In this document: positions 1-64,000 of the stretch, piece by piece
How the letters are laid out: each line of letters starts with the position of its first letter
How positions within the stretch are numbered: the first letter of the stretch is position 1
From: a virus
Direction: 5' to 3' (one strand)
DNA length: 64,000 nt
IMG/VR virus record: IMGVR_UViG_3300032516_000007
Location: 51,042-115,041 of that record
The notes under the pieces: model-generated
What the model was told of the DNA's origin: nothing
The model's input: only the letters and a program-made list of their open reading frames with translations
Database searches by the model: none
Position numbers and translations under genes: made by a program

Positions 1-2
1 AC

Positions 3-359
3 TTTCAGGGTCATGAATTATCTTTTCATAAGCACTGGGAAGCAGCTCGTCAGTTGATCAAGCAGGGTGCTGATCCAAAATCTGAGCATTTTGATAAGGT
101 TGGTAGGCACTACTATGGTAAGTACGTGGGCCTGAGACTTCGGGGGACCCGCAGGCTAGCAAGTCATGGTGAGAGGTATCCGGGCCGCCTGCCACTCCCA
201 GGGTCTGATGGCTCTGGGGGTCAGAGGTTGCTGGGTAGGCTATCCTCCATGGCTGATCATCTGTACCACACACCATCAGCAGTGAGGAGACTGAGAAACC
301 GAATTGCAAACTCTTCTGGTACTCCCAATTTCAGAAGAGAACGTGGTGCTTGGGAGTAG
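3..359 (+). CDS. 3' end of a hypothetical protein (truncated by window start)
   Basis: Frame is open from base 3 (FQGHELSFHKHWEAARQLIKQG...) to TAG at 357-359. Confidence 0.6.
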   Translation, partial: FQGHELSFHKHWEAARQLIKQGADPKSEHFDKVGRHYYGKYVGLRLRGTRRLASHGERYPGRLPLPGSDGSGGQRLLGRLSSMADHLYHTPSAVRRLRNRIANSSGTPNFRRERGAWE

Positions 360-381
360 ATAGAGAAGGAGTCTGATCAAC

Positions 382-852
382 ATGGCAAACAATCCATACG
401 CTGGTGCAGTTCCCCTCAATCTTCGTCCTGAGGAGACAAGTGAGGTGGTGGCCAAGTCCACCAGTTATCGTCCTGGGGAGGTCCATCCGATGACCTATCG
501 CCATCCTGCCCAGAATCCATCTTTGGGTCGAGAGGATGGGAACACTCCTCTTCGTCGCTACCCAAATGGTCTGCTGGATGTGGGCTATGTGGCGAGCTTC
601 ATCATTGAAGTGATCCACAAAGCTGAGTTGGGTGGCAATCTGACCAACTTCGAGAAGGCACTGCTGACCCTCATCCTGCCTGGTCATTTCCAGTTGATCG
701 ATGCTCAGATTGCTGCATCCTTCGCTCACCTGACTGATGAGGAGAAGCTTCTTCTGTCAGTCAAGGTCATGCGGCACTTCAATGAGGAGCTGAATTACAA
801 CGCTGGAGCGGGAGGCGGTAGTGTGCCCTTCCGTCATGTCACAAAAAGTTAG
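382..852 (+). CDS. hypothetical protein
   Basis: 156 aa ORF preceded by an AAGGAG RBS. Confidence 0.75.
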   Translation: MANNPYAGAVPLNLRPEETSEVVAKSTSYRPGEVHPMTYRHPAQNPSLGREDGNTPLRRYPNGLLDVGYVASFIIEVIHKAELGGNLTNFEKALLTLILPGHFQLIDAQIAASFAHLTDEEKLLLSVKVMRHFNEELNYNAGAGGGSVPFRHVTKS

Positions 853-1066
853 GCTTCAGATCCCTGACGATGTTCCTCTTGAGGAAGTCGTCAAGGCTCT
901 AGAGTCTGCCGCACGGGGGCTTCGCCAGGAACAGGAGGCGAAGCCCCTGTCAGGTATTGAAGATCGGAATCCAGCATCCAAGCACATGATGGAGTTCATC
1001 GATAGTTCCTACTTGACCATGGTGGATAGCTTGGCAAAGGAGATTGGGAAGGTTCTAGAATCATGA
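836..1066 (+). CDS. hypothetical protein
   Basis: Track ORF 821..1066; ATG 836 is the more likely start; ATGA overlap with the next ORF. Confidence 0.6.
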   Translation: MSQKVRLQIPDDVPLEEVVKALESAARGLRQEQEAKPLSGIEDRNPASKHMMEFIDSSYLTMVDSLAKEIGKVLES

Positions 1067-1236
1067 TCAGGAAGTTGCCATTGCGTCCCATCATGAAGTC
1101 CAAGCTCACCTCTGATGGTGAGCGGGTACTTCAGATTCTCCAGAGGGAATATCAGATGGAGCGTGAGGCGGCGGTTCGTTTGATGAGAGATGGCGGGGCC
1201 ATGTTGGCCCTGGCTATTGTGACTCGGAGTCGATGA
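1063..1236 (+). CDS. small hypothetical protein (57 aa)
   Basis: MIRKLPLRPIMKSKL...TRSR*; exactly fills the gap with ATGA overlaps at both ends; below the track size cut-off. Confidence 0.6.
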   Translation: MIRKLPLRPIMKSKLTSDGERVLQILQREYQMEREAAVRLMRDGGAMLALAIVTRSR

Positions 1237-1958
1237 TGTTTCTTTTCGTAGCTATTCACAAAAGTATCTATCCTGAGAGTTTGTTCATCAGGAAGGGAGA
1301 AGAGGAGGGAACTCTTAACCTGCGTGTTTCCAAACCTCAGAAGGTAGCCACACCCCCAAAGGTTAAGCAGCCTCGTGCTCCGACTGTGGGTGTTCCCTCT
1401 CAGGAAGTTCAGAAGCCATCAGCATCCCATCTGGAGAAGGTGTCAACGCCTCACCATCAGGCTGCCCAAGCTGAAGCTCTCATGAGGATGTCAACTCATG
1501 AGTACCAACGAACGGGACGTATGCAACATGCTTTGAAGGCACAGCGTTCCCAGGCGACTCTAGATCATTTTGCTTCCCAAGGTGTTGTACCAACACCCCA
1601 GCATCATGCTGATTGGGTTGATCACTATGGGGAGCATTCAGATAAATATGCAGGATCAAAAGTTCCTGTTATGTCCCGGTCCCGGTGGCACAAGATTTCT
1701 GGTGGGATTGAGTTTTCAGGACATGAACACGAACAGAAGCCAGCTTGGACAGAAGCTCAGCTACAGGCGGCTACTGCTCCTAAGCCTGAACCCCTACCCG
1801 CTTCTGATATTGGATTTGAGAGACCTGAGAAGGTATCTCGTCCGGAGGTTCAGGAAACCATTGGGTACATGAAGAAGATTCACAGTTTCAAGAAGAGTCT
1901 CATCAATGCTTTGCTGTTAAAGGCATTGAACCTGAGAAGGAGCATTTTGAGTTATTGA
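1233..1958 (+). CDS. putative internal head protein, His/Pro-rich
   Basis: 241 aa; N-terminal SLFIRK|G and C-terminal FKK|S and LLK|A motifs. Confidence 0.55.
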   Translation: MMFLFVAIHKSIYPESLFIRKGEEEGTLNLRVSKPQKVATPPKVKQPRAPTVGVPSQEVQKPSASHLEKVSTPHHQAAQAEALMRMSTHEYQRTGRMQHALKAQRSQATLDHFASQGVVPTPQHHADWVDHYGEHSDKYAGSKVPVMSRSRWHKISGGIEFSGHEHEQKPAWTEAQLQAATAPKPEPLPASDIGFERPEKVSRPEVQETIGYMKKIHSFKKSLINALLLKALNLRRSILSY

Positions 1959-1971
1959 ACAGGAGTGGAAC

Positions 1972-2607
1972 ATGAGACCCGACATGATTAGCCCCCGACG
2001 GCTTCGTCCTGCTAGTGACGGTTCACACAGTGAGCCCTTGTTTCGGATGACCAGGGAAGATCCCCATCGAGTGCTCAAAGGGATTGTGATTCCCCAGACA
2101 GTGCGTGGTCAGGTCAATGGAGTGATGCCTGGGGCGTCGGCTCCCCCGAAACCTCAGCCCTCTCTGTGGGTGATGAGGAAAGCGGATCCATCTCAACAGG
2201 AGATGATCCCTGGGGGTCTGGCTTCTGGGAAGGCTGATACAGCTTTCGATCCTGAAGCTCTCAAGGTGGGGATGAAGGTTGAGCTGGAGCATTCAGGCAA
2301 CGCCAAGCTGGCTCGGGAGATTGCCAAAGATCATCTGACCGAGGACCCTGATTACTACAAGAAGCTGGCCAAGATGGAAGCCAAGAAGGCTATGGGTGGG
2401 TTGGTGACGAAGTCCAAGGAAATGGAGGGCAAGAAGAGAAGTTGGATGCCCCCCACCGAGTACAGTCCCGAAGCCTATGGGAAGCCTCCTCATCCAGAGG
2501 GTCATGGGTTCATCAGTGGTGAGCCAATCGAGAAGATCAAGGAAAGGTTGGCAAAGTTGCAACCTCACCGTCCGAAGGGTACAGGGCAATTCAACCTCGA
2601 CGATTAG
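1972..2607 (+). CDS. DUF5661-like domain protein
   Basis: FDPEALKVGMKVELEH...AREIAKDHLTEDPDYYKKLAKME matches the DUF5661 pattern; AGGAG RBS. Confidence 0.75.
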   Translation: MRPDMISPRRLRPASDGSHSEPLFRMTREDPHRVLKGIVIPQTVRGQVNGVMPGASAPPKPQPSLWVMRKADPSQQEMIPGGLASGKADTAFDPEALKVGMKVELEHSGNAKLAREIAKDHLTEDPDYYKKLAKMEAKKAMGGLVTKSKEMEGKKRSWMPPTEYSPEAYGKPPHPEGHGFISGEPIEKIKERLAKLQPHRPKGTGQFNLDD

Positions 2608-2624
2608 GATGTTGGTTCTAGAAC

Positions 2625-3533
2625 ATGCCGATTCTGACGAGGCAGCAAGTTGAGAAGCTTGCTGAGATCATTGACCAGCACACCACCTGGTTCGTCTGGC
2701 GAGCTTTCGGTTCCCAGTACGTCAAGAAAGAAGATCTAGACAAGCTGAAGGCTAGTGGACTCCTGCCTATGGATGTGCAGGTGTCCACGATCAAGAATGC
2801 CTACGTTTTGGGTCGGCTGGAATCTCTGCTCAAGGAAAACGATTTCAGGAAGTTGACCTGGGTTCAGCTCCAAGAGGCAGCCAAGGGTCGCTTTACCTCT
2901 GTTGACAAGTTCCAGATCGAAGCGGCTGAGATGAGTGCCTTTACGAAGTTTCGTGGATTGGCTGACGACATCAAGAGTCGTCTCTACGATCGTTTGGCTC
3001 AGGCGACGAACAGCACTGTGACTGAAGCTCATGTGCGAGGGACGATCAAGGACATTGTTAAGGTTGGGGTTGAACTCAGCCAATCCTTCCAGAAGGTGGC
3101 CAGAGAGTTGGTGGAGGAGCTGAAGGAACCAACTCGAAATTGGACTCGTGTGGCTGCCACGGAGCTTCACACAGCGTGGCAACGGGGTGTGGTCAACACG
3201 ATCATTCAGAAGGTAGATCTGTACGAGGATTCTGAGGGCATTGATAGCAACGTCTTTGTTGATCATGACGATGATGCCTGTGAGGACTGCAAGAGGATCT
3301 ACAACGATCCCAAGACTGGTCATCCCAAGATCATGAAGTTGAGAGACCTTCTCGAGAACGAGGGATCCAACTATCAACGGCCATGGCGTCAGAATGCTAA
3401 GCCGGTTGTCCCTCCTCTGCATCCCCACTGCTATGGGCGTGTGATCTATGTTCCCCCAGGTTGGGGGTTCAAGGATGATGGTACGTTCACTCTGATCGAT
3501 CCCAAGGAAGCTTACCCGGAGCTGAACGAATGA
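2625..3533 (+). CDS. MuF / SPP1 gp7-like minor head protein
   Basis: RVAATELHTAWQRG, DDDACEDC and PPLHPHC motifs typical of MuF. Confidence 0.8.
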   Translation: MPILTRQQVEKLAEIIDQHTTWFVWRAFGSQYVKKEDLDKLKASGLLPMDVQVSTIKNAYVLGRLESLLKENDFRKLTWVQLQEAAKGRFTSVDKFQIEAAEMSAFTKFRGLADDIKSRLYDRLAQATNSTVTEAHVRGTIKDIVKVGVELSQSFQKVARELVEELKEPTRNWTRVAATELHTAWQRGVVNTIIQKVDLYEDSEGIDSNVFVDHDDDACEDCKRIYNDPKTGHPKIMKLRDLLENEGSNYQRPWRQNAKPVVPPLHPHCYGRVIYVPPGWGFKDDGTFTLIDPKEAYPELNE

Positions 3534-6346
3534 ATCACTTCATCAGCAAGACTATTAGGTACTATCATCCTTACTTACCAACTCACACCCTTCGTAAGGC
3601 TGAAGAGCCCGGTGAGTTCCGTGGTGGGGACCCCGAGGAGATGCGTCTGAAGAAGGAAGAAAAGCAAACTGAGCTAGGTGAATCTGGGGATGCTGGAGAA
3701 GATCAGGGTGGGGAAGAGCCAGATCCTGCCGATGTGGAGGAGGCTCAGCAGGCAGATCAGGATAAGTCAGAAGGGAAATCTGTCAGTATTGGGAAAGCGA
3801 TTACCACAGCCATGGGTGCGGTTGAGGCTTCTCCATGGCCACCCAACACAACGGATTATCCTTCCAAGGATCGGAATGGTAATCCAGTTCATGACAATGT
3901 GGACTTTCACTTTCGTGGGGTCAAACAGCCCTGGATTGAAGTGGGTCCCCCTCGTCAGGGTCCCAATCAGAAGAAGCCCTGGTCAGAGGTTCTGGGTCTT
4001 CCCCCATTGATGGCTCCTTCTGGACCTCCCTATTGGCGTCAGAAGCTTCTACAGGAACGAAGGGATGAGCTTGGGATGAGTCCCAGACCCAGGCTCATCG
4101 AACCTACTGATATGTACGCTATGCAGTCTGTGGCAAAGGCTTTCGATGATCTTCTAGAGAAGGCAAAGGCGACGCTTGGCGGGGAGTCTGCTGAACACCA
4201 CCCATATATTCCTGGATATAAGGATAAGATCAAAACACCTGTTTCTTTGAATGTTGATAGCTTAGATCATGTTCCTGAGCATATAAATAAACATGTCTCT
4301 AAGATTGTTGGTCCTCATTGGAAAGATCATATTCATAGATATGTCAAAGAAGTTAACAGTGGGGAGGGTTTAAGTTTTACTCCTTCTCCTGTTCTTCGAG
4401 CTATGGAAGATTGGATGGGAGGTGGTGGTAAGTTTCCACATAAACGAGGGGCAGGGCAGGCTATTGTGTCCAATGATGTAAAAGCTTTGAATCATCTGAC
4501 ACAACGTGCAGGTCATGCTGGGTGGCATCGGTCTGGTGTAGTTGCTGGAGTTTTATCCAGGATGCCTTTGAATCATGAAGCTATCAAACATCAAACTGGT
4601 GGTAGTATTCCAACGCATCTTTATCGTGGTAGTATGTATGTTCCCCATGCGGCAAAGGTTGGTGATGTTTTTCATCTTTCTCCATCTTCATTTAGTTCCG
4701 GTAAACTTGTGGAGCCATTCAAAGACTATCCAGGGCTTATGAAGATGAGGTTACCGTCCAGAGGATTTAGTTTGGGTAATCACAGTTTGTGGCCAGAACG
4801 GGAGGTACTTGTTTCTGGTCATTATAGAATCCATAATATATCTTATCCTCGTGGTCGTACTATGTTTCATGTTGAAGAGATTCCTCATGGTGAAGTTAAT
4901 AAAGCTATTGAGAATCAATCTCAGCATGAAATGAACCAATTTATAGCTTCTCATCCTTCTGAGATGGTGTCTGCTAAAGGAGCAGAGGATATTGAGCATG
5001 TGGGGAGGGGACTTGGAAAGAGAATGGCTCCCTGTCCCTACGGAGGGGGAATCGAATGCCTTCGGCATGGTGGAGATGGTGCTGATGCTCATTACCCATC
5101 ATTCCACCATAAACATGAAGATCAATCCCTGAGTCACGAAGATGTTCTCCATCAGGAAGCTGGAAAAGATCCTGGGGAACGAACACATAGCCTTAACCAG
5201 ATGCAGAAGAAGGCTCTTGTTGGGCATGTGATGTCCAGGTACGAAAGTGAAGGTACAGATCTAGATAACCCTGATACAAGATCGAAGTACATGAAGACAC
5301 TTCGGCATATTCACGGTTATTTGGGTAAAGACGCAGAGTCAAACGCATGGAGAAAGAAAGCCATTTCGGAGTGGAAGTCCAAGATTAGTCAGTATCATGG
5401 TTCAGAGGATCAAAAGCCAGAGGGTCACCTGGCCATGGAAGCTGCTGAGAAGCAGATCGATGTGACTTGTGATTTTTCAAGGGAAGTCGGTTGGGGTTCT
5501 ACAGATAGTAAAGAGTCAGATCTTCCAGAGAAGATGTTGGAGCAAGCATTTGGTAGGCAAATGAGGATTAGTGACTTTGAGAGGGCGTATACTGTCGATG
5601 ATGATAATCTAAAACTTCCAACTCCTGATGGTGGATATGGGGCAAATATTCATCACATCAACATTGTCGAAAAGGAACAGGGCCAGTACGAGATCAATGT
5701 GATGGGGTCTATTGATTATAGTTATGGTGAGGGTAGTGAGCGGGCAGCTACATTCGTTCGAGTGATTCACTGTTCTGTTGGTGGTAAGAAGAAGCAAGAT
5801 CGTTTCATTATGGTTCACCATGACAAGATATTTGTGCTAGATGCTGATCATAGTAAGGTTGGTGGGCATCAGAACTCTGGATTGAGTACGGATTTTCTCA
5901 AGCATAGTGTTATTGAATACCAGAAATGGGGGGTTAATCAGATCACAACAAGTCCGCACTGGGTGGGTAAGTACACTTGGGCTCGAATGGGATTCCAGTG
6001 GAATGAGGAGGCTGCTGCCACTGTGGGTCGCCATATGACCAAATTTTTGATCAGTCATTATGGGATGGAGAAGAAGGCTGCTGCAAAATTGGCGGCTAAA
6101 TTTGCTGATATGCCATCCAGATTTGCTGTCAAGACGCTTTCTAATCCTCAATTGACTGAAGATGGTCAGGCATTGTTTAGATCTTTCGAGAAGAGCGAGT
6201 ACAGATGCAAGCCAGAGGAGGTTGGGAAGGCATTCCTTCTTAGTGATGGTGGTAACCAAGTTTGGATGAATGGGGGCATGGTGGACATGTCTCGGAAAAC
6301 CAGTCCTAGTTACCGTCAATTGAGGAAGTATCTGGGTTTGAAGTAG
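3530..6346 (+). CDS. polyvalent protein: R-S-E ADP-ribosyltransferase domain plus C-terminal GNAT acetyltransferase
   Basis: LYRG (~4619), SSFSS (~4685) and EREVL (~4796) form an ART triad; HQNSGLSTDFLK...WGVNQI...VGKYTWARMGF is GNAT-like. Confidence 0.7.
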   Translation: MNHFISKTIRYYHPYLPTHTLRKAEEPGEFRGGDPEEMRLKKEEKQTELGESGDAGEDQGGEEPDPADVEEAQQADQDKSEGKSVSIGKAITTAMGAVEASPWPPNTTDYPSKDRNGNPVHDNVDFHFRGVKQPWIEVGPPRQGPNQKKPWSEVLGLPPLMAPSGPPYWRQKLLQERRDELGMSPRPRLIEPTDMYAMQSVAKAFDDLLEKAKATLGGESAEHHPYIPGYKDKIKTPVSLNVDSLDHVPEHINKHVSKIVGPHWKDHIHRYVKEVNSGEGLSFTPSPVLRAMEDWMGGGGKFPHKRGAGQAIVSNDVKALNHLTQRAGHAGWHRSGVVAGVLSRMPLNHEAIKHQTGGSIPTHLYRGSMYVPHAAKVGDVFHLSPSSFSSGKLVEPFKDYPGLMKMRLPSRGFSLGNHSLWPEREVLVSGHYRIHNISYPRGRTMFHVEEIPHGEVNKAIENQSQHEMNQFIASHPSEMVSAKGAEDIEHVGRGLGKRMAPCPYGGGIECLRHGGDGADAHYPSFHHKHEDQSLSHEDVLHQEAGKDPGERTHSLNQMQKKALVGHVMSRYESEGTDLDNPDTRSKYMKTLRHIHGYLGKDAESNAWRKKAISEWKSKISQYHGSEDQKPEGHLAMEAAEKQIDVTCDFSREVGWGSTDSKESDLPEKMLEQAFGRQMRISDFERAYTVDDDNLKLPTPDGGYGANIHHINIVEKEQGQYEINVMGSIDYSYGEGSERAATFVRVIHCSVGGKKKQDRFIMVHHDKIFVLDADHSKVGGHQNSGLSTDFLKHSVIEYQKWGVNQITTSPHWVGKYTWARMGFQWNEEAAATVGRHMTKFLISHYGMEKKAAAKLAAKFADMPSRFAVKTLSNPQLTEDGQALFRSFEKSEYRCKPEEVGKAFLLSDGGNQVWMNGGMVDMSRKTSPSYRQLRKYLGLK

Positions 6347-6354
6347 GGTGATCT

Positions 6355-7647
6355 ATGCTTAATTTGTTCGATGATCTAATGAAGGCGGCCCGTCGGGTAT
6401 CTCCATTCCCCGTTCCTCAAGGAATGACCCATGGAGATGTGCTTCGTCATCAAGCAATACATGTTCACCGTGCCGGGGGTCTTCCATCCTCCAGGGAGCA
6501 TCGATTAGCTCTACAGGCGAAACCATCACCTCTTACATCGGAGCATGTGGCAGAAACAGTATCAAAGAATAAACTTCTTCATCCTAAACATGTAACAGCA
6601 TTGATTGATCATGCTCATGATCATTTTAGTAGATTGTTGAGGACGCCTGGAAGGATGAATGAAGAATCTTACCATAAGGTAATGGAAACTCTTGGTGATG
6701 CTGTTAATGTTGCTCATGAGACTAAGCACCCAAAAAGAAATTCATTAAGGAACTTGCAGGCCAAAGCAATTAGGAATCATGTTGGTTCTTATTCTTATCC
6801 AGTAGTAAATACTAGATTCAAAAATATGGAAGGTGTTGTTTCGCATGTTACTCCAAATGGTTGGGCAGAAGCTAGAGAGAATACTCCAGCACACAAGTCA
6901 ACTCTTGGTCATTACACTTTGCATAATGTATTCAAAGATAAAGTAAATGATGCTGATCATTATTTACATGATTCTTTTAAGATGGATCATCCAGACTATA
7001 CGTCTAAGGTTAACGATTCTGCTTTGGAATTTGAATCAGATATTAGTTCAAAAGAACATCAAAGACGGAGTATTCAAAGTACACATTCTTGGCCACATAG
7101 GGTAACTGTATCGGGGGATATCGTTCACCATAGTGGAGGTTTGATTGGTCAATTTAGTAGAACTTTTGGAAGAGATGTCAATGGTGATCTTCGTGTAAAT
7201 CATGATGGTCTGAGCTTAGATAAAGAACATCAGGGATATGGTATTTCTAAGGCTCTTATGAAATCATCATTGGAGCACTATAGACAGATGGGAGTTAAGA
7301 CTGTTCACGTTGGGCCAGCCGATGTTGGAAGATACACGTGGGCCAAGATGGGATTCCATTGGGGTGAAGATGGGACAAGGCATGTCAAAAGGACGTTACC
7401 AAAGTTCTTAGTGGAGCATGGAGAGGATCCCAAGTCTGCTCAAGAGATTACTGATAGGCATGCTGACAAGCCATGGGAGATAGCTTCTCTTCATATCGGC
7501 GGGAGGCATGTTGGGAAGAAGTATTTGTTAAGAGGAGATGTTTCTGGGCAGAGTGGACCATGGGGGTACACTGGAGGTTCTTTGGAGTTGCATCCCGATA
7601 ACCCTGGATACCAACATATCAGCAAATACGTTGGATTGAATAGGTGA
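6355..7647 (+). CDS. His-rich protein with C-terminal GNAT acetyltransferase
   Basis: EHQGYGISKALM (QxxGxG-type acetyl-CoA loop), then MGVKTVHV and VGRYTWAKMGF; paralogous to the preceding gene's C-terminus. Confidence 0.75.
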   Translation: MLNLFDDLMKAARRVSPFPVPQGMTHGDVLRHQAIHVHRAGGLPSSREHRLALQAKPSPLTSEHVAETVSKNKLLHPKHVTALIDHAHDHFSRLLRTPGRMNEESYHKVMETLGDAVNVAHETKHPKRNSLRNLQAKAIRNHVGSYSYPVVNTRFKNMEGVVSHVTPNGWAEARENTPAHKSTLGHYTLHNVFKDKVNDADHYLHDSFKMDHPDYTSKVNDSALEFESDISSKEHQRRSIQSTHSWPHRVTVSGDIVHHSGGLIGQFSRTFGRDVNGDLRVNHDGLSLDKEHQGYGISKALMKSSLEHYRQMGVKTVHVGPADVGRYTWAKMGFHWGEDGTRHVKRTLPKFLVEHGEDPKSAQEITDRHADKPWEIASLHIGGRHVGKKYLLRGDVSGQSGPWGYTGGSLELHPDNPGYQHISKYVGLNR

Positions 7648-7652
7648 ATTGA

Positions 7653-8408
7653 ATGAAACGTCCAATGAAAGAATCGGCTTACGATTTAACTGATCTTGTT
7701 GATCAGGATAAATCTGGTGATATTCACTATTCTACTGATGGTACTAGAACCATGAATCATGAAGGGATGATTGATTGGGATCAAAGTACCGAAGCGATGG
7801 ACCTTGGTGACAGTCATCCAGAGGACAAAGTTGTTTTCGATTACGATGGCAATGTGATTCATGATCCTGAAATGGAGGGTCAGGTAGATGGTGGAGACGA
7901 GGAGCCGGAAGCTTCACCAGAAGAGGAGCTTCCTGGTGATTCTAGAACCACGGGAGAACCCACCAAGGAGCCTGCCATGGGAACTGAATCTCCAAATCCC
8001 CAGCCTACTCAACCGTTAATGGGGATAGCCGCTCAGGGGGGCCAAGAGGAGCCTCAGGAAGCTCAGGGGGAGCCCCAAGGGGGCCAGGAGACAACTCAGG
8101 GGGCTCAGGAAGAAGAGCAGACCCAGGAGGGTCAGGAGCCATCCCAGGAGGGTTCTGAGGAGCAGGGAGACCTTCTCTCAGTGGATGACCCTGCCCAGGC
8201 CCAGCAGCTCCTCCAGAACGCCGATAAGATGGACCGGCCTCACATGCTTCAGGTGGCTAAACTCATCTGGGGGGATGACTACGAGTTTGAGGACTGGATG
8301 ACGGACGATTACGTGCGAGCAGACCTGAAGGGGTCACTCGAGGATGTTCTCGAGAGCCATGAAGAGGGAGTTGCTCCTGTCGAAGGGGAAGACGAGGAAG
8401 AGGAGTAG
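7653..8408 (+). CDS. highly acidic hypothetical protein
   Basis: 251 aa, D/E/Q-rich low complexity with a folded-looking C-terminal segment. Confidence 0.7.
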   Translation: MKRPMKESAYDLTDLVDQDKSGDIHYSTDGTRTMNHEGMIDWDQSTEAMDLGDSHPEDKVVFDYDGNVIHDPEMEGQVDGGDEEPEASPEEELPGDSRTTGEPTKEPAMGTESPNPQPTQPLMGIAAQGGQEEPQEAQGEPQGGQETTQGAQEEEQTQEGQEPSQEGSEEQGDLLSVDDPAQAQQLLQNADKMDRPHMLQVAKLIWGDDYEFEDWMTDDYVRADLKGSLEDVLESHEEGVAPVEGEDEEEE

Positions 8409-8415
8409 ACCGAAG

Positions 8416-11400
8416 ATGATGCTTCCTCTGTGGATCGATCTTGTCAAGGCACGCAAAGGTGAGCGTGTTGGGGGAAAGTATATCCACAGATGGTGGAACT
8501 CTGGTCAGAACAAGTGGAACTACAAGTATTCTGATAAGCCTCACCCCCAGCATGGAATTCCCTATGTGGCTACTTCCAGCCACACGATTGAGGTTCACCC
8601 ATCAGTGAAATCTGAAGCCTCACCAGAAGAGGCGTTCCACCAGTCGGCCAGGGCAGAGCTGAAGCATGGGGAGGAGCAGAAGGCCACATTCAAAAACCCC
8701 AGTGGGGAGGTTCTGTTCACGGTCCACGTCAAGCCTGGGCTCGACAATCCTATCCATGTTGCCCCTCCTGGAACCCAATCAGCTCGGGGGGCTCAGAGGA
8801 TGGGCAGTTTGCGCCGATTCGAGAATTGGTTTCGTCGGCGTATGACCACACAGACAGTTTATGATGCTCATGGTGATCCTTGGTTTGATGTGCGGCTTCG
8901 TGGTCAGAGTGGTGAGTATCATCGTGAGGGTAAGATTCTGAATCCCAGCGATCGTTTGTCAGTTCGCTACTACCCTGACAGTCCCTACAATCCCTATCCG
9001 AAAGAAGAGACAGCCTGGGTTCCAGGCCCATTTCGTCAGGGCAGCATGAATGAGTGGGTCAGAGGGGAACATCGAAAACAAAGAGTATCTGGGCAGCGTG
9101 TGAAACCTGCCAAAGTTTTTTCAAAGGATGCAAAGCGGCCAGCCACCACGATGCTGGAGCAGGGGACCATCACTTGGAAGCAGGTTTTTCAACCTAAGAA
9201 GGGAAGGGGTGGAAAGTGGTGGAAACGAGTTGCGACGAATCTTAGGAGTAAAGATCAATTCTATTCTCGCATTATTCAGGAGCACTTTGGGTTGATTGTG
9301 AATCAGGCTATTCGTCAGTTGAAGATCTACTACATCACTGACAAAGATGGTCATCCAGATCGAAGAGCAGTGGCTCAGCTACTTGGATACTATGGGGGAC
9401 CTGGACGCAAGATGAAGGTTCAGGTTGATTCGGATTCTCCTACTCATCGGGCTGTTGAGAGAGCAGTCAATTCTTATGATCCTGAGAAGGGATGGAGATT
9501 CAATACCTACTTGGGTCACTGTGTGTGGTGGGAGCAATTCAAAGAGACCAAGAGGATTCTGGATCAGATAACTGCCCATAGAAAGCTGATCTCTAGAACT
9601 TCAGACAATGCTGGAAACATTCTGGATGAGATTAGTCTGACCCAGGCTGCTCCCGGTCATGAAGCGATCATTGGGGCTGGGGTTCATTACCAGACAGCCG
9701 AGGAGCACGTATCCCAAGATCAGGAAGTAGTTCAGAATTGGTTGAATCGGCAAGAGGATAAGTTGTCACGCTACGTTGTGGCTGAAGATGATCCTGATCG
9801 TCAGATGATAGCGTTCAATGCACTTCAGCATCTTGATGCAGTCAAGAACATCCAGCAGGCCATGGCTTTTGTGGTTCACTATCAGTCCTCGGGTGGTGAT
9901 GGGTTCGCAGAGCCATTAGAGTCTCCTGAGGATCGCTCAGTGGAGATTGCAACGCCTAGGCTGACCAAGCAGGAGAAGCTTAACTGGGTGAATCTTGTCA
10001 CTGAGCACCCAACTCTCACGAATCGAGAGAGGCATGCCCTCCTGGTGCTGGCTCCTACTGGTGATCTAACTGACATGGTTCCGTTCGATGAAGTTGCATC
10101 GAAACTAAACAAAGATCATCCAAAGGAGTTCCCGAGGGAGCCTAGGGTGAATGAGGTGGTGGACCTTTTCTTGGATGCCTACACGAAACTGGTTGGCTCA
10201 CCGGAGTTTGAAGCCATGCAGAGGAAGCTGTTCGCTGTTGCCAAGGCTATTGGTATCCTGAGCAAGGGGATCAAACGGGGAGGGAAGGCTCAGGACTATG
10301 AGTACCTTCGCAGAGAGGGCCTGCCTGGTGGCTACAAGTATTTCTACAAGGAGCCTGGAACCGAAAACATCATTCGGGGCACAAATGCTCCAGTGGATCA
10401 TCCTCACCACGATGCGTCCCTTGGGGTGTCTCAAAAGCATCCTCGTGAGCCTGACCCCGTGAAAGACCCTCAGTATTTTGATCCTCGTAATGGCAGAAAA
10501 CTCCACCGAGCTGCCCCTGAACATGCTGAGTGGAACAAGAACTACGGTCTGGAGCGTCCCCTTTCTGCGTGGGTAGCAAAGTGGCCCAAGGCAGATCCGA
10601 ACAATCCTGATCCCGAATACGCCTACTACCATTCAGATCAGGAAGGTAGAGGGGATCTGAAGTTCCACGTTAGCAATCGTCATTTCGCTGTGCAGTTGCC
10701 CAAGGTGAGGAAACTCTATAGTACCTTGATGAAGAGTAAGGAATTCTCAAGTCGAGTTCTGGGATTGATGATCTCTCTTCTGGATCAGGTGTATATGCGT
10801 CCTGGTAAGAAACAGCATGAGGAGAAGACTGGACATGTTGGGCTGGTTACATTGAAAGTATCCAACGTTGTGATGAAGGGTAATGTAGCTACTTTCTCTT
10901 ATGTGGGTAAGAGGGGAGTGAACATTGTTCACAGTATCACTCTAGATCATCCAACTGCAAAGATCATGAAGGATCTGATCAAAGCTCCCGGTAAATCACC
11001 CAAGGACTATTTGTTCTCTGTTCCGGTCCAAGTTGGTAGGAGAGTCAAATTCCGGGATGTTGGTTACAACAAGTTGTCCAGGACCCTTGATGAGGCGGTT
11101 GGTGTCACTCCCAAGCAATTCAGGATCTATCATGGGACAGAGGCGTTCTCGAGGACGTTTGAGCAGCTCCTCGAGGGGGTCAAGGGAAGAGTAACCCCCA
11201 AGGTTCTAGAAGCACTCACTGAGCAGTCGGCCCTCGAGGTGGCAAGGATGCTGGATCATTATGTTGGCAAGGGGGCAGAACAGAAACTTCACAGTCAGAC
11301 GGCTTTGAAGAGCTATATTGATCCTGTAGTGGTGAGGTCTCTTTATCTCAATGCCCTTACTCCAGATGTGAGCAAGGCATTCAAGCTTCAGGGAACTACA

Positions 11401-11832
11401 GAATTCCAGGGTCTCCCCATCAGCATTGAAAACAAGAAAGGATCAATTCGTAGGTGGTATGATCCCCACGAGAAGAGGAATGGGGTTACTCCCATGCACT
11501 TTGATTATGGGTACATTCGTAGGACAGAGGGCATGGATGGAGATCATGTGGATGTCTATATTGGCCCCCACCCTGAGTCCACAATAGCGTTTGTGGTGCA
11601 TCAGATGAAGGGTCCAGATTTCTTCGAGTTTGATGAAGATAAGGTGATGTTGGGATTCTCCTCTGCTGATGAGGCCCGATTGGCATACCTCAAACAGTAC
11701 GACAAGCCTGGGTTCTTTGGTGGGATCACTGCTATTCCGATGGATCAATTCAAGGAGAAGCTGGCTCAAACCAAAGATCATCCGATGATGCTGAAATCGT
11801 TTGTGTGGTTTGGGAATGAGGTGCTTCAGTGA
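8416..11832 (+). CDS. polyvalent protein: sigma70-like domain + type IB topoisomerase + InPase
   Basis: RAVNSYDPEKGWRFNTY (sigma region 2.3), LTNRERHAL..FDEVASKL (region 4); TopIB residues MRPG, VGKRG, KQFRIYHGT, LDH, KSYIDP; InPase ISIEN..GSIR, DYGYIRRTEGMDGDHVDVYIGP, FDEDKVMLGF. Start placed after the GAGGAG RBS. Confidence 0.8.
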   Translation: MMLPLWIDLVKARKGERVGGKYIHRWWNSGQNKWNYKYSDKPHPQHGIPYVATSSHTIEVHPSVKSEASPEEAFHQSARAELKHGEEQKATFKNPSGEVLFTVHVKPGLDNPIHVAPPGTQSARGAQRMGSLRRFENWFRRRMTTQTVYDAHGDPWFDVRLRGQSGEYHREGKILNPSDRLSVRYYPDSPYNPYPKEETAWVPGPFRQGSMNEWVRGEHRKQRVSGQRVKPAKVFSKDAKRPATTMLEQGTITWKQVFQPKKGRGGKWWKRVATNLRSKDQFYSRIIQEHFGLIVNQAIRQLKIYYITDKDGHPDRRAVAQLLGYYGGPGRKMKVQVDSDSPTHRAVERAVNSYDPEKGWRFNTYLGHCVWWEQFKETKRILDQITAHRKLISRTSDNAGNILDEISLTQAAPGHEAIIGAGVHYQTAEEHVSQDQEVVQNWLNRQEDKLSRYVVAEDDPDRQMIAFNALQHLDAVKNIQQAMAFVVHYQSSGGDGFAEPLESPEDRSVEIATPRLTKQEKLNWVNLVTEHPTLTNRERHALLVLAPTGDLTDMVPFDEVASKLNKDHPKEFPREPRVNEVVDLFLDAYTKLVGSPEFEAMQRKLFAVAKAIGILSKGIKRGGKAQDYEYLRREGLPGGYKYFYKEPGTENIIRGTNAPVDHPHHDASLGVSQKHPREPDPVKDPQYFDPRNGRKLHRAAPEHAEWNKNYGLERPLSAWVAKWPKADPNNPDPEYAYYHSDQEGRGDLKFHVSNRHFAVQLPKVRKLYSTLMKSKEFSSRVLGLMISLLDQVYMRPGKKQHEEKTGHVGLVTLKVSNVVMKGNVATFSYVGKRGVNIVHSITLDHPTAKIMKDLIKAPGKSPKDYLFSVPVQVGRRVKFRDVGYNKLSRTLDEAVGVTPKQFRIYHGTEAFSRTFEQLLEGVKGRVTPKVLEALTEQSALEVARMLDHYVGKGAEQKLHSQTALKSYIDPVVVRSLYLNALTPDVSKAFKLQGTTEFQGLPISIENKKGSIRRWYDPHEKRNGVTPMHFDYGYIRRTEGMDGDHVDVYIGPHPESTIAFVVHQMKGPDFFEFDEDKVMLGFSSADEARLAYLKQYDKPGFFGGITAIPMDQFKEKLAQTKDHPMMLKSFVWFGNEVLQ

Positions 11833-12824
11833 TCACCACAACTTCAGTTGGAGAGAAGTTTCAGAAGCCAATCCGAAGATTTGGCAGGTACGTTGCTCTG
11901 ACTCCAAGTCATCTACATCGGAAGTTGAAGAATGGCCACTACTCAATCATCTCTGCTGGTGCGAATAGATCTGATCCCAAAGAGAAAGATTTGCCCTGGG
12001 ATCATCCCATGTTCAAGGAGCGACACGAGAAGCTGAGGCAAGATTTGATCCATCATGGGCTTGATCACACAGAAGGGATGGGTCACTACGAGGGGAAAGA
12101 GCATTCGTTTGTTGTGTACCATGGTCCAGGTGGGAGGACTCCACCGGATGTTTCTGGAACCAAATCCTTTATGGTGCATCACGAACATCCCAGTGAGCAT
12201 GCAACAGTCAGGGACCTTGGGAAAAAGTACAATCAGCAGAGTGTGATTCATTCCTTGGGTGGTAAGCATGAACTTCATTTTGTGACAGGTGATCATGCAG
12301 GGACTCACCACAAGGGAGTGGGCCACGAGATCAAGCCCCATGCCGAAGACTACTATACTGAGATCAAACACAAGGAACCTCGCTCAACTAAGTTCTCTCT
12401 GAACTTAAATTGGGGTACCCATCATCCAGAGCATGAGGCAGTGCTGAAGGCTATGGTTCCAGAATCAGGAGAGGAAGGGGATGGGGAAGAAGAAGGGAGT
12501 TCTCACATCCACCACGTGACTGCTGATCCTCCCGATCAGTTCCCTCATGAGATAGAGTTTAACCGATGGTTGCACTCTCATCCAATCCATGAGAGTGATC
12601 ATGAGTGGAATTCAGTCAAGACAATGGGGGGCTTCAAAGATCTCCACATCCCAAGTCCCGAAGGGGAAGATGATGAGCAATCGTCTGCCGAGTCTGATCG
12701 TGCTGGATTCCAAGGTGGTGAACCTGATCAAGGGTCTGATGGGGAGCCCGAGTCCGCAGAGCCTGAGGACTACTCCTACCTCGACTCTTACCAGCATGGA
12801 GATCGAAAGCCTGCTGAAAAGTGA
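11829..12824 (+). CDS. SAM lyase (T3 SAMase)/DUF3293-like protein with acidic tail
   Basis: IISA..R, RHEKLRQDL, GHYEGKEHSFVV and LGKKYNQQSVI follow the T3 SAMase pattern. Confidence 0.55.
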   Translation: MITTTSVGEKFQKPIRRFGRYVALTPSHLHRKLKNGHYSIISAGANRSDPKEKDLPWDHPMFKERHEKLRQDLIHHGLDHTEGMGHYEGKEHSFVVYHGPGGRTPPDVSGTKSFMVHHEHPSEHATVRDLGKKYNQQSVIHSLGGKHELHFVTGDHAGTHHKGVGHEIKPHAEDYYTEIKHKEPRSTKFSLNLNWGTHHPEHEAVLKAMVPESGEEGDGEEEGSSHIHHVTADPPDQFPHEIEFNRWLHSHPIHESDHEWNSVKTMGGFKDLHIPSPEGEDDEQSSAESDRAGFQGGEPDQGSDGEPESAEPEDYSYLDSYQHGDRKPAEK

Positions 12825-15800
12825 CCAGCTTGGTTTTGACTACCCCATCCCTGTAGGGGATGAGCTGATCAAGGGAAGTCGGCATTCCAAGACTCAACAG
12901 CATGCTTGGCAGAAACTTGTTCAAGCTGTGGCCAATATAAAAGGTGCTCCCAATATCGTAAGACTGAAGGCGGGTGAGGGAGGGTCTATCGACCTGGATG
13001 AGCTTGGTGCAGGTGAGGGGGCCTGGGTCACTCCTCATAGCGGTCCTGCTGCTGGTAGACACATTCTGGTAGTGAAGAGACCAAATGGTGATCTTGTTCT
13101 GCTGGGTGGTCTCAACAAGCCCAACACCAGGATCGATGACAAGACGGACAAAGAGTATCTGGTTGACGATCAAGGTCGTGATATCCGTGAGGCGTCTCCC
13201 GAGGACTACCTCTCAAATCTGGCTAAGAGACACTTTCCATTCAAAGCCAAAGAAAAGCCTACTTATGAGACTAAGAAAGAGAAGGAGCGTAAAGCAGAAG
13301 CTCAGGTTTTCGCTGAGCGAAAGGCGAAAGTTCGAGTTGAGTATAAGGGGGCTCGAAAAGTAGCTCGTAAGCTAGTCAAGGAGCATCACAAGAATCTTCG
13401 TGAAACTCTTGGTCTGGCTGAGGGAACAACTCTCAGCCAAAAGTCGGAAAACAAGATCAAAGATTCATTTGAAAAGGCTGCTGGGGACACCCTCAAAAGT
13501 CTTGGGGTTGAGATCGACAAGGATACCAAGAAGTACATTTCCGAATTTGCAAACCGTGCGACGGGTAGTTTCCGTCGAGAGCGAAGAAAGAAGATTGATA
13601 GAGTCGAGGAGACTATTCTTGACGCTGCCAAGAAGGGTGGGCAGGGCAAGGACATTGCAGGTCATTTGCAAAAGATTCGTCAGATTGCCAAACAGATCAA
13701 GATCAGTGCAGCTCCGGTTCAGGATATGCTCGAGGAGGGTCTTGACGCATTTCGGACTGGGGACATGGAGAAGGCCAATGAGATTCTCAAAAAGGCTGCT
13801 GATGCTGCGGTAGCTGCTTCCTTTGACCATGCAGAACAGGAGGCCATGAAAGAGGTTGAGGTCCCGTCTGAGGATGCCACATTGGGCAATCAGGGTAACG
13901 TACCCAGTGGTGGTACCGCTCCAGAAATGATCGATATGATCGACAAAGATCCTAATGCCACCACAGCTCCTTCTGGAATGGATTTCACAAAGGCTCTTTC
14001 TAGACTCAAGGGATCACATGAGCGGGAGAAGGAACGGAAGCGACAAGAGAAGGAGAAGAAGGTAACTCAGGTTCCTCAGTACGCTCAGGTGGATGCTGAG
14101 CCCGACTTCGAGACGGAGGCCGATCAGAAGGCTTTCTACGATCAGGTGGGTGAGGCTCAGAAGACTTTTGCGGCGGCTCGTGTTGCTCAAGATCGCGCCA
14201 GGGAGATGATCAACAAGATCTCTGAGGAGGCAGCCGCAGCCGGTGTTGAGGATCGTCCCAGGACGGCTGTGTCTCCAGAGGAGTTTGCTGTTTCGCTTCA
14301 GGATATCGAGACAGCAATGGCTTCAACTGGAGTGACCCCGAAAGAGATCAAGAAGGAGATGGCGCTTCTGGAAACGGCTCAGAACTACACTACTCCCAAT
14401 CAGCCTGGGATGTACACGGTCATCAATGAGTTTTGGAATGATCATTCTGGCAATCTTCTTGATCCCTACATGAGGATGGGTTCTGAGTATGCTTTGGCTG
14501 GTTTGCTGTCAACTCATCTACCCAAGGAGGTTTTGGAGACTCCAGAAGTGAGTGGACTTCTTGGTAAGATTGCTACCAAGGTTAAGCTGAATGAGAGGAC
14601 AAATCAGTTTGAGATTCCTGGTGGCAAATCATTGGTTCGGGTCAACTATGGAGGGCTTGTCCAGAGAACCTCTGCATCTGTTGCTCCGGTGATTGTGGCA
14701 CGTCGGCTGGCTCAACTGGCTAGCCGTGGGGAAATGGAGAAGGAGAAGATTGCGGAGATTGAAAGACGGCAGAAAGAAGAGAAGCTTTCTGTTCGTGAGC
14801 GAATGGAGTTAGGCAAGGAAGTGAAGCGGCTTCGGAATAGTCCATTTGCCAAGCATTTTGGCAATGAGGAATTTAGGAATCTGATCAACTCCGTTGAGAA
14901 GAATAACGCTGGGTGGTGGGAGGTAGACCCCTCTGGCCAGCAGATTCATCATCCATCGTCTCTCCTCTCCACAGAAGAAAAGGCAATGGAGGCTGATCGG
15001 AAGATTGCTACGCAGATTGAGTTGATTGAGGCACAAACAAAAACTGGTGAAATGCTGTCTTCAGAGGACAAATTGGGCATGGAGGGGGAGATCAATCCTC
15101 GTAGTAAACTTGGTAGAATGGTTCAGAAGGCAGAGGTTCTTGAGTCTCTGCGTCAGCGGCGTCAGGAGAACCTGGGTTTGGCTTTGGGATCTCTAGAAAC
15201 ATCAGCTACTCTCGCTGTAGCTCTGCATGAAGCCCATTTGAAAACCAGTGCTGCCAGGGCTGGCCTTACCAGGGTTCCGGAAGAGACCAGGACAGCTCAT
15301 CAGCTCAATACCGAAATCAACGATCTGAAATCTCAGATTATTGATCCTAAGCTTTCCTATAATGAGCAAAAGGCTTTGGGTAGGAGGGTGAGGGATCTAG
15401 AGAGCAGACTTGGGACTATTGTCAGCTCACCAACTATCCCTACCCATGATGATGTGAGGATCGATATTCCTGGACCTGTGAGTCATCCTGATCCAGATCA
15501 GCAATTACTTCTGAGGCAGACTCAGACGATTGCTGCACGAGATTATGCTCGGAATCAGTTGGGCCTCGATGAGTCTGAGATTCATGAAGCTGAGGGATCT
15601 GCTGTTGCAATACCAAGAGGTAAGCTAGCAGCTATTGGTATTGATAAAAATGGGGCTCATGTGAGGTTGCGGATCGGTGGTCCTCTTACCCCTGAAGATG
15701 TAGAGCGTGAAGCATCTGAAGCATCTGGGGGGAAGAAAAAGAAGAGGAAGGCACGGGGTATCATGGATAAGCTTCCTCGTATGGAAGCCCATCAGGTTTC

Positions 15801-18288
15801 TCAGGATCTATATTCTGAGATCAAAAAGAATAGAGAATTGCCCACTGAAAAAGATCATCCAAAGCTCATGAGGTCTGTTCGTAGATCAGACCCAGATATG
15901 CCACTTAGAATGAGGTTGTCTCAGTTCAATTCGTTCAACTTCATGCGAAAACCAAAGATGTTTGATGAGAATGGAAAACCCATCAGAGGATCAAAGGGTG
16001 GGTTGAATACGATGGTTACGGGTGGTGGCAAGACATTGGCTGCGTTTCTCAACATCGCTGACAATGTTCAGCGTGGAGAACACATGAATTATGTGCTCTC
16101 TGTTCCCAACGACAAAGTTCAGGACTGGGTGAGAGAAGCTTGGGACAAGACTGAGTTCCACACAGTTGGCAAGCTTGAAGAGAGGGTGAATAAGGACACT
16201 GGTAAGAAGGAGAAGATCCCTCCGAAGCGAGATGCTTTGACCAGGGAGTTAGAGACTGCTCTCAAAGAACAAGGTGGTGGCAAGAATCCAACCCCAATCG
16301 TGATTGCTGTTCCTGATGGTATCTCGATGGCTCATGGCTATGGTATTAAGGGGTGGGGTAAGGAACAACAGCATGAGTTTTTCAAGAAGATTAGAGATCT
16401 TATTCGGGACAACGGTGGGATTGAAAAGAGAAACATCATCTTTGTGACGAACCATAACACGGATGGCAACATCCATGCAGAACTGACCAAAACACAGGTG
16501 AAACTTCGTACGGGTTGGGGTCATCAGTACGCTCAAGGGGGCTTTATGGCAGGTGGTCCAAGAGACCAAGCGAAAGAAGGAGATCGTATAGATCATCTTT
16601 CTCAGTTGGGAGTTCGTGGTCGGATTGTGGATGAGCCCCAGGTTTTGCTCTCAACGGGAGAGACAAGTAACCGAGGAGCAGAGGGTAAGCGGATTCTCTC
16701 TAGTAGCCATCCAATGGAATACCGACAATTACTGACAGCAACTCCCGCTCGTCGTCAGCTTGTGGAGGCTTATGATGCAGTGAAGTGGGTTGCCAGCACT
16801 CCTCAGATGGATGAAAAGGGAAACTACCTAAGACATATCAAGAAGGATGGAAGTTCAGGTGCCCATTTATATCACAAGATTGATGGGCTACCCACTAGAG
16901 GGGATTTCATGTCCCAGATGGGCGGTCTTGGGCGTGGTACTTTTACGCATGAGCATCTTCTGGAGGAGGAAGCTCGAAACATGATCGCCAATTGGAATAT
17001 TGGCGATGAACAACGTGAGCGGCACTTTGCACAACATGTGTTTGATCATTCGGCCCCAAGATCTGAGACTCAGAAGCAACGACAAATAGAGATTGAACAT
17101 AATGCTCGTAATATTGTGCGGAGAGAGCTGGAGAAAGAAGCCATTGATCAAAAGAAGCCAGTCGATAAGCTTGGCAAGATAGAAGAAGCCAATGCTAAAG
17201 CACGAGCCCTTCAATACATAGAGGCAGAGCACCGACAGAACATTCATGGACCGGGAGTGGTTCGCGGTGAGGGTGGAGAGGTCGTGAGGAGGACTACGAA
17301 GGAGGCTGGTGTTACTCAGTTGCCTAGAGTCAATGTTGCCGATTGGAAGCACAATTCTAAGATCAATTCTATGATTCACCAATTGAAGCAATCTGTGGAG
17401 GAAGCTCAGAAGAAAGGTAAAACACATCAGACAGTGATTGTGGTGGATGGTCCCGATCAAGCTGCGGCTGCCAGGGAAGCTTTGAGGACCGTCTACCCAC
17501 CTCTCGATATTATTGATCCTAAAACTGGGAGGAAAGATCCTTTGCACAAGAAGGCACAGATTGGTTGGTTGGGAGCAATGTTGTCAGGACAGGGATCGAA
17601 GCGGCCTTCTCCCACTGAGATCGATATCGCAAAGAAGAAGTTCGAGGAGGGTGATCTGCAAGCTCTGATCATTGATAAGAAAACAATTCAGGGTCACGAT
17701 CTTCAGATGGCAGACTCCCTTCACATGCTCACACACCTTGATGATGCAGGTACGTTGAAGCAGGCTCATGGGCGTGTGGATCGTTCTCCCAGAAAAGTAA
17801 GAGACGAATCAGAGATCAACAAAGATCTCCTTCACATCATCCGTTCTGACCCCCGTGGCAAGCCTTCGGCTTTGGTGAGGAGATCTATCAGGGATGCCTT
17901 CAATGATGCCCACAAGAAACATCCTGACATATTCCCAGAAGGGCAGGATGTGGGAACTCTTCCGAATGGGGAGATCAAAAAGCTCCTTAATGCTTATCGC
18001 CAGTACGATCACAATGAGTGGCAAGATCTAATGTTGCATTCGGGAGTGTTCACCGAGACTCCCATGGATCTGCACAACTACACCACTTCAGATTCTCCTC
18101 ACGATCAAAAGTTGGAGGAGGATATTGCTCGTGGGTTGGGAACCCAGAGGGTGACATCTCCAGAGTTGATGAAGCCCCCAACCACCCAGCAGGCTGTCAA
18201 GCATGAACCATCTGGGGAGGTGAGCAAAGGTTTGCTCCCCATGTACATTCCATGGAATGAGCCTCTCTCTTTGTTTGTGAGGGACTAA
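12670..18288 (+). CDS. giant polyvalent protein with SF2/SNF2-like helicase
   Basis: Walker A TGGGKT, motif II IVDEPQ, III LTATP, V GHDLQMAD, VI QAHGRVDR; long charged N-terminal half; start uncertain (12670 or 12796). Confidence 0.75.
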   Translation: MMSNRLPSLIVLDSKVVNLIKGLMGSPSPQSLRTTPTSTLTSMEIESLLKSDQLGFDYPIPVGDELIKGSRHSKTQQHAWQKLVQAVANIKGAPNIVRLKAGEGGSIDLDELGAGEGAWVTPHSGPAAGRHILVVKRPNGDLVLLGGLNKPNTRIDDKTDKEYLVDDQGRDIREASPEDYLSNLAKRHFPFKAKEKPTYETKKEKERKAEAQVFAERKAKVRVEYKGARKVARKLVKEHHKNLRETLGLAEGTTLSQKSENKIKDSFEKAAGDTLKSLGVEIDKDTKKYISEFANRATGSFRRERRKKIDRVEETILDAAKKGGQGKDIAGHLQKIRQIAKQIKISAAPVQDMLEEGLDAFRTGDMEKANEILKKAADAAVAASFDHAEQEAMKEVEVPSEDATLGNQGNVPSGGTAPEMIDMIDKDPNATTAPSGMDFTKALSRLKGSHEREKERKRQEKEKKVTQVPQYAQVDAEPDFETEADQKAFYDQVGEAQKTFAAARVAQDRAREMINKISEEAAAAGVEDRPRTAVSPEEFAVSLQDIETAMASTGVTPKEIKKEMALLETAQNYTTPNQPGMYTVINEFWNDHSGNLLDPYMRMGSEYALAGLLSTHLPKEVLETPEVSGLLGKIATKVKLNERTNQFEIPGGKSLVRVNYGGLVQRTSASVAPVIVARRLAQLASRGEMEKEKIAEIERRQKEEKLSVRERMELGKEVKRLRNSPFAKHFGNEEFRNLINSVEKNNAGWWEVDPSGQQIHHPSSLLSTEEKAMEADRKIATQIELIEAQTKTGEMLSSEDKLGMEGEINPRSKLGRMVQKAEVLESLRQRRQENLGLALGSLETSATLAVALHEAHLKTSAARAGLTRVPEETRTAHQLNTEINDLKSQIIDPKLSYNEQKALGRRVRDLESRLGTIVSSPTIPTHDDVRIDIPGPVSHPDPDQQLLLRQTQTIAARDYARNQLGLDESEIHEAEGSAVAIPRGKLAAIGIDKNGAHVRLRIGGPLTPEDVEREASEASGGKKKKRKARGIMDKLPRMEAHQVSQDLYSEIKKNRELPTEKDHPKLMRSVRRSDPDMPLRMRLSQFNSFNFMRKPKMFDENGKPIRGSKGGLNTMVTGGGKTLAAFLNIADNVQRGEHMNYVLSVPNDKVQDWVREAWDKTEFHTVGKLEERVNKDTGKKEKIPPKRDALTRELETALKEQGGGKNPTPIVIAVPDGISMAHGYGIKGWGKEQQHEFFKKIRDLIRDNGGIEKRNIIFVTNHNTDGNIHAELTKTQVKLRTGWGHQYAQGGFMAGGPRDQAKEGDRIDHLSQLGVRGRIVDEPQVLLSTGETSNRGAEGKRILSSSHPMEYRQLLTATPARRQLVEAYDAVKWVASTPQMDEKGNYLRHIKKDGSSGAHLYHKIDGLPTRGDFMSQMGGLGRGTFTHEHLLEEEARNMIANWNIGDEQRERHFAQHVFDHSAPRSETQKQRQIEIEHNARNIVRRELEKEAIDQKKPVDKLGKIEEANAKARALQYIEAEHRQNIHGPGVVRGEGGEVVRRTTKEAGVTQLPRVNVADWKHNSKINSMIHQLKQSVEEAQKKGKTHQTVIVVDGPDQAAAAREALRTVYPPLDIIDPKTGRKDPLHKKAQIGWLGAMLSGQGSKRPSPTEIDIAKKKFEEGDLQALIIDKKTIQGHDLQMADSLHMLTHLDDAGTLKQAHGRVDRSPRKVRDESEINKDLLHIIRSDPRGKPSALVRRSIRDAFNDAHKKHPDIFPEGQDVGTLPNGEIKKLLNAYRQYDHNEWQDLMLHSGVFTETPMDLHNYTTSDSPHDQKLEEDIARGLGTQRVTSPELMKPPTTQQAVKHEPSGEVSKGLLPMYIPWNEPLSLFVRD

Positions 18289-18530
18289 TGGCACACGAAA
18301 AAGTCAAAGAGGCTCTCGCGGAGAACACAGCGCAGATGAAGGTGCTGGCTGATCGGTATGTGGCGATTTGGGCTAGGGCAGGACGAGAGATCGAGGCTGA
18401 AAAAGAAAAGCCAGTTCCATCTCAGTGGAAGATCGAAGCTATGAAGAGGATGCAGGAAAGGGTTGAGGAGAAGATTGCACAGTTCAAGGGAGCAGATCGA
18501 CTTGCCGATGACCAGCCAAAGGAGTTTTAG
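18288..18530 (+). CDS. hypothetical protein
   Basis: 80 aa helical ORF translationally coupled to the upstream gene. Confidence 0.7.
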   Translation: MAHEKVKEALAENTAQMKVLADRYVAIWARAGREIEAEKEKPVPSQWKIEAMKRMQERVEEKIAQFKGADRLADDQPKEF

Positions 18531-18775
18531 TGGATCATCTCCTGTCGTGCCGGTGTGGTGAAGTGCTGGTCAAATCCATGAGTGATGGCACCACAAAGGT
18601 AAGGTCCAAGATTATCATTTTTCGAGGTGGGGAAGCCTTTGCTGTCTGCAAAGGGTGTGGGGCTGAGAGGTTAGTTCCTCTTCAATTAGTCCCCGATGCC
18701 TTGGAGAAGGGATCTCGCCGACCCAAGCTTTTTGTGAGTGAAAACAAGAAGCTGGACCCCACAGACCTTCCGTAG
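18530..18775 (+). CDS. small zinc-ribbon protein
   Basis: CRCG ... CKGCG; AAGGAG RBS; contains LVK|S and LEK|G motifs. Confidence 0.65.
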   Translation: MDHLLSCRCGEVLVKSMSDGTTKVRSKIIIFRGGEAFAVCKGCGAERLVPLQLVPDALEKGSRRPKLFVSENKKLDPTDLP

Positions 18776-18808
18776 TCGATCCACCGCTACCCCCCTGATC
18801 GAACATGC

Positions 18809-18837
18809 TTGACACTTGATTCTAGAACCAGTAGTTT
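18809..18837 (+). promoter_or_regulatory. sigma70-type promoter with TTCTAGAA in the spacer
   Basis: TTGACA-17 nt-TAGTTT, intergenic, upstream of the protease gene. Confidence 0.6.
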
Positions 18838-18868
18838 CATCCTGACGATCAACCTGAAGGAACTCCAC

Positions 18869-18902
18869 AAAGGGAGATGGGCATGAGCCCCTCTCCCTTT
18901 TT
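18869..18902 (+). terminator. intrinsic terminator-like hairpin in the protease gene leader
   Basis: AGGGAGATGGGC-ATGA-GCCCCTCTCCCT followed by a T run. Confidence 0.6.
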
Positions 18903-18914
18903 GCGTTTGGGACT

Positions 18915-19796
18915 ATGATCTTAGATCTCCTCAAAAGCAACGAGTTTGAGTTCTGGCTTCCCCTGGACATTTGCAAGTCCAATGGGAAGGCTGATCCAAC
19001 GAAGCGTTGGGTCCAGGGACTTGCCTCTACAGAAGATCGAGATCTTCAGGATGAGGAAGTCTTTCAGCGTGGGATCGACTTCAGTTACTTCCTAGAGCAT
19101 GGCTACTACAACAATGATCATAAGCTTGGGTTCGAGAACAAAGTTGGCCAGCCTGTAGAAGCTAAGATCACTCCTGAGGGTTTTTGGACCAAGGGGTTCT
19201 TGTTCCAGAACCACAAAGTAGCTGATGCGATTTGGGAGCTGGCTCACGCACTGATCACCTCAGGTGCGATTCGTCGTCTTGGCTTCTCTATTCAGGGGAA
19301 GGTTCTGAGACGAGCAGGAAAGCGCATTCTGAAGTGTTGGGTTCAAGATGTTGCGATCACCGCTGCTCCGATCAATACCCACACCTGGTTGGACGTTGTG
19401 AAGTCCCTCTCAGCCGTTCCGGCTGAGATGTGGTGTGAGAGTGAGAGCGGGCTACTGATGCCTGAGGATGTGGCTACTTCGATCCCCTGTGTCAAGTCTT
19501 GTGGGGGTGGTTGCTGCAAGAGCGAAAATAAAGCTCTCCGTCAGGAAGATCTTAACCTCTTCAAGAAGAGAGATGAGGAAGAGGAAGAAGCCAAGGCTCT
19601 GTCCATTGGGTATGGACATCCCATGGCTCCAGAGAGCTTGGACAGCGAAGTCAAGCGGCAGACGTTTGGCAAGTCGATCCCGGAAATTCTCAACTTCCGT
19701 GACTGCGTGTACCTTCTTCAGGACACACGGGGTCTTTCAAAATCTGAAGCAACAACGTTGACTGAGGCGATCTTCGCAATGAACGAAGTGAACTGA
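18915..19796 (+). CDS. prohead (capsid maturation) protease
   Basis: VQGLASTEDRDLQDE, GIDFSYFLEHGYYNNDH, LGFSIQG, VAITAAPIN motifs; located before scaffold and capsid genes. Confidence 0.9.
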   Translation: MILDLLKSNEFEFWLPLDICKSNGKADPTKRWVQGLASTEDRDLQDEEVFQRGIDFSYFLEHGYYNNDHKLGFENKVGQPVEAKITPEGFWTKGFLFQNHKVADAIWELAHALITSGAIRRLGFSIQGKVLRRAGKRILKCWVQDVAITAAPINTHTWLDVVKSLSAVPAEMWCESESGLLMPEDVATSIPCVKSCGGGCCKSENKALRQEDLNLFKKRDEEEEEAKALSIGYGHPMAPESLDSEVKRQTFGKSIPEILNFRDCVYLLQDTRGLSKSEATTLTEAIFAMNEVN

Positions 19797-19833
19797 TGGT
19801 CATCAACCGAAACTCAACCGGAGGGAACTGAAG

Positions 19834-20778
19834 ATGTCGAAGATGACGAAGCATGACTTCTTCAAGTCTCTGGAAAGGTTGGAGGCACTTGCCGGTGGCA
19901 GCGGTGACGAAATGCGGAAGTCGCAGATTGTCACTGGTGGCAACAGTGAGGTCTCCTCCTGGCCAGGTGGCGAGAAGGAAAAGATCGGGGACAACTGGGA
20001 CGACAGCATCGGTGAGGACGGAACCGACTACAAGGCCCAGAAGGTTCGGAAGAGCATCATCGAGAAGGTTGCGAAGGGTATTGCTCTGTCCCCCTCCGAG
20101 GTGGAGATCCTCAAGGGTGACATGGACCGAGCTGAGCCCTTCGGTGGCAAAGAGTCTCCTGAGGAAGAGGAGGCCGAAGAGGAAGCCAAGGAGAAGACCA
20201 AGGGCAAGCGTCGTCCTCCCCCCAAGGAAGAGGAGGACGAGGACGAGGGAGCCAAGGGCAAGCTTTTTGGCAAGTCATTCACCGACGTTCTCTCTGAGAA
20301 CGATACGGTCCAGAAGGGTGTCGAGGTGTCGGACTTCCTCACTGAGTTTGCCAAGTCCTTTGGGCATGGTCTCGATCACCTGGAGTCCCGGATCACGGAG
20401 CGAGTGGTTGGGACCGTCATGGGTGCCCTTCAGCAGTTTGCTGGGGAGCAGGGGAACTTCAACAAGTCCCTCGCCGAGGCGGTGGTGAACATCGGTCATG
20501 GTCTCGCTGGCTACATTCAGCAGGATGCAGCTCGGAGCGAGGAGCCTGCGGGTCCCCCGAAGTCTCAGCTTCGGACGGTTCCTGGTCAGGTGAATGTGCT
20601 TCAGAAGAGCCAGGGTGGTGGTCCGTTCGAGGGCATGAGCAAGGCTCAGGTTCTTGATCGGATGACTGATCTGGTGGAGAAGGGCGGTCTCAATCCCCTG
20701 GAGGTGGTGAAGTACGAGTCCACGGGAGAGATGTCGCCTCACATCGAACAGAAGCTCATGAAGAGCATGGGGCAGTAG
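19834..20778 (+). CDS. capsid scaffolding protein
   Basis: Between protease and capsid genes; charged and helical; 13 hydrophobic-x-K|[AGS] motifs. Confidence 0.75.
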   Translation: MSKMTKHDFFKSLERLEALAGGSGDEMRKSQIVTGGNSEVSSWPGGEKEKIGDNWDDSIGEDGTDYKAQKVRKSIIEKVAKGIALSPSEVEILKGDMDRAEPFGGKESPEEEEAEEEAKEKTKGKRRPPPKEEEDEDEGAKGKLFGKSFTDVLSENDTVQKGVEVSDFLTEFAKSFGHGLDHLESRITERVVGTVMGALQQFAGEQGNFNKSLAEAVVNIGHGLAGYIQQDAARSEEPAGPPKSQLRTVPGQVNVLQKSQGGGPFEGMSKAQVLDRMTDLVEKGGLNPLEVVKYESTGEMSPHIEQKLMKSMGQ

Positions 20779-20808
20779 CCCCTCAACCCCAGACACAGGA
20801 GAAAGATC

Positions 20809-22257
20809 ATGTTTGGACAGATCAGCCTGCGTCACTACGAGGGGCTCAACGGTTTCGGGACTGCTCCCGCCCAGGACGTGTCAGAGTTGCACAAGGCGTT
20901 GGAGGCTGGCTATCAGGTGACTGGCCAGACCGGCGGCTCTGCACTCAGGGTGGAAAGTCTTGAGGCCAGCCTCAAGGTGGTGACGTGGACAAACCATCAC
21001 ATCAAGTTCTGGAAGAAGATTCCGAAATCGCCAGCATTTTCGACGGTTGAGGAATACAATGAGCTAGTTTCCTACGGAGGAACGAATTTCGCCTTTACGC
21101 AAGAAGGCGAACTTCCTCCTTCGACGGATACGAACTACGCTCGTCGTACCCAGCTCGTGAAATTCCTTGGGACCACTCGTGAAGTGAGCCACCCGGCCAC
21201 GATGATTCATCCCGCCCACGGGGATGTGATCGCACTCGAAAACTCGAACGGCATTCTCTGGCTGCTCGAGAGGGTTGAAACGGCTCTCTTCACCGCTGAT
21301 TCCGCGCTCGCTTTCGATGGTGAGGCTGAGCAGTGGGATGGTCTCGATGCTCTGATCGATGGCACCTCCTACGTCGATCTGGAGGGACAGCCTCTCCAGG
21401 AAGCGGACGTGGAAGAGGCCAGCAACATCCTTGTCGAGCACTTTGGTTACCCGACGGATCTGTTCTTGGGAACCCGTGAGCTGAGTGATCTTGTCAAGAC
21501 GATGTATCCTCGCGAGCGCGTGGCTCTGCCCGCTCCCGTGAATGGGGTCATCGGACAGGCAATCAACTCCATGGCAACCCAGGCTGGTACCATCGAGTTC
21601 AACCCCAACGTCTTCGTCAAGCGTCTTCCTCGTCCGCCCGCGTCGGCAACGCACGCCAATGCTCCTGCGACTCCGCAGGTCGTGGCGGGTCTTTCCAGTG
21701 CTGGTGGTACGGCTCTTGATGGTGACTTCAATAAGGGAGCCCCAGCGGGGACCAACTACCTCTGCTACGTTTGCACAGCGTGCAATCGTTTCGGAGAGTC
21801 GTCTCCTTCTCCGGTCATGGGCGCAGCGGTGACGATGATTCAGGCAAACAAGGACGCCAACGAGCACATCGATCTCACGCTGACCAACGCTGCAACCATC
21901 GGAGCTTTCCCTCCCGAGTTCTTCCGTGTGTACCGTACCGTCTCCAGGACTGCGGCTGCGGTTCCTGCTGATCTGGCACTGTACAGCATGATCATGCAGG
22001 TGCCTGCTGCTCTCCAGGGTGGTGGTCAGGTTACCACTCCTGATGACGTGAACTTCCTGCTGCCCTTCACCAGCCTTGCTTACATGGGAGAGCTGACTCC
22101 GCAGGTGATCACGTTCCGGCAGCTTGCTCCGATGATGCGTCTAGATCTCGCGGTGCTTGCTCCTGCCTACAGGTGGATGATCATGCTTTACGGAACGCCC
22201 ATCCTGTTCGCTCGGAAGAAGTGGCTGCGTATGATCAACATCGGTCGTCTCACGTAG
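20809..22257 (+). CDS. major capsid protein (Herelleviridae-like)
   Basis: ELHKALEAGY...GSALRVESLEASLKVVTW, STVEEY, QLAPMMRLDLA, ILFARKKWLRMINI resemble Twort/A511 capsid proteins; strong codon bias. Confidence 0.92.
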   Translation: MFGQISLRHYEGLNGFGTAPAQDVSELHKALEAGYQVTGQTGGSALRVESLEASLKVVTWTNHHIKFWKKIPKSPAFSTVEEYNELVSYGGTNFAFTQEGELPPSTDTNYARRTQLVKFLGTTREVSHPATMIHPAHGDVIALENSNGILWLLERVETALFTADSALAFDGEAEQWDGLDALIDGTSYVDLEGQPLQEADVEEASNILVEHFGYPTDLFLGTRELSDLVKTMYPRERVALPAPVNGVIGQAINSMATQAGTIEFNPNVFVKRLPRPPASATHANAPATPQVVAGLSSAGGTALDGDFNKGAPAGTNYLCYVCTACNRFGESSPSPVMGAAVTMIQANKDANEHIDLTLTNAATIGAFPPEFFRVYRTVSRTAAAVPADLALYSMIMQVPAALQGGGQVTTPDDVNFLLPFTSLAYMGELTPQVITFRQLAPMMRLDLAVLAPAYRWMIMLYGTPILFARKKWLRMINIGRLT

Positions 22258-22294
22258 AGGCGCATTTCCGGTGAAGGTCAGAATCTGACCTTGT

Positions 22295-22340
22295 GAGAGT
22301 CTGGGGAGTGTTTTTGGATGCTCCCCAGACTCTCCTTTTT
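22295..22340 (+). terminator. intrinsic terminator after the capsid gene
   Basis: GAGAGTCTGGGGAG...CTCCCCAGACTCTC followed by CTTTTT. Confidence 0.8.
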
Positions 22341-22383
22341 GAGACCATGAACCTGGTATTCAGGTAGAGAGACAAGATCCATA

Positions 22384-22968
22384 ATGGATTGCATTGTTTG
22401 TGGGAAACCAGTTCAGATTGTCGGAGCAGATACATGTAGCACCCGTTGCATGCTTCGACCTAGGGGAAATGCAGGTGAGAAGAAAGGACTGGCACCCAGT
22501 TCTGTTTTTTCGATCATGGGGAAGCTGACTCAGGCGTCTCTTAGGCAGCCCCCACTAGAATCGGAGGTTCCAATGCTGAAGGTAGCTCACCCTTGGATCA
22601 AGAATCGTAACGTCATTGAGGGGGAGACGGTCTTCTCGTTCAATGGGGATGGAATCGCTGTGGTGAAGGATCTTGGGAATGCTCGCGTGGATCTTCAGCG
22701 GTTGATGAAGAAACCAACGAGTAAGTTCTCCATTCTTGAGGACCCGAGGGAAGTTCCCAAGGTTGAAGTTCCTGTTCTCAAGGTTGAGGCTCCCAAAGTT
22801 CCCGTTTCCAAGATCGAAGTTCCCTCTACCGAGATCGAAGCTCCTGCTTCCGAGGTGTTCACTTCGACGGTTCTAGAATTAACAGAGCCAGAGGAGGAAA
22901 CCACATCGGAGGTTGAGGACAAGGCAACCAAACGAACCCCCACCAAGAAGAAGAGTGGCGGCAAGTAA
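22384..22968 (+). CDS. hypothetical protein with (K/E)(V/I)E(V/A)P repeats
   Basis: True start may be ATG 22573 (GGAGG RBS). Confidence 0.6.
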   Translation: MDCIVCGKPVQIVGADTCSTRCMLRPRGNAGEKKGLAPSSVFSIMGKLTQASLRQPPLESEVPMLKVAHPWIKNRNVIEGETVFSFNGDGIAVVKDLGNARVDLQRLMKKPTSKFSILEDPREVPKVEVPVLKVEAPKVPVSKIEVPSTEIEAPASEVFTSTVLELTEPEEETTSEVEDKATKRTPTKKKSGGK

Positions 22969-22980
22969 AGGAGAACAGTC

Positions 22981-23250
22981 ATGGCGACCATCAAGACTCG
23001 ACCCGTCATCGGCGACAACGGATCTCAAGAGCTGGCTCAGCTTCGTGAGAGCTATAACGCTCTGGTGCAGGTGGTTGGTGATCTGATCACCTCCCTCAAG
23101 GGCTCAACTGACGTGCCCTCCATCGTTGTCATCGTCACGGCTGCGGAGCTGGTGATTCAGAACACCGTGGAGAAGATTGGCACCCAGCCAAATCTGGGCC
23201 TGAATCCTCTCAGACCCGATCTGCTTCCTAGCACGCTCAGGATTCCGTAG
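22981..23250 (+). CDS. hypothetical virion protein
   Basis: AAGGAG RBS; position after the capsid gene. Confidence 0.65.
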   Translation: MATIKTRPVIGDNGSQELAQLRESYNALVQVVGDLITSLKGSTDVPSIVVIVTAAELVIQNTVEKIGTQPNLGLNPLRPDLLPSTLRIP

Positions 23251-23369
23251 AGGAGAGATCAAGTTCGATTGTTTTGCTTCAAGATCCCAACGCTGTCATG
23301 TAGCGTTCGGCCATGTGAAAACTTCAATGTGCCCCTCCTACCTATGGGGGCTTTGATGAGGAGAATCAA

Positions 23370-23696
23370 ATGTTCAAGCCAGGCATTCCCGTGCATCCTT
23401 CCAGTGGGATTGGAACAGCTCCGAATGCAGCCACGACCCCTCAGGGGATCGAGATATCATTCGACAAGGGTTCCAATCGAAACCGGCAGAGCACTTCCCA
23501 GGTGATCATTTCCAATCTTGAGGCGGCGGTAGGGGGCAATGCTCTCGAGGTGAGCTTTGCCAACGGTCAGGACGGGAAGTGGTTCAGCATTCCTCCGGGG
23601 CAGACGGTACCCATCAATGTGATGACGCATCGCTGCAATGTGAGAGGGAAAACTGGAGCGACAACTGCCTACTCCATCATGGGGATCATATCCTGA
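23370..23696 (+). CDS. hypothetical beta-rich virion protein
   Basis: GAGGAG RBS, 108 aa. Confidence 0.65.
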   Translation: MFKPGIPVHPSSGIGTAPNAATTPQGIEISFDKGSNRNRQSTSQVIISNLEAAVGGNALEVSFANGQDGKWFSIPPGQTVPINVMTHRCNVRGKTGATTAYSIMGIIS

Positions 23697-23714
23697 TGAT
23701 GAGGGAGGGCAGAT

Positions 23715-24020
23715 ATGATCCTCCAACCTGTCGGAAGAGGAACGTCGATCAATGTTCTGCTGGGGAAGTTCCGGTGGAACAAGGAGCTGATTGGACCAAA
23801 GAACGGAGTCAATGTCATATTCACAACGCCTGAAGTTTTCATTCAGAGCGGAGAGACTGTGATCAGGGTGTACCGCAACGGACAAAGGTCGTACCTGGGA
23901 GTGTCTAATGACTACACCGTATCAGAGAGCGGTGGTCCTGGTACAGGGTTTGACACCATTACGCTGGCTGTAGCCCCATTGGGTTACGAGATCATAACCA
24001 CCGATTACTTGATCAATTAA
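23715..24020 (+). CDS. small beta-sandwich virion protein
   Basis: VYRNGQR...NDYTV...TITL motif, similar to the C-terminus of the next gene (VYLNGELL). Confidence 0.6.
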   Translation: MILQPVGRGTSINVLLGKFRWNKELIGPKNGVNVIFTTPEVFIQSGETVIRVYRNGQRSYLGVSNDYTVSESGGPGTGFDTITLAVAPLGYEIITTDYLIN

Positions 24021-24036
24021 CCCGAAGGAGAGAGAA

Positions 24037-26052
24037 ATGGGACGCACCTTCATCCGTCAAGCAGTACAGATCGCACCGTCGGACTACGCCGCAACACCCA
24101 GTGGGTACAACGATAGTGTCGCCCCAACGCTGGCCAACTACGAGAGCACCCGTCCAGCCAATCTGGAGGATGACCTCAACTCGCTCCGGTCGCAGCTCAA
24201 CAACCTGTTGAACCGAAATGGGGCAAGCTTCCCCAGCGGCCCCAAGTGGTACGAAGATCTCGTGCAGCCCACCGCACTCGAAAACGGCACCATCCGTGGT
24301 GTGGATGCCACCAACGCTGCTTTGCATGCAGTCGAGAAGAAGCGCGTTCTGCGTGATGTCTGGAAGCTCCTGGACATCTACCCTGGACTCGATCTGTCGA
24401 TCTTGCTCGTCAACGATCTCAGGACCAAGTACGAGGCCCACCGAGTTCTGGTCGGTGGTGGTCCTGTTCACGGCTCTGCTGACGCAACCAACACCATCGC
24501 GGCACCTGCGGCGACCAACCTCGCCACCGCGATCACGCTGGCGAACGACATCAAGGCCAAGTACAACGCGCACCGCGTGGACGTGTCTGGGGCTCCTGCG
24601 ATCCACGGTCTGGCCGACACCACCAACGTCGTCTCCTCGGCAAATGCGACCAACCTGGCCACGCTGATCACCCTCATCAACGAGATCAGGGTTGACTACG
24701 AGGCGCACCGGCAGCTCATCGCTGGTGGTGTCCACACCGTTGCGGACGGAACGAACATCGTGACGGCACTGACCGTCGGTTCGACCACACAGGTCCACAT
24801 CTTCACAGCAGCTCAGCTTCCTCTTCAGACCCTCGCGGCCATTGGAGCAGTCACGACGCTGGGTACGGTTGCTGCGCAGGCCACTGCCTTCGGCACTGCT
24901 GGGCTGGATGAGGTCGTCAGCACTTCGGACGTGAACCCGAAGAACATGATGCAGCTCGTCGATGCCGCGAACCACCTCGACCCGATCCTGGTCGGTGGCA
25001 AGCAGTTGTTCGCGCTGTTCCAGACGGAGAGTGCCACCGACGGATCCACCATGACGGGAACTACGCCCAACAGGGCGCAGCTCTCGTTCGTCGTGCGCAA
25101 CAACACAGGCGATGATCTGGAGCTGGTGTCGGTGCCCATCGGGCAGGGCATCAACTTCGCAACGCGCGAGCGCATGCGCCTTGAGGGACTCGACGAGCAG
25201 GACTTCTTGAAGGGAGCCACCGTTGAGTTCCCGGCCTCGACCACCGTCACTCGCCAGATCGGGTATGACAACCAGGGTGTCACTCCGGTTGAGATGGCGA
25301 CCAACAGCTACCTCGATCTCGGAACCGGGCTTGAGTGGACCCTCCGCGATGTCCTCAACGCCGCGCTGCTTCGTGTCATTGAGGGTTCGCCGTCTGCCAA
25401 CACCATTCAGCTCACCAGTGAGGTCGATGTTTTCGACATCAACGCTGTGCTGAATGACTTCCTCAACGGTGCCAGCTTCGACACTGGTGCTGCGGGCACC
25501 ACGATCAACGTCGGTGTCACTCCCAACCAGATCGACGCGGGTGGTCCTCTCACTGTGGCCTCGGGTGGCTCTGGTGATCTGAAGCTCGACGCGGCGAACG
25601 AGGTTCTGTTCGACGACGTGAACCGGACTGGTGCTGGCTGGACGGCTACCTCGGTCAAGCTCTCCGACACCACGCAGGAGTGGATCGACTATCGCACCGA
25701 GTTTGGCGAGGTCTCGATCTTCAACGCGCTCTACCAGGCGAAGACGACAGCGAAGCGTGTCAAGGGTCAGGCCAAGCTCGTTGCCAACCGCGCTGCGGGC
25801 CTCGATGTTGACAAGACCACGACGAGCATTCTCGATGTCGATCTGCCGAACTTCGCTGCTGTCGGCACCTTCGTCGATGACGTCGATGTCTACCTCAACG
25901 GCGAGCTGCTGCGCAACGAAGCCTCGTACCCTGGAACCGAGGACGTGGCTCCTGGATCGACTCCTGCGCAGGGCATGCTCAAGTTCGAGTTCGCACTCAG
26001 GGGCACTGGAAGCAAGCCCGATCAGTTGTCGATGATCGTGTGGGGTAGCTAG
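24037..26052 (+). CDS. virion structural/fibre protein with His-pair repeats
   Basis: 671 aa, A/T/G/V-rich, strong codon bias; three Y(E/N)AHR...H..AD.TN repeats. Confidence 0.7.
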   Translation: MGRTFIRQAVQIAPSDYAATPSGYNDSVAPTLANYESTRPANLEDDLNSLRSQLNNLLNRNGASFPSGPKWYEDLVQPTALENGTIRGVDATNAALHAVEKKRVLRDVWKLLDIYPGLDLSILLVNDLRTKYEAHRVLVGGGPVHGSADATNTIAAPAATNLATAITLANDIKAKYNAHRVDVSGAPAIHGLADTTNVVSSANATNLATLITLINEIRVDYEAHRQLIAGGVHTVADGTNIVTALTVGSTTQVHIFTAAQLPLQTLAAIGAVTTLGTVAAQATAFGTAGLDEVVSTSDVNPKNMMQLVDAANHLDPILVGGKQLFALFQTESATDGSTMTGTTPNRAQLSFVVRNNTGDDLELVSVPIGQGINFATRERMRLEGLDEQDFLKGATVEFPASTTVTRQIGYDNQGVTPVEMATNSYLDLGTGLEWTLRDVLNAALLRVIEGSPSANTIQLTSEVDVFDINAVLNDFLNGASFDTGAAGTTINVGVTPNQIDAGGPLTVASGGSGDLKLDAANEVLFDDVNRTGAGWTATSVKLSDTTQEWIDYRTEFGEVSIFNALYQAKTTAKRVKGQAKLVANRAAGLDVDKTTTSILDVDLPNFAAVGTFVDDVDVYLNGELLRNEASYPGTEDVAPGSTPAQGMLKFEFALRGTGSKPDQLSMIVWGS

Positions 26053-26058
26053 TTCATC

Positions 26059-26099
26059 TGGGGGGTCGTTTTCAGTCTGAAAGCTGGGGACGGCCCCCC
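26059..26099 (+). terminator. GC-rich hairpin after the 671 aa gene
   Basis: GGGGGTCGTTTTCAG...CTGGGGACGGCCCCC with G-U pairs; weak U-tail. Confidence 0.4.
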
Positions 26100-26120
26100 T
26101 CCCTTAAACAGGAATGAGCG

Positions 26121-26699
26121 ATGAGTTTCCTCGACAAGTCACAGCTCACGATCACTGTAGCCACCGAACTTGGTGCTGATCTTGAGGATCGTCTCGATGG
26201 CGAACGCAAAGCCATGAACGAGCTGACTGGGGCACAGCAGGCGTTGAAGCAGGCGGCTAAGAAGGTGCCTGTTGATCTCGTAGCAGCCCTTGAGGCGTCC
26301 TTGGAGAAGGGTGAAGAGATCAAGGATGGGATGGAGAGCATCGAGGTCGCGCAGCTCATCCGAAAGTACCTGACGCGGGTCGGGGACTATCTTACACACC
26401 TGGGAGAGGTGGAGCAGCAGAAAGCGATCATCCAGGGAGGGCGCGTAGCTGGACTTGCAGACGCCATGAAGGTAGTCCAGAAGCGGCGTGAGGATGAGGT
26501 CACGAAGCTTCAGCGCATGATCGAAGCAGCCAAGCAAATCCAGAACGACGAGGTAGTGGCCGATGTCCGAACGACGGGAGAAGCTGCCCGCTCCGAACAT
26601 GGCACAGTTGCTGAGCGAAGAGCGGCTGAACACGTTGCGGCCCCTACTTTGTCTCAGGTCGAGAAGCCCAAGAAAAAAGGGCGAAAGAGCCGTGCCTGA
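26121..26699 (+). CDS. coiled-coil hypothetical protein
   Basis: 192 aa, helical, basic C-terminus. Confidence 0.7.
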   Translation: MSFLDKSQLTITVATELGADLEDRLDGERKAMNELTGAQQALKQAAKKVPVDLVAALEASLEKGEEIKDGMESIEVAQLIRKYLTRVGDYLTHLGEVEQQKAIIQGGRVAGLADAMKVVQKRREDEVTKLQRMIEAAKQIQNDEVVADVRTTGEAARSEHGTVAERRAAEHVAAPTLSQVEKPKKKGRKSRA

Positions 26700-27163
26700 T
26701 GACCGACCACGACGGCAGCGGTATCAGAGGAGAGACCGTCGATGAGATCCTCTGGTTAGACCAGACGGAAGACCCATCCGAGTTGGGTATGACTCGGATG
26801 GTGAGCGGCTCCTTCAAGTTCGTTGACGGGCTCGGCGTCTTCAATCCTCGTACTGGTGGTTCTGGAATCACAGAGGGTCAGCACGAGATTCTCGATACCC
26901 TCACCCACTGGATCGACGAGACTAACTGGCAAGAGTTGATCCGCAGTGGTGGAAAAGTCACCAACGCTATCCACTGGGAGACAAGCGCCAAACTGAAGAA
27001 GATTCGTGAGGTGCTTGTCACCAGGGCCGGAGGCAAGGTTTCCCAGATCGATATCATCCAGTACAACAGTGCTGGTACGGAGAGCCAGCGACAGGTTGGT
27101 GTGATCACCAGGGCCGGTGGGAAGGTCGAGTCCATTCAGTGGACAAAGACGGGGAGTCCCTAA
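26699..27163 (+). CDS. hypothetical virion protein
   Basis: Three R(S/A)GGKV repeats. Confidence 0.65.
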   Translation: MTDHDGSGIRGETVDEILWLDQTEDPSELGMTRMVSGSFKFVDGLGVFNPRTGGSGITEGQHEILDTLTHWIDETNWQELIRSGGKVTNAIHWETSAKLKKIREVLVTRAGGKVSQIDIIQYNSAGTESQRQVGVITRAGGKVESIQWTKTGSP

Positions 27164-28453
27164 ATGGCGTTCTATGTCGTCGAAGTAGACAACGACGGGT
27201 TCAAGGTCTACGACAGCGCAGGCAACGCCATCGATCCAGCCAAGGATGCCTCAGTAACAGCTCTCGGCACAATCCTCACTGCCATCAAGGACACTGACGG
27301 CATCAAGAAGATCGTAGACGCGCTGCCTGCTGGTACCAACACCATCGGGAAGGTGGATCAAGGCACCGCTGGAGCTACAGCGTGGAAGACTGATGGTTCA
27401 GGGGTCACTCAGCCCATCTCTGCCTCCTCTCTTCCGCTCCCGGCTGGCGCTGCCACTGAAACGACCCTCGCTCTGATCAAGTCCACGGATGGGATTAAGA
27501 AGATCGTCGATCCCCTTCCGGCAGGGACCAATACGCTTGGCAAAGTAGACCAAGGTGCCGCTGGAGCTTCTGCGTGGCTGGTTGTAGGGAGTGGTGGAGG
27601 TGGGAGTACACAGGTCGAGGGTCGTGCTGCCGACGGAGCCACGCCAGTAGGCAACCCTGTCCTAGTTGGAGGTCAAGACGGCACGAACGTCCAGTCGCTC
27701 CTGACGGACACACTTGGTCGTCTCGTCATGGCTCCGCAAGGAGCGTCTACTATCTATCGTGGGTTCTCTGATGGGAAGGTGGTCCTGCATCCACCGGAGA
27801 CCGCTTTGGCACCAGTCCGATTTACGACTTACACAGAGCAGACCTCGAATGCTCAGCGATCTATCACCAGCTCCAACGTAGCGGATGCCGCTGCTGGGAC
27901 TGGGGCTCGAACAGTCAAGATCACTTACTACTCGGTGAGCGGCGGAGCGATCACTGGTCCGTTCTATGAGACTGTAACTCTCGACGGAACGTCCTACGTC
28001 GACACTGTTTCGACGACCATTGCGTTCATCGAGAAGCTCGAAGTCCTGACCGTTGGTTCTGGCTTGACCAACGCAGGCACGTTGACATTGAAGGCAAACA
28101 CAGCAGGTGGTGGCGCGACCATCGTGACCATCGGAATCGGTGATGGGCAGACTTTCTTGGGCCTGCACTATGTTGCTTCCGGTCGCACGATGAAGTTGAC
28201 CTCTGTCGCTGCCGGGATCAAGGGCGTTGATGCTGCGGGATTCATGGTGAGGACGAAAGATCCCTCGAGTGCTAATGCGTTCGAAATGCAAACCTCCGAT
28301 CTGATCAGAATCGGCGCAAACCAAAGTACAGTGCCAAGAGCTTACGGCACTCCAATCGAGATCGCAGGACCGGCGAGAGTGCAGCTTTATGTACTCCCCG
28401 ACTCCACCAGCTCGCGCACGTACTATGCGAGCATGGACTACTTTGAGGAATAG
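27164..28453 (+). CDS. virion fibre/collar-like protein
   Basis: Duplicated IK.TDGIKKIVD.LPAGTNT.GKVDQG.AGA.AW unit; C-terminal domain paralogous to the next gene. Confidence 0.65.
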   Translation: MAFYVVEVDNDGFKVYDSAGNAIDPAKDASVTALGTILTAIKDTDGIKKIVDALPAGTNTIGKVDQGTAGATAWKTDGSGVTQPISASSLPLPAGAATETTLALIKSTDGIKKIVDPLPAGTNTLGKVDQGAAGASAWLVVGSGGGGSTQVEGRAADGATPVGNPVLVGGQDGTNVQSLLTDTLGRLVMAPQGASTIYRGFSDGKVVLHPPETALAPVRFTTYTEQTSNAQRSITSSNVADAAAGTGARTVKITYYSVSGGAITGPFYETVTLDGTSYVDTVSTTIAFIEKLEVLTVGSGLTNAGTLTLKANTAGGGATIVTIGIGDGQTFLGLHYVASGRTMKLTSVAAGIKGVDAAGFMVRTKDPSSANAFEMQTSDLIRIGANQSTVPRAYGTPIEIAGPARVQLYVLPDSTSSRTYYASMDYFEE

Positions 28454-28456
28454 CCG

Positions 28457-29161
28457 ATGAGTCAGCTAGAACAAGACGCCCCCTTCCGGCTGCACCTATT
28501 CGGCAACCTCACTGCCGTCGCCACGGCTGAGGTGCTGGTCAGCAATCGAGGCTACGTGGAACCAGCGGCACAGGCGCAACGCTCGCTGGTTTCCACCTCG
28601 GTGCAGGACAAACCCAGTGGATCTGGAGCAGCGGCGGTCAGGGTAGATTTCCTCAACTCTGACTACGAGTTGAAATCAGAGGACGTGACCCTCAACGGTA
28701 CTGTCGCTGTGAACATGATCGCAACGGACCTTCGCTTCGTGCAGGACATGCGAGTCATCCAGGGATCCTTCGCTGTTGGTGCGGTCAAGCTCATGACCGC
28801 TACGGCTGGTGGAGGGACGGAGATCACGGGTATCGGAGCTGGGACCACTGAGGCGTTCCTCTGTCATCACTACGTGCCTGCTGGCAAGAAAGCGTGGATC
28901 AAGGGTTGGGGCGCTGTGATCGACGACGAGTGCTCCCTCAAGCTGAACGGTCGAACGTGGTACGGTGCCAACCTCGTGGACGACGTGCGTGACCTCTATA
29001 AGCTCTTCATGAGCAACCCTACGCCTCCTCGCACGATGGAGTTCAACCGAGTGATGCCAGATATGCCACTCGGGGAGAAGACCTATGTACGTGTGACGGT
29101 CACGCCCAATCAGAGCACGAGCACAGTGATCCGCACCTATGTCGATTTGTGGGAGGAGTAG
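28457..29161 (+). CDS. virion protein, paralogue of the preceding C-terminal domain
   Basis: Shares AQRS..S, VTL(D/N)GT, TAGGG..I..IG.G and HYV..G motifs. Confidence 0.65.
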   Translation: MSQLEQDAPFRLHLFGNLTAVATAEVLVSNRGYVEPAAQAQRSLVSTSVQDKPSGSGAAAVRVDFLNSDYELKSEDVTLNGTVAVNMIATDLRFVQDMRVIQGSFAVGAVKLMTATAGGGTEITGIGAGTTEAFLCHHYVPAGKKAWIKGWGAVIDDECSLKLNGRTWYGANLVDDVRDLYKLFMSNPTPPRTMEFNRVMPDMPLGEKTYVRVTVTPNQSTSTVIRTYVDLWEE

Positions 29162-29353
29162 ATGGCCGCTCACACAGCAGAAGAGACGTTGGACAAGGCT
29201 CAGACTGAGTACCTGGCCAAGGCGCACGAAGTGCAACCGACCCACCCAGGAGAAGACCTGGAGTGGTGGGTCGCCGATGAGAACCACGACGTGTTTGCTG
29301 TCGGAACGTGGGACAGCGACACGACGATGACGTTTCGTGACTACAAGCCGTAG
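29162..29353 (+). CDS. small hypothetical protein
   Basis: 63 aa, GGAGGAG RBS, abuts the upstream stop. Confidence 0.55.
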   Translation: MAAHTAEETLDKAQTEYLAKAHEVQPTHPGEDLEWWVADENHDVFAVGTWDSDTTMTFRDYKP

Positions 29354-29374
29354 AGCGTTGGTGGAGGTGGGGGC

Positions 29375-29560
29375 TTGGAGAGGGATTGCACGGTCTGTCC
29401 GGATAGGATCGAGTGTGTGGTCTGCAAGAGGAAGCTCTGCCATATACATGAGCCAGAACCGAAGCTGGTGAAGATGATTGAAGGGCACTACATCACACGC
29501 GAAGGCACGATCTGCATGGAGTGCGAAGCGAACCAAATGAGACCTAGGAGAAGTCAATGA
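29375..29560 (+). CDS. small Cys-rich (zinc-binding) protein
   Basis: CxxC, CxxC, CxxH, CxxC; GGAGG RBS, TTG start. Confidence 0.5.
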   Translation: MERDCTVCPDRIECVVCKRKLCHIHEPEPKLVKMIEGHYITREGTICMECEANQMRPRRSQ

Positions 29561-30690
29561 AGTCGCTGTTGATCTCAATCGCCCTGCTGTTAGCAGCCTG
29601 GACCGTCCAGGCCCAGACCTGCCCTACCCCTGCCCAGCTCGTGACCGACCTGACTGCCGCTTCACAGGGAACCATCATCAATCTGAGCGGGGTGCTCTCG
29701 CTCACCTGTCCAGAAGTGTCCATGAGTCACGTCTGGGATGGTGGCAAGCTACTCTTCAGCGATGCACCGGAGACTGTGAGTCTGCGCGGTAAGCTTTACG
29801 AGGACACAACGCTCGGCTTCACCTCCGGCACTGTCTACAACCGAGTGCATGCGCATCACGTCAACGGGCGCGCTGCCAAGATGAAGTTCGCGATCTTGCT
29901 CAAGAACAACGGCACGAGTAGTGGTTCGCTCATCGTGCAGCAGAAGGGTGTTGCAGGACCCACCGCCGACTTCCTCTATGCGGGCAAGCTGGCCTTCTTG
30001 CGATGGCTCCAGTCAGTCAACAGCGCACCAGTGAGTGTGCCTGCGGGTAGCATCGTGCGCCTGGCTATGGACTTTGAGACACAGACGAGTACCGGCAATC
30101 TGATGACGATCCTCGTGGACTATAGCTTCACGCAGAACCATACCCTAACTGTGTGTGCTCTGGACACAGGCGACAACCCTGTGACTGCATGCCCTGGTCT
30201 GGCTGTGCTCCCCAGAGATACTCATCAACGTGGGACGTTCCCAAACAACGCGAAGGTCTACGACACGGCAGTTGGAACTGTCATCGACACCGCCCAAGGC
30301 ATCATGCAGCTTCCCCTAGCCGGAAACACGACCAACGATCCTGATGCCGTCGGCGTGGACAAGACCGATGGCAGCCCTCAGCAGTTGAAGGGGAACTACG
30401 GGGTGCTCTACAAGATGCATCTGAACACGTCGGCATCGGACTCAAAGAAGCTCGGCTTCCTCTTCAATCCGCGCGGAGGCGTGTGGGGTGGTGCAGAGTA
30501 CGCATTGGTTGGGATCACTCCAGGTGGCAAGTTCCTGAACCCGACGGGCACAGGAGGATTCTCTGACAACACCAAGGGCGCAGTCAGTGCAAAGTACAAT
30601 CCTGGCACAGGTGGCCTCAGCGTCTGGATGCAGTGGATGCCAACGTCGGCATCGAACTACCCGTTGCGCTACATTGCAGTGCCACACTGA
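29557..30690 (+). CDS. secreted bacterial-type protein (signal peptide; possibly DUF3370-related)
   Basis: MKSLLISIALLLAAWTVQA signal peptide; LLFSDAPE, HQRGTFP, GNYGVLY, NPRGG motifs. Confidence 0.6.
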   Translation: MKSLLISIALLLAAWTVQAQTCPTPAQLVTDLTAASQGTIINLSGVLSLTCPEVSMSHVWDGGKLLFSDAPETVSLRGKLYEDTTLGFTSGTVYNRVHAHHVNGRAAKMKFAILLKNNGTSSGSLIVQQKGVAGPTADFLYAGKLAFLRWLQSVNSAPVSVPAGSIVRLAMDFETQTSTGNLMTILVDYSFTQNHTLTVCALDTGDNPVTACPGLAVLPRDTHQRGTFPNNAKVYDTAVGTVIDTAQGIMQLPLAGNTTNDPDAVGVDKTDGSPQQLKGNYGVLYKMHLNTSASDSKKLGFLFNPRGGVWGGAEYALVGITPGGKFLNPTGTGGFSDNTKGAVSAKYNPGTGGLSVWMQWMPTSASNYPLRYIAVPH

Positions 30691-30926
30691 TGACCGAAAC
30701 ACCCAAGAAGAGGAAGCTCAATCCGACTCGGGAATTGCTGTTGGAGGTATTGGCAGGTCAGCGTAGGCAGGACGAGAGGTTGGCCAACCTTGAGATGCAG
30801 CAGACGCTGGCCAATCAGGCGTGGCAGCGTCAGGGCAAGGTGGTTGAGGAGATCAACCAGCGGTGCTTGGGCAAGTTGGGTTTGAAATGCCCGTTGGTTG
30901 AGGCCGAAGATCAGAATGGTGATTAG
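30690..30926 (+). CDS. small coiled-coil protein
   Basis: MTETPKKRK..., TGATG overlap with the upstream gene. Confidence 0.55.
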   Translation: MTETPKKRKLNPTRELLLEVLAGQRRQDERLANLEMQQTLANQAWQRQGKVVEEINQRCLGKLGLKCPLVEAEDQNGD

Positions 30927-30927
30927 G

Positions 30928-30956
30928 AGAGGGTGGTTCTAGAATCATGGTATACT
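30928..30956 (+). promoter_or_regulatory. extended -10 promoter with TTCTAGAA upstream
   Basis: GGTTCTAGAATCA-TGG-TATACT, intergenic. Confidence 0.5.
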
Positions 30957-30974
30957 GGGAGATGAGGTTCGTGG

Positions 30975-31271
30975 ATGGAAGCTGCCCTGGCAAAACTTCT
31001 GGAAATGCTTGCCAAACATGGCCCAGGGTTCCTGGTGGCGGCGATCTTCATTGCCCTGTACGTTCTGGAACGAAGGGACTCTAGGAAGGAACTGGAAACT
31101 ATTTGGGAAGGACATCGCAAGGGGATTGAGTCGGAGAGGGTAATCTCAAAGGACTTGACAATTAAACTGTTTGAATTGAGCAGTGAGTCTATTAAATCAG
31201 ATACGGAACACACGGAGGCGATCAAATCCATGACTAAGGTTTTGGATAGTATTGATCGGAGACTAGGATGA
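30975..31271 (+). CDS. single-TM protein, BhlA/UviB holin-like
   Basis: HGPGFLVAAIFIALYVL transmembrane segment followed by a charged coiled coil. Confidence 0.5.
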   Translation: MEAALAKLLEMLAKHGPGFLVAAIFIALYVLERRDSRKELETIWEGHRKGIESERVISKDLTIKLFELSSESIKSDTEHTEAIKSMTKVLDSIDRRLG

Positions 31272-31681
31272 ATCCAAAGGATGATCCTACTTCTGTTGGG
31301 TTGATCTTAATCAAAATGGGAGTAATCACCAAGGAGGATTTGGTTGCTGCTATTGATGAGCAGGACAATTCTAGTATTGAGTACCTTTTAGGTAAGTTAT
31401 TGGTTGCTAATGGGGTGTGCTCCAAGGAGCAAGTTGAGATTGCTTTGGCAGCTCAACAAGGAATGAGAAGCAATGAAGATCATAAGAAGGCTGTGGCTAT
31501 AGCTTCCATTGCCACAGCTCGGAAAAAGATGATGCGTCAGGCAGGTCAGCACATGATCGAAAGAACTGATGCTTTGGCTATTAAAACAGGAAGTGATATT
31601 TATCCTGTGGTAGTTATGAAAATGAATCTAGTAGGTGGCGGGAAGAAGGGATCAGATTCAGGTAATGGAGCGGGTGCGTGA
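31268..31681 (+). CDS. MshEN-like domain protein
   Basis: Tandem VGLILIKMGVITKEDLVAAIDEQ and LGKLLVANGVCSKEQVEIALAAQ match RLGxxLxxxGxxxxxxLxxxLxxQ except for the Arg. Confidence 0.7.
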   Translation: MNPKDDPTSVGLILIKMGVITKEDLVAAIDEQDNSSIEYLLGKLLVANGVCSKEQVEIALAAQQGMRSNEDHKKAVAIASIATARKKMMRQAGQHMIERTDALAIKTGSDIYPVVVMKMNLVGGGKKGSDSGNGAGA

Positions 31682-32106
31682 CGTTCTCTATTCGCATCCA
31701 GTCTGGAAAGAAGGAGCCTATTGCTGTTCTGATTCTAAATCAGAGCGGGCAGGAGTTAACTGGAAAGACTGATATCAAGATTAAGATTCGTCGTATTAGT
31801 GATGGGTTCTACCTCGACTGGTCAGATAACACATTCAAGTCGGCTGTCTCAGTGGTGATATTGCTTCAGGTGTTGCAGGAGATCTCAGCATTATACAGCC
31901 CAGGGGAATACCAACTTAACAAACCAGGTCACATAAACGGATTTGATACTTTAACGATCACCAATCCCAACAGTGATGATACTTACTACGTTACGGGTAT
32001 CCAGGATGGTGGGGTTGATGCAAGCAACGTTCCGATGGTAGGTGAGCTGAAGGTTGGCGACTACGTTGATGACATCGTGGAAGATCGACTGCCAGTGGTT
32101 TGGTAG
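31678..32106 (+). CDS. hypothetical virion protein
   Basis: 142 aa beta-rich; PGEYQL resembles AGVYEI in the next gene. Confidence 0.6.
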   Translation: MTFSIRIQSGKKEPIAVLILNQSGQELTGKTDIKIKIRRISDGFYLDWSDNTFKSAVSVVILLQVLQEISALYSPGEYQLNKPGHINGFDTLTITNPNSDDTYYVTGIQDGGVDASNVPMVGELKVGDYVDDIVEDRLPVVW

Positions 32107-32121
32107 CTGAAGGAGTGAGCC

Positions 32122-32757
32122 ATGGCGTGCATTGAAGTCCTCCAAGGAACCCCAACGTGGCTTCCCTTCATTGCCACGAACATCAACACGGGTGCTCCTC
32201 GAACTGGGATCACTTTCAACCAGGTGGATGTCTCCTACAAGAAGAGCAGCCAGGCGACCTTCAATCTCAAGACACTCCTGGTCACCGACTTCCGTGAAAA
32301 CGGTGCTGGGGTCTACGAGATTCTGTTCTCCAACACGGAACTGAATGTTCTGGGATCATTCCTCTATGTGGTGATCGGGAATGGAGCCCTCCCAAGCCCC
32401 AACATCCGTCAGTTTGTGGGGCAGGCTTTCGTTGAGACAGCTTCTTCCTACACCCCAGGCACGATCAGTCTTGACACCAACATCATCACAGGCAACCTGA
32501 TTGATCTTCATGGAGACCCTCTCCCTGGGGTGGCTGTGAGTGCCCGTGTGCTCTCGGCTCCAACGATCTTGGGCGTTACCCCCAACATTGGTGGAGTGGG
32601 AGTGGATATCTACAGTGCCAAGACAGATGAGGCTGGATTCTTTGCCTTGGAATTGCTTCAGAAGGCTGTGGTGGATGTGTCGATCCCAAGGGTGAACTAC
32701 CGTCGAACTTTGACCGTGCCTGTGAACTCAACGGACAAGCTGTTCGATATTCCATAG
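32122..32757 (+). CDS. Ig/prealbumin-like beta-sandwich virion protein
   Basis: ITGNLIDLHGDPLPGVAVSA...KTDEAGFFALEL pattern. Confidence 0.65.
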   Translation: MACIEVLQGTPTWLPFIATNINTGAPRTGITFNQVDVSYKKSSQATFNLKTLLVTDFRENGAGVYEILFSNTELNVLGSFLYVVIGNGALPSPNIRQFVGQAFVETASSYTPGTISLDTNIITGNLIDLHGDPLPGVAVSARVLSAPTILGVTPNIGGVGVDIYSAKTDEAGFFALELLQKAVVDVSIPRVNYRRTLTVPVNSTDKLFDIP

Positions 32758-32766
32758 AGGAAGACC

Positions 32767-34167
32767 ATGGCAGCTCCAACCTCCATTGTTGTGACTACTG
32801 ATCTCGACGAGTACAGCAAGTTCGAGATTGATCGGAACACCATTCAGGTGTTCTGGACCGCTACAGGTCCATCCAGCATGGCTGGGGAAGTATTGACCTT
32901 GAAGCTGGTCAAGGCGAGAAGGCTTCGGGATGCAGTCGCCTACACCAAGTCCATCACCATTGTTGGTTCTGGAACTACAGATACCGGATCAGTCTCCATC
33001 CACCTTCCAGATGTGACTAGTACAGATAGCATCAACCTGATTCGCAGAGGTAGTTACTTTATTGAGGTGGTTTCTGTCAGTGCTCCGTTGGTCAAGGGAG
33101 TGACGGCTGATTTCTCTATCAGCATTGTCACCTCTCAGGAACTTCGGAAGAGCTACCTGTGGGGTTTGGATTTGAAGGCCAACGATATTCGAATGGTGGT
33201 GTTTCAGCCCAAGCAGATCACTGGAATTGAAGTGGTCTCCATGAGTGCCAACCATCCGGCCATATTTGCTCCGCTGACCTATGTGTACAACGGGACAAGT
33301 GGAAGCCGTCAAATCTCATGGGGGGCAGGCCCCCTTATTACGATCACTGCCCCTGGCCGATACATGCTTCGTTTTGATTGCACAGGTACTCACTATATGG
33401 TCATTCAGGTGAGGACTCTAAGTTTGCTTCCTATAGTAAATGCCACTGATGATCTTCTGGTTGAAAAAGACCAGATGACGGATGCCATGCTTCAACGTTG
33501 GATCAGCCAAGCTTGTGACTGGTGGGAGAACGACAAGATCTCAGTGTTTCTGGAACCAACCAAGATCGTCACGGACACTGATCCTTCTCTCAACAGTGAC
33601 CCTGATTGGGATTTCATTGTTCCTACCATCACGTTCTACCCCACTGTTTCGGCAAAGTGGATCGATATCCTATTCCCACATCCTAGTTTGTTGAGAGTTG
33701 ATCAGCTCTTCGGTCAGGTTGGTAGTACTAGGATCGTGGATATTGATCTTAATTGGTTGCAGGTGAGCGAGAAGAATGGTTTTTGCCAGCTTGTTCCCTT
33801 CAACACCATACTAGGCTTCAAGTTCATTGGCCTGGTCTGGGTGGAGTCTATTCGAGGGGTTATCGAGCTGCCTGGGTTCTGGCACTTCAACGCTGTGGCT
33901 GGCCTCAGGAACGTTGACGCAGTGGTCCTGGAGATCCTGGCCAAGAAGGCTGCCATCGATGCTCTGACGGTCGCTGGGCACGCCTATAGAGGGGGTTTCT
34001 CGTCCCAGAGTGTGAGCAAGGATGGTGTCAGTGAGTCGGTGAGCTACACAGCTTCGGCCATCTATGGCATCTACAGCGCAACTATCGAGGATTACAACAA
34101 GTTCATCAATCGAGAGATCAAGAACCTTCGAGGAAGGTACCGAGGGCTGAACATGTTGACGGTTTGA
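32767..34167 (+). CDS. head-tail adaptor (neck) protein
   Basis: C-terminal GFSSQSVSKDGVSESVSYTASAIYGIYSATI resembles Herelleviridae adaptors; synteny. Confidence 0.7.
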   Translation: MAAPTSIVVTTDLDEYSKFEIDRNTIQVFWTATGPSSMAGEVLTLKLVKARRLRDAVAYTKSITIVGSGTTDTGSVSIHLPDVTSTDSINLIRRGSYFIEVVSVSAPLVKGVTADFSISIVTSQELRKSYLWGLDLKANDIRMVVFQPKQITGIEVVSMSANHPAIFAPLTYVYNGTSGSRQISWGAGPLITITAPGRYMLRFDCTGTHYMVIQVRTLSLLPIVNATDDLLVEKDQMTDAMLQRWISQACDWWENDKISVFLEPTKIVTDTDPSLNSDPDWDFIVPTITFYPTVSAKWIDILFPHPSLLRVDQLFGQVGSTRIVDIDLNWLQVSEKNGFCQLVPFNTILGFKFIGLVWVESIRGVIELPGFWHFNAVAGLRNVDAVVLEILAKKAAIDALTVAGHAYRGGFSSQSVSKDGVSESVSYTASAIYGIYSATIEDYNKFINREIKNLRGRYRGLNMLTV

Positions 34168-34175
34168 TCAAGGGC

Positions 34176-34204
34176 TAGCCGTGGTTCTAGAACTGACATA
34201 TAAT
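34176..34204 (+). promoter_or_regulatory. promoter with TTCTAGAA in the spacer
   Basis: TAGCCG-17 nt (TGGTTCTAGAACTGACA)-TATAAT, intergenic. Confidence 0.55.
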
Positions 34205-34224
34205 ACGGGGCTTAGAAGCCAGCC

Positions 34225-35061
34225 ATGACCAAGACCAGGGACGAAGGAACTCAGCTTTTCAGTGCTCCCCGTGGGAGGAACGTGGGGCTGGGTATTGACT
34301 TCTCTCCCGGATTTGGGGCTCACGAAGGATTGATCAACAATCGTGGAGAGGATGTGATCCACGATGTTGGTATGCGCTGCCCATGTAGTGCTGAGGATGT
34401 CCACGCTGGTCAGATTGAACAGAACCAGGTCCCTCGTCGGCGAAGTATGATTGGCTGTTCTCTATGTCGAGGTGAGGGTTACATTTTTCGTCGTCCTCAG
34501 AAGATCTGCGCCCTGATCACCGGCATTTCAGAATCTAAGACCAGGATCGAGGGAGGATGGGCTCAGCCTGGCGATTGCATGATGTCCCCTCATGCTGGTT
34601 ACATGATAGCTTCTCACGACATGATCACTTTCCTTTGGCCTCAGCCAGTAGGGGATGGGCAAGTGATCGTGAGGGGTGCAGGAACCGCTAGCGACAACAG
34701 CCAGAGGGAAACATTCCTTCAAACTAATGAAGATCGACTTTGGTACAGCGCAACTGAGGGGATCTGGTGTGAGGGAGATGACGGTGTGCGTTACTATCCA
34801 GAGGGAGATTTCCTTTTGGATGGAAGCAAGATCATAAAGTGGGTGGGGAATCAACCACAGGTGGGTCAGTCATATGTTCTCAAATATGCTGCCTACCTGG
34901 AGTGGATTGTTTTTGATCCTCCGGCTACACGAAGAGATCGTAATCGTGATCTTGGTTCTAGAGTCGCTCTGCGAAAGAGGCATGTGGCGTTGGTCAACAA
35001 TGACCCAAGGCCCAGAGTGGGGGACAACATTCCCTTCTGTGCCAGAATTCAGAACTGCTGA
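34225..35061 (+). CDS. head closure/stopper neck protein
   Basis: MRCPC ... CSLCRGEGYIF signature; synteny. Confidence 0.7.
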   Translation: MTKTRDEGTQLFSAPRGRNVGLGIDFSPGFGAHEGLINNRGEDVIHDVGMRCPCSAEDVHAGQIEQNQVPRRRSMIGCSLCRGEGYIFRRPQKICALITGISESKTRIEGGWAQPGDCMMSPHAGYMIASHDMITFLWPQPVGDGQVIVRGAGTASDNSQRETFLQTNEDRLWYSATEGIWCEGDDGVRYYPEGDFLLDGSKIIKWVGNQPQVGQSYVLKYAAYLEWIVFDPPATRRDRNRDLGSRVALRKRHVALVNNDPRPRVGDNIPFCARIQNC

Positions 35062-35645
35062 TGGTTCGAATTGACGTGACAGTTAACATGGCTGCGGTGA
35101 CCAACCTGGAGGAGAAGATCTCCAAGGCAATGGAACGTGGTCTGCGTGATCTCACCGTTGGAGCCCACCGTGTGTGGATGAGAGCTGCGGGTGGTCATCT
35201 TCACAAGACGAAGCGAAACTACATGATGGCTTTGAGTCATCACAAGGTGGATGCTCACTCCACAGAGATTGTTCTTCATCATCCGGACAATAAAGTCAAT
35301 TGGTTGGTAACTGCTCTTGAGGTTGGGTATGGAGCAATTGATGTGAAGAAAGCTTTGCTGGCTTCTTCAGCAGCAAAGAGTTGGTCTCAGTACAGTAGCA
35401 AACCTGGTCAGAAAAAGATCGGGGCTCCTTTTCTGGATGTTCCCTTCAAGAAGGGTCAGTCCAATAATCCTACTCATTTCAGAAGAGTGAATCCCGCATC
35501 AACAGGGTGGCAGCATCCTGGATTCCTTCCTGTAGGAAAAGGAGGAAAGGGAACTCCATATCGGGAAGAGGCCAAGAAATATCTTCATGAGGAGGGTCCC
35601 AGGGTTTTGAAAGCGATCTTTGATGCAATTGGGAAAAGTAAATGA
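35061..35645 (+). CDS. neck/tail completion protein
   Basis: LEVGYGAIDVKKALL, FRRVN...GWQHPG; synteny. Confidence 0.6.
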   Translation: MVRIDVTVNMAAVTNLEEKISKAMERGLRDLTVGAHRVWMRAAGGHLHKTKRNYMMALSHHKVDAHSTEIVLHHPDNKVNWLVTALEVGYGAIDVKKALLASSAAKSWSQYSSKPGQKKIGAPFLDVPFKKGQSNNPTHFRRVNPASTGWQHPGFLPVGKGGKGTPYREEAKKYLHEEGPRVLKAIFDAIGKSK

Positions 35646-36700
35646 GTATCGTTCCCGAATACATCATTCAGCAGGTACTTGTGAAAGGTTTCCGCGCCAT
35701 TCGCGATGATGGTCGTATTGTGGATATGCTCTTTCGTAATCTTCGTCAAGATGATCTTGACAAGTTGCGTACCTTTTTTCAAGAGTCCACTATCGATATC
35801 AACTTGAACTATCCTGATCAAGATCTTCATCTTCCAGCAATAGTGATCCTGCTGAAATCCGAAGCTGAGAGCCAAGCCTTTGTTGGCAATTTGATGGAAG
35901 GCCCCCAGATGGTGCGTTCACTGGGGCATCCTTTCCCTAAGGATGAATTGCGAGGGGATGCCACGGTTCTGGGAGCTGGTTCTGTGTCAACCACGGGTGG
36001 GGGCTACAGGACCTATCTTTCTCCCACCAAAGCCACAAAGGGAGAAGATGCAGCGGTTCACATCGCTGAGGGTTTGATCAAAGTGGTAGATCCTTTCGAG
36101 GAGGATGTGTTTGTTGTCATCCTTGAGGGAACAGGAGCTGGGCAGACTCGTCAGATCATCATGATTGATCCTGTGGGAAGTGGGTTTGATTCTAAGATCA
36201 CTGTCACTCCTTCTTGGGCTACGAATCCGGATAACACCTCTGTGATTGAAGTTCGAACAGCTCCAGATCAGTCTGGAGTAACAGGAGAACCATCCAAGCT
36301 GTTCACGTCTCAGGATATCATTGAGCGGAGGGGTGTTATCTATCAGACTACCTACGATCTTTTGATTGTGGGCTCAAACCCAGAAACAACAGTCTTTCTT
36401 TACAGTGTAGTGAAGGCTCTTATCTTCCTTAACGAACATTTCTTGATCAAACAAGGATTCATGAATCTGGCCATGTCAGGAACGGACTTCTCTCCACGCA
36501 CGGAGTTCTACCCTGATTTGGCATATCAACGGGCTTTGTCTTTAACGTTTAGCTACTCTTTCGATATTTACCAGAAGGCGTCGGAGGCATCCCTCATTGA
36601 TAAGATCACAGTGGGGTTGGCAGTTCATGATCCTGATGTTGATGACTCGGAAGATCCAGGTCGCACAGTGATCGAAACCACTTTGGACCTGACACCATAG
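35642..36700 (+). CDS. tail terminator protein
   Basis: INLNYP...LPAIVILL, LYSVVKALI, AYQRALSLTF; insert domain shared with the sheath. Confidence 0.6.
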   Translation: MSIVPEYIIQQVLVKGFRAIRDDGRIVDMLFRNLRQDDLDKLRTFFQESTIDINLNYPDQDLHLPAIVILLKSEAESQAFVGNLMEGPQMVRSLGHPFPKDELRGDATVLGAGSVSTTGGGYRTYLSPTKATKGEDAAVHIAEGLIKVVDPFEEDVFVVILEGTGAGQTRQIIMIDPVGSGFDSKITVTPSWATNPDNTSVIEVRTAPDQSGVTGEPSKLFTSQDIIERRGVIYQTTYDLLIVGSNPETTVFLYSVVKALIFLNEHFLIKQGFMNLAMSGTDFSPRTEFYPDLAYQRALSLTFSYSFDIYQKASEASLIDKITVGLAVHDPDVDDSEDPGRTVIETTLDLTP

Positions 36701-36710
36701 GAGAACTGCA

Positions 36711-36947
36711 ATGGCAAAGACACCAAGTAAAGATTTGACCAATGCTGGTCCTCCCGTGGCCAGCGTCGAGGAGAAGGTTGAGGCAGTGGCTGAGCCTGTT
36801 CTGGAGACAGAGCAGCCAGTGTCATTCAGTCGGTGGTTCGCAGCTAAGGGTTTTCGGGCTCACTGGAAGGATGGAATGGCAGCGTTCACCAACACCACCA
36901 TCAAACGAACCATGTCCGATTGGGACAGGACGTTCAAAAGCTACTAA
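36711..36947 (+). CDS. small hypothetical protein before the sheath
   Basis: AGGAG RBS, 78 aa. Confidence 0.65.
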   Translation: MAKTPSKDLTNAGPPVASVEEKVEAVAEPVLETEQPVSFSRWFAAKGFRAHWKDGMAAFTNTTIKRTMSDWDRTFKSY

Positions 36948-36959
36948 GGAGAGGACACC

Positions 36960-39530
36960 ATGGCAAGGTCCGTCACATTCAATGGAATGACCCAGTTTCG
37001 GCCAGGTGGACTCACCAAGGTCGATGCGAGTGCTCTTGCTCAGATCAGTTTGGCGACCAATGGCATCATCGGTCTGATCGGTGAGGCTGATGGTGGGGAA
37101 CCGGGGGTGGTGGTCACCCTTGATGATCCTGCTTTGGCTAAGTCGGCTTTCCGCAGTGGCCCCTTGGCAGATGCCATTCGGGTGGTGTTCGATCCCTCAA
37201 ATGATCCTCGAGTTCCCGGAGGGGCTTTTCGATGCCTCTGTGTGAAGGCCAATCAGGGAACTCAGGCATCCCTGGTTCAGTACAACAAGATCGGAGCAGA
37301 TACGGCTGCGGCTGGTTCTACAACCACGCTCATCAACCTGACCACAGGTGCATTGGTTGCCAGTGAGATGATCGGAAACATCCTTCGGATTGGTGCGGAG
37401 GATAGACCCATCACTGCCAACGCAGTGGCTACGATCACGGTGTCTCCTGCGTTCTCAGCAGCTCCTCTGACAGGAACTGCATTGACCATCTTGGCTCCTG
37501 TGGCGACGGTCAAGTCTAGAGACTACGGACTGCACACGAATCAGATTCAACATGAGTACGAGCCTGGCGCGTCTTCGGGTCAGGCGTGGACTACCATGTT
37601 TGACAAGGTGGCTCAGATTGGGGAGGACATCGGTGGGAAGTCCTATCTCCAACTGGAGTACATTGGTCAGTCTGCTCGCGTGGTGACTGCTTCTGGAACT
37701 GCCTCAGGTGGTTCTGGAACCACCATTGTGGATGCCACAGCCACTTTCACAGGGATGATCAATTTCTTTGTGGAGATCACTTTGGCTGGTGTGATCAACC
37801 TTAGGAAGATCTCACTTACCACTCCAGCTACGACTCTGACTGTTTTGGCAATGAGTGGTACTCCTGTGGCAGAAGCGTACAGCGTCAGGAAGGGCCAAGT
37901 CCGAAACGGAACTGCCACGGCTGGTGGTGCTTCTACGATCACTTTGGAAGTTGCTCTCAACCTGGCTCTCAATGACATGGCTGGGCTGATTGTGGTCATC
38001 ACTGGTGGTACTGGTTCTGGTCAACGACGGTCCATCACTTCCAATACGGCTGGTGTGAGTTCAGTTCTCACGGTAGATCAGCCTTGGACTACCACTCCTG
38101 ATCTCACCTCCACCTATGAGATTCGCTATGCAACAGCGGCTAAGGCGACTCTTGCAGGATCACTAGGGAAGGCAACATCTCTCAAGACCTACGTGGCAGT
38201 TAACGGTGCCGTGTCAGGTCTTGACAAGACCTTCACGTTTGCCACCAACCAGACATTGGAAGAGCTAGTCGCAGCTATCAACGCCAACGTGGACTACAAG
38301 GCAACTGTCCCTGGTGGGATCAATGGCAATACCTTCTTGGTGAAGGATTTTGACTTTGATCTTGGGGATGTGGATGTGGACATTCGCAGCGACAAGGATG
38401 CAGTGGCCACTCCTCCTACTCCCACTGCCAATGTCCCTGTTCCATGGGCCAACAATTTCCGTGCTGATCTGTGGGTGATGATCCGGGACATCAACGAGAG
38501 GAATCAGAATGTCATTGCCACTCGTGCCTCTGGAATCAGCAAGGGAGCTGGCCAGGGTCGTCCCGAGTTCACTGGTGGCAGCATCGGAAACCCAGGGGAC
38601 ACCTTCAAGTACCTCACAGGTGGAACGAGGGGGACCAGTGCCAACTCCAATTGGCAGGATGCCTTTGATCTGTTGCTCAAGCAACGATGCAACTTCGTGA
38701 TTCCCCTCATCGTCCGTGATCTTGTTGAGGAGGACCTTGGATCAACGGCTACCTGGTCCTCAGTGTCTGCCCAGCTTTCAGCACACGTCAAGGCTGCCAA
38801 CGGGATCGAGAAGACAGAGCGTGGTGGTGTCATTGGGTATCGTGGCACCAAGACCAATCTGATCTTGAAAGCCAATGCCCTCAACAACACGGACATCCAG
38901 ATCGTCTCTCAGAAGCCCATGTGTCTGGATGTGGGGGGCACCCTGAAGGTGATGGATGAGTGGGCCATGGCAGCTCTGGCCGTGGGCATGCGAGCTGGAA
39001 TGCCTGAGGTGGGTGAGCCTCTGACCCACAAGTACCCCAAGACCACAGAGATTGCCCAGGACAGCAGTTGGGACCCCTCGGAGAGGACGGATGCCAACCA
39101 GTTCATCCAGGCTGGTATCCTCTTCGCGGAGACGATCAAGGGCAAGGGCATTCGCTGGGTGCGGGACATCACCACGCATGTTCAGGATGACAACCTTGCC
39201 TACATGGAGGGAAGCGTTCGTGATGTGGTTCGCTTCGTGTCCTATGGTCTTCGCACTCTACTGGAAGATCGATTCACGGGCGTCAAGGCCACCCCCACCA
39301 ATGCCACAGGCATCAAGGACACAGCTTCGGAATACCTGGAGCTGGCTCGGTCCCAAAACCTCATCGTGGACAGCACTGACGAGAGAGGTGCTGTCATCAA
39401 GGCATTCCACAATCTGCGGGTGAAGATCAGCGGAGACGTTGCAACCATCCGAGTAGAGATCTTCCCTGTGGTTGGGATCAATTTCCAACTCAATGAAATA
39501 TTCTTGCAGCTACCAACACAGGCTGCATAA
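36960..39530 (+). CDS. contractile tail sheath protein
   Basis: VTFNG..QFRPG, IIGLIGEADGGEPG, FRSGPLADAI, GEPLTHK, IRWVRDITT, PVVGINF. Confidence 0.9.
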   Translation: MARSVTFNGMTQFRPGGLTKVDASALAQISLATNGIIGLIGEADGGEPGVVVTLDDPALAKSAFRSGPLADAIRVVFDPSNDPRVPGGAFRCLCVKANQGTQASLVQYNKIGADTAAAGSTTTLINLTTGALVASEMIGNILRIGAEDRPITANAVATITVSPAFSAAPLTGTALTILAPVATVKSRDYGLHTNQIQHEYEPGASSGQAWTTMFDKVAQIGEDIGGKSYLQLEYIGQSARVVTASGTASGGSGTTIVDATATFTGMINFFVEITLAGVINLRKISLTTPATTLTVLAMSGTPVAEAYSVRKGQVRNGTATAGGASTITLEVALNLALNDMAGLIVVITGGTGSGQRRSITSNTAGVSSVLTVDQPWTTTPDLTSTYEIRYATAAKATLAGSLGKATSLKTYVAVNGAVSGLDKTFTFATNQTLEELVAAINANVDYKATVPGGINGNTFLVKDFDFDLGDVDVDIRSDKDAVATPPTPTANVPVPWANNFRADLWVMIRDINERNQNVIATRASGISKGAGQGRPEFTGGSIGNPGDTFKYLTGGTRGTSANSNWQDAFDLLLKQRCNFVIPLIVRDLVEEDLGSTATWSSVSAQLSAHVKAANGIEKTERGGVIGYRGTKTNLILKANALNNTDIQIVSQKPMCLDVGGTLKVMDEWAMAALAVGMRAGMPEVGEPLTHKYPKTTEIAQDSSWDPSERTDANQFIQAGILFAETIKGKGIRWVRDITTHVQDDNLAYMEGSVRDVVRFVSYGLRTLLEDRFTGVKATPTNATGIKDTASEYLELARSQNLIVDSTDERGAVIKAFHNLRVKISGDVATIRVEIFPVVGINFQLNEIFLQLPTQAA

Positions 39531-39588
39531 GAAATTAGCTACCGACGCAGGCAGCGTAGTTAGCTAGAAACCAAAAGGAGAAGAAGTC

Positions 39589-40659
39589 ATGGCAATCGCG
39601 ATTCCGGCTCTGATCGATACTCAACTGACTGCGTTTCGAACCTCGATGCAACCAAAGCAGGATTCTGTCACGAAGACTGAATCCTTCGTGGTGGCCCCAG
39701 GAGTGCTTGGCAACCGAGCTGCTGATCTTCTGGACATCCTCGCGAATCTGGTTGATGTCACGGGTCTGGTGACGACTGGCACCCATGTGGCTGCTGATGC
39801 AGCCAATGGTGTGTCATCGCCAACCGCAACCAACCAGGCCACCGCAGACACGATGGCTGATGAGATGAAGGGTGACTACAATGCCCACCGTGTTGTGACC
39901 CCTGCGGTCCATGGGGCAGCGGACGCCACCAATGTGGTGACAGCTCTGGGCAGTGATGGGAGCGAGGCCAGGCTGGTTCTGCTGGCCAACGACATTCGAG
40001 TCCAGGTGCTTGCTCACATGGCTCGTGTGACCACTGCTACGCATGGTGTGGCTGATCCAAATGTGGTCACGGTGGCAGCCTGTACCAACACTGCGACGGC
40101 AGTCACTCTCATGAATCACCTGAAGCTGATCTACAATGCTCACATCGCGAACATCAACGGTGTGAGTGCCACTGGCGTTGCTGATCTTGGTGCCTACACG
40201 GGGGTGAATGCTCTCGTGGGAGCCAAGGTGACGTTCACGGGGAACATCACGACAGCTTTGACTGGGAAGTACGCCTTTGTGATCTCCAACACGACGGGCG
40301 TTCTTTACTTCGCTCCTGGATCACTTCCCGCCTCGCCCAGAACTGGTGACACCTATTCGGTGGAGTTCGCAGCCATCGATAAGGATCTGGCGGCACTGAG
40401 GGGTGGCAAGGGTCTTGGGGACAGCGCATCGAATCCCTACGGTCCTGGTCCCTCGCTCATCAACGCTCTGATGGTCATGATCGCCCAGCTTGGGGGAGCG
40501 GTTCCCTCCTACCTGACTGCCGTGGCAGCTCAGCCGTTCGGGATTGGGAGTCCCCATGCAGCCAACCCGTCGGGTCGTGGGTCAGCAGCCATGATCCTCA
40601 TGGCTGAGGCCATGCTGGCGGCTAGAGACACGGTGGCTGCCTACACCAAGCCTGCGTAG
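39589..40659 (+). CDS. virion structural protein with His-pair repeats
   Basis: YNAHR..VHGAADATN repeats shared with the 24037..26052 protein; AAGGAG RBS. Confidence 0.65.
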   Translation: MAIAIPALIDTQLTAFRTSMQPKQDSVTKTESFVVAPGVLGNRAADLLDILANLVDVTGLVTTGTHVAADAANGVSSPTATNQATADTMADEMKGDYNAHRVVTPAVHGAADATNVVTALGSDGSEARLVLLANDIRVQVLAHMARVTTATHGVADPNVVTVAACTNTATAVTLMNHLKLIYNAHIANINGVSATGVADLGAYTGVNALVGAKVTFTGNITTALTGKYAFVISNTTGVLYFAPGSLPASPRTGDTYSVEFAAIDKDLAALRGGKGLGDSASNPYGPGPSLINALMVMIAQLGGAVPSYLTAVAAQPFGIGSPHAANPSGRGSAAMILMAEAMLAARDTVAAYTKPA

Positions 40660-40699
40660 TTCCTGATAAACTTCAAGCTGATACTCTTTGTTCGCCAGC

Positions 40700-40729
40700 T
40701 TGACAGTGGTTCTAGAACTAACGTAGACT
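40700..40729 (+). promoter_or_regulatory. sigma70-type promoter with TTCTAGAA in the spacer
   Basis: TTGACA-18 nt-TAGACT upstream of the tail tube gene. Confidence 0.65.
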
Positions 40730-40761
40730 CGATCTACCTGTTGTCCACCAGGCCACAGGCT

Positions 40762-40801
40762 TGGCCCCCCAGCGGTCCTCGACTTCTGGGGGGCCATCTT
40801 T
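40762..40801 (+). terminator. terminator-like hairpin in the tail tube leader
   Basis: 11-bp perfect stem TGGCCCCCCAG/CTGGGGGGCCA followed by TCTTT. Confidence 0.5.
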
Positions 40802-40904
40802 CCAGAAACGTGCTCTGGTTCTGACCAGACCTCACGGTCAACCTTCGGCACGTTCGAAGTTCACAGATCGAAATCAACAACAACTTTGAATAGGAGCTAC
40901 GTTC

Positions 40905-41035
40905 ATGCCGATCATCGCACCAGATCAATCCAACGTGAAGGGTCCCGGTCAGGTCTTCACAGGTCCACGAGCCCTCTTCAAGATCGGAAAAGATCCCGTG
41001 GGCTACGCTGGCAATGTCTCTGGTGAGGAAACCAT
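40905..41035 (+). CDS. tail tube protein, exon 1
   Basis: AGGAG RBS; MPIIAPDQ...VFTGPRALFKIG..VGYAGNVSGEET; stops at TAA just inside the intron if unspliced. Confidence 0.8.
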
Positions 41036-42041
41036 CAAGTAAGGTGGCCCAGGAGAGAGATCTCTTGAGGAGAACCGCGTGAATTGCTGGAACCCTACAG
41101 TGTGTGGCAACACCATGGGAATCAGCAGCCAAGCTCCTGGGGAAACCTGGGAGAAGGTTCAACGACTACCCGATGGGGAAGTCTTAGTAGAGGGCTCTAT
41201 GAGTCCATCGAAGCTGTACGAAAAGTTGACGCGACATGAGCTTCGCTCAGCAGTGATCGGAATGACCTTGGGTGATTTCAATCTTCAACTCCATGGTGTG
41301 AATGTGAGAGCACAAACCTCACATTCGCCCAACGTGCGTGATTATGTGGAGCTGAAAGGAACCATCCTGAGGCAGATTCCGGGTCTTGGATACTCTTTCA
41401 AGGATGTGGTTCAGGTGAATCGCAAGCTTGGCAAGAGTTATCCTCAGATCAAGATCTGGACCACCACTCATCCATTTCTAACCAAGATCAGAGAGAGGAT
41501 GTACAGACCTGAGAAGCAGCTCAATAAAGGGCTTCTGGAAAGTCTTACTCCTCTTGGTCTGGCCTTGTGGTTCATGGATGATGGTCACTTGTCCCTTCAT
41601 CATAATGTGAAGAGATACAGTACCGACACAGATCGATCACCTTCCGAGAGAAGCATCAGTTCGAGACCATTGATCATGAATACTCATTCATTCTCAGAGG
41701 AAGAGAATGAAGTGATCTGTTCATGGTTGATGTCTAGATGGGGTATCGAAAGCCAAGTGAAGTGGTCTAAAGGATTCTTCGTGTATATGAACACGGAGAA
41801 TGCACGCAGGTTCGTGGACATTGTTCGTCCTTACGTTCTTGCTGTGCCTTCGATGCACTACAAGATCAACTTTAAGTACAAGAATGCTTCCCCAGAACTC
41901 CTTCGGTTCAATATTGAATACTGGACCATGGAGGAAGGGCACGAGCGCGCGGCATCCTGTGTGCGACAGGATGGTGATATAGTCTGAGCCTCTGGGAAAC
42001 CAGAGGAAGTGGAGTCTAAACAACTCCACGGTAACAAGCTG
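41036..42041 (+). mobile_element. group I self-splicing intron (1006 nt)
   Basis: P1 CCAU|C-AAGUAA-GGUGG with U.G at the splice site; P3 CCGCGU/GCGCGG; P GAAUUGCUGG; Q AAUCAGCAG; R GUUCAACGACUA; S GAUAUAGUC; P8, P9 GAAA tetraloop; terminal G. Confidence 0.9.
41199..41987 (+). CDS. intron-encoded LAGLIDADG homing endonuclease
   Basis: SAVIGMTLGDFNL and PLGLALWFMDDGHL motifs, HSFSEEE; lies between R and the 3' strand of P3; its stop follows S directly. Confidence 0.85.
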   Translation: MSPSKLYEKLTRHELRSAVIGMTLGDFNLQLHGVNVRAQTSHSPNVRDYVELKGTILRQIPGLGYSFKDVVQVNRKLGKSYPQIKIWTTTHPFLTKIRERMYRPEKQLNKGLLESLTPLGLALWFMDDGHLSLHHNVKRYSTDTDRSPSERSISSRPLIMNTHSFSEEENEVICSWLMSRWGIESQVKWSKGFFVYMNTENARRFVDIVRPYVLAVPSMHYKINFKYKNASPELLRFNIEYWTMEEGHERAASCVRQDGDIV

Positions 42042-42375
42042 CGATTACGAGCCAGTTGACTGCCTTGATCTTCTGGAAGTGAAGGAGCATGTGCCAGTGG
42101 CATATCGCTGCTCCCTCAATGCCACGGTGTTTCGGATCATTGGGCAGTCGCTCAAGAAGGTGGGAATCTTCCCCACGATCCAAAGCATCATCACCGCTGA
42201 GTCACTGACAGCTTCCATCGAAGATGCCAAGCCCGTTGAGGGTGGACGTAGGACCATGGCGTTCTTCCAGGGCGTGCGGGCCAGTGGCCATTCTTGGGAT
42301 GTCACATCTCGAGGACTGACTGCTGACAACGTGACCTTTGTCGCGATCAGAGTCGAGGATGAGTCAGAACGGTAA
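42042..42375 (+). CDS. tail tube protein, exon 2
   Basis: Splicing gives AT|C GAT = EETI-DYEPVDCLDLLEVKEHVPVAY; 154 aa product at the tube position after the sheath. Confidence 0.8.
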
Positions 42376-42430
42376 CCCAGTGAAATCATTGGGTTAAGTA
42401 GAGGTCTGGTGGAAAACAGGAGAAGATCAG

Positions 42431-42922
42431 ATGGATCAAGGAATGATGACCGCAGTACCCATGCCTCGGATTTTGGATTTCTTCATCAAGCACACGACCC
42501 ATGATGGGAGAGTGCTCGAGGGAACCTTCACCACCAAGAAGCTCAGCATCAAAGGCATGGCTGGGATTCAGGTTCGCAAGGTTCAGCTCAACGGAGGCTA
42601 CTACTTCGATGAGAAGAAGCCTGGGATGGGGATTGATGAGGAGACGGACTGGACCAACTACATGATTGCTCATCTTGAGCAATCATTGATCAGAAAGCCC
42701 ACGTGGTGGAACCTGGATGAGCTTGATGACCTTGATCTCATCCTATCTGTGTTCAAGAAGGTCGCTACGTTCGAGAACTCATTTGCCTCCCCTCTCCGAG
42801 GAGCCGCTGTCATTGTTCAAGGCAGCCCGGTTGATAGCGGCGGCTCGAGTGAAGGATCCGGGGCTGCTGGACGTGTTGCGGCGGTGGGTGGAGGACAAGT
42901 TCAAGCTTCCCTGGACCCATGA
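42431..42922 (+). CDS. tail assembly chaperone (G-like)
   Basis: Between tube and tape measure genes; KPTWWNLDELDD...VATFENSF. Confidence 0.7.
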   Translation: MDQGMMTAVPMPRILDFFIKHTTHDGRVLEGTFTTKKLSIKGMAGIQVRKVQLNGGYYFDEKKPGMGIDEETDWTNYMIAHLEQSLIRKPTWWNLDELDDLDLILSVFKKVATFENSFASPLRGAAVIVQGSPVDSGGSSEGSGAAGRVAAVGGGQVQASLDP

Positions 42923-43220
42923 GGCTATCCAAAGTCAGACGCTTCTAGAACTACTGACTTCGTACTGGGAGGATTACTACGAGGAACACAGGCTCGAAGC
43001 CAGTCGAGATGAGAAGGGTGAGGTCACTTTTGGTACTGGTGATCCTTACATCGATAAGTGGGAACAAGAGATAGCTATGGGTCTCGAACCTGATCTTCTG
43101 GAGGACTTGCCATCCTGGCATCGCGATAAAGCAAACCCCAAAGAAGAGAAATCAGAAGATCAGAGTGATGTCTCCAAGGATGGCTTCAAGGACGACTACA
43201 GCCGGTTGGCCTCTGGTTGA
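42780..43220 (+). CDS. tail assembly chaperone T-like frame (probable frameshift extension)
   Basis: +1 frame overlapping the previous ORF; LRRWVEDKFKLPWTH...TLLELL..YWEDYY; start coordinate approximate. Confidence 0.55.
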   Translation, partial: HLPPLSEEPLSLFKAARLIAAARVKDPGLLDVLRRWVEDKFKLPWTHEAIQSQTLLELLTSYWEDYYEEHRLEASRDEKGEVTFGTGDPYIDKWEQEIAMGLEPDLLEDLPSWHRDKANPKEEKSEDQSDVSKDGFKDDYSRLASG

Positions 43221-43235
43221 CGGAGCGTAGCCCTA

Positions 43236-45473
43236 ATGCCCAGTGCAGATGACAAAGTAGTCCTCAGTCTTCAAATAGAAGTTGCTGACGCAGCAAAAGA
43301 GATCAAAAAAGTCAAAGCTCAATTGGAGGAAGTTCGCCGAATTGAGGGGCGAACTAAAACCAATGAGACGAGAGATCTTCGCACCAGGCAAAGGACTGCT
43401 GAAACTGATCATAAGACTAAACTGAGGAATCTGAAGGATCTTGAGGCTCTTCGTAAGAAGGGATTAGGAAGTGTTGCAGGAATTACTAAAGAACATGGGA
43501 AGCAAAATGTCCTATTGAAGTCTTTGGATTCAATTCAGACACGAATCCAAACTAAATACCAAAAGTGGTTGAAGCAAAACCAACAGTGGGGACCTGCTGG
43601 TGTTGTGGCGAAGCCTGCTCTTCGTGCAGGACGTGCAGCTTTTAATGTTGGATCTACAGTTGTTTCAGGGCTTCTGGGGATGCTTATTGGGGGTATCCAG
43701 CAGGGCTATCAGACTCATCTTCAGGTGGGTCAGGCCATGGCTCCTCTTGCAGGGATGGGGGCTCGGCCTGGGCAGATAGGAATCGGAAAAGGAATAGGGA
43801 TGGGATATGGCCCATCTCAAACCTATCGGCATGCCGCTGGTGTGGGACGGGCAACTGGAGACCCTGGAGCGGTTACGCTGGCCCAGCAGTTTGCCATGGG
43901 TGGGGGTGGAATGGATGTTGGAGAAGCTACTGGGATCATGGGTAGCCTTCGCCAAGCTGGGGTGGGTTTTTCGGGGAAGGAAAATCAAGAGTCTGCTGCC
44001 AAGCTCCTGGGCCAGATGGTTGAGGGTGGGATCATTACTGGTCTGGAGAAAGCTCGTCTCCCTGAATATCTAAAGGGGGTCGCATCCATGGCTCAGACCA
44101 TGGGTGGGCGACAGACGGGCAAAGTGGATGTGGGTTCCATTGCCAACACGTTGTCCTACCTGGGTCGGATTCCGGGTATGCAAGGTCAACGTGGTGTGAA
44201 TCTCATGCAAACCCTAGATCAGTCGATTCGATCTCCCGGAGGAGGCGAGGCTGGTCAACAGGTAATGCTGCAAGCTTTTGGTTTTGGAAAGCCAGGTGGG
44301 GAGACTTCCTATTACGATGCTATGAAGCGTCAGCAGCGAGGGGCTCAAGGGGCTGGTGGTGCCCAAAATATCATGGATGTGTTCAAGGAACTCTACTCTC
44401 AGTATGGGGTGGTCGGAGGAGGAGGATCAACTCAGCAGCAACAAGAAGCAAACCTCGCGATCAATACTGCAATGCCAGGTTTGAACCTCGATATGATCGA
44501 GGGAATTGGGGACATGATCAATAACGGTGAGAATCAGGAGGAAATCCTCAAGAAGATCGCAGAGGCGACCAAGGCATTCAAACCCATTGAAGATCGAGTG
44601 GTAGATGCTATCAATGAAGGTTTCTCTAGTGTAGCAAAGCGAATAGCTGGTCAAGAGGCCAAAAGTGCAGGAATAGGAGCTAAAGCAGCCAAGTTAGTTG
44701 AGGATGTACAGGATTTACAGTATAAGATTTTGCAAGAGCTTGTCAAGATTATGAAGGAAAACCTACCTGAGATCAAACTAGTTTTGGGTGTAATATCAGA
44801 TACAATTACTAGTTGGCTCGGTGGGAGGGGGGAAAAAAATAAAGTTAGTGCTAAAAGTCCAGCTTCAATTGCTGCTGCTGCTCATCTTGCTCTTCCGATC
44901 GAGGGTGAAACACAGCAGGAAACGTTGATGAGGCAAAGAGGGAATGTTGGAAAGCTTAAGGCATTCCGTAAACAGGTATCCGGTGCTCTTCCGGGATCAA
45001 TTTCAGGTGAGATGCTCAAAGAGGCATTAAGCACCGTATTTGGCGGTGAGAAGGCTATTGAGAAGTTTGGTGATGTTGCTCGCATGTCATCTGAGAGAAA
45101 GAAGAATTTACTACTTGGAGCTATTGATAAGATGATCACTGAGGAGGAGGGAATTCCATCACTTAAGAAACTGGCTCCCTACATCATCAAAGGTAAACAC
45201 GATCCTAATGCTCCAATGCAAGCAGCCCCAGGGGTAGGAGATATTCCCACATGGCAAAAGGACATAACAAAGGGTGAAAAGACTAAGGGTTCGGACATTG
45301 CTGCGGCGGCAACAAGAGCTGGATCGTTTTTTGGAGCATCTGTTGCAGTTCCTGTTACTGGTCCTGCTACTTCTAAAAAGGTTACAGTTCCGGTTGAGTT
45401 CACTATACAATCCGCGAATCCATCCATAAATCCAGCTCAACCAGGTGGTGGTGCTAGCCCACTAAAGCCATAA
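43236..45473 (+). CDS. tape measure protein
   Basis: 745 aa, helical and G/A/Q-rich with an internal hydrophobic stretch; synteny. Confidence 0.75.
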   Translation: MPSADDKVVLSLQIEVADAAKEIKKVKAQLEEVRRIEGRTKTNETRDLRTRQRTAETDHKTKLRNLKDLEALRKKGLGSVAGITKEHGKQNVLLKSLDSIQTRIQTKYQKWLKQNQQWGPAGVVAKPALRAGRAAFNVGSTVVSGLLGMLIGGIQQGYQTHLQVGQAMAPLAGMGARPGQIGIGKGIGMGYGPSQTYRHAAGVGRATGDPGAVTLAQQFAMGGGGMDVGEATGIMGSLRQAGVGFSGKENQESAAKLLGQMVEGGIITGLEKARLPEYLKGVASMAQTMGGRQTGKVDVGSIANTLSYLGRIPGMQGQRGVNLMQTLDQSIRSPGGGEAGQQVMLQAFGFGKPGGETSYYDAMKRQQRGAQGAGGAQNIMDVFKELYSQYGVVGGGGSTQQQQEANLAINTAMPGLNLDMIEGIGDMINNGENQEEILKKIAEATKAFKPIEDRVVDAINEGFSSVAKRIAGQEAKSAGIGAKAAKLVEDVQDLQYKILQELVKIMKENLPEIKLVLGVISDTITSWLGGRGEKNKVSAKSPASIAAAAHLALPIEGETQQETLMRQRGNVGKLKAFRKQVSGALPGSISGEMLKEALSTVFGGEKAIEKFGDVARMSSERKKNLLLGAIDKMITEEEGIPSLKKLAPYIIKGKHDPNAPMQAAPGVGDIPTWQKDITKGEKTKGSDIAAAATRAGSFFGASVAVPVTGPATSKKVTVPVEFTIQSANPSINPAQPGGGASPLKP

Positions 45474-45488
45474 ATAGGAAGATAATCA

Positions 45489-47819
45489 TTGGCTGATATT
45501 CAGACCACTTTTGCTGATCCATTTGGTAGTGAGATTATTGATGGGATTCCCCGTCAACAAACCAGATGCAAGATCATTGTGTTTTCCCACATTGATGACA
45601 ATGAGTTTCAGGGGAGGATCAACCTTAGTAAAGATGTAACCCAGTGTGACACCAGCAAGACCATCAAGGGTGGGGGGCACGCTTCCTTTACCATGGTGCC
45701 TCGTCTCAACTACATGAACTACATCTTCCCCAATGACTATGTGTATATCTATTTTGATCCAGGGGATGGGAGAGGGTTCATCAAGAACTTCTTTGGTTTC
45801 GTAGATCGAATCAGTAGAACCATCAGAGTTGATCCTGGCACTGGTAGCACAACAACTCAGTTTCAGGTTTCCTGTTCTGACTTCACGAAAGCATTTGACA
45901 AGACCAACCTGTATTTCAACCCTTTCATTGGTAACAGGGAAGACATCATTGGCGAGTTCGCCGGGACAGCAAATCTAGGAGGATTTGCGCTCAGGACAAG
46001 AGGGCTTGCGATGTATGGCTCTCCTGCCGATCTAGTGATGTCGCTTCTAGAACTGACATGTGGGTTTGGTGGGCAGTTCCTGCTCCCTCGAAGTCTACAA
46101 AAGGTGCTTCAGGGTGGTTTTATTAAGACAGCCAGGAGAGAGAGAGTGAAGTGGGCGCGGAACAGGCTCTCTGAGTCCGTGCGGAATGCTCTGGTTCCTG
46201 GATGGGAATTAGGGAAAACATCTGAAGACTTTCAGAAGAAGATCGAAGCCGAAGCCGCAAAGATGGTTGAAGATTCCTATCCGGATTCCTTTCCGGGTCC
46301 CTATAGTCCTACTAAGGTTGATAAACGGAAGCTTCAAGATGAGTTCGTGCAGCAACTTCTTGAGCAAAGGGGGGCTCCAAAAGGTACCTTCTCCACACAG
46401 AAGTGGAGATCATTAACCACAATAGAAGCAGGTGCTAACCCACAAAATCCTCCACATCTCCTGGACATGATCGATTTTAGATTCGTGGAGTGGGAAGGTA
46501 TTGATGGGCACTGCACATCTATCTCAATCACCTGGGAAGAGGGGTCGTTGTGGTCACTTGCAAATGGGCACTCCAACGAATTCCTTAACGAGCTATTTTG
46601 TGATCTACGACCTGTAGGGTCCGGTACCGATTACTCCAGAGAACCGGATGAGATTGATGGGAATGATGGTGCAGTGAGTTACGCCCCATGTCTGGTGATG
46701 AGGGAGTACCCCTTCAGCACCATTGAGGGCATTGCCCCGCCCGAATCTGTCAAGGTTCTGAATAAATCTTTGGGTCTGATCTACTTCGGAGCGATCTTCT
46801 CCAAGGAGCCCAACAAACCAGGTCGGAAGGTAGTCCAGATTCCGGCCATGAATCTTGGTCTTTTGGTGGAGGGCAAAGGGAAGGCTCTTGCGACGAAGTA
46901 TCTAGATGTCTCAGTGATCTCTATCACTGACATCATTCAGGAGAACATCGGTAGGAGTGATGCAACCCATTTCAATCTGCTGGAGATTTACAGTGATGTG
47001 ACCAGCGGGACTATCTACCACTCTCGGTATTTGACTCAAGAGATCCAACCTATCACTACTGCCGTTGGCGTGGCCCGCCATGGGCTTCGAGTCAGAAAGC
47101 ATTCGTCCAAGTATGGACGATTTGGGATGTTCGCTACTCGAGGAGGTGTGGATCAAGGTGTCAATAGGAGGGTGCTGGCTCGGTGGGCGTTGATGGTTGA
47201 TCATTGGTATCAGCATGAGATTGAATACCTCACTGGGACCATCACCACAAGGGCATTTCCAGAGATCAGAGTTGGTACCAGGTTGGATATTCTCGAGCGA
47301 CGTGAATCCTACTATGTGGAGGGAGTGAACCAGAGCTGGTCGTATCCACAGTCCATCACCACAACACTGACCCTCAGTCGTGGACAGAGGAACGATCCTT
47401 TCCCTGTGTACGTCTACCCCCAGAGGAAGGGCTTCGAGGGGGTTCGAAATGACAAGGGGAGATTGGCAGACTACTTTGTCCAGATGGATTCCTCAGCTAC
47501 ATCCAGAGCATCCATTCTTCTTTGGGGGGAGACTGTAAAGATCAAACAGGATGCTAACTACGTAGATGATCCTAAGTGTCATAAGAAGACATGGGCAAAG
47601 AATACAGAAGGATATCTTGCAGCAGATTCATTTGCCCCAACAGAGTTCAAAAATAGCTTTTCCTATAAGTTAGATGAACTTGTTGATAAAGTTCTTAAGG
47701 AAGATAAGAGCCTTGCTTTGGATCCCTCCATTCATGGTCTAAAAGGTGGTGGAGGTGGTGGCGCTGGGATACCAGGTGGTGGCGCCGGGATACCAGGTGG
47801 TTTTGGAAAGAAGGACTAA
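45489..47819 (+). CDS. baseplate hub protein
   Basis: FFGFVDRISR, LNELFCD, GTITT...PEIRVGTRL...YYVEGVNQSW...TTLTLSRG. Confidence 0.7.
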   Translation: MADIQTTFADPFGSEIIDGIPRQQTRCKIIVFSHIDDNEFQGRINLSKDVTQCDTSKTIKGGGHASFTMVPRLNYMNYIFPNDYVYIYFDPGDGRGFIKNFFGFVDRISRTIRVDPGTGSTTTQFQVSCSDFTKAFDKTNLYFNPFIGNREDIIGEFAGTANLGGFALRTRGLAMYGSPADLVMSLLELTCGFGGQFLLPRSLQKVLQGGFIKTARRERVKWARNRLSESVRNALVPGWELGKTSEDFQKKIEAEAAKMVEDSYPDSFPGPYSPTKVDKRKLQDEFVQQLLEQRGAPKGTFSTQKWRSLTTIEAGANPQNPPHLLDMIDFRFVEWEGIDGHCTSISITWEEGSLWSLANGHSNEFLNELFCDLRPVGSGTDYSREPDEIDGNDGAVSYAPCLVMREYPFSTIEGIAPPESVKVLNKSLGLIYFGAIFSKEPNKPGRKVVQIPAMNLGLLVEGKGKALATKYLDVSVISITDIIQENIGRSDATHFNLLEIYSDVTSGTIYHSRYLTQEIQPITTAVGVARHGLRVRKHSSKYGRFGMFATRGGVDQGVNRRVLARWALMVDHWYQHEIEYLTGTITTRAFPEIRVGTRLDILERRESYYVEGVNQSWSYPQSITTTLTLSRGQRNDPFPVYVYPQRKGFEGVRNDKGRLADYFVQMDSSATSRASILLWGETVKIKQDANYVDDPKCHKKTWAKNTEGYLAADSFAPTEFKNSFSYKLDELVDKVLKEDKSLALDPSIHGLKGGGGGGAGIPGGGAGIPGGFGKKD

Positions 47820-47821
47820 TC

Positions 47822-49384
47822 ATGATTCTTCCAGATGATACTGTTTATCCTTCTTCTCAACTATCACATCCTGCCCATAGTTCTATTGGTATGGGTGTGT
47901 TTCCAAAGATTGGGATTATCCTCACGGTTCAACCATCAGACGCACAGGGAAACCAGACAGCAGATACTCATCCTCAATTGAGGGGTTCCCACCAGGAATG
48001 TACTGTCCTCGTCTGTAGTGATTACGGGACTCCTGATACCCCTATTTACAATGTGATCATCCCCCCTCAGCGGCACAGTGGGATGGACAACTTCGAGGAG
48101 GACTTGCCGAGGGGAAGCAGCCAGTTTCTGGACGGCTCTGCCTATAATATGGACTTCAGTGGTGTGGATACCACCAAGCTGGATGGGGAGTGGTGTGTGG
48201 TGAGCTTCATTGGGGGAAACCAACAGCAACCCTTTCTGTCTCACTACTGGCCCCACCCCCTCAACAACATTGATCCCGCAACTAGTGGTAATACCCCCGC
48301 CGAGGGAGGGGCACTTGCTCGTATTGTAGAATCTCCTCCCAAACCGAATCTGGTTCAGTATGATCTCAAGAAGAATCGCTCTCGGCAGATTCATCGGAAG
48401 AATGGTGTCCTCACTATGATCAATAGGGAGGGTAGTGTCTACCTGGACACCACAGAGGCAGGTAGGACCGTCAAATTGGAGGGGATAGGTCCAACTCAAT
48501 GGGTTGCCGTTAACCCCATTAGTGTGACCAAAAGGATTGCTTCTCACGTAGCAAAGGGTGGTCACATCCAAGTAGATGTGAAACCCACTGCCCAGCTAGA
48601 GATCAATTTCAACCTGAGGAAGGGTCCAGAATTTGATCCTAGTGAACTTTTTCTAGGTGTAGAGAAAGGTCCCCGTATTGGAGCTGGCAGCAACTCTAAG
48701 AATCCAGTTCATGATCCTGATCTTCCTCATGACGATCAGCCATTCACTGAAACCAAACCAAGACCTAGAGATACTACTCGATCATTTAGCCGTAGGAAGG
48801 AATTTGAAGTTCTAGAGAAGACCTCTAGCTATAATCTACGTGCTGAGAACACAACCCTTCTCGTCCCCAGTGGAGGTAAGAAGGGGGAAATTATCCTCAT
48901 GGCTGATGATGTTATCAATCTCACAGTTGCTGGAACTAAAGCTACGTCAGTCTCTATGTCTGGTGGTAAGATCATAATCTCCAACAACGATGGTTCTCAG
49001 ATCAATGTTACCAAAGACAAAGTTCAGATGTTTACTGCTAGTGGTGGGTTTATTACTATCACTGGCAACGATGTGATTGTGGGGGCTACTGCCGTTGCCA
49101 TCAGTGGGTCTGTATCTGTGGCCCCAGGTCCCTTAGCACAACCAGTTATCAAAGCTACAAACTATTTAGGAGCTGAGGAGACTTGGCTGAAATTGTTTCA
49201 ATATTTCCTAGCAGCAGAAATAGACGCATGGAAGGCTGTGGCTGCTCTTCTTCCTGGTCCTCCAGTAGTAGATGCAGTAGCAAGTGGTGAGACTGCACTT
49301 GATGCTCTTAAGATTTTCGTGGCGGGACTAAAGTCAGAGCCCATTCCTAGTCCATTCGCAACGAAAAGCTTCACGACGAGCTAG
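47822..49384 (+). CDS. baseplate central spike (OB-fold N-terminus, beta-strand C-terminus)
   Basis: LDGEWCVVSFIGGNQQQPF; short beta repeats; follows the hub gene. Confidence 0.6.
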   Translation: MILPDDTVYPSSQLSHPAHSSIGMGVFPKIGIILTVQPSDAQGNQTADTHPQLRGSHQECTVLVCSDYGTPDTPIYNVIIPPQRHSGMDNFEEDLPRGSSQFLDGSAYNMDFSGVDTTKLDGEWCVVSFIGGNQQQPFLSHYWPHPLNNIDPATSGNTPAEGGALARIVESPPKPNLVQYDLKKNRSRQIHRKNGVLTMINREGSVYLDTTEAGRTVKLEGIGPTQWVAVNPISVTKRIASHVAKGGHIQVDVKPTAQLEINFNLRKGPEFDPSELFLGVEKGPRIGAGSNSKNPVHDPDLPHDDQPFTETKPRPRDTTRSFSRRKEFEVLEKTSSYNLRAENTTLLVPSGGKKGEIILMADDVINLTVAGTKATSVSMSGGKIIISNNDGSQINVTKDKVQMFTASGGFITITGNDVIVGATAVAISGSVSVAPGPLAQPVIKATNYLGAEETWLKLFQYFLAAEIDAWKAVAALLPGPPVVDAVASGETALDALKIFVAGLKSEPIPSPFATKSFTTS

Positions 49385-49387
49385 ACC

Positions 49388-49813
49388 ATGGCCACGCTTC
49401 CTTCACTGCCGTCCTGTGTGCCTCCGCTTCCGATCCCTAAGTTTGCGATCGTTATCCCAGTGATTCCTCCTCTGCCATCTATACCTTCGTTGCCTACAAT
49501 TCCGATCCCATATATTCCAACGTTGAATTTGGAGATGCCAGCTCTCAATCTACCACCCATTCCGATCCCCAAGTTTGCGATCGTTATCCCAGTGATTCCT
49601 CCTCTGCCATCTATACCTTCGTTGCCTACAATTCCGATCCCATATATTCCAACGTTGAATTTGGAGATGCCAGCTCTCAATCTACCACCCATTCCGATCC
49701 CCAAGTTTGCGATCGTTATCCCAGTGATTCCACCCATCCCCTCTATTCCATCCTTGCCCACGATTTCAATTCCAGACATTACCTGTCCTGACCAAGTGAA
49801 GGAGAGGTTCTGA
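49388..49813 (+). CDS. Pro/Ile-rich repeat protein
   Basis: 141 aa built from a 44-aa unit; terminal Cys residues. Confidence 0.6.
   Translation: MATLPSLPSCVPPLPIPKFAIVIPVIPPLPSIPSLPTIPIPYIPTLNLEMPALNLPPIPIPKFAIVIPVIPPLPSIPSLPTIPIPYIPTLNLEMPALNLPPIPIPKFAIVIPVIPPIPSIPSLPTISIPDITCPDQVKERF
49439..49730. repeat. 132-bp tandem direct repeat (~2.2 copies)
   Basis: AAGTTTGCGATCGTTATCCCAGTG starts at 49439, 49571 and 49703. Confidence 0.9.
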
Positions 49814-51699
49814 TGCCTCCTCGTGATCTCATTGCAAGGTCCACAACTTCATTCCCAGACCGTAGGTTCTGGTCGGGGCAGGTGGAGTACACCACCAGAA
49901 TATCGGCCATGTACTCCATCGGGATCATTGATGTCAAAACGTTTGAGTTTTGGATATGCAAGATTAACCCATCCGTGAAGGGCTTATCTCGAGCTGTTTA
50001 TCAGTTCACTACTCCACCTCAGAGCATTGAGACTGTAGAGCAGGCAGCAACGACGATTGTCCCGACACAGGGGGGTGGGAAGTTTGTCGAGAGCCAGGGA
50101 AATCTGTTCAAGGACGTTAGAATCTCAGGCACAGTAGGATTTCGGCCAAACATTCCGTCAAAGGAGTTGTTCCCTGGTTTGGCTAAAGCTGGGGGTCCAT
50201 CGATTGGTACACCTACGTCATTTCTTCCAGACTTCTTGACCAAGGATAATAGGGGTCTTGATCCAAAAGAGGTTACCGGGTTTGATGAGATGATGTTCTT
50301 GAGGAACATTTTTAGGGCTTATTTTGATATCAAAAGTAGTGATGTTGATGCCAATCGTGTAGCACTAGTTTGGCTATATGATAAGGAGAGTGAAGCCTAT
50401 GTAGTGGAGCCAATCTCCTTTACTACTAACAGGGACAAAGGAAACCCATTAGGTTGGACCTACAATATCCAGCTTCGAACTCTATATAAGTTGGATGTTG
50501 TCCGTCCCTATGAAACAGATTCAGTGAACCTTTTCTCAGCTATTGGTAATGCTCTTAATATGCTTGGATCGATTGTCAATGGTATCGTTAGGGCTCTCAA
50601 GACAATTGCTAATTTCATGGATTATCTAAAGAACTTTCCAGCGAATCTTATTCAATCAGTTTTCTCTGGATGGACTGATATCCTTGGTGGGATTGCAGCA
50701 ATCCGTACTGCTGGAGGTGGATTTGATGATTATGTTACAGAGTCTATAGTTCGCACTATGAAATCTCAGACAACGCAACTCCTTTCTGCTCTCGATGACA
50801 AATACAATCAGCAGCAGCAACCGGCATTTGGCCATAGTGTTCCCTACATGATGGAAGGGGAACTCGGATTGGTTCGGCATAGCCTGAGGCAACTTGATCG
50901 GTTTGCCACAGCGATTCTGACCAACGATGGGCTCTGGAAAGAGAACAAGAACATCCAGGTCTCGGATTACAGTCGATCCTATTTGACGGAGACCGGAGAG
51001 GCTTCACCCACAGCGGGATCGCCTCTGAATCCAACCAACATCAACATGCCAGATACGGCTGTTGAGCAAGAAGTGACAGGTGGGGACACTATTCGCACTT
51101 TGGCTCTGAAGTACCTGGGGGATGAGGCACAGTGGAAGAAGCTGGCACTCATGAACAACCTGAAGCCTCCGTACATTTCGGCTGTGGGGGGTGATGGGGT
51201 TCTAAAACCAGGAGGTACCATTCTCATCCCTCGGACCACTGCTTCAACAGTGGCACTGTCTGTTTCTAGAACCGTGAATCCGGATGCTTCCTCTGAAGCG
51301 TTGCGCCCAATGATGAAGAGATATGGACGTGACTTGAGATTGCTAGAAGCTGGGGGTGAGTTGAGGGACTTCACAACAACATCAGGTGGGGACATCGATG
51401 TTGTTGAGGGTATCGACAACGTGATTCAGGCAATCAAGATCAAGTTCTCTACGGAGGTGGGCGAGCTTCCAACCCATCCTAGTTTTGGTGCCAAGTATTC
51501 AGTGGGAACGAAACTTGGGATGGCAACAGTCCAAGAGTTTGCTCTCAACACCAGACGAACATTCTTTCAAGACCCACGAATTGAAGAGATCAACTCTATG
51601 GAGATCTTTGCAGTTGGAGATCAGCTTTTCAACAAGACTCGCCTCAAGTTGATTGGAGCTGATGCAGAGATTCCCTTCACGTTCTCAGTGAGGAGATAG
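49813..51699 (+). CDS. baseplate protein: tube-initiator-like + LysM + gp25-like
   Basis: VRISGTVGF; GDTIRTLALKYLGD...WKKLALMNNL..PY (LysM); GIDNVIQAI...GELPTHPSFG...DPRI (gp25-like). Confidence 0.75.
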   Translation: MPPRDLIARSTTSFPDRRFWSGQVEYTTRISAMYSIGIIDVKTFEFWICKINPSVKGLSRAVYQFTTPPQSIETVEQAATTIVPTQGGGKFVESQGNLFKDVRISGTVGFRPNIPSKELFPGLAKAGGPSIGTPTSFLPDFLTKDNRGLDPKEVTGFDEMMFLRNIFRAYFDIKSSDVDANRVALVWLYDKESEAYVVEPISFTTNRDKGNPLGWTYNIQLRTLYKLDVVRPYETDSVNLFSAIGNALNMLGSIVNGIVRALKTIANFMDYLKNFPANLIQSVFSGWTDILGGIAAIRTAGGGFDDYVTESIVRTMKSQTTQLLSALDDKYNQQQQPAFGHSVPYMMEGELGLVRHSLRQLDRFATAILTNDGLWKENKNIQVSDYSRSYLTETGEASPTAGSPLNPTNINMPDTAVEQEVTGGDTIRTLALKYLGDEAQWKKLALMNNLKPPYISAVGGDGVLKPGGTILIPRTTASTVALSVSRTVNPDASSEALRPMMKRYGRDLRLLEAGGELRDFTTTSGGDIDVVEGIDNVIQAIKIKFSTEVGELPTHPSFGAKYSVGTKLGMATVQEFALNTRRTFFQDPRIEEINSMEIFAVGDQLFNKTRLKLIGADAEIPFTFSVRR

Positions 51700-51701
51700 T
51701 C

Positions 51702-53522
51702 ATGGCCTTTGTACCTCGCTCATATGAGCAGATTCTCAATGACATGATTGCTCATGTGAAAGCTACGACTACCCTCACTGACTTCACGGTAGGCTCCAAC
51801 ATCAGAACGATCTTGGAAGCCGCAGCCCTGGAGGATGACGAGCAGTATTATCAGTTGGTGCAGTTGCTTGATGCCTTCAGGATTGCCACGGGGACTGGAG
51901 CTGATCTGGATGAGAGAGCGGCTGACCTGAACCTGGAAAGGTTGGGCACCAAAGAGGCATATGGATCAGCCTCCTTTCGGGATGGTGGTCTCACTACGAC
52001 CGAGGCAGCCTTCAATGTCCCACTTGGGGCAACGATCCTGAAGGTCTTGGATAGTAGTGATTTTTCGATCACATATCCTTACAACATCCGAGTGGGAGAG
52101 GACACTCCCCAGGTTGAGGATGTCATAGTCTCCAACAACAATACGGCTTTTAACACCCTCACGATCACTCCCCTGATCAATAACCACTTTGTTGGGGAAC
52201 GAGTGTCCCACATCACGGGATCAGACAAGACGATTCCATCCAACATCCAAATCCAAACCAAGGCAACCACCACCACTTCTCCGATCAAGTTCATGACGGT
52301 GGAGCCTGCCTACCTCCCCGCAGGGGACTACGAATCTCATCCCGTGGACATCACGGCTGTTGGAGCAGGGAGTGATGGGAACATCGCTGCTGGTCGGATT
52401 ATCCAATTCACTTCATCTCCCCCCTTTACGGGATGCGAGGTTTCCAATCCAACAGCAACCACAGGGGGACGTGACATAGAGACCGACACAGAATTTCGAA
52501 GTCGTCTACTGAGGAGGTACGATGAACTGTCCCGAGGGGTTCCGTCGGCGATTGAGCAGATGGTGGTTGGGGTGGAGGACACCAAGACTGGAAAGAGAAT
52601 TGTCACAGCAAAGCTGAAGGAGAACTTCATTACTGGAGATCATGTTCTCTATGTGGATGATGGAACCGGGTTTATCCCCACTGCAACGATCTTTGCACAG
52701 ACGACGTTTGCTTCTTTGACGTTGCCAGGTGTTTCGGCCATCCCAGCAGTTGATGTCACATCGTTTCCATCCAGTGGTTACATTCTTCTCAGTGCTGGAA
52801 TTCCATCTGTTGCAGAGCTGGTTTACTACTCATCCAAGACGGACGCAACCAACACGTTGAATCTGGATGTAGCCACATCTTTTGGCCATAGCAGCACCGA
52901 TGAGGTGGTTCTGGTTGACATTCTGGGGGCGGCTGAAGAGGGTCAGAACTACTTCCGGTTGCACAACTATCCGGTCAAACTGAGTAGCTTCGAAATCTAT
53001 GATGATCGAAGTGGCGAGTTTGTGTTGAAGACGAATGGTACAGACTTCTTTCTCAACCTCACCAATGGTGAGATTCAGTTTGTCGGATCAGGATTGCCTG
53101 CTGGGACAATCGTGCTGGCTTCCTACACTTTCTACACAGGATTGATCCAGAGAGCACAAAGGGTTCTCAATGGAGATCCAAATAATCGAACCAACTACCC
53201 AGGTGTGGTGGCTGGTGGAATCATCATCCGTGTGGATACTCCGACGTTGCGTGAGATTCCAGTGATGATTTCGATCTCGGTGGAGGTGGGGTTCGACGAG
53301 TTGGATGTGTCACCTCAGGTTGAACAAGCAATCATAAGTTACATTGATGGGAGGGGCATTGGGGAAAACATCATCCTCGCAGCTATCATTGAAAGGGTGA
53401 TGGGGATCATTGGAGTTTCCAACGCGATAATTCAGGAGCCCCTGTCTGATGTGGTGATTCTAGAAGATGAGCTTCCTGTTTCCTACGATTCCAATGGGAA
53501 CAGCCTGGTCACGGTGCTCTGA
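51702..53522 (+). CDS. baseplate J-like wedge protein
   Basis: LTDFTVGSNIRTILEA, GADLDERA, AGSDGNI, TGGRDIETDTEFRSR. Confidence 0.85.
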   Translation: MAFVPRSYEQILNDMIAHVKATTTLTDFTVGSNIRTILEAAALEDDEQYYQLVQLLDAFRIATGTGADLDERAADLNLERLGTKEAYGSASFRDGGLTTTEAAFNVPLGATILKVLDSSDFSITYPYNIRVGEDTPQVEDVIVSNNNTAFNTLTITPLINNHFVGERVSHITGSDKTIPSNIQIQTKATTTTSPIKFMTVEPAYLPAGDYESHPVDITAVGAGSDGNIAAGRIIQFTSSPPFTGCEVSNPTATTGGRDIETDTEFRSRLLRRYDELSRGVPSAIEQMVVGVEDTKTGKRIVTAKLKENFITGDHVLYVDDGTGFIPTATIFAQTTFASLTLPGVSAIPAVDVTSFPSSGYILLSAGIPSVAELVYYSSKTDATNTLNLDVATSFGHSSTDEVVLVDILGAAEEGQNYFRLHNYPVKLSSFEIYDDRSGEFVLKTNGTDFFLNLTNGEIQFVGSGLPAGTIVLASYTFYTGLIQRAQRVLNGDPNNRTNYPGVVAGGIIIRVDTPTLREIPVMISISVEVGFDELDVSPQVEQAIISYIDGRGIGENIILAAIIERVMGIIGVSNAIIQEPLSDVVILEDELPVSYDSNGNSLVTVL

Positions 53523-56500
53523 TGGCTGACATCAAATCTTCCATTCGAGAGGTTAGAGATCAGTTCTTTCTTGATCGAGCTGTCAGTAAATACCTCTCGA
53601 ATGTGACTTCCAACTTGAGCTTCGAACGTCCTGTACTTTGGTTCAGTGATGACAGTTTGTGGCGAGCTGTCATTCGTCGCATCAGTCTTGACTACCGACA
53701 GATTGCCAACCTATTCTATGATCTTCTAACAGAGATCTTTGGTCCACAGAAGACAGTGGCTACTGTTCTGATCTCTGATGCAGTGATTCTGGATGAGGTA
53801 GTTTCCATTGCTCCTTACCAGCAACAGCATCGTCACGCGATCCCTGTCACTTTCAAAACCCTTCCTCAACGGGGAATCCTGATCATCGATGAGGGGTTGG
53901 CCACAGAAGAAACGGTGCAGTACAGTTTTCGAGATCCACGGACAGGTGTGATCAATCTACTGGCTGAGCTAACCCAGGCACACACAGCGGTTGGAACAAA
54001 TGCTTCTGGGTACGTCCTCTCTGATGTTCCTTCTGCTCTCGGGACAACCACCATTCCGCTTACCCACACGAATGATTTCCCAACTTCAGGATTTCCATAT
54101 CCAATTCTCATCGCTCCAGGAACCTCTCAGGAAGAGGTGACCCTCCTGACGGGTAATGACCCTGTGACCAGCGTTCTGACTGTGGCCAGCTTGGCCAACG
54201 ATCAGTACGGGATGCGAGAAACCCCCACTACATCGAAGCTGGTGTCAATCACGGGAAGCGACGCACATGTGATCAAAATCCAGGACAGCAACCAGTTCCC
54301 AGAGGAGGGCTGGATCAAGGTTCAACAGGATGTGACTGGGGGACTGCCTTCGGAGGTAGTCGAGGTTATTGACAACGATGTCGCAACTGGGACTCTCACT
54401 CTCAGAACAAAGCTGGTCGGCTCGTACACGTTGGGCTCCGTCACAGTCTCGGTTCTAGAACCAAGAACCTCTGTGCAACTTGCCCAGGTGCAGGTGAAGG
54501 GCATTGGGTGGGATGTCTTTCAGACAGAACAGAATGTGCTGAAGCTGTACATTCCCCTTAACCTCTCCCGGAACAGACTTCAGGACGTTTCGTTCCTTCA
54601 TGATCTAGCTTTGCTGCCTCCTCCCACGACGACCCTTGCCTCGTCAGTTTCAATTGGAGATGTAACTCTTGAGGCTGCGGTGGGATCAACCGAGAGGTTT
54701 CCTAAGTCTGGGATCATGATCATCAATTCTGGGGGTGGGAGTGAGGAGAAGGTTAGCTACACAAGGGTAGATGCTCAGTCGTCCACGAAGCTCTATGCGA
54801 CTGACATTGGGGGAACAATCCCAGTCGGGACCACGGAACTATTTGTTGAGGATATCACACCCATTGAGGCATTCGATAAGATCAACAAAGACAAGAAACT
54901 TGTCCTGTCACGAGACCAGGGGAGCCCCAACGAAGAGGTGGTCTACTACGAATCGTTGGACGGTGAGAATAACAAGATCACCCTCACGATTGCGACTCTT
55001 CAGACACATCTTCCAGGGAGTCTAGTTACTCCCATCAGTGGAGATATTTTCTACCTCACCACACCGGCAGTGAATGCCCACAGTATTGGTGAGTCTCTGT
55101 CTCTTCAGCAGATGATTTATGCTGGAACAGGAACTCAGGCTACAGGTAAGATCACTGTCCCCGCTGGGGTAGATATGTCGGACGGTGATTTCTTCACCTT
55201 GCCCAATGGGATCAATAAACCATTTACGTTTGAGTTTGATAACGATGCGACTCTGGGCTACGTTGGGAGAATTCCTGTCACCTTCGTTGGAACAGAAACA
55301 GCCAACCAAATTCGAGATTTGATCATTGCTGCTGTCAACGGAACTTTGATCGACATCACTGCCTCGATTGGGGGTCCAGCTTGGGTAGCCCTTACTCATG
55401 ACTACAAAGGGAAGATCGGGAATCGTCCCATAAAGTGGTCAGTCAACTCCCCAAACTTTACTGCCCTAGGAATGTCAGACGGAACCGATCCTTTGTGGGA
55501 TGGGAAGATCTTTACTCCTGTTGATCATTTGTTCCAGGGTCACTTCCTGTACAGTCCGGGTTCTCAGGCTCCCAATACTGTAAGGACAACTCTCGAATCG
55601 AATGTTGCGGGTCCCCAGCTACTGGAGGTGACCCAGCATGTGACCAGGACCACGCTGGAGGTCGCCACCGCAAACTTCTTTGACGCAACTGGGGAATTCA
55701 GTGTGACAGTTCGAGGGGGCGGTAACTCAGAGACTCTCGATGTTCAAGGGATCACTCTCCGAGGTGCTGGGCCAGTCACAGTGACCAGCAACACTCCTTC
55801 AGGTTCCTATGTGATTCCTCTGACTGGAGCAGGATTGCTTCCAGCTCCTCCTGCGGGTGCTCCCTATGGTTACAGGATCATCATCCATCGAAATGGAGTT
55901 CGCCAAGAGGTTGTGGTGGTGGTCTCCATTGCTGGGGGATCTTGCACCTTGGAGTCTCCTACCACAGTCAATCATCTAACAGGTGATAGTGTCGAGTTGA
56001 TGGCTGATGTGATCAAGTTGAGTCAGCCGCTAACCTACGATCATGATGGTCGTATTCCCTGGAGTAGCCGCCTGAATGTAACTCCCGGTCCTTTGACAAG
56101 CGTGAAGCGGGTCAGCCTTGTTTATGAGGAACGGAAATGGATTGAGGTTGCCTCCCTCACGGGATTCCCACCATTGGGATCAAAGATCATTCTCAATTTT
56201 GGGAATGATAAACTTCCAATAGAGTCTGGATTTCAAACTGATCTTTCTGCTGGAAGTGGGATTTTGATCTTGGATGACACTTCCAAGTTTCCAACTTCAG
56301 GATACCCATACCTGGTGGAGATCGATTCTGATGCCGGATCAATTGCAAGTTTCTGGAAAAAAAGAAACGTGAGAGAGACCATTGATGTTACTCTGAATGA
56401 TCCCTTGACGAATACGATGACCTTGGCGACTCCCTTGAAAGAATCTCATCTGACAGGAAGTTTAGTGAGGTACAAGCCCGGTCCCATGGTAGTTTTCCCC

Positions 56501-56734
56501 TACAACTCTACTCTGACAGGGCCAGCACGTTTGGTCTTTCAAACCAGTCTCAAATTTGAAAGATCTCATGTGAAGGGTGAGTCCGTCATGCTGAGTGAAG
56601 TCACAAGCATCCCCACAGCAAGGGGTACGGACTATGCTTTTTATCTTCCATCTACTTGGGCTGATCGGCTAAAGTACCTCTTTGATCGAGGTCGAGCTGC
56701 TGGGGTCCAGGTAGTTGTGATCAACGAAAAGTGA
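53522..56734 (+). CDS. baseplate wedge/tail fibre attachment protein with repeated beta domains
   Basis: FFLDRA...YLSN N-terminus, RAAGVQV C-terminus; repeated FP.SG...EEV..Y...H..G units. Confidence 0.65.
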   Translation: MADIKSSIREVRDQFFLDRAVSKYLSNVTSNLSFERPVLWFSDDSLWRAVIRRISLDYRQIANLFYDLLTEIFGPQKTVATVLISDAVILDEVVSIAPYQQQHRHAIPVTFKTLPQRGILIIDEGLATEETVQYSFRDPRTGVINLLAELTQAHTAVGTNASGYVLSDVPSALGTTTIPLTHTNDFPTSGFPYPILIAPGTSQEEVTLLTGNDPVTSVLTVASLANDQYGMRETPTTSKLVSITGSDAHVIKIQDSNQFPEEGWIKVQQDVTGGLPSEVVEVIDNDVATGTLTLRTKLVGSYTLGSVTVSVLEPRTSVQLAQVQVKGIGWDVFQTEQNVLKLYIPLNLSRNRLQDVSFLHDLALLPPPTTTLASSVSIGDVTLEAAVGSTERFPKSGIMIINSGGGSEEKVSYTRVDAQSSTKLYATDIGGTIPVGTTELFVEDITPIEAFDKINKDKKLVLSRDQGSPNEEVVYYESLDGENNKITLTIATLQTHLPGSLVTPISGDIFYLTTPAVNAHSIGESLSLQQMIYAGTGTQATGKITVPAGVDMSDGDFFTLPNGINKPFTFEFDNDATLGYVGRIPVTFVGTETANQIRDLIIAAVNGTLIDITASIGGPAWVALTHDYKGKIGNRPIKWSVNSPNFTALGMSDGTDPLWDGKIFTPVDHLFQGHFLYSPGSQAPNTVRTTLESNVAGPQLLEVTQHVTRTTLEVATANFFDATGEFSVTVRGGGNSETLDVQGITLRGAGPVTVTSNTPSGSYVIPLTGAGLLPAPPAGAPYGYRIIIHRNGVRQEVVVVVSIAGGSCTLESPTTVNHLTGDSVELMADVIKLSQPLTYDHDGRIPWSSRLNVTPGPLTSVKRVSLVYEERKWIEVASLTGFPPLGSKIILNFGNDKLPIESGFQTDLSAGSGILILDDTSKFPTSGYPYLVEIDSDAGSIASFWKKRNVRETIDVTLNDPLTNTMTLATPLKESHLTGSLVRYKPGPMVVFPYNSTLTGPARLVFQTSLKFERSHVKGESVMLSEVTSIPTARGTDYAFYLPSTWADRLKYLFDRGRAAGVQVVVINEK

Positions 56735-56743
56735 GGAGCAGTC

Positions 56744-59700
56744 ATGCCGAATTCCGTTCAGATCCAAGCGAGTGAGCGTGTTGATGTTGTTGATCTCAAG
56801 GCATTGACTGAGTACCCTCGTGAACTGACCAAGCTCGTCACAGAGCAAGTTGTTCTGGACCGTCAGTCCAGAATTCTGCGTGGGTTCCGTGTGCAGCTCA
56901 CAGATCAGGATTACACACCTGGACGAATTGTGGTCCACAGTGGCTCAGCCCTTGATCGAGATGGGCAGATTCTCATCAATGAAACCCAATCGAATGCTAC
57001 TCGAACCATCACGCTGGAAGGAGCTACCACCACCTTCTACGTGGAGCTGGAATTCGTTGAGAGCGATGCAGAGGTGGATTCTCGGGCCTTCTGGGATTCT
57101 ACGGTAGATCAGGGATTGGATATCCCCTCTGGGGATGAGCTTCCTGACGGGCAGGAGTTCAACAACAATATCGCAACTAGGAAAACTTCGGACTGGAGAA
57201 TTGTTCAGCCGATCTCTACGACTAGTTTCGAAAGGGACCTTGATCCTAGCTCCACCAAAGTTCCTCTTATCAAGCTCATCACTGATGTTTCCAACAAGAT
57301 CACTGCCGGGGCAAACCCAGATTTGACTACGGAGAAAGCTGCCACCACTCTTCTGGAGCAAATCTCTGCCAATAAGATCAGAGTCCAGAACTCTAGCTAC
57401 ATGCCTCTGGTTGGAAATAGCATCAAGGTGAGTGAAGGAGAGGCAGTTGAGGAGACTGTCACCATTGGTAGTGTAGATCGTAAGTCTGGTGTGATTGGAG
57501 TTTCCATTCTATCCAACACCCACACTCCAGGAGCTATTGTTCGGGCAGCTACTTTCACAGATCCAGACTTCATCACAGAAGCTGATTACGGAAGGTATCA
57601 TCGTCCAGAAGTGATTGCTGGATCTGGAAACGTTATTGACTACCGGGATCGAGTTTTTCAGGGTGATGAGATTCATGGTGGCATTCTATCTCATGGTCAT
57701 GGTTCCATAGATCAGAGATCAAGTACCAATCTTCAGTCTCTCCAGGACTACGTAGATTTCCTGGCAGCACAAATCCAAGAGATGAAGTGGGGAGTCACTG
57801 ATCCTTACATTTCTGATGTGTCCACTAGTCGTGTGCCCCCAGGAGTGGGATCTACTCTGCCCACAACCCCAAGGCACTTTGATCGAGCTGGGAGTCTCCT
57901 GGCGGGCAGAGTGGCTACCATAACAGTGGGGGATGGGGTCAGTTCTTTTGGAGATCTGAATGGGATAACAGAAGTTGCCCTTCAGGCGGCTCATGATGCT
58001 CTCCCTGGATCGGGGCGTATTTTCCTGAAGCGAGGTTCCTATAAGCTCACAGCGGATTTGATGTGGACCAATACCGCTGACGTGGTTCTAGAAGGAGAGA
58101 GTGGAACGATAATTGAGTTGGAAGGGGGATCAATTCATATCACTACCACGGGGTCAGTGACCCTCAAGAATTTGACAATCAGAGAGGGAACGTCCACCCC
58201 TTCCAACATTGGTATTCTTGTGGACACATCGAACCCTATTGGGTTCCATATGGACAATGTTCTAATGTATGATGCAGCGTTTAGGTTGAACGCTGTTCTT
58301 CCTTCTACATCTTCCTTTTTCCGAGTTAATTTCTGGGGTATCACTGCGAGTATGGCGGCAATCCCATTGTTTGCTATTACAGGAACCGCGGGAACTATTG
58401 CTGGAACTTTTCGAGAGTGTGATTTCCTACATTTGTCGATGGTATCTCTTTCATGTTCTTTGATTGATTGTGTTAATGGTGCTCCAACTGCGGCCATGCT
58501 TGTGGCCAATTTTGTTGATTGTAGTTTCACCAGTGTTGGGATTAACTTCGAGAGTGTTCATTTGGGAGCTACTTCCAATGTAGTAAGTTTTGATAGGTGC
58601 ATATTTACATCATTCTCAACACTATGTCATGTTAGAGCCACAGGTGGAAGCAACATCAAGTTTATTAACTGTGTTGGCACTGATGCCAATGCTCAGTTTT
58701 TCCAGGGTATAGGTATAAATCATGTAGTGGTTGATGGTTATGTGAATAATAACATAGTATATTGGCCTGCGGTTGAGTTGTCTAATTGCAACTTTGGGAA
58801 GATCGTTAATTGCGATGTGATGATTGGGGCAGTTACATCCCTAACAGGATCAGCTTTCAGGTTGACCTTTACAGCAGTAGATGAATTCTCTGACTTCTTG
58901 ATCAGTGGCAATACCGTCACTGGTGATGTGCTTTTGGGATTTGGTAAGCCTACTGGAGTCATTTTTGACATCAATGGGGCTACACATTGCAGCGAAGTTC
59001 GAATCACTGACAATGTGTTTAATGCCTGTGAGACAGATATCTACTTTGCCAATTCAGGTTCGGCAGCTACGTATCGGGACATGGTGATCAAGGGTAATAA
59101 TTGCTTTGATCATGTTTCAGGTGGACTTTCTGTACACAAAATTGGAGTGTATTTTGGTCCAACCTCTACTCGGGATAACGTCATAATTAGCAATAATGTG
59201 TTTGCTGATATGCGCCCAGGAAGCACCGCTGTGATCACAGCAGGTGTTACTCGAGCGGCTGTGTGGGTGGCAGGGTCCAACAACACCAATTTCAAGATCT
59301 CTGAAAACGAGATCAAGAATCTTGGTGACAGTAGCTTCACCCTTGCTAACACATGTGGTATTTTTGTTCAGCGTGGATATCGATTCACGATCTCTGGAAA
59401 TCAGATTTATTGGGTAATAGGATCGGCTGCATTTGGCATCAGAATTAGTGATCAGTTAAATCAGTCTTCTATTGTTGGTAACACAATAAATGACATTAGT
59501 ACTGAACCAGGTGGTGGTTCTCTCCAGGAAGATTGCTATGGAATTTATGCAAAACATCTCACAGATGTTGGCATAAATGGCAATCAATTTACCAATATTC
59601 GCACAAATAGTGGCACCGGAAAGTGTGCAGCTATAGGGTGTCATGAGGCTACTTCTGCTTGGGTAAATGTCACAATTACAGGAAACAATTTTGTTCCATC

Positions 59701-60319
59701 TAATGCTTTGACATCTTTCTTCTACCATGCTGGACTAATACTAAGAAGATCTTGTGTTACTGGTAACACTTCTTCTGGTCAAAGTTATACCTTTTTCTTT
59801 TGTCAACTAGTTGCGGGAGGTACTTTTGACAACAATGCCATTACTGGAAATTCAGCATATGGTATGGAGCTTAGTGGTATTCTTGTAAACTGTGTTTCGG
59901 CTACTACACACTTAAATCTCGTAATTTCTGGTAATACATTGAACAATGTTAGTGGGGATAACATTGATGTGTCTGAGGTGGACAATGTTTCTGTTACTGG
60001 TAATGTTCTATGGGTTAATGCCGTTGCCTACACGAATATATATATGATTCATTGTTTGTATGCTATTTGCAGCAATAATGTTTGCCATGCAGCAGATCAT
60101 GCCAGTACGAAAAACATCCATATGTCCACTAATTGCAGATACTACAACATTACTGGTAATATATGTGATCTTGGTGGGGGGACTGCTGGAGTGACTATTG
60201 ATACTATTTCTTCTGCCGTAGTAGCCAGTGGGGAAGGAAGAATTCAGTACAATCTAGTTGACGATGCTATCTTCCCTAATGCTAGTGATGACATCATTGG
60301 AAATACACCCGCGTACTAA
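56744..60319 (+). CDS. tail spike/fibre with parallel beta-helix
   Basis: ITVGDGVSSFGDLNG..ALQAAHDALPGSGRIFLKRGSY then many I(S/T)GN repeats. Confidence 0.8.
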   Translation: MPNSVQIQASERVDVVDLKALTEYPRELTKLVTEQVVLDRQSRILRGFRVQLTDQDYTPGRIVVHSGSALDRDGQILINETQSNATRTITLEGATTTFYVELEFVESDAEVDSRAFWDSTVDQGLDIPSGDELPDGQEFNNNIATRKTSDWRIVQPISTTSFERDLDPSSTKVPLIKLITDVSNKITAGANPDLTTEKAATTLLEQISANKIRVQNSSYMPLVGNSIKVSEGEAVEETVTIGSVDRKSGVIGVSILSNTHTPGAIVRAATFTDPDFITEADYGRYHRPEVIAGSGNVIDYRDRVFQGDEIHGGILSHGHGSIDQRSSTNLQSLQDYVDFLAAQIQEMKWGVTDPYISDVSTSRVPPGVGSTLPTTPRHFDRAGSLLAGRVATITVGDGVSSFGDLNGITEVALQAAHDALPGSGRIFLKRGSYKLTADLMWTNTADVVLEGESGTIIELEGGSIHITTTGSVTLKNLTIREGTSTPSNIGILVDTSNPIGFHMDNVLMYDAAFRLNAVLPSTSSFFRVNFWGITASMAAIPLFAITGTAGTIAGTFRECDFLHLSMVSLSCSLIDCVNGAPTAAMLVANFVDCSFTSVGINFESVHLGATSNVVSFDRCIFTSFSTLCHVRATGGSNIKFINCVGTDANAQFFQGIGINHVVVDGYVNNNIVYWPAVELSNCNFGKIVNCDVMIGAVTSLTGSAFRLTFTAVDEFSDFLISGNTVTGDVLLGFGKPTGVIFDINGATHCSEVRITDNVFNACETDIYFANSGSAATYRDMVIKGNNCFDHVSGGLSVHKIGVYFGPTSTRDNVIISNNVFADMRPGSTAVITAGVTRAAVWVAGSNNTNFKISENEIKNLGDSSFTLANTCGIFVQRGYRFTISGNQIYWVIGSAAFGIRISDQLNQSSIVGNTINDISTEPGGGSLQEDCYGIYAKHLTDVGINGNQFTNIRTNSGTGKCAAIGCHEATSAWVNVTITGNNFVPSNALTSFFYHAGLILRRSCVTGNTSSGQSYTFFFCQLVAGGTFDNNAITGNSAYGMELSGILVNCVSATTHLNLVISGNTLNNVSGDNIDVSEVDNVSVTGNVLWVNAVAYTNIYMIHCLYAICSNNVCHAADHASTKNIHMSTNCRYYNITGNICDLGGGTAGVTIDTISSAVVASGEGRIQYNLVDDAIFPNASDDIIGNTPAY

Positions 60320-60328
60320 GGAGATATC

Positions 60329-60499
60329 ATGTTCACCTTTCCACCAAAGGTTCCTGATAGACTAAAGAACAAGATTACTGTGGAGGTAGTGGATGAGAAT
60401 ACCATCAAGGTAAAACTCAAAGATGGAACGGTTCTTCAAACCGTAACCAAAGCAGAGTACGAAGCTGCTTTCAAGTACCCAACTAAAAGCCAAGGATAG
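60329..60499 (+). CDS. small hypothetical protein (56 aa)
   Basis: AAGGAG RBS; MFTFPPKVPDRLK...; below the track cut-off. Confidence 0.55.
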   Translation: MFTFPPKVPDRLKNKITVEVVDENTIKVKLKDGTVLQTVTKAEYEAAFKYPTKSQG

Positions 60500-60511
60500 A
60501 GGAGAAATCCC

Positions 60512-61099
60512 ATGTTGAAGCACATCAAGCGTTCGTTGCTGGTCCTTGCCCTTCTGGCACCATTGACGGTGGCCATCCCTCAGCAGGCTTTCTCTGCTGA
60601 TGGGGCCTCTGCTGCCAAGGTGGCTGAGAAAGCTGCCCCCAAGGTTGCAGTGGCTACTCCAGCCTCACAGCCTGTGGTTGCCCCCACAGGGGCCTCCACG
60701 GCTGTTGTTCCGAAGACTCTTGAACCAACCCAGCTCGAGGCAAAGTGGTGGCAGTTGCTTCTCAAGCATCTCCTTGAGTTGGTCTTTGTCATTCTGGGCA
60801 TCCTGGCCACAGGTTTCGTGACGGTGCTGATGAAGAAGTATGGCTTCGAGAGCCAGACTGCCCAGGTGAATGATGTTCTAGAACGGGCTCGGGGGTACGC
60901 TGAGCAGCTCTCAATCAAGAAGCTCAAGTTGGATGGGAAGCCTGTTGAACCGGCTCAGAAGATGGAACTAGCCATTCAGTTTGCCCAGAAGCTTGCTGAA
61001 GAGTACAAACTTGGAGACAAGGGCAAGGTGTGGTGGGAGGGGAAGATCGAGAGCTGGATGGGGATGGAGAAGAAGAACGGAACGACTCCTCCAGTCTAG
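60512..61099 (+). CDS. membrane protein, LL-H holin-like with N-terminal signal peptide
   Basis: Signal peptide, A/P linker, transmembrane helix, RARGYAEQ..QKMELAIQF. Confidence 0.5.
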   Translation: MLKHIKRSLLVLALLAPLTVAIPQQAFSADGASAAKVAEKAAPKVAVATPASQPVVAPTGASTAVVPKTLEPTQLEAKWWQLLLKHLLELVFVILGILATGFVTVLMKKYGFESQTAQVNDVLERARGYAEQLSIKKLKLDGKPVEPAQKMELAIQFAQKLAEEYKLGDKGKVWWEGKIESWMGMEKKNGTTPPV

Positions 61100-61131
61100 G
61101 CTGGATTCTAGAATCAGATCGAAGGTGAACC

Positions 61132-62355
61132 ATGGCACAGGATTGGCGATTCCAGAACGGGCTCTATCTCGAAAGCCCCAACGAGACCCTCGGCAACGCG
61201 GCGGTCTGCCGATGGCTGTACGAGTTCGCGACCCAGATCTGCGGCTGGACAGCCTACGACAACAACGACGCCAAATGGACGGCGGTCAACGGTTCTGGAG
61301 TCAGCGGTGCTTCTGTCGTGGGCTTCGTTGATCGCTTCGAGGTGACGGGCGATGCCTACAACTTCGTCCATGCCACCGATGCAGGCCGCTACCTCACGAT
61401 CACAGGGATGACAGGAGCCAACCGCTTTCGAAATGGCATCTACAGAATCCTGTCCGTGATCTCGAGCAAGGTGGTGGTGCTGGACATCAAGCGGGGTGTG
61501 CATGAGGAGGGCATCCCGCTCGCGCAGTCTGGCCTCACCTGGCGGCTGTGGACGGGCATCGTCGCTGGAGTCACGTTGCCCGATGCGAGCACCTGGGCGG
61601 TCATGCGGGGCGCCTACCGGGTGGCCGCAGGAAACTTCGATATCCTGCTCACGGCAGGTCTAGCCGGATACCTGGATCCGAAGTTCACGCTCTCCCCCTA
61701 TGCGACATGGGACGCGGGCGCCAACGCCTGGGCTGCGGCTCCTCCAGGTCCCACTACGCAATCGGTCACGGCAACCGTGGGCTACACCCAGAAGATCAGT
61801 CGGGTGTGGGCGGTGGGTGATCAGAACGTGATCATGGTGAGCTGGATCCCAACGAACCCAGGCTATGGTCAGTTTGTCCACCATTTCTACCTGGGGGAGA
61901 TCACGCCAAACTATCCGTTGGTGGATCCGAAGCCGAGCATCATCGCCTACGGTGGTTCGAACAACATTGACGCCGTGATCGGAGCTGGCGCCACGGGGCA
62001 GGTTGGCGGATCACTGTGGACGCTTGGCGGTGGACGGATGCTGGCCGCAGATCAACTGACCTCGCTTCCGGTCTACCTCTCGATCCCGACGTGCCTGGCA
62101 ACCGACGGAACAAACCGCCTCGCAGGGCTGCTCAATCGATGGAGCGCACGAACCAAGAAGTTCTATCGACACGAGGTGACGGCCCTGTCGATCGCAGCAA
62201 GCAACAATGAGTGGCGAGGGAGGTTGATCGGCTTGCAGGCGTGCGGAGCCGCGAACGTGCGGGCGATGCCGTTTGGCGCCTCGCTCGAGTACCTGCACAC
62301 GTTCGGAGGCATCGTGTTCCCGTGGAACGGATCCAAGTCCCACGTCCAGATCTGA
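61132..62355 (+). CDS. tail fibre/virion protein
   Basis: DAGRYLTITG...NGIYRILSV...VVLD domain; GC-rich. Confidence 0.55.
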   Translation: MAQDWRFQNGLYLESPNETLGNAAVCRWLYEFATQICGWTAYDNNDAKWTAVNGSGVSGASVVGFVDRFEVTGDAYNFVHATDAGRYLTITGMTGANRFRNGIYRILSVISSKVVVLDIKRGVHEEGIPLAQSGLTWRLWTGIVAGVTLPDASTWAVMRGAYRVAAGNFDILLTAGLAGYLDPKFTLSPYATWDAGANAWAAAPPGPTTQSVTATVGYTQKISRVWAVGDQNVIMVSWIPTNPGYGQFVHHFYLGEITPNYPLVDPKPSIIAYGGSNNIDAVIGAGATGQVGGSLWTLGGGRMLAADQLTSLPVYLSIPTCLATDGTNRLAGLLNRWSARTKKFYRHEVTALSIAASNNEWRGRLIGLQACGAANVRAMPFGASLEYLHTFGGIVFPWNGSKSHVQI

Positions 62356-62367
62356 AAGAGGTGGAGC

Positions 62368-63798
62368 ATGGCTAACGTTTGGACTCGCGAGTTGAAGCTG
62401 ATATCGGCCACGACCGGCCAACACGGCGTGACGACCACTGGACTCAAGCTCCTCTATCTGTTTCTCGAAAAGATTCTGGGCTACACGTTCGGCGGTGAGT
62501 TGTCGCAGGCGCCGTCCGGATCAGGGGGCTGGATTGCCTTCACCGGGCCGAGCACCTGCATCCTATCCGGTGTAGCTGGTTTACCGAACGCTCCCGACAA
62601 CCCCTGCGGGAGGATGATCAATATCTCTGGCAACATCATACCCGGCAACAACGGCACATTCCGAATCCTCTCGTCGGCCGGCACCCAGGTCATCTACACA
62701 AATCCGTCGGGTGCCGGTGGTGCCCACGCTGGCGGATGGTCGATTTCCGCAGCCAGCTTTCGGACCACCGAGTTCTCCGGAGCGAACGGCGCGCTCAGCA
62801 ACGCCAACAAGAACTTTGTCGATTCCACGTTCGGAGCGTTCGATGCCGGATACGCCGGGAAGAACATCGTCATCGCCAGCACCACGGGATGGAACGGAGG
62901 GGTGTTCAAGATTCTTAGCTTTGTGGACGCCAACACGGTCACGATCGACACACGAACGGCTGTTGGAGAATTTCCCACAACGCAGACGGGGCTCTCGTGG
63001 TGGGTGCTAGCGGATGAATACGATCGACCGAACATCAGCGGTGACTGGGTTCGCGCGCAAAGTCCCGCCGGATGGGGGATCGAGCTGAAGCTGAATACCG
63101 TAAACTACTACTCCGTGTGGGAGGTGAGCATCAGCCCAAACAACGTTTGGTCAGGGCCTACGGCCAAGGTGATCGGTCCCGTGTGGTTCGGGCACGGAGG
63201 GTTCAACTACTGGGAGACTGTGCCCACGAATTGGAACCTCTACTTCCTCGGCAACACCGAGGGAACGTTCCTCCACATGTGGATTGAGAACGCGAACGGG
63301 GGCAACTGGATCGTTTCGATCGGATCGATCGTGCCGGTTGAGGCTGTCCATTCGGCCGATGAATTGATACTGCTGACCGGCCCGATAATGACCTTTGGTG
63401 CCAACGACAACAGCAAGGCAAGCGTTTGGGCGACCCGAGATACCAATACCTACGGGTGTCTCGGGAACGGGTTCGTGTGGACCGAACCAAAGCGGATCAA
63501 GCGCCAGGTGTGGGCGATGGAAAACGGCTATGCGGGCGTCGGTTCTGGCTTCAGCAAGAAGGGCGGCGAGATCAATCAACGCACGGGCAAGAACGATCTC
63601 ATGATCGGAACGCTCTACATGCTGGATTGGGGCAACACCGCTGAGGAGTATGAGTACCTTGGGTTCGTCAACCACCATCTCTCGGGCCGTTCCAACCTCG
63701 CCCGGCGCTCGGCCATGGACGTGGACTCGAACAAGGACAAGTACCACATTTCGGACGGCATCGTGGTCGAGTGGCCGGGCGTCACGCCGCAATTCTAG
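62368..63798 (+). CDS. tail fibre/virion protein, paralogue of the previous gene
   Basis: Two NNGTFRIL / NGGVFKIL domains; similar C-terminus (GIV..W.G). Confidence 0.55.
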   Translation: MANVWTRELKLISATTGQHGVTTTGLKLLYLFLEKILGYTFGGELSQAPSGSGGWIAFTGPSTCILSGVAGLPNAPDNPCGRMINISGNIIPGNNGTFRILSSAGTQVIYTNPSGAGGAHAGGWSISAASFRTTEFSGANGALSNANKNFVDSTFGAFDAGYAGKNIVIASTTGWNGGVFKILSFVDANTVTIDTRTAVGEFPTTQTGLSWWVLADEYDRPNISGDWVRAQSPAGWGIELKLNTVNYYSVWEVSISPNNVWSGPTAKVIGPVWFGHGGFNYWETVPTNWNLYFLGNTEGTFLHMWIENANGGNWIVSIGSIVPVEAVHSADELILLTGPIMTFGANDNSKASVWATRDTNTYGCLGNGFVWTEPKRIKRQVWAMENGYAGVGSGFSKKGGEINQRTGKNDLMIGTLYMLDWGNTAEEYEYLGFVNHHLSGRSNLARRSAMDVDSNKDKYHISDGIVVEWPGVTPQF

Positions 63799-64000
63799 AT
63801 GCTATCGCCAAGCAAATTCCTGACGGTAAGCGCGGCCGATAGACGACTCTATCAGAGATCTCCGGGCGATGCGGCCTGGTCGCTGTTCCTTGTTCAGCCT
63901 CCATATACCCCCGGTAGCGACCAAAGCCCAATATGCTGCGGACTGCCAAACGGTTCGATCATTGTTTGCGATGCGAGTGGTGGCCGGTTCCTGCACTGGG
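63799..64000 (+). CDS. 5' end of a hypothetical protein (truncated)
   Basis: ATG directly after TAG; frame open to the window end. Confidence 0.5.
   Translation, partial: MLSPSKFLTVSAADRRLYQRSPGDAAWSLFLVQPPYTPGSDQSPICCGLPNGSIIVCDASGGRFLHW

Follow-up and report, generated by a model that had tools for sequence, protein, structure and literature searches.

The closest described relative of the element analysed here is the repeat of the Cluster O mycobacteriophages, a 17-bp dyad (5'-TGTTCGGNNNCCGAACA) with invariant half-sites that is present in 34 copies in Corndog and spread over the whole genome, with about 40% of copies intergenic and the others within ORFs (PMC4351075). Neither an integrase nor parAB is present in these phages, which are not obviously temperate; the repeat, functionally unsolved, is predicted to be read by a dimeric DNA-binding protein (PMC4351075). 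In the stoperator system of Cluster A phages (L5 gp71 type), which affects transcription across the genome, one repressor reads a promoter operator and some 20–30 dispersed sites; the stoperators are asymmetric, monomer-read, oriented with transcription and mostly located in short intergenic gaps of temperate phages (PMC9283540, PMC6550527).

The palindrome described here comes from an uncultured tailed phage, a myovirus with an SPO1-like capsid. It shares with the Cluster O repeat a short, inverted form, a copy number above 30 per genome and a presence in intergenic as well as coding DNA. However, the sequences differ and the phages are unrelated (Cluster O is a siphovirus of Mycobacterium), the architecture is 6+2+6 rather than 7+3+7, and in the present phage the site occupies the spacer of the two best promoters, where its copies are conserved. 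With stoperators it shares, in the reading that we propose, promoter copies plus further dispersed sites; unlike them it is a perfect dyad, mostly intragenic, in a phage whose scanned ORFs revealed no lysogeny genes. KorB OB sites (plasmid RK2), C1 operators (P1) and sopC-type centromeres (N15) occur in ~4–17 copies per 45–95-kb replicon, some at promoters and others far from them. These replicons are plasmids or plasmid-prophages, KorB and N15 join global repression to partition, and a ParB-family or C1 reader is identified in each case, whereas scans of the 115-kb contig revealed no ParB-family or C1 gene.

The window is a 64,000-nt stretch (bases 51042–115041) of a 115,041-bp phage contig, which has an estimated completeness of 68% and holds nearly all its genes on the + strand. 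Positions are those of the window unless given as genome positions, and palindromic sites are listed without a strand. Genes were called by an ORF heuristic in two versions: the first placed 25 core copies in ORFs, and the revised one 23 in coding sequence and 13 between genes. The 8-bp core TTCTAGAA occurs 17 times in the window against 0.8 expected (dinucleotide shuffles 0.77 ± 0.80, maximum 4) and 36 times in the whole contig against about 1.7 (1.6–1.8 at Markov orders 0–3), which makes it the genome's most deviant 8-mer (Poisson P about 3e-35). The initial annotation had reported over-representation across the window from at least 17 copies, six of them intergenic, with flanks that often extend the palindrome. 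Indeed, every one of its 17 positions is an exact core and the window holds no others; the six intergenic copies begin at 2616, 18820, 30937, 34185, 40710 and 61106, and the palindrome does extend into the flanks (consensus TGRTTCTAGAAYCA). The excess is not compositional. Within-gene synonymous-codon shuffling (500 runs) yields 1.33 ± 1.12 copies (maximum 7) against 25 observed in first-call ORFs, and intergenic enrichment is present, so the codon or dicodon bias that the same annotation had offered as a possible undoing of its claim is rejected. The sites are spaced near-randomly over the whole genome, about one per 3.2 kb (CV 0.83), and the largest inter-site gap in the contig is not significant.

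The full site is a 14-bp dyad, TGRTTC-TA-GAAYCA. Genome-wide, 12 matches are perfect, 14 have one mismatch and 20 have two, giving 46 sites within two mismatches against about 2 expected. The genome has some 10 near-sites besides the 36 exact cores. TGRTTC and GAAYCA pair at 2-bp spacing only, 17 times, with a centre of TA in 12 pairs, TG in four and CA in one. Examples of the variants are TGGTTCCAGAATCA at 12454–12467, which has full flanks around CA, and two TG-centred sites at 26857–26870 and 37709–37722. The R and Y flank positions are complementary in 13 cases against 14.6 expected if independent, so there is no excess, and TGA..CCA, the most frequent form among the perfect 14-mers (6 of 12), is unable to pair at this position. 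This independent variation of the flanks fits two separately read half-sites, not a stem or hairpin. The core is a perfect palindrome with symmetric flanks, and the site is therefore not of the asymmetric, oriented stoperator type. Among HutC/GntR operators, the DasR dre site (core TGGTCTAGACCA) has similar outer TGGT..ACCA and central CTAG elements, and relative L135 carries GTCTAGAC in the spacer of its head promoter; nevertheless, the phage site is 2 bp longer (TGGT-T-CTAG-A-ACCA), and the scanned phage ORFs yielded neither a GntR nor a UTRA domain.

The distribution of the sites is far from even with respect to genes. Thirteen of the 36 copies lie outside ORFs, in 5.3% of the DNA (revised call; binomial P 2e-8), a tenfold difference in density (2.1 per kb intergenic versus 0.21 per kb in ORFs), and the perfect 14-mer is found in 8 of 13 intergenic versus 4 of 23 coding copies (Fisher P 0.011). 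The two best sigma-70-type promoters, which like all promoters named here are predicted by consensus match only, both carry the site between −35 and −10. The head-operon promoter (18809–18837, + strand; −35 TTGACA 18809–18814, −10 TAGTTT 18832–18837) has a 17-bp spacer that holds a perfect 14-mer (18817–18830; core 18820–18827). The other (40700–40729, + strand; TTGACA-18-TAGACT, 10/12 matches) lies upstream of a LAGLIDADG_2 homing-endonuclease gene (41079–41987) and has the core at 40710–40717. TTGAC-N17..19-TAnnnT has only three matches on the genome + strand, and both intergenic ones have the site in the spacer.

Moreover, TAnnnT stands exactly 6 bp downstream of four sites, against 0.27 expected: 30937 and 34185 in the window, and genome positions 37722 and 40297. 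At 30934–30956 (+ strand) an intergenic perfect 14-mer (TGGTTCTAGAATCA, 30934–30947) is followed by TG (30948–30949) and TATACT (30951–30956), an extended −10 with the core 6 bp upstream. At 34182–34204 (+ strand) the intergenic core 34185–34192 lies 6 bp upstream of TATAAT (34199–34204) and precedes a virion structural gene (34225–35061). Two further copies abut start codons. The core at 1053–1060, in the last codons of ORF 821–1066 (GTT CTA GAA; 14-mer AGGTTCTAGAATCA, one mismatch), stops 2 nt short of the next ORF's ATG (1063), at the would-be place of a ribosome-binding site, and the intergenic core at 2616–2623 (between ORFs 1972–2607 and 2625–3533) stops 1 nt before ATG 2625. The last intergenic copy of the window, at 61106–61113 (14-mer GGATTCTAGAATCA), separates ORFs 60512–61099 and 61132–62355.

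The 23 copies within ORFs sit in unrelated genes without repeats, and their placement is unrelated to gene ends or promoters. Eighteen coding copies share the frame xTT-CTA-GAA; in an xTT-Leu-Glu context CTA-GAA is used in 18 of 45 cases, although CTA makes up just 7.5% of Leu codons. Relatives have other codons or residues at these places. The core at 42943–42950 (ORF 42717–43220) reads CTT CTA GAA where G002 has CTG CTG GAG for the same LLE, a synonymous recoding, and that at 53458–53465 (baseplate-J ORF 51702–53522) reads ATT CTA GAA where G002 has ATC TTG GAG, again with ILE unchanged. Elsewhere the residues differ. At 11204–11211, in the TopIB-InPase ORF (8344–11832), GTT CTA GAA encodes VLE and the relatives have MLD, NLP, MLP or DLP, so that this copy is a lineage-specific, non-synonymous gain. 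The corresponding residues here and in G002 are LLE and LAE at 46045–46052 (ORF 45489–47819), VSR (GTT TCT AGA) and VPR at 51264–51271 (ORF 49813–51699), VLE and LMR at 54453–54460 (ORF 53522–56734), VLE and TFE at 58086–58093 (ORF 56744–60319), and VLE and ILE (ATC CTG GAG) at 60876–60883 (ORF 60512–61099). Further intragenic copies are a GTT CTA GAA core at 22871–22878, 90 nt before the end of ORF 22384–22968, and a perfect 14-mer (TGATTCTAGAACCA, 7937–7950) in ORF 7653–8408, in the frame GAT TCT AGA. Judged by sequence comparison, the intragenic copies are lineage-specific gains.

Only the promoter copies are conserved in position among relatives. The motif-sharing relatives have capsid proteins 74–85% identical, and the head layout TTGACA-N5-TTCTAGAA-N4-TAG is retained in L128 and L134/L176. 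One- or two-base variants of the motif occupy the head promoters of L131 (TTCTAGAC), L135, L121 (TTCCAGAA) and L126, and the motif and variant head promoters all fall within one capsid-protein clade (SH-aLRT 97, quick tree). Two relatives have paired operators at the head promoter, 54 or 66 bp apart, and G001 has TTCTAGAA-N6-TATAAT at the syntenic place, matching the 34185 promoter. The promoter-spacer site is conserved even in relatives without a genome-wide excess. G001 and L128 carry the motif at promoters only, as do most relatives. What recurs between lineages is the density of sites and not their position. In L317, for example, 10.7 kb contain three copies where 0.04 would be expected, and these stand at other positions; we take this to mean that sites turn over while the reader is shared.

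No reader protein was identified among the ~130 ORFs of the 115-kb contig (~68% of the genome) covered by Pfam and PHROG scans, which returned only two weak helix-turn-helix candidates. P0001 (222 aa, genome 29050–29718) could equally be a small terminase; P0002 (131 aa, genome 34019–34414) combines a winged helix and a coiled coil. A P0001 homologue is present in G003 and a P0002 homologue in G002, which has no motif enrichment, so that their presence in relatives does not cleanly track the motif. In its general form, the suggestion of the initial annotation that this would be a genome-wide site for a dimeric protein is the best supported of the explanations, in view of the dyad symmetry about a fixed 2-bp centre, the independent half-site flanks, the intergenic enrichment, the promoter placement and the conservation of promoter copies. 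Among the roles it listed, only that of a regulator has positive evidence, for transcription control. Partition is unsupported, with no ParB in 115 kb, and so is packaging, since a set of 36 scattered sites does not make a pac site.

The statistics and anatomy of the site, its placement in promoters, its pattern of conservation and the recoding are direct observations; from them we infer protein binding, a dimeric state, repression and a role for the intragenic copies. The sites are most likely docking sites for a putative dimeric DNA-binding regulator. More specifically, we propose, with a probability of about one half, that a promoter operator of ancestral origin, bound by a dimeric protein that probably acts as a repressor, was multiplied genome-wide in this lineage. 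TGRTTC-TA-GAAYCA would be the recognition site of a homodimeric, sequence-specific and probably phage-encoded DNA-binding protein. Its conserved and probably ancestral job would be that of an operator in the −35/−10 spacer or immediately ahead of the −10 in host-sigma-70-type promoters driving structural and late operons, where a bound dimer would exclude RNA polymerase and so repress. The lineage would then have multiplied the site to 36 exact cores, writing 23 into genes through synonymous and non-synonymous recoding.

The best-surviving alternative, which we nonetheless think unlikely, is a non-transcriptional docking array of the ParB/KorB, Noc or SlmA type or with a Cluster O-like reader, whose protein would compact, mark, partition, replicate or protect phage DNA, promoter overlap being secondary. 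About 28 of the 36 sites lie away from any recognisable promoter, and an explanation by transcription initiation therefore fails for most of the array. Near-random spacing over the whole genome, the majority of sites inside genes, their gain despite amino-acid changes and the recurrence of density rather than position all fit such an array. Moreover, most Cluster O sites are said not to lie at promoters, an objection that applies equally here, and the authors place the role of that repeat outside transcription initiation (PMC4351075). Against this, no ParB (ParBc), SMC-loader or HU-type gene matched among the ~130 ORFs of the 115 kb, and positional conservation is limited to promoter copies, the only ones that G001 and L128 possess.

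A positive promoter element, in which a phage activator or sigma-like factor reads a TTCTAGAA-N6-(−10) class, is improbable. The four sites with TAnnnT at exactly 6 bp speak for it, as does the fact that three of them (34185, 30937 and genome 40297) are without a good −35 and could need help. However, a perfect dyad with symmetric flanks is unlike sigma elements, and for 30 of the 36 sites neither strand shows a −10 at a fixed offset. The register also varies, from N4 at the head promoter to N6 elsewhere and to overlap with the −10 at genome 41933; together with the sites abutting start codons, this is tolerable for a blocker but not for a precisely positioned activator. A consensus −35 and a spacing of 17–18 bp are already present in the two best promoters, and relatives without the motif retain the TTGACA-17-TAnnnT head promoter, so the motif is not needed by the promoter. 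A sigma-like reader finds no support in the 1162-aa TopIB-InPase ORF, where Pfam detects TopIB and InPase and no sigma domain (E ≤ 0.001).

A self-marking array, in which a phage protein reads the 14-mer about every 3 kb and organises, protects or selectively transcribes the incoming genome, is something of a long shot. Its reader might be delivered with the DNA from the unusually rich head-cargo module; G000 and G003 possess the giant SNF2-like ATPase of that module, which is missing from G001, G002 and G004, the motif-poor relatives. An arms race driving site number up would account for the rewriting of genes to carry the site, non-synonymous changes included.

We give little credence to DNA modification or biased repair, in which a methyltransferase or short-patch repair system recognising (T)TCTAGA(A) would drive near-matches towards the palindrome with no role in binding, in the manner of HIP1, the octamer of cyanobacteria. 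The core does contain TCTAGA, the most over-represented 6-bp palindrome (63 versus 27.5 expected), in a genome where nine 6-bp palindromes are absent, a sign of strong restriction pressure; site positions turn over between lineages, and the one-transition neighbours TTCTGGAA and TTCCAGAA are frequent (32 versus about 8 expected). Yet these presumed precursor words are enriched rather than depleted and have the same TGR..YCA flanks, the information spans 14 bp, beyond usual enzyme sites (4–8 bp), and such an enzyme accounts neither for the tenfold intergenic enrichment nor for the conserved promoter-spacer place. No methyltransferase or Vsr-like gene was found among the ORFs of the 115-kb contig.

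That a cruciform, or an RNA hairpin with a 5-bp stem and a CUAG loop, signals processing or termination is scarcely credible: with nearly all genes on the + strand all sites are transcribed and the 14-mer could fold, but the flanks do not covary, the stem is limited to 5 bp and is not followed by a U-tract. Codon or dicodon bias, protein repeats or chance can be dismissed, because the shared coding frame uses a rare Leu codon and does not survive shuffling, 13 copies are intergenic, and the repeat-free, unrelated host genes differ from the unrelated TTCTAGAA-rich viral contigs, which are tandem protein repeats.

If an ancestral operator has indeed been multiplied, the candidate protein would dock about every 3 kb genome-wide, where it might form roadblocks, a silencing array or serve some other genome-wide role. 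Genome-wide silencing has no obvious reason here, as no integrase, Cro/CI-type domain or lysogeny module was seen in the Pfam-scanned ORFs of the ~68%-complete contig. With its closest published counterpart, the Cluster O repeat, itself functionally unsolved, the dispersed dyad array of this phage adds to a kind of element already on record.

The 8-bp palindrome TTCTAGAA forms a real and strongly non-random array of sites in this phage. The initial annotation had counted 17 positions in the window by eye; every one is an exact match to this core and there are none besides, against 0.77 ± 0.80 in shuffled sequence. The claimed over-representation extends to the whole contig, which holds 36 copies where 1.6–1.8 are expected (Markov orders 0–3), and no other 8-mer of the genome deviates as much. 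Codon preference had been named as the explanation that could undo this claim. However, shuffling synonymous codons within each gene gave only 1.33 ± 1.12 copies (maximum 7 in 500 runs) against 25 in ORFs by our first gene call, which rules out codon or dicodon bias. Coding copies are read as xTT-CTA-GAA (n=18) or xxT-TCT-AGA-A (n=7). CTA makes up 7.5% of leucine codons, yet it is used in 18 of 45 xTT-Leu-Glu contexts. Chance and codon bias are excluded as the source of the copies.

The sites favour non-coding DNA. By the revised gene call, 13 of the 36 copies lie outside ORFs in 5.3% of the DNA, a tenfold higher density (P=2e-8), and six of the window copies are intergenic, just as had been claimed. 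Regular spacing is ruled out (CV 0.83), the copies being placed nearly at random along the genome, and an 11.8-kb gap is unremarkable (chance expectation 56%). Coding sites do not cluster toward gene ends.

The phage itself belongs to an uncultured group. Its contig is linear, viral and 115,041 bp long (GC 51%), with almost all ORFs on the + strand; the window spans contig positions 51042–115041. It is ~68% complete by CheckV estimate, and statements on gene absence cover these 115 kb only. Tail sheath and major capsid protein are both encoded, and the closest named relatives of the capsid protein are SPO1/Herelle-type Bacillus myoviruses (~43% identity). Megablast against known phages gave no nucleotide match. 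IMG/VR holds dozens of uncultured relatives (capsid identity 59–85%), and a metagenome scan returned relatives at 50–57% identity only. Gene calls are heuristic ORF calls, and promoters are consensus matches. Restriction-type palindromes are strongly avoided across the genome. Nine hexamers have zero copies where 7–50 are expected (ACGCGT, AGCGCT, AGGCCT, ATTAAT, CTGCAG, GAGCTC, GGGCCC, GTGCAC and TTTAAA), and TCTAGA is the most over-represented palindromic hexamer. GATC is in excess genome-wide (1144 versus 740).

The core is the centre of a longer word. The flanks had been suspected of extending the palindrome and indeed do so: the conserved word is a 14-bp dyad, TGRTTC-TA-GAAYCA (TGRTTCTAGAAYCA; as duplex, TGATTCTAGAACCA). 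Perfect matches number 12; a further 14 differ at one position and 20 at two, where ~2 are expected in total. TGRTTC and GAAYCA co-occur at 2-bp spacing only (17 cases; centre TA in 12, TG in 4 and CA in 1). The full 14-mer is matched by 8 of 13 intergenic copies versus 4 of 23 coding copies (P=0.011). Complementarity between left and right flanks is no higher than under independence, and the two halves of the most frequent perfect form, TGA..CCA, do not complement each other at the R/Y position. Flanks without excess complementarity favour two independently read half-sites, as for a dimeric protein, over a hairpin or cruciform. Scanning IMG/VR with the exact 14-mer gave single chance matches only and with the 18-mer CTTGATTCTAGAACCAAG none; matches to a paired-site pattern with a 58-bp gap were mostly tandem protein repeats and giant-virus repeats, not analogues.

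Some of the sites are placed at promoters. Genome-wide, the pattern TTGAC-N17..19-TAnnnT has only three + strand matches, and both intergenic ones carry the site in their spacer. One is the head promoter (window 18809–18837, + strand), upstream of the prohead protease, scaffold and capsid genes. The other (window 40700–40729, + strand) scores 10/12 with a consensus scanner and lies upstream of a LAGLIDADG_2 gene. TAnnnT follows exactly 6 bp downstream of four further sites, where 0.27 are expected. The site at window 30937 is joined by an extended −10 (TG-n-TATACT) and that at window 34185 by the −10 TATAAT; the site at genome 41933 lies on a presumptive −10, and those at window 1053 and 2616 end 1–2 nt 5′ of a start codon. 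Promoter association covers ~6–8 sites, not the whole array. Because the register relative to the promoter varies, this placement is easier to reconcile with a protein that blocks than with an activator that needs exact positioning.

The genes and leaders next to these promoters have features of their own. The LAGLIDADG_2 gene encodes a free-standing homing endonuclease (window 41079–41987, Pfam 86 bits). It has been inserted into the tail module, where it follows a consensus promoter of its own, and is absent from the four contigs of related phages used for comparison (G001–G004). A promoter-like site, TTCTAGAA-N6-TATACA at genome 37722, lies ~190 bp upstream of a 68-aa histone-like gene (genome 37913–38119); this gene and one window ORF match DUF1931, the bacterial histone fold, weakly (E 0.002 and 0.0085). 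The interval from the head promoter to the start of the prohead protease (window 18838–18912) contains a stable hairpin, GGGAG..CTCCC with a U-run after it, that folds at −28.1 kcal/mol (z −3.5), and a CTCC-ACAAA-GGGAG segment upstream of it is a possible competitor pairing. Nearly every relative keeps the whole head leader (ctccaNaaagggag ... ctcccttttt). It resembles a leader terminator or attenuator, which would imply antitermination control of the head operon.

All relatives retain TTGACA-17-TAnnnT and the conserved leader at the head operon. Over 64 of their loci (891 kb) the core is no denser than background (0.19 per 10 kb), compared with 3.1 per 10 kb in this phage. This phage falls in a capsid-protein clade of 19 rows (SH-aLRT 97, by the quick tree only), in which the head-promoter spacer holds TTCTAGAA in the relatives' loci L128 and L134/L176 and variants in four others (TTCTAGAC in L131, GTCTAGAC in L135, TTCCAGAA in L121 and TTCTATAA in L126). 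Head-promoter spacers of relatives outside the clade hold nothing resembling the site. In L134/L176 and L121 a further copy lies 66 or 54 bp upstream, which makes paired operators. Of the only three copies that G001 (32 kb) carries, two are at the head promoter and one, TTCTAGAA-N6-TATAAT, is syntenic to window 34185. Since motif-less relatives keep the consensus −35 and the spacing, the motif is an add-on to a self-sufficient promoter, and there it would most simply be a repressor operator.

The intragenic copies are recent and mobile. Twelve coding sites have an alignable homologue. At some, the relatives encode the same residues (I/L-L-E) with other codons (ATC TTG GAG, CTG CTG GAG, ATC CTG GAG); at others the residues differ (MLD, NLP, LAE, VPR, LMR, TFE). 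The compared codons show no alignment gaps, so the sites are not insertions. Conversely, at the conserved R-T-(I/L)-L-E-A position of baseplate J, two relatives (L317 and L319) read ATT/CTT CTA GAA and this phage ATC TTG GAA. L317 (10.7 kb, 59% GC) has 3 copies against 0.04 expected. G003 (78 kb) has 10, but none of these carries the outer TGR..YCA flanks, and a twofold excess of CTAGAA in general accounts for part of them; G002 (76 kb) has 1 copy and G004 (44 kb) has 0. Because copy numbers and positions differ among relatives, the clade shows the trait at varying strength, with turnover of site positions. Relative-specific palindromes, a sign of co-evolving specificity, gave weak signals only (CGGTACCG, CCTCGAGG), without flank conservation.

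The best-supported explanation is that the site is the operator of a putative dimeric protein. The operator would be ancestral at late promoters, where the bound dimer would most simply repress. It would then have expanded genome-wide in this phage, spreading into coding DNA by recoding, in a few lineages and with positions turning over. We give a probability of about 0.5 to such an operator with intragenic copies that act on transcription, as roadblocks or in silencing; that these copies serve another docking role instead is the less likely version. A modification- or repair-driven origin, as for HIP1, suits this restriction-shaped genome, with its nine absent hexamers and its excess of TCTAGA, and is consistent with site turnover. 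However, it leaves several findings unexplained: that conservation reaches over 14 bp, that copies are ten times denser between genes, that relatives lacking a genome-wide excess keep the spacer placement, and that one-transition neighbours with the same flanks are enriched. A positive promoter element fits poorly: it accounts for at most 6 of the 36 sites and matches neither the perfect dyad nor the variable register well. Hairpin models are disfavoured as the cause of the array, a hairpin or cruciform being rejected for lack of covariation between flanks.

Which protein might read the operator? We compared ~130 ORFs with Pfam and a subset with PHROGs. Among the ~130 ORFs, Pfam found no DNA methyltransferase, Vsr, ParB, integrase, GntR or Cro/CI-type domain. 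Two helix-turn-helix proteins are candidates. P0001 (222 aa, genome 29050–29718) has a sigma-r4/HTH_23-like helix-turn-helix followed by long helices and a homologue in G003; it could be a small terminase. P0002 (131 aa, genome 34019–34414) joins a winged helix (TrmB/Crp-like, below threshold) to a C-terminal coiled coil and has a homologue in motif-poor G002; a protein 99% identical to it, P0003, is on 9 contigs. A 183-aa ORF (genome 30979–31530), which carries no annotation, lies between two identical 18-bp versions of the site. Annotation searches with P0001, P0002 and the 183-aa ORF gave nothing decisive. A head-module gene set that includes a 1899-aa ORF is common to this phage and G003 only, among the few genomes compared, and as a pointer to the reader it is no more than a lead. 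A host protein is another possible reader.

Several other regions stand out. The 1899-aa ORF (window 12589–18288), together with several other head-module ORFs (window 821–1066, 1233–1958, 6355–8408 and 18288–18530), makes up a variable cargo block; its ORFs have homologues in G003 and none in G001, G002 and G004, whose contigs cover the flanking genes. A 1162-aa ORF (window 8344–11832) combines a eukaryotic/poxvirus-type topoisomerase IB core (773–973) with an InPase pyrophosphatase domain (1016–1140); at E≤0.001, Pfam reported no sigma-like part in it. A non-coding stretch of ~600 bp at genome 30.4–32.2 kb (L197 10390–12180) has dense CATACATACA runs and CCCTACCC repeats. All 15 copies of CATACATA fall within genome 30.4–32.2 kb (0.5 expected), as do two TTCTAGAA sites 66 bp apart; CATACATA is enriched in G003 too. 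GC skew switches sharply from −0.3 to +0.3 at ~32.0 kb, and the repeat-rich non-coding region at genome 31.5–33.2 kb has no tRNA or Rfam match. The stretch at 30.4–32.2 kb may be an origin or regulatory hub.

KorB and its OB operators, the P1 C1 operators and the N15 centromeres are functional analogies to a dispersed operator array; the ~130 ORFs scanned here include no ParB-type gene. Cluster A stoperators follow a similar concept, but unlike the site here each is an asymmetric, oriented sequence that a monomer reads (PMC9283540). Among published systems, the 17-bp dyad repeat of Cluster O mycobacteriophages comes closest, with 34 copies in Corndog, 14 of them intergenic (PMC4351075). Cluster O phages are non-temperate and lack parAB, and the authors predict a dimeric reader with a role other than transcription initiation (PMC4351075; 2015). 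Dispersed dyad repeats in phage genomes are therefore already published, and the present case is a further example. What it adds is a conserved promoter-spacer operator linked to a lineage-specific spread into coding DNA.

This case offers a possible evolutionary path, from a clade-wide spacer operator at late promoters to a spread into coding DNA by recoding, that would connect dispersed 'mystery repeats' with promoter operators of the ordinary kind. Concrete objects to clone and test are the two consensus promoters whose spacers hold the site, together with a few candidate readers. If the reader is found, it would form with the site a compact 14-bp operator/repressor pair, through which the timing of late genes could be approached in an uncultured group of SPO1-like phages.

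Follow-up and report, generated by a model that had tools for sequence, protein, structure and literature searches.

Head module of an uncultured SPO1-like phage

The stretch of DNA analysed here, a window of 64 kb, derives from an uncultured SPO1-like (Herelleviridae-like) myophage, for which searching found no cultured close relative, and it contains most of an enlarged head module. As in SPO1-like phages, the genes follow the order portal, prohead protease, scaffold and major capsid protein (MCP); the MCP (40-44%), portal (~41%) and protease (40-45%) are similarly identical to their counterparts, and the His/Ser dyad of the protease is the same. The genome measures 115 kb, compared with 130-150 kb in the cultured phages matched. 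In cultured SPO1 and YungSlug the portal and prohead protease genes are adjacent, whereas here they are separated by ~23 kb holding some 15 candidate cargo genes (portal at genome positions 45100-47052, protease at genome position 69956). The first-pass annotation had confined the module to positions 1233-22257; it is wider than that, beginning at the portal or at the 802-aa gene preceding it, 4-8 kb upstream of the window. Comparisons were made with metagenomic relatives, L006, L007 and L008 among others, and for single proteins with P0058, P0059, P0065 and L005. All features given below are on the plus strand.

The prohead protease (18915..19796; phrog_1028, 3.4e-47) has a His69 and a Ser125 (GFSIQG) that are invariant in an alignment with SPO1, YungSlug, A511 and four relatives. 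It carries the motif [LIVMF]-x-K-[AGS] at the putative self-sites MILDLLK|S (18927-18938), ICK|S (18969-18980) and VVK|S (19395-19406), the last of which sits where the catalytic domain ends; these are kept in 3-4 of 4 relatives. The 314-aa scaffolding protein (19834..20778; phrog_15087) has 13 [LIVMF]-x-K|[SGA] sites, against 1.9 expected from shuffling, and thereby uses 13 of its 31 lysines. Between 11 and 13 of the sites are kept in four relatives at 41-51% identity. Scaffolds of SPO1 (11 sites), YungSlug (14) and the relatives (14-15) are similarly dense, counts that make the motif a signature of SPO1-like scaffolds throughout the family; that of A511, with 2 motifs where 1.5 are expected, shows no enrichment.

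The MCP (20809..22257; phrog_752, 1.4e-88) bears the propeptide site LHK29|A (20887-20898), and the capsid propeptides of SPO1-like phages likewise end in K|A or K|S. The site aligns with LNK|A of SPO1 and YungSlug and with the start of the A511 mat_peptide. That the A511 capsid protein is matured at K|S, as the first-pass annotation stated, agrees with the A511 record, in which the annotated mat_peptide begins after ...ALK|S in the homologous position; at P3 of this annotated site, Ala stands in place of a hydrophobic residue. The scaffold and capsid patterns, together with this one annotated A511 site, suggest a protease that would cut after Lys within the motif.

Candidate cargo proteins between portal and protease

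Most proteins encoded between portal and protease start with a leader of roughly 7-25 residues, hydrophobic and acidic, that ends in L/I/V/M/F-x-K and is followed by Ala or Ser. The portal, protease and scaffold bear leaders like those of the cargo proteins, and similar ones occur in the relatives and on the SPO1 and YungSlug portals. Several of the proteins are small. A 156-aa protein (382..852) contains four motifs where 0.39 are expected (p<0.001), of which VAK|S (448-459) and IHK|A (613-624) are kept in 3/3 relatives, as is VVK|A (887-898) of an 81-aa protein (821..1066). A 241-aa protein (1233..1958) starts with a double leader, MMFLFVAIHK|SIYPESLFIRK|G (sites at 1254-1265 and 1287-1298), and its relatives have leaders at a similar position (...GTLVK|A in L006, ...KLWK|ALPK|G in L007). 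The next protein, of 211 aa (1972..2607), has a DUF5661 domain (Pfam PF18905, 1.7e-13). Its VLK|G (2071-2082) is kept in 2/2 relatives; MRK|A (2173-2184), a site proposed earlier, lies at a module breakpoint and is not kept in the single relative that aligns at this point. Residues 1-67 and 74-129 of this protein occur in different proteins in L006 and L007.

A 430-aa protein (6355..7647) has the leader MLNLFDDLMK|A (6376-6387; MDLFIDLMK|A in its L007 orthologue) and a GNAT-like C-terminal domain with weak Pfam matches (E 5e-4); two motifs within its domains are not conserved. A second 81-aa protein, a zinc ribbon (18530..18775), is found immediately upstream of the protease in all relatives, with LVK|S (18566-18577) kept in 4/4. 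The 786-aa and 802-aa proteins are of low complexity, rich in Pro and Lys and rich in the motif. Motif-free members of the module are an 80-aa protein, a very acidic 251-aa protein (7653..8408), whose C-terminal piece L006 and L007 carry in fusion with other modules, and a 302-aa MuF/SPP1 gp7-like minor head protein (2625..3533). This last protein, 62-66% identical in relatives, also lacks a leader; it has a C-terminal PPLHPHCYG motif and matches phrog_2468 (head morphogenesis) weakly, at E 0.0048, and a Pfam search gave no PF04233 match. The MuF-linked polyvalent proteins invoked by the first-pass annotation do not fit this arrangement, as the MuF-like gene is separate, motif-free and unlinked to the polyvalent proteins.

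Two larger products are predicted cargo polyproteins. The 938-aa protein (3530..6346) consists of a leader (residues 1-23) ending in LRK|A (3590-3601), a module A (residues 24-211) containing IGK|A (3788-3799), the joint VAK|AFDDLLEK|A (4130-4165), an ART-like module (residues 212-458) followed by VNK|A (4895-4906), and a module C (residues 459-938), which contains VGK|A (6221-6232), a GNAT-like part and a stretch rich in Cys. Its six sites, in this order, are kept in 5/5, 6/6, 5/5, 5/5, 3/3 (holders of the ART-like module) and 5/5 homologues. The ART-like module is flanked by motif sites in all three holders; it is missing directly after LEK|A in P0058 and P0059, and in P0065 it is inserted between the leader and a second, internal leader (SDELEEFFK|A). 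We call it ART-like on the strength of a language-model match (22/30 Atlas matches to PF03496, with a very high score) and of short R/S/E-like motifs (HLYRGS, SPSSFSS and EREVLV).

The 1138-aa protein (8416..11832), the start of which is backed by L005, begins with the leader MMLPLWIDLVK|A (8440-8451). An N-terminal module of ~600 aa, weakly sigma-like, is followed by the joint VAK|AIGILSK|G (10237-10269), topoisomerase IB (TopIB; Pfam TopoIB, 2.1e-23) by VSK|A (11368-11379), and an InPase pyrophosphatase (Pfam InPase, 2.4e-37) by MLK|S (11788-11799). Foldseek matched the TopIB and PPase folds in the model of the protein, and all five sites lie in segments with pLDDT<50, which make up 27.6% of residues and are read as exposed linkers. 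In order, the motif is kept at the five sites in 12/12, 13/13, 13/13, 13/13 and 11/13 homologues (n=13, ~49% identity), with P3 and P2 varying at kept sites, whereas 14 control motifs yield 0-1 comparably kept columns in the family. A 331-aa two-module protein follows (11829..12824), in which VLK|A (12441-12452) stands between a SAM-lyase-like domain (Pfam PF23780, E 2.9e-5) and an acidic C-terminal module. VLK|A is kept in 2/2 relatives. The two halves are separate proteins in L007, and in L006 the C-terminal half is joined to the TopIB/InPase protein. No Pfam peptidase match and no convincing HExxH motif, as would mark an in-cis peptidase, was found in the module.

The largest product is an SNF2/ResIII-type helicase protein of ~1870 aa (12670..18288; 1899 aa from the longest start, 12589). 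The helicase is C-terminal, with a very high Atlas score for SNF2/ResIII and a weak Pfam DEAD/ResIII match, and the protein has no detectable sequence similarity to any cultured phage record. LIK|G near its N-terminus (12865-12876) is kept in 4/4 and VSK|G near its C-terminus (18220-18231) in 1/1 relatives; at 49-52% identity, eight sites in the interior lack conservation and are chance occurrences. Because only the terminal sites are conserved, a polyprotein reading was rejected for this protein.

Enrichment, conservation and placement of the motif

Recomputed from the ORF starts, all 15 upstream sites, the 13 scaffold motifs and LHK29|A of the first-pass annotation are where it had placed them. 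One of the 15, LLK|S at 12817, is kept only in the closest relative. Expected counts for [LIVMF]-x-K-[AGS] were taken from within-protein, composition-preserving shuffles. The 15 ORFs from portal to protease hold 61 motifs where 31.2 are expected (z 5.8), so that about half of the upstream instances are attributable to chance and about half are excess. The excess is carried by K|A (29, 10.4 expected) and K|S (17, 9.3 expected); K|G is not enriched in these ORFs. The range 1233-18288 alone has 38 motifs against 22.4 expected, and protease, scaffold and MCP together have 21 against 4.1 (z 8.9). The downstream structural (tail) genes (43, 39.4 expected) and the early genes (40, 47.1 expected) show no enrichment. 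Controls in which P1 was R or E, or in which P1' was not a small residue, stayed flat as well. The enrichment was replicated in the cargo ORFs of L006 (z 5.0), L007 (z 4.0) and L008 (z 5.6), again with flat controls.

Leaders ending in the motif occur in 8/20 head-module ORFs and 5/115 elsewhere (Fisher 4.7e-5), or in 12/20 and 10/115 when alternative starts are allowed (9e-7). At cargo sites the motif is kept in 63/106 aligned cases (59%), and control motifs are kept in 98/395 (25%; Fisher 4.6e-11). Of 55 breakpoints in homology between relatives, 20 are no more than 6 aa away from a motif site, where 5.8 are expected, and module joints are often double sites enclosing a leader-like spacer. 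The leader counts, conserved joints and linker positions bear out the earlier observation that the motif follows short leaders and lies between domains. By the conservation figures, N-terminal leaders and module joints are the places where selection maintains the motif in the cargo genes.

Predicted processing and delivery

Motif enrichment, conservation, linker position and coincidence with module-shuffling breakpoints are the observed basis from which we infer packaging, cleavage, the protease that cuts, injection and function, including the host takeover and anti-defence proposed earlier. The enzymes encoded between the portal and protease genes probably end up inside the capsid and are probably cut in it. 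The leader would mark proteins as components of the prohead interior and would be removed by the Lys-specific prohead serine protease (His69/Ser125). The protease would then cut the 938-aa and 1138-aa proteins, and probably the 331-aa and 786-aa proteins, at conserved unstructured joints, releasing the ART-like module, GNAT-like modules, topoisomerase IB, the InPase pyrophosphatase and the SAM-lyase-like module; the large helicase protein would lose terminal peptides only. The products would remain inside the head and later pass into the host along with the DNA. We consider this full course, from leader-tagged packing to delivery, rather likely. Against it count the chance share of the motif instances, the Ala at P3 of the A511 site and the unenriched A511 scaffold, the motif-free proteins of the module, the different P1' of scaffold and cargo sites, and a flank score learned from scaffold sites, which hardly tells cargo sites from control sites (p 0.048). 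The packaged polyproteins proposed by the first-pass annotation are retained as a prediction for the 938-aa and 1138-aa proteins, with their conserved joints, and abandoned for the 1899-aa protein. As a precedent, the InPase domain is part of a portal with a known structure (9b41_L, E 3e-24) and recurs in PHROGs whose annotation is minor head protein or virion protein.

Chance or composition in Lys-rich, Ala-rich proteins was tested as the source of the upstream pattern. The cargo genes have a raw motif density (0.5-0.9 per 100 aa) near the prediction from 8% lysine, and 31 of the 61 instances are expected; the shuffles, the three relatives, the difference in conservation, the linker placement and the match with homology breakpoints do not support this explanation, which is scarcely credible. 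Cutting by another protease, whether of the host or an unrecognised one of the phage, or a non-proteolytic role as a docking or helix-capping element, is very improbable. The specificity of the prohead protease is deduced, and P1' is mostly Ser in scaffolds and mostly Ala in cargo. Several conserved instances within zinc-ribbon CxxC motifs, at the C-terminus of the 786-aa protein and as VCK|G in the 81-aa protein at 18530..18775, may be structural. However, the capsid propeptide closes with this motif where A511 has its annotated maturation site, in several SPO1-like phages the portal, the scaffold and the ends of the protease itself carry it, and no further peptidase domain was found in the module.

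It is unlikely that leaders alone are removed, or serve as mere targeting tags, and that internal motifs are relics of leaders from fused cargo genes, the multi-domain proteins being packaged whole and acting uncut, as the N4 virion RNA polymerase does. Internal joints do resemble leaders without Met (AFDDLLEK|A and MLNLFDDLMK|A; SDELEEFFK|A of P0065), the 1899-aa protein retains terminal sites only, and Iyer et al. mention polyvalent proteins delivered unprocessed (PMC5512222). Yet relics would be expected to decay, and the joints are kept in 11-13 of 13 TopIB/InPase homologues at variable P3 and P2, within exposed unstructured linkers that a leader-trimming protease would be expected to reach. 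Quite improbable, too, is cutting by the prohead protease without delivery, the proteins being core or scaffold auxiliaries or late enzymes of the cytoplasm and sharing the scaffold's fate of degradation and expulsion. The densest motif load is indeed in the scaffold, which is normally destroyed, and the low-complexity 786-aa and 802-aa proteins are loaded as well; but the interiors of TopIB, InPase, the GNAT-like modules and the helicase lack conserved sites. These lie only at module edges, which fits release and not destruction, and InPase, ART and helicase domains are characteristic of proteins delivered from the virion (PMC5512222; Lalka27a helicase).

The favoured reading, cutting of packed cargo followed by delivery, has several known parallels. 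The polyvalent proteins (Iyer, Burroughs, Anand, de Souza, Aravind 2017, PMC5512222) are also multi-enzyme products whose genes neighbour those for portal, MuF and head proteins; packaging and injection are predicted for them, and their extensively shuffled modules include InPase and ART domains. GNAT is mentioned in that work only for domains that adjoin, or are fused to, related InPase domains, and TopIB only within a reference title. They differ in that an in-cis zincin (MPTase) was proposed as processor, with assemblin-like peptidases only at some C-termini, whereas here the joints bear the motif of a separate prohead protease. For the helicase protein, the P1 Dar proteins (DarB, DdrB and others) and Lvh of Thermus phage Lalka27a are likewise large proteins with a helicase whose genes lie among or close to those for the head. 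They are described as present in virions and as probably countering host defence after injection (PMC9024508, PMC12810830, 10.64898/2026.04.20.719267); Lvh is a virion-associated 1715-aa SF2 helicase encoded among structural genes (10.64898/2026.04.20.719267). Incorporation here would depend on a protease-site leader instead of DarA/Hdf-type partners.

In T4, as described for IPI-III and Alt, an N-terminal leader of ~10 residues ends in the motif of the prohead protease (gp21); this enzyme takes the scaffold apart at many sites too, and both the capsid protein and the protease itself are trimmed by it. T4 cargo includes an ADP-ribosyltransferase (PMC3012670, PMC9026906, PMC5512222), comparable to the ART-like module. 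The motif ends in Lys here (hydrophobic-x-K|A/S) and in Glu in T4 (L/I-x-E), and the putative leader-targeted cargo of this SPO1-like phage is large, multi-module and shuffled between relatives. Phages of the phiKZ/SPN3US type are described as having many head proteins with propeptides or multiply cut at one consensus motif, and as packaging large amounts of ejection protein with the DNA (PMC5694885, PMC7411985, PMC10052503). They differ from the present phage in genome size (115 kb here), head module (SPO1-like here), motif and protease lineage, and the predicted cargo here comprises recognisable enzymes in exchangeable cassettes. The processing predicted for this phage is a Lys-specific variant of T4- and phiKZ-type cargo processing.

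Layout of the head module

The window covers 64 kb at the right-hand end of one 115,041-bp contig. Its major capsid protein (MCP; 20809-22257, phrog_752) shares 40-44% identity with those of SPO1, CP-51, YungSlug and other Herelleviridae, and the genes for the prohead protease (18915-19796, phrog_1028) and the scaffold (19834-20778, phrog_15087) lie just upstream. The portal gene, outside the window at genome positions 45100-47052, was located by tblastn with the SPO1 and YungSlug portals and confirmed by PF04860 and phrog_12. Homologues of the Herelleviridae-type MCP, portal, protease and scaffold are all present, with tblastn identities of 40-45% to SPO1 and the Bacillus phage YungSlug. In SPO1, YungSlug and A511 the portal gene is directly adjacent to that of the protease, whereas here the pair is split by ∼23 kb holding some 15 co-directional, tightly packed genes. 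Two metagenomic relatives (L006 and L007) carry an insert of about the same size and a third (L008) a shorter one. The range 1233-18288, singled out by the first-pass annotation as a putative arsenal of polyproteins packaged in the head, is the larger part of this insert; all of the cargo genes lie within the head-morphogenesis module, between the portal and the protease at 18915. The protease-MCP region has no DNA match among the cultured-phage records.

At 115 kb, the contig is 15-35 kb smaller than the 130-150 kb genomes of cultured phages with a homologous capsid protein, from which we infer that the head could have spare volume for protein. A terminal repeat was looked for in the contig and none was found, and a promoter and terminator scan of window positions 1-20000 returned no more sites than shuffled sequence.

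The lysine motif and the N-terminal leaders

The proposed cleavage motif is [LIVMF]-x-K-[AGS], cut after the lysine (↓), and its expected frequency was taken from residue shuffles within each protein. All of the motif coordinates in the first-pass annotation were correct on recheck, as was its count of 13 motifs in the scaffold (1.9 expected). These use 13 of the 31 scaffold lysines; outside a charged patch, S, G or A follows nearly every lysine, with a hydrophobic residue at P3. The protease, scaffold and MCP together contain 21 motifs against 4.1 expected (z 8.9) and the 15 insert proteins 61 against 31.2 (z 5.8), while the downstream structural proteins have 43 against 39.4 (z 0.6) and the early proteins 40 against 47.1 (z -1.2). 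With lysine content corrected for, the motif is therefore more frequent in the insert than in the tail proteins, although about half of the individual instances in the insert correspond to chance expectation. The excess in the insert is specific, with 29 against 10.4 for K↓A and 17 against 9.3 for K↓S but only 15 against 11.5 for K↓G; the same shuffle test gave no enrichment for R or E at P1 or for other P1' residues. Cargo ORFs of the relatives are also enriched (40 motifs against 19.7 expected in L006, 49 against 28.9 in L007 and 27 against 9.9 in L008), with R/E control motifs and downstream ORFs flat in all three. A flank score over P6-P4, P2 and P2'-P4', trained on 53 scaffold sites, barely separated cargo from control sites (Mann-Whitney p 0.048) and was set aside.

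The scaffold of SPO1 contains 11 motifs against 1.2 expected and that of YungSlug 14 against 1.6, with 14-15 in four metagenomic relatives; 11-13 of the 13 sites in the window are kept as motifs at 41-51% identity. L-x-K↓A closes the capsid propeptide of the window, as it does in the relatives, in SPO1 and in YungSlug. The maturation of the A511 capsid protein at K↓S, cited in the first-pass annotation, is borne out by the A511 record, where the aligned position ...QEDALK↓S is annotated as the boundary before the mature protein; A511 differs in that the hydrophobic residue is at P2 and the scaffold is not enriched in the motif. His69 and Ser125 (GFS[IV][QE]G) of the protease are invariant across all eight aligned sequences, and its catalytic domain closes with a VVK↓S that the four metagenomic relatives share with SPO1 and YungSlug (FMK↓S in A511).

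The most telling pattern, of which the first-pass annotation caught half, is the N-terminal leaders of the cargo proteins, which are short, hydrophobic and acidic, and end in the motif. They read MMFLFVAIHK↓S in the 241-aa protein starting at 1233, ...THTLRK↓A in the 938-aa protein at 3530, MLNLFDDLMK↓A in the 430-aa protein at 6355, MMLPLWIDLVK↓A in the 1138-aa protein at 8416 and MFLTSGQLYDLLSK↓A in a 692-aa protein. Leaders also begin the protease (MILDLLK↓S), the scaffold (...HDFFK↓S) and the portal (MMPGVDYSAIQK↓S), as well as the portals of SPO1 (MDFLESLSK↓A) and YungSlug (MAGFFNRLAK↓A). When only the first start codon is considered, leaders occur on 8 of 20 head-module ORFs compared with 5 of 115 elsewhere (Fisher 4.7e-5); once alternative starts are admitted, the counts are 12 of 20 and 10 of 115 (9e-7). 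Orthologues in L006-L008 and database homologues have such leaders too. A MuF-like 302-aa protein has no leader in the window genome or any relative; it weakly matches phrog_2468 (head morphogenesis, E 0.0048), has no PF04233 match at E≤0.5 and carries a C-terminal PPLHPHC motif, read by eye.

Several neighbouring genes deserve separate mention. Upstream of the portal, a Pro/Lys-rich, low-complexity protein of 802 aa (genome 42695-45103, or 2695-5103 of the upstream genome stretch L003, outside the window) has no match in a family search. Its motifs number 10 where 3.4 are expected (p 0.002), a C-terminal site is conserved, and MRLSLIK↓A may be a leader; given this protein, the cargo block may start before the portal. 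Directly 3' of the portal lies a low-complexity protein of 786 aa (genome 47028-49388; L003 7028-9388) with 13 motifs against 4.8 expected, several of them conserved and five placed among CxxC zinc-ribbon repeats clustered at the C-terminus. The gene directly upstream of the YungSlug portal encodes an 869-aa protein (L002 6094-8703), annotated as a PARP polymerase, that shows no leader and no motif enrichment (4 sites, 97 Lys). Inside the cargo block, a 251-aa protein (window 7653-8408) is extremely acidic, with 8 Lys, no motif and no leader, and in L006 and L007 other modules have its C-terminal piece fused to them; a DNA-mimic-like or charge-balancing role is conceivable. Downstream, flanked by a virion structural gene and the sheath gene, a lysine-rich 194-aa protein (window 35061-35645, phrog_16819) contains 6 motifs against 1.3 expected (p 0.001), including ISK↓A at residues 20-23 and IGK↓S near the C-terminus, and may be a further protease substrate outside the head module.

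Conserved sites at domain joints

The 1138-aa protein, whose start at 8416 is supported by the metagenomic relative L005, combines topoisomerase IB (TopIB), an InPase domain (PF18823, E 2.4e-37) and an N-terminal module, so that at least two unrelated effector domains share one chain. It has 12 full-length homologues at 47-74% identity, and its homologues carry PF04233 MuF, PF18763 and other polyvalent-type domains. The motif is kept at residue 11 in the leader (12/12 homologues), at residues 610 and 617 before TopIB and residue 987 at the TopIB-InPase joint (13/13 each), and at residue 1127 after InPase (11/13). P3 and P2 are free to vary at these five sites. Motifs within the TopIB domain are kept in just 1-7 of 13 homologues, and 14 control motifs of equal form gave 0-1 such conserved columns compared with five for K. 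In an AF2 model of the protein (mean pLDDT 63.9; 27.6% of residues with pLDDT <50), all five conserved sites fall in segments of pLDDT <50 (1-21, 606-628, 982-991 and 1127-1138). The non-conserved sites 773, 821 and 856 map to modelled helices and strands, inside them or at their ends. Foldseek confirmed the TopIB and pyrophosphatase folds. The reading of the N-terminal module as a sigma factor stays weak, with profile matches to sigma region 2 at E 0.008-0.02 only and Foldseek matches mostly to TopIB.

A SAM-lyase-like domain (PF23780) is fused to TopIB/InPase in a 1532-aa database homologue of this protein, P0005. It is encoded as a separate neighbour gene in the window (11829-12824) and is fused to a 1233-like protein in L007. 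In four genomes the 331-aa gene overlaps the large helicase gene by ∼150-235 nt (window 12589-12824, L004 1297-1472, L005 4852-5081 and L007 15277-15428), and across the overlap each frame seems to be under protein-level conservation; true dual coding could explain this, as could a programmed frameshift fusing both proteins.

In the 938-aa protein, an ART-like module (residues 212-458) appears with a GNAT-like part. Five of five homologues retain the joint VAK↓AFDDLLEK↓A; directly after LEK↓A, the ART-like module is missing in the homologues P0058 and P0059 and replaced by a different insert in P0061. The three proteins holding the module have VNK↓A, ISK↓G or VHK↓S after it, and motif sites bracket it in all three. 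The putative ART identity comes from a language-model match (22/30 matches to PF03496 in an atlas feature search, score 0.95) and short motifs: P0065 shares YR.S, SFSS and EVLVSG, but conservation does not extend to the first Glu of ExE. The module has no Pfam or PDB sequence match, phmmer against 1.84 billion representatives found one relative (P0065), and an AF2 model from a two-sequence alignment (pLDDT 36.9) was too low for a fold search. P0065 consists of a leader, the ART-like module, VHK↓S, a second leader-like peptide ending in FFK↓A and a homologue of the 692-aa protein, and this second peptide is the very N-terminus of the 692-aa protein in the window. The module starting AEEPGEFRGGDPEE in the 938-aa family is always preceded by a motif, either after a short leader or internally (residue 154 of P0060 and residue 169 of P0062).

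Cargo modules are fused or split differently among L006-L008, P0005 and P0065. Among relatives of at most 52% identity, the motif survives at cargo sites in 63 of 106 alignments, compared with 98 of 395 for control motifs (Fisher 4.6e-11). Homology breakpoints, which are not mutually independent, lie within six residues of a site in 20 of 55 cases against 5.8 expected. MRK↓A at 2179 sits at such a breakpoint but is not kept in the sole relative aligned there, and LLK↓S at 12817, present in the sequence as first described, is kept in the closest relative only.

The large helicase protein (12670-18288; 1899 aa from its longest start, 12589) is not a polyprotein. Its eight interior motifs are unconserved at 49-52% identity, and the conserved sites are only terminal, LIK↓G at 12871 (4/4) and the C-terminal VSK↓G at 18226 (1/1 aligned). 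The C-terminal half resembles an SNF2/ResIII helicase (atlas 0.97; weak Pfam match). Cultured-phage records contained no protein match to the 1830-aa version, and a viral-contig search with it alone returned nothing.

Proposed processing in the prohead

The best reading of the cargo proteins is that they are head cargo processed in the prohead. From the sequence statistics, conservation, linker placement and cassette-like shuffling computed here, we infer which protease acts, how the proteins function and that they are packaged, cut and ejected: leaders would bring the cargo proteins into the prohead, the lysine-specific prohead protease would remove the leaders and cut exposed joints, and the freed enzymes would exit the head along with the DNA. 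A more specific proposal, which we regard as possible but somewhat doubtful, is that the leader serves as both capsid-targeting tag and protease recognition element, that 'leader + module' cassettes concatenate into polyvalent proteins, and that the separate prohead protease, rather than an in-cis peptidase, dismantles them in the head. Such concatenation would account for the double sites around leader-like spacers.

Prohead-protease-processed cargo is a known kind of system. The T4 internal proteins (IPs) and Alt, with a targeting sequence and gp21 processing, are a precedent (PMC3012670, PMC9026906), as are the ejection proteins of phiKZ and SPN3US (PMC5694885, PMC7411985, PMC10052503). Two hallmarks of such cargo are matched here, namely genes inside the head module and an N-terminal propeptide ending in the motif of the scaffold/capsid protease. 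InPase domains are found on a solved portal (9b41) and in virion-protein PHROGs, and a 1715-aa helicase is virion-associated in Thermus phage Lalka27a (10.64898/2026.04.20.719267).

The cargo also resembles polyvalent proteins in its multi-effector chains, architectures that vary among relatives, InPase repertoire and neighbourhood of portal, MuF-like protein and protease. An in-cis processing peptidase is frequent among polyvalent proteins, yet not obligatory. Iyer et al. (2017; PMC5512222) predicted the packaging of polyvalent proteins but assigned processing to in-cis MPTase domains, with assemblin-like peptidases only at some C-termini. The cargo here differs in this respect: Pfam scans to E 0.5 found no peptidase family, neither an MPTase zincin nor a C-terminal assemblin-like peptidase, and HExxH occurs in the cargo module as isolated strings without a domain. 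Most cargo proteins have no Pfam or PHROGs match even at E 0.5, and nothing useful came from comparing the protease and the 938-aa and 1830-aa proteins with PDB sequences. Several conserved motifs stand in CxxC zinc-ribbon contexts and may be structural.

In the literature searched, the lysine-type motif, the SPO1-like setting with a split portal-protease pair and an explicit 'leader + module' grammar for polyvalent-type enzymes each look undescribed. If correct, processing of the cargo by the prohead protease would join a mechanism established in T4 and phiKZ-like phages with the computationally defined polyvalent proteins, hitherto separate and with processing ascribed to built-in metallopeptidases. 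It would also allow capsid cargo and its cut positions to be read from sequence in an uncultured SPO1-like clade, by the simple rule of a leader plus K↓A/S joints; the cargo so listed would comprise topoisomerase IB, pyrophosphatase, an ART-like enzyme, acetyltransferase-like modules and a large helicase. The leader would suggest a tag for loading proteins into SPO1-like phage heads and, should the cassette arrangement hold, a readable grammar to predict virion cargo and load foreign proteins across SPO1-like phages.

Follow-up and report, generated by a model that had tools for sequence, protein, structure and literature searches.

A phage open reading frame that joins a sigma70-like module to a type IB topoisomerase and an InPase domain

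Results

A four-part open reading frame among phage head genes

The window analysed here is a stretch of 64,000 nucleotides (positions 51,042 to 115,041) of IMG/VR record IMGVR_UViG_3300032516_000007, whose source is an uncultivated large tailed phage of a myovirus lineage; the recovered genome (115 kb) is about 68% complete. On the plus strand, which carries all window features described below, an open reading frame (P0002) at 8416–11832, stop codon included, encodes a protein of 1138 amino acids. The open frame around it spans 8344–11832, and the start is placed at ATG 8416, the choice of the gene callers and of all relatives, with GAGGAG 12 nt upstream and an upstream stop just before it at 8408. 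Residue numbers in P0002 are converted to those of P0001 by adding 24. The protein comprises four parts: an N-terminal domain, a sigma70-family module, a type IB topoisomerase (TopIB) and an InPase domain. A sequence-only reading of this DNA had proposed the last three for the same frame, and all of these calls stand; hidden Markov model searches matched Topoisom_I and InPase far above their cut-offs, and the sigma call required profile and fold methods.

The fusion gene is encoded among virion morphogenesis genes. The portal gene lies upstream (genome positions 45100–47052), and the genes for the prohead maturation protease (18915–19796; phrog_1028, E 3e-47), the scaffold protein (19834–20778) and the major capsid protein follow downstream within window positions 18915–22257, the fusion gene falling inside the 23-kb block from portal to protease. 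About 15 metagenomic relatives from one myovirus lineage share both the architecture and the location of the gene after the portal and ahead of the prohead protease, and the gene order across this block, fusion gene included, is the same on every contig long enough. More than 15 independent contigs carry the same fusion, so neither an assembly artefact nor an assembly chimera accounts for the frame. Relatives add further modules to the fusion, including DUF5661, GNAT and SAM-lyase-like ones. The N-terminal and sigma parts match no deposited phage: tblastn with them against deposited phage records gave no match, nor did megablast with 12 kb against 50,697 phage records. We found the combination of sigma, TopIB and InPase described nowhere.

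The protein opens with a short leader (8416–8451) ending in LVK|A (residues 9–12), in which Lys11 and Ala12 are nearly invariant in the family. The domain that follows (residues 12–265; 8449–9210) has a fold without a recognisable relative. Its AlphaFold2 model indicates confident folding (pLDDT 78.9, pTM 0.65), and the family alignment conserves His46, His56, His61, Asp150 and Glu248. Near its start lies a β-hairpin motif, KYIHRWW...WNYKY (residues 21–38; 8476–8529), with predicted strands at residues 22–28 and 33–39 (pLDDT about 90) and invariant Tyr22, Arg25, Trp34, Tyr36 and Tyr38. Foldseek searches with the domain against the PDB and BFVD gave a best E of only 0.027, a wide VIA-align fold search found no fold match (top Z just 4.8), and the ESM Atlas returned no usable match.

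A sigma2-like domain and a sigma4-like fold

The sigma70-family module begins with a sigma2-like domain (residues 276–384; 9241–9567) containing a 2.1-like helix, IIQEHFGLIVNQAIRQL (9271–9321), and a 2.2–2.3 motif, RAVERAVNSYDPEKGWRFNTYLGHCVWW (9448–9540), separated by a large insertion (residues ~303–344). A low-confidence linker in the model leads to a helical bundle (residues 425–501; 9688–9918) that matches generic helical bundles only. The last element is a sigma4-like helix-turn-helix domain (residues 517–604; 9964–10227) that holds LTNRERHALLVLAP...FDEVASKL. The limits first proposed for the sigma regions, 9270–10110, agree with the span from IIQEHFGLIVNQAIRQL through FDEVASKL (10084–10107).

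Sensitive comparisons were needed to place the module. Pfam finds no Sigma70 family on the window protein at E ≤ 1, and in a search of the whole 115-kb genome the sole Sigma70_r2 signal is the fusion frame itself (E 0.015, 12.4 bits against a cut-off of 24). Two relatives, P0021 (24.5 bits against a gathering threshold of 24) and P0016, match Pfam Sigma70_r2 (PF04542) at the homologous position. A profile built from residues 265–625 of 14 family members reached Pfam-verified sigma factors, called Sigma70_r2/r4 by Pfam, with E-values of 8e-5 to 5e-4 in a search of 1.84 billion proteins, and these align with the profile at the 2.2–2.3 motif. The top two PDB matches of the profile are both sigma factors (8b3z, E 0.0019; WhiG, E 0.017). 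Pairwise hhalign gave sigma2 a probability of 98.1%, a value inflated by the choice of reference sigma factors from the profile's own matches.

The AlphaFold2 model places sigma2 and sigma4 fold matches in the correct order. Sigma2 resembles 1sig (Z 7.5, rmsd 2.4 over 71 residues), 8b3z (Z 7.5) and 3ugo (Z 6.8), and the sigma4-like domain resembles SigF4 (Z 7.0, rmsd 2.0 over 57 residues), SigR4, sigmaE4 and SigA4 at Z 6–7; all sigma fold Z-scores are below 8, which the tool regards as the middling range for helical models. Full-length SigB and sigma28 align over both sigma-like domains, as does phiEco32 gp36 (PDB 9m7y chain F, Z 6.5), and the top 23 Foldseek rows obtained with the sigma model are all sigma-factor chains or models of sigma subunits. 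Taken together, profiles, Pfam matches in relatives and predicted fold point to a homologous sigma2 domain of the sigma-70 family, as the sequence-only reading had proposed for region 2. A region 4 counterpart is suggested by predicted fold: hhalign found the correct register at a probability of 1.2%, not significant at the sequence level, and comparison of the sigma4-like domain with PDB sequences gave no match.

Region 2.2, previously considered degenerate, turns out to lie in the best conserved and best matching part of the module, the 2.2–2.3 motif RAVNSYDPxKGWRF(S/N)TYL. Sigma factors contact the β′ clamp helices chiefly through the 2.2 motif, which is retained here even in relatives with as little as 14–20% identity over residues 265–625, and the core-binding part (2.1–2.2) is the only sigma part kept in all relatives. 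In the close clade the sigma4-like domain is well conserved (20 invariant columns among eight sequences), and a WW pair persists in the 2.3-like helix. Distant relatives keep only sigma2; their 2.3–2.4 helix is variable or missing, and so is the sigma4-like domain, which is not alignable there. Together with the non-significant sequence support for sigma4, this pattern favours polymerase docking over full promoter recognition as the role of the module.

TopIB and InPase retain their active-site residues

The TopIB part (residues 619–984; 10270–11367) opens with a second copy of the β-hairpin motif, DYEYLRREGLPGGYKYFY (residues 627–644; 10294–10347). Pfam assigns residues 749–949 (10660–11262) to Topoisom_I (PF01028; E 2e-23; 83.3 bits, cut-off 23.7), and profile matches in the PDB include 6z01 (1.5e-13) and the Deinococcus enzyme 2f4q (6.8e-13), together with human, Leishmania and vaccinia enzymes. 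Since every Pfam and PDB match is to a TopIB, a tyrosine recombinase or telomere resolvase was ruled out. Arg795 (10798–10800), Lys832 (10909–10911) and Arg903 (11122–11124) align to Arg137, Lys174 and Arg239 of 2f4q; His948 (11257–11259) and Tyr967 (11314–11316), the latter within LKSYIDP, align to a histidine of 6z01 and to the tyrosine of its YIDP stretch. These reference residues have catalytic roles. All five P0002 residues are invariant in 12 homologs, which confirms the intact R-K-R-H-Y set noted earlier and identifies the domain, as judged by sequence, as a type IB topoisomerase with the Arg-Lys-Arg-His/Asn-Tyr pentad. Enzymes of this type require no ATP and accept any duplex as substrate. 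The domain was expected to be uncommon in tailed phages, and it was found in 18 of 50,697 phage records, as a stand-alone gene in both records inspected.

The InPase domain (residues 992–1116; 11389–11763) belongs to the clade found in polyvalent proteins and matches Pfam PF18823 with an E-value of 2.4e-37 (128.2 bits against a cut-off of 26.8). Its predicted metal-binding site comprises Glu1005, Asp1041, Asp1043, Asp1046, Asp1073 and Asp1075, plus Lys1076; the acidic residues are invariant in the homolog alignment except Asp1043, which is nearly so, and the motifs ENKKGS, DGDxVD and DEDK are likewise invariant. There is a weak alignment between the YGYI...DGDxVDV stretch and the DGDPVDV site of cellular pyrophosphatases, and we take the acidic residues to correspond to Asp65, Asp67 and Asp70 of the E. 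coli enzyme. Ten of the eleven PHROG families that match the fusion protein do so over the InPase region, and the best PDB match of the domain is the C-terminus of a portal protein (9b41, E 9e-24).

Putative cleavage motifs mark the leader and both junctions

The three domains were said to be separated by predicted cleavage motifs, and the data are consistent with this: a hydrophobic-x-K-[A/G/S] motif marks the leader and both junctions. Junction 1, between the sigma module and TopIB (10237–10269), carries VAK|A (residues 608–611, with Lys610 and Ala611 invariant) and LSK|G (residues 615–618). Junction 2, between TopIB and InPase (11368–11379), carries VSK|A (residues 985–988, with Lys987 invariant). 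Together with the leader motif at residues 9–12, these [LIVMF]-x-K-[AGS] positions are kept in relatives. The same motif occurs 13 times in the scaffold protein, against 1.9 expected, and the capsid protein bears LHK|A at residues 27–30. The prohead protease, for which a PDB sequence search found no relative, is the candidate processing enzyme for these putative sites.

Discussion

Likeness to polyvalent proteins and a proposed role

The fusion protein resembles the phage polyvalent proteins described by Iyer, Burroughs, Anand, de Souza and Aravind in 2017 (PMC5512222), which likewise unite a number of unrelated effectors within a single chain, are encoded among head genes, end in the hairpin-less InPase clade and shuffle modules between relatives. 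We class it provisionally with them, on the basis of its several unrelated effector domains and its place among the virion morphogenesis genes. InPase domains of the PF18823 clade have been reported both as parts of polyvalent proteins packaged in virions and as fusions to portals (PMC5512222); the portal–InPase fusions BcepF1.124 and gp19 of PDB 9b41 share this clade with our protein. The fusion differs in that it has no zincin-like processing peptidase in cis, its junctions carrying the scaffold-enriched motif instead, and in that sigma and TopIB are absent from the polyvalent-protein domains of that study, where "sigma" occurs 0 times and "topoisomerase" appears in the reference list only (PMC5512222). 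A search of a limited set of papers for a packaged sigma factor or for TopIB in polyvalent proteins returned nothing relevant.

Our preferred reading, which we rate a little below an even chance, is that the gene encodes a capsid-cargo polyprotein that is processed by the protease, ejected with the DNA and active on host transcription. The protein would be made together with the head proteins, and the prohead protease would probably cut at the hydrophobic-x-K|A/G/S sites to give three products: the N-terminal domain with the sigma module (~residues 12–610), TopIB (~612/619–987) and InPase (988–1138). These would be packed in the head and exit with the DNA. After entry into the next cell, the sigma module may bind the host RNA polymerase core through the sigma2 domain common to all relatives and, once docked, start or bias transcription of the incoming genome. 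TopIB could relax, without ATP, the supercoils arising from transcription and ejection while the genome is still held at one end, and InPase could clear pyrophosphate or a nucleotide signal. Such an injected transcription start-up kit, as the sequence-only reading had pictured it, is a reasonable inference from gene position and the published InPase polyvalent proteins (PMC5512222). The stronger proposal, that the phage injects its own sigma70-family factor, TopIB and pyrophosphatase from one precursor and so reprograms the host core RNA polymerase before any phage gene is expressed, strikes us as rather unlikely.

Cargo of the same kind might instead be a weapon against the host, an unlikely reading in our estimate, though in several respects no worse a fit. 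The sigma module would then be a decoy that sits on the host core polymerase without promoter recognition, TopIB would relax the negatively supercoiled host chromosome and InPase would degrade a nucleotide alarm signal, so that host transcription and replication initiation collapse. Retention of only the core-binding 2.1–2.2 part in all relatives suits this reading, as does the indifference of TopIB to ATP and to the duplex it acts on; moreover, polyvalent proteins have been described as conflict effectors, and InPase has been proposed to destroy infection-induced nucleotides (PMC5512222). For a pure decoy, however, the conserved sigma4-like domain and WW pair of the close clade would be superfluous, and blocking all sigma binding would stop the phage's own genes too, unless the phage brings a polymerase. 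A search for a T7-like polymerase gave 0 matches in the incomplete genome and also in 0 of 14 control genomes, and is thus uninformative. Quite improbable, to our mind, is that the sigma-like fold is a relic put to other use, such as guiding TopIB to phage DNA or serving as a structural element in the head, with only TopIB and InPase as working effectors. The folds of sigma2 and sigma4 are small, helical and DNA-binding, and the middling Z-scores, the score of the window protein under the Pfam Sigma70_r2 cut-off and the large insertion between the 2.1-like and 2.2-like helices all agree with such a relic; against it, conservation peaks exactly at the 2.2 motif, the β′ clamp contact of sigma factors.

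Equally doubtful is a factor that never leaves the cell in which it is made, acting as a late sigma for virion genes and as a topoisomerase that works, before or during packaging, on replicating or concatemeric DNA; timing alone would then explain its location in the head operon. Known phage factors of the sigma70 family, phiEco32 gp36 and T4 gp55, are diverged sigma proteins that redirect the host core polymerase. T4 gp55 is an intracellular sigma for middle or late genes and not a virion protein, and it illustrates that a sigma2-only protein can still work as a sigma. Both are small free proteins made after infection, and we know of no phage sigma factor that is fused to enzymes or carried in a capsid. 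The late role would accord with the finding that phage sigma factors known so far act in the cell on middle or late genes and are non-virion (phiEco32 gp36, PMC12276001), and with the two jumbo-phage TopIB genes inspected, which lie among nucleotide-metabolism and repair genes (PMC7824862). It is countered by the place of the gene in the portal-to-protease block and by the leader and junction motif that members of this block have in common with the scaffold and capsid proteins. The C-terminal InPase is of a clade tied to packaged proteins and portals, the DUF5661, GNAT and SAM-lyase-like neighbour modules fused in relatives are a hallmark of polyvalent cargo, and if a late sigma came from a late operon, another factor would be needed to start it.

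Comparison with other viral systems and implications

Other viruses offer partial parallels to an ejected sigma–TopIB–InPase cargo. The TopIB proteins of the jumbo phages phiRSL1, PaBG, Motura and BCSR5 (PMC7824862) share the catalytic domain at 23–33% core identity. They are single-function, stand-alone proteins found only in phages of 190–485 kb; those of PaBG and BCSR5, the two inspected, have about 560–580 amino acids and are encoded outside the head module, that of PaBG adjoining nucleotide-metabolism and repair genes. N4-like and phiKZ-like phages deliver transcription machinery with their DNA and express early genes without prior phage protein synthesis (PMC5512222), but they bring the polymerase itself, whereas by analogy the fusion would deliver only an initiation-factor-like module for the host enzyme. 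Vaccinia is stated to encapsidate a type I topoisomerase mainly for early transcription, in the passage of PMC12188299 that cites Shaffer and Traktman 1987 and Da Fonseca and Moss 2003. The vaccinia enzyme shares the catalytic pentad and matches our family profile at E 2e-5; it is, however, a free protein of 314 amino acids without a fused initiation factor or pyrophosphatase, from a eukaryotic virus that packages its own polymerase.

If the preferred reading holds, the encapsidated vaccinia topoisomerase would have a natural parallel here; under the stronger proposal, the whole fusion would be a bacterial-virus counterpart of the transcription kit packaged in the poxvirus core. Two routes to first transcription are known in tailed phages: the host holoenzyme acting on early promoters, or an injected virion polymerase. 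Delivery of a sigma-like module would add a third start-up strategy, at less cost than a whole virion polymerase, and capsid-delivered effectors would gain two unlisted classes, initiation factors and type IB topoisomerases. With sigma and TopIB physically linked, the coupling of transcription to supercoil removal on an entering genome could be tested directly. Conservation of the hydrophobic-x-K|A/G/S junctions hints that enzymes are loaded into capsids by a modular "cut here" system, which could serve the engineering of phage cargo.

A promoter-like candidate element was also noted, without link to the fusion protein, and TTCTAGAA was dropped both as a promoter of the fusion gene and as a TopIB site, there being no link between them. 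With the genome about two-thirds recovered, other transcription factors may exist; another weak sigma4-like open reading frame lies at genome positions 29050–29718.

Position and conservation of the fusion gene

The IMG/VR record (115,041 bp, about 68% complete according to CheckV), of which the window is the final 64 kb, is from a phage of myovirus type. It encodes a DNA polymerase (genome positions 8108-10180), a large terminase (23529-25388) and a portal (45100-47052), with the prohead protease (18915-19796), scaffold (19834-20778), major capsid protein (20809-22257), tail sheath (36960-39530) and baseplate protein (49813-51699) located in the window. The interval of about 23 kb between portal and protease consists mainly of large ORFs, among them the sigma-TopIB-InPase gene (window 8416-11832, + strand). 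Its reading frame is open from 8344, an upstream stop at 8408 precedes the start at 8416, and a GAGGAG lies 12 nt 5′ of that start, which is shared by the identical 1138-residue database protein P0002, whose numbering we use, and by all relatives.

Word-indexed and pattern searches recovered 12 full-length related proteins and about 20 contigs, all metagenomic. Every sufficiently long contig has the same order: the portal is followed by two large and several small ORFs, the fusion and, after it, protease, scaffold and capsid protein. Capsid proteins are 73–79% identical across these contigs. Some contigs carry a SAM-lyase-like module and a 1900-residue protein between fusion and protease. The core of N-terminal, sigma, TopIB and InPase domains is constant, while DUF5661, a segment of the 938-residue neighbor, GNAT and SAM-lyase-like modules are either fused to it or separate, depending on the relative. 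In this genome the DUF5661 (window 1972-2607), GNAT-like (6355-7647) and SAM-lyase-like (11829-12824; PF23780, E = 3e-5) modules form ORFs of their own; in relatives (loci L002, L027, L031 and L034) they are fused to the core or duplicated, so modules appear to shuffle within this block of putative cargo genes. The SAM-lyase-like ORF overlaps an ORF of 1899 codons (12589-18288) by 236 nt in a different frame; the latter may have its true start elsewhere, or there may be a frameshift. Its product is 50–76% identical among relatives and has no match in Pfam or PHROG.

TopIB and InPase domains retain their catalytic residues

The sequence-only reading had placed a type IB topoisomerase with an apparently intact R-K-R-H-Y set and an InPase in this ORF, and both assignments hold. 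Pfam scores are far above the cut-offs for Topoisom_I (83.3 versus 23.7 bits) and InPase (128.2 versus 26.8 bits). Compared with solved structures, a profile built from the 12 full-length homologs matches the TopIB enzymes 6z01 (1.5e-13) and Deinococcus 2f4q (6.8e-13), followed by the human, Leishmania and vaccinia enzymes. Arg795, Lys832 and Arg903 align with Arg137, Lys174 and Arg239 of 2f4q, as counted on the printed alignment, and His948 and Tyr967 (LKSYIDP) align with the histidine and the YIDP tyrosine of 6z01; we take these aligned residues to be the catalytic ones. All five are invariant across the family. The InPase part keeps the motifs ENKKGS, YGYI...DGDHVDV and DEDK, invariant or nearly so, and among solved structures it comes closest to the C-terminal domain of the phage portal gp19 (9b41; E = 9e-24). 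Because these residues and motifs are retained, both domains appear catalytically competent.

TopIB is uncommon in tailed phages, as had been supposed: a match to this part is present in 18 of the 50,697 phage records deposited, at 23–33% identity and exclusively in phages of 190–485 kb, a distribution with which a survey of jumbo phages agrees (PMC7824862). The two cases inspected are stand-alone enzymes, encoded among nucleotide-metabolism and repair genes in PaBG and among hypothetical ORFs in BCSR5. None of the 50,697 records matches the N-terminal and sigma parts. For the InPase part there are hundreds of matching records, whose annotations read minor head, portal or DarB-like protein. 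We did not meet the sigma-TopIB-InPase fusion in the literature searched, which does not prove it undescribed. One study of polyvalent proteins reports InPase only in those of the phage type, predicts its packaging and describes fusions to portals; the same study makes no mention of sigma domains and has "topoisomerase" only in its reference list (Iyer et al., PMC5512222).

A divergent sigma module follows a conserved N-terminal domain

Pfam does not detect the sigma module in the ORF protein itself, and a whole-genome scan gives a single Sigma70_r2 signal on the ORF, of 12.4 bits (window 9454-9528). We therefore examined residues 265–625 by several routes. A profile of this segment from 14 family members retrieves just 27 proteins at E ≤ 0.001 from 1.84 billion representative proteins. 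Ten of the 13 weakest matches were scanned, and nine carry Pfam Sigma70_r2, most of them aligned on the r2 motif and five with r3 or r4 as well; one of these proteins, P0039, scores 66 bits against TIGR02937 (cut-off 42.9). Two large InPase proteins of the family, P0021 and P0016 (the latter also with TopIB), have direct Sigma70_r2 matches at the corresponding position, with P0021 scoring 24.5 bits against a gathering threshold of 24. The top two PDB matches of the profile are sigma factors, 8b3z (0.0019) and WhiG (0.017), and RpoS follows after two curved-DNA-binding-protein matches. Alignment of the profile to six sigma factors with hhalign covers regions 2.1–2.3 with a probability of 98.1% and E = 1e-13, values inflated by the six being the profile's own matches.

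Structure prediction points the same way. The AlphaFold2 model of residues 265–625, built from a shallow alignment of 14 sequences, has a mean pLDDT of 71.6. Its best 23 Foldseek matches are sigma-factor chains or sigma-subunit models over 330–380 columns, with weak E-values (at least 0.06). VIA-align, a fold search independent of Foldseek, superposes model residues 12–120 (numbered from residue 265) on the sigma2 domains of SigE-N and 1sig (both Z = 7.5, the latter with an rmsd of 2.4 across 71 residues) and of 3ugo (Z = 6.8), and model residues 253–340 on the sigma4 domains of SigF4 (Z = 7.0, with an rmsd of 2.0 across 57 residues), SigR4, sigmaE4 on −35 DNA and SigA4. The whole sigma factors SigB, sigma28, sigma32 and phiEco32 gp36 span both model domains; all Z-scores are below 8, middling by the tool's rating. 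Since separate methods agree, with no single score carrying the weight, we regard sigma2 homology as established. The sigma-like domain proposed from sequence thus stands for sigma2, on profile, Pfam in relatives, PDB and fold; for sigma4 the predicted model suggests a resemblance at the level of fold only. The sigma4-like part has no PDB sequence match, and hhalign gives a probability of 1.2% for LTNRERHALL...FDEVASKL against region 4, in the correct register. Between the 2.1-like helix and the 2.2 motif lies a low-confidence insertion (residues ~303–344), and residues 425–501, between sigma2 and the sigma4-like domain, are modeled as a helical bundle with generic matches only.

A further domain precedes the sigma module in all cases. 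Residues 12–265 (window 8449-9210) give a confident mixed α/β model (pLDDT 78.9, pTM 0.65), likewise from a shallow alignment, without clear relatives in Foldseek searches of PDB and BFVD (best E = 0.027), in VIA-align (best Z = 4.8) or in the Atlas, which gave no usable match. Tyr22, Arg25, Trp34, Tyr36, Tyr38, Gly47, His61, Thr147, Pro155, Ser189, Trp201 and Glu248 are invariant and His46, His56 and Asp150 nearly so; three of the conserved residues, His46, His56 and His61, form a histidine cluster, accompanied by Asp150 and Glu248. The domain may represent a new enzyme or serve in capsid loading.

Putative protease sites mark the domain boundaries

The motif [LIVMF]-x-K-[AGS] was counted in each protein and compared with 300 shuffles of it. 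No shuffle reached the observed count for the scaffold (13 versus 1.9 expected), a 156-residue ORF (window 382-852; 4 versus 0.3), or the 802-residue ORF before the portal (10 versus 3.2) and the 786-residue ORF after it (13 versus 4.8), which flank the portal within genome positions 42695-49388. The fusion protein has nine copies versus 4.2 expected (reached by 3 of 300 shuffles), while terminase (3 versus 2.2; 115 of 300) and portal (3 versus 1.8; 79 of 300) are close to expectation. In the capsid protein, LHK|A at residues 27–30 ends a 29-residue leader. Four of the nine copies in the fusion lie at boundaries (LVKA 9–12, VAKA 608–611, LSKG 615–618 and VSKA 985–988), and Lys11/Ala12, Lys610/Ala611 and Lys987 are invariant or nearly so while the adjoining linkers vary. 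The cleavage motifs suspected between the domains are thus found at both inter-domain junctions, and the motif is likely a prohead-protease site common to the whole cargo block. If cut there, the precursor would yield three proteins: the N-terminal domain with the sigma module, TopIB, and InPase.

A β-hairpin motif, KYxxR...G.(W/Y)xYxY, occurs twice, at residues 21–38 (window 8476-8529), directly after the LVK|A leader, and at residues 627–644 (10294-10347), after the VAKA/LSKG pair. The hairpin motif is invariant at the first of these sites.

A capsid-cargo reading and its rivals

Four features combine to make capsid cargo the best reading of the fusion protein: where its gene lies, the clade of its InPase, the hopping of modules, and the junction motif it shares. 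We consider its packaging somewhat more probable than not. Modules hop within the head-gene block here as they do in phage polyvalent proteins (Iyer et al., PMC5512222). The vaccinia topoisomerase, which is encapsidated and acts mainly in early transcription (PMC12188299), is a close functional precedent for the TopIB part.

In sigma factors, region 2.1–2.2 makes the main contact with the β′ clamp helices. Distant relatives (14–20% identity over residues 265–625) retain just this region, with the motif A-V-x-S-Y-x-P...R-F/L-S-T-Y/H-L, their remaining sequence being variable or of low complexity; the close clade has in addition the sigma4-like domain and two adjacent tryptophans (WW) in the 2.3-like helix, both missing from the distant clade. 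As 2.1–2.2 is the universally kept part, docking on host core polymerase would be the most economical function of the sigma module, which might also specify promoters. Chief among the rival readings is a shutoff weapon, in which the sigma module would act as a decoy while TopIB relaxes the host chromosome. A late role inside the cell and a relic sigma fold that makes no polymerase contact are lesser rivals, set against the gene's place in the head block and the retention of 2.1–2.2, respectively.

Under the capsid-cargo reading, the sigma module would dock on host core RNA polymerase, and TopIB freed beside it would clear transcription-driven supercoils on the linear genome, whose ends are not free while it enters. 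For InPase, the proposal of Iyer et al. could apply: removal of PPi or destruction of a nucleotide signal.

Other sequence features

The palindrome TTCTAGAA, often extended to tGaTTCTAGAAtCa, has 17 sites in the window (1053-61113) versus 0.77 expected, none of 100 shuffles giving more than 4, and 36 in the whole record. About one-third of all copies in the genome are situated no more than 100 bp 5′ of an ORF start, three (30937, 34185 and 40710) have a TAnAnT hexamer beyond a 6-nt gap, and one falls within the TopIB part (11204). The palindrome may serve a regulator or act as a promoter element; no observation connects it with the sigma module. A 222-residue ORF located upstream of the window (genome positions 29050-29718) matches Sigma70_r4 and r4_2 weakly (E = 0.005–0.006, about 14 bits); its product may be a regulator of the helix-turn-helix type or another sigma-like protein of this phage.
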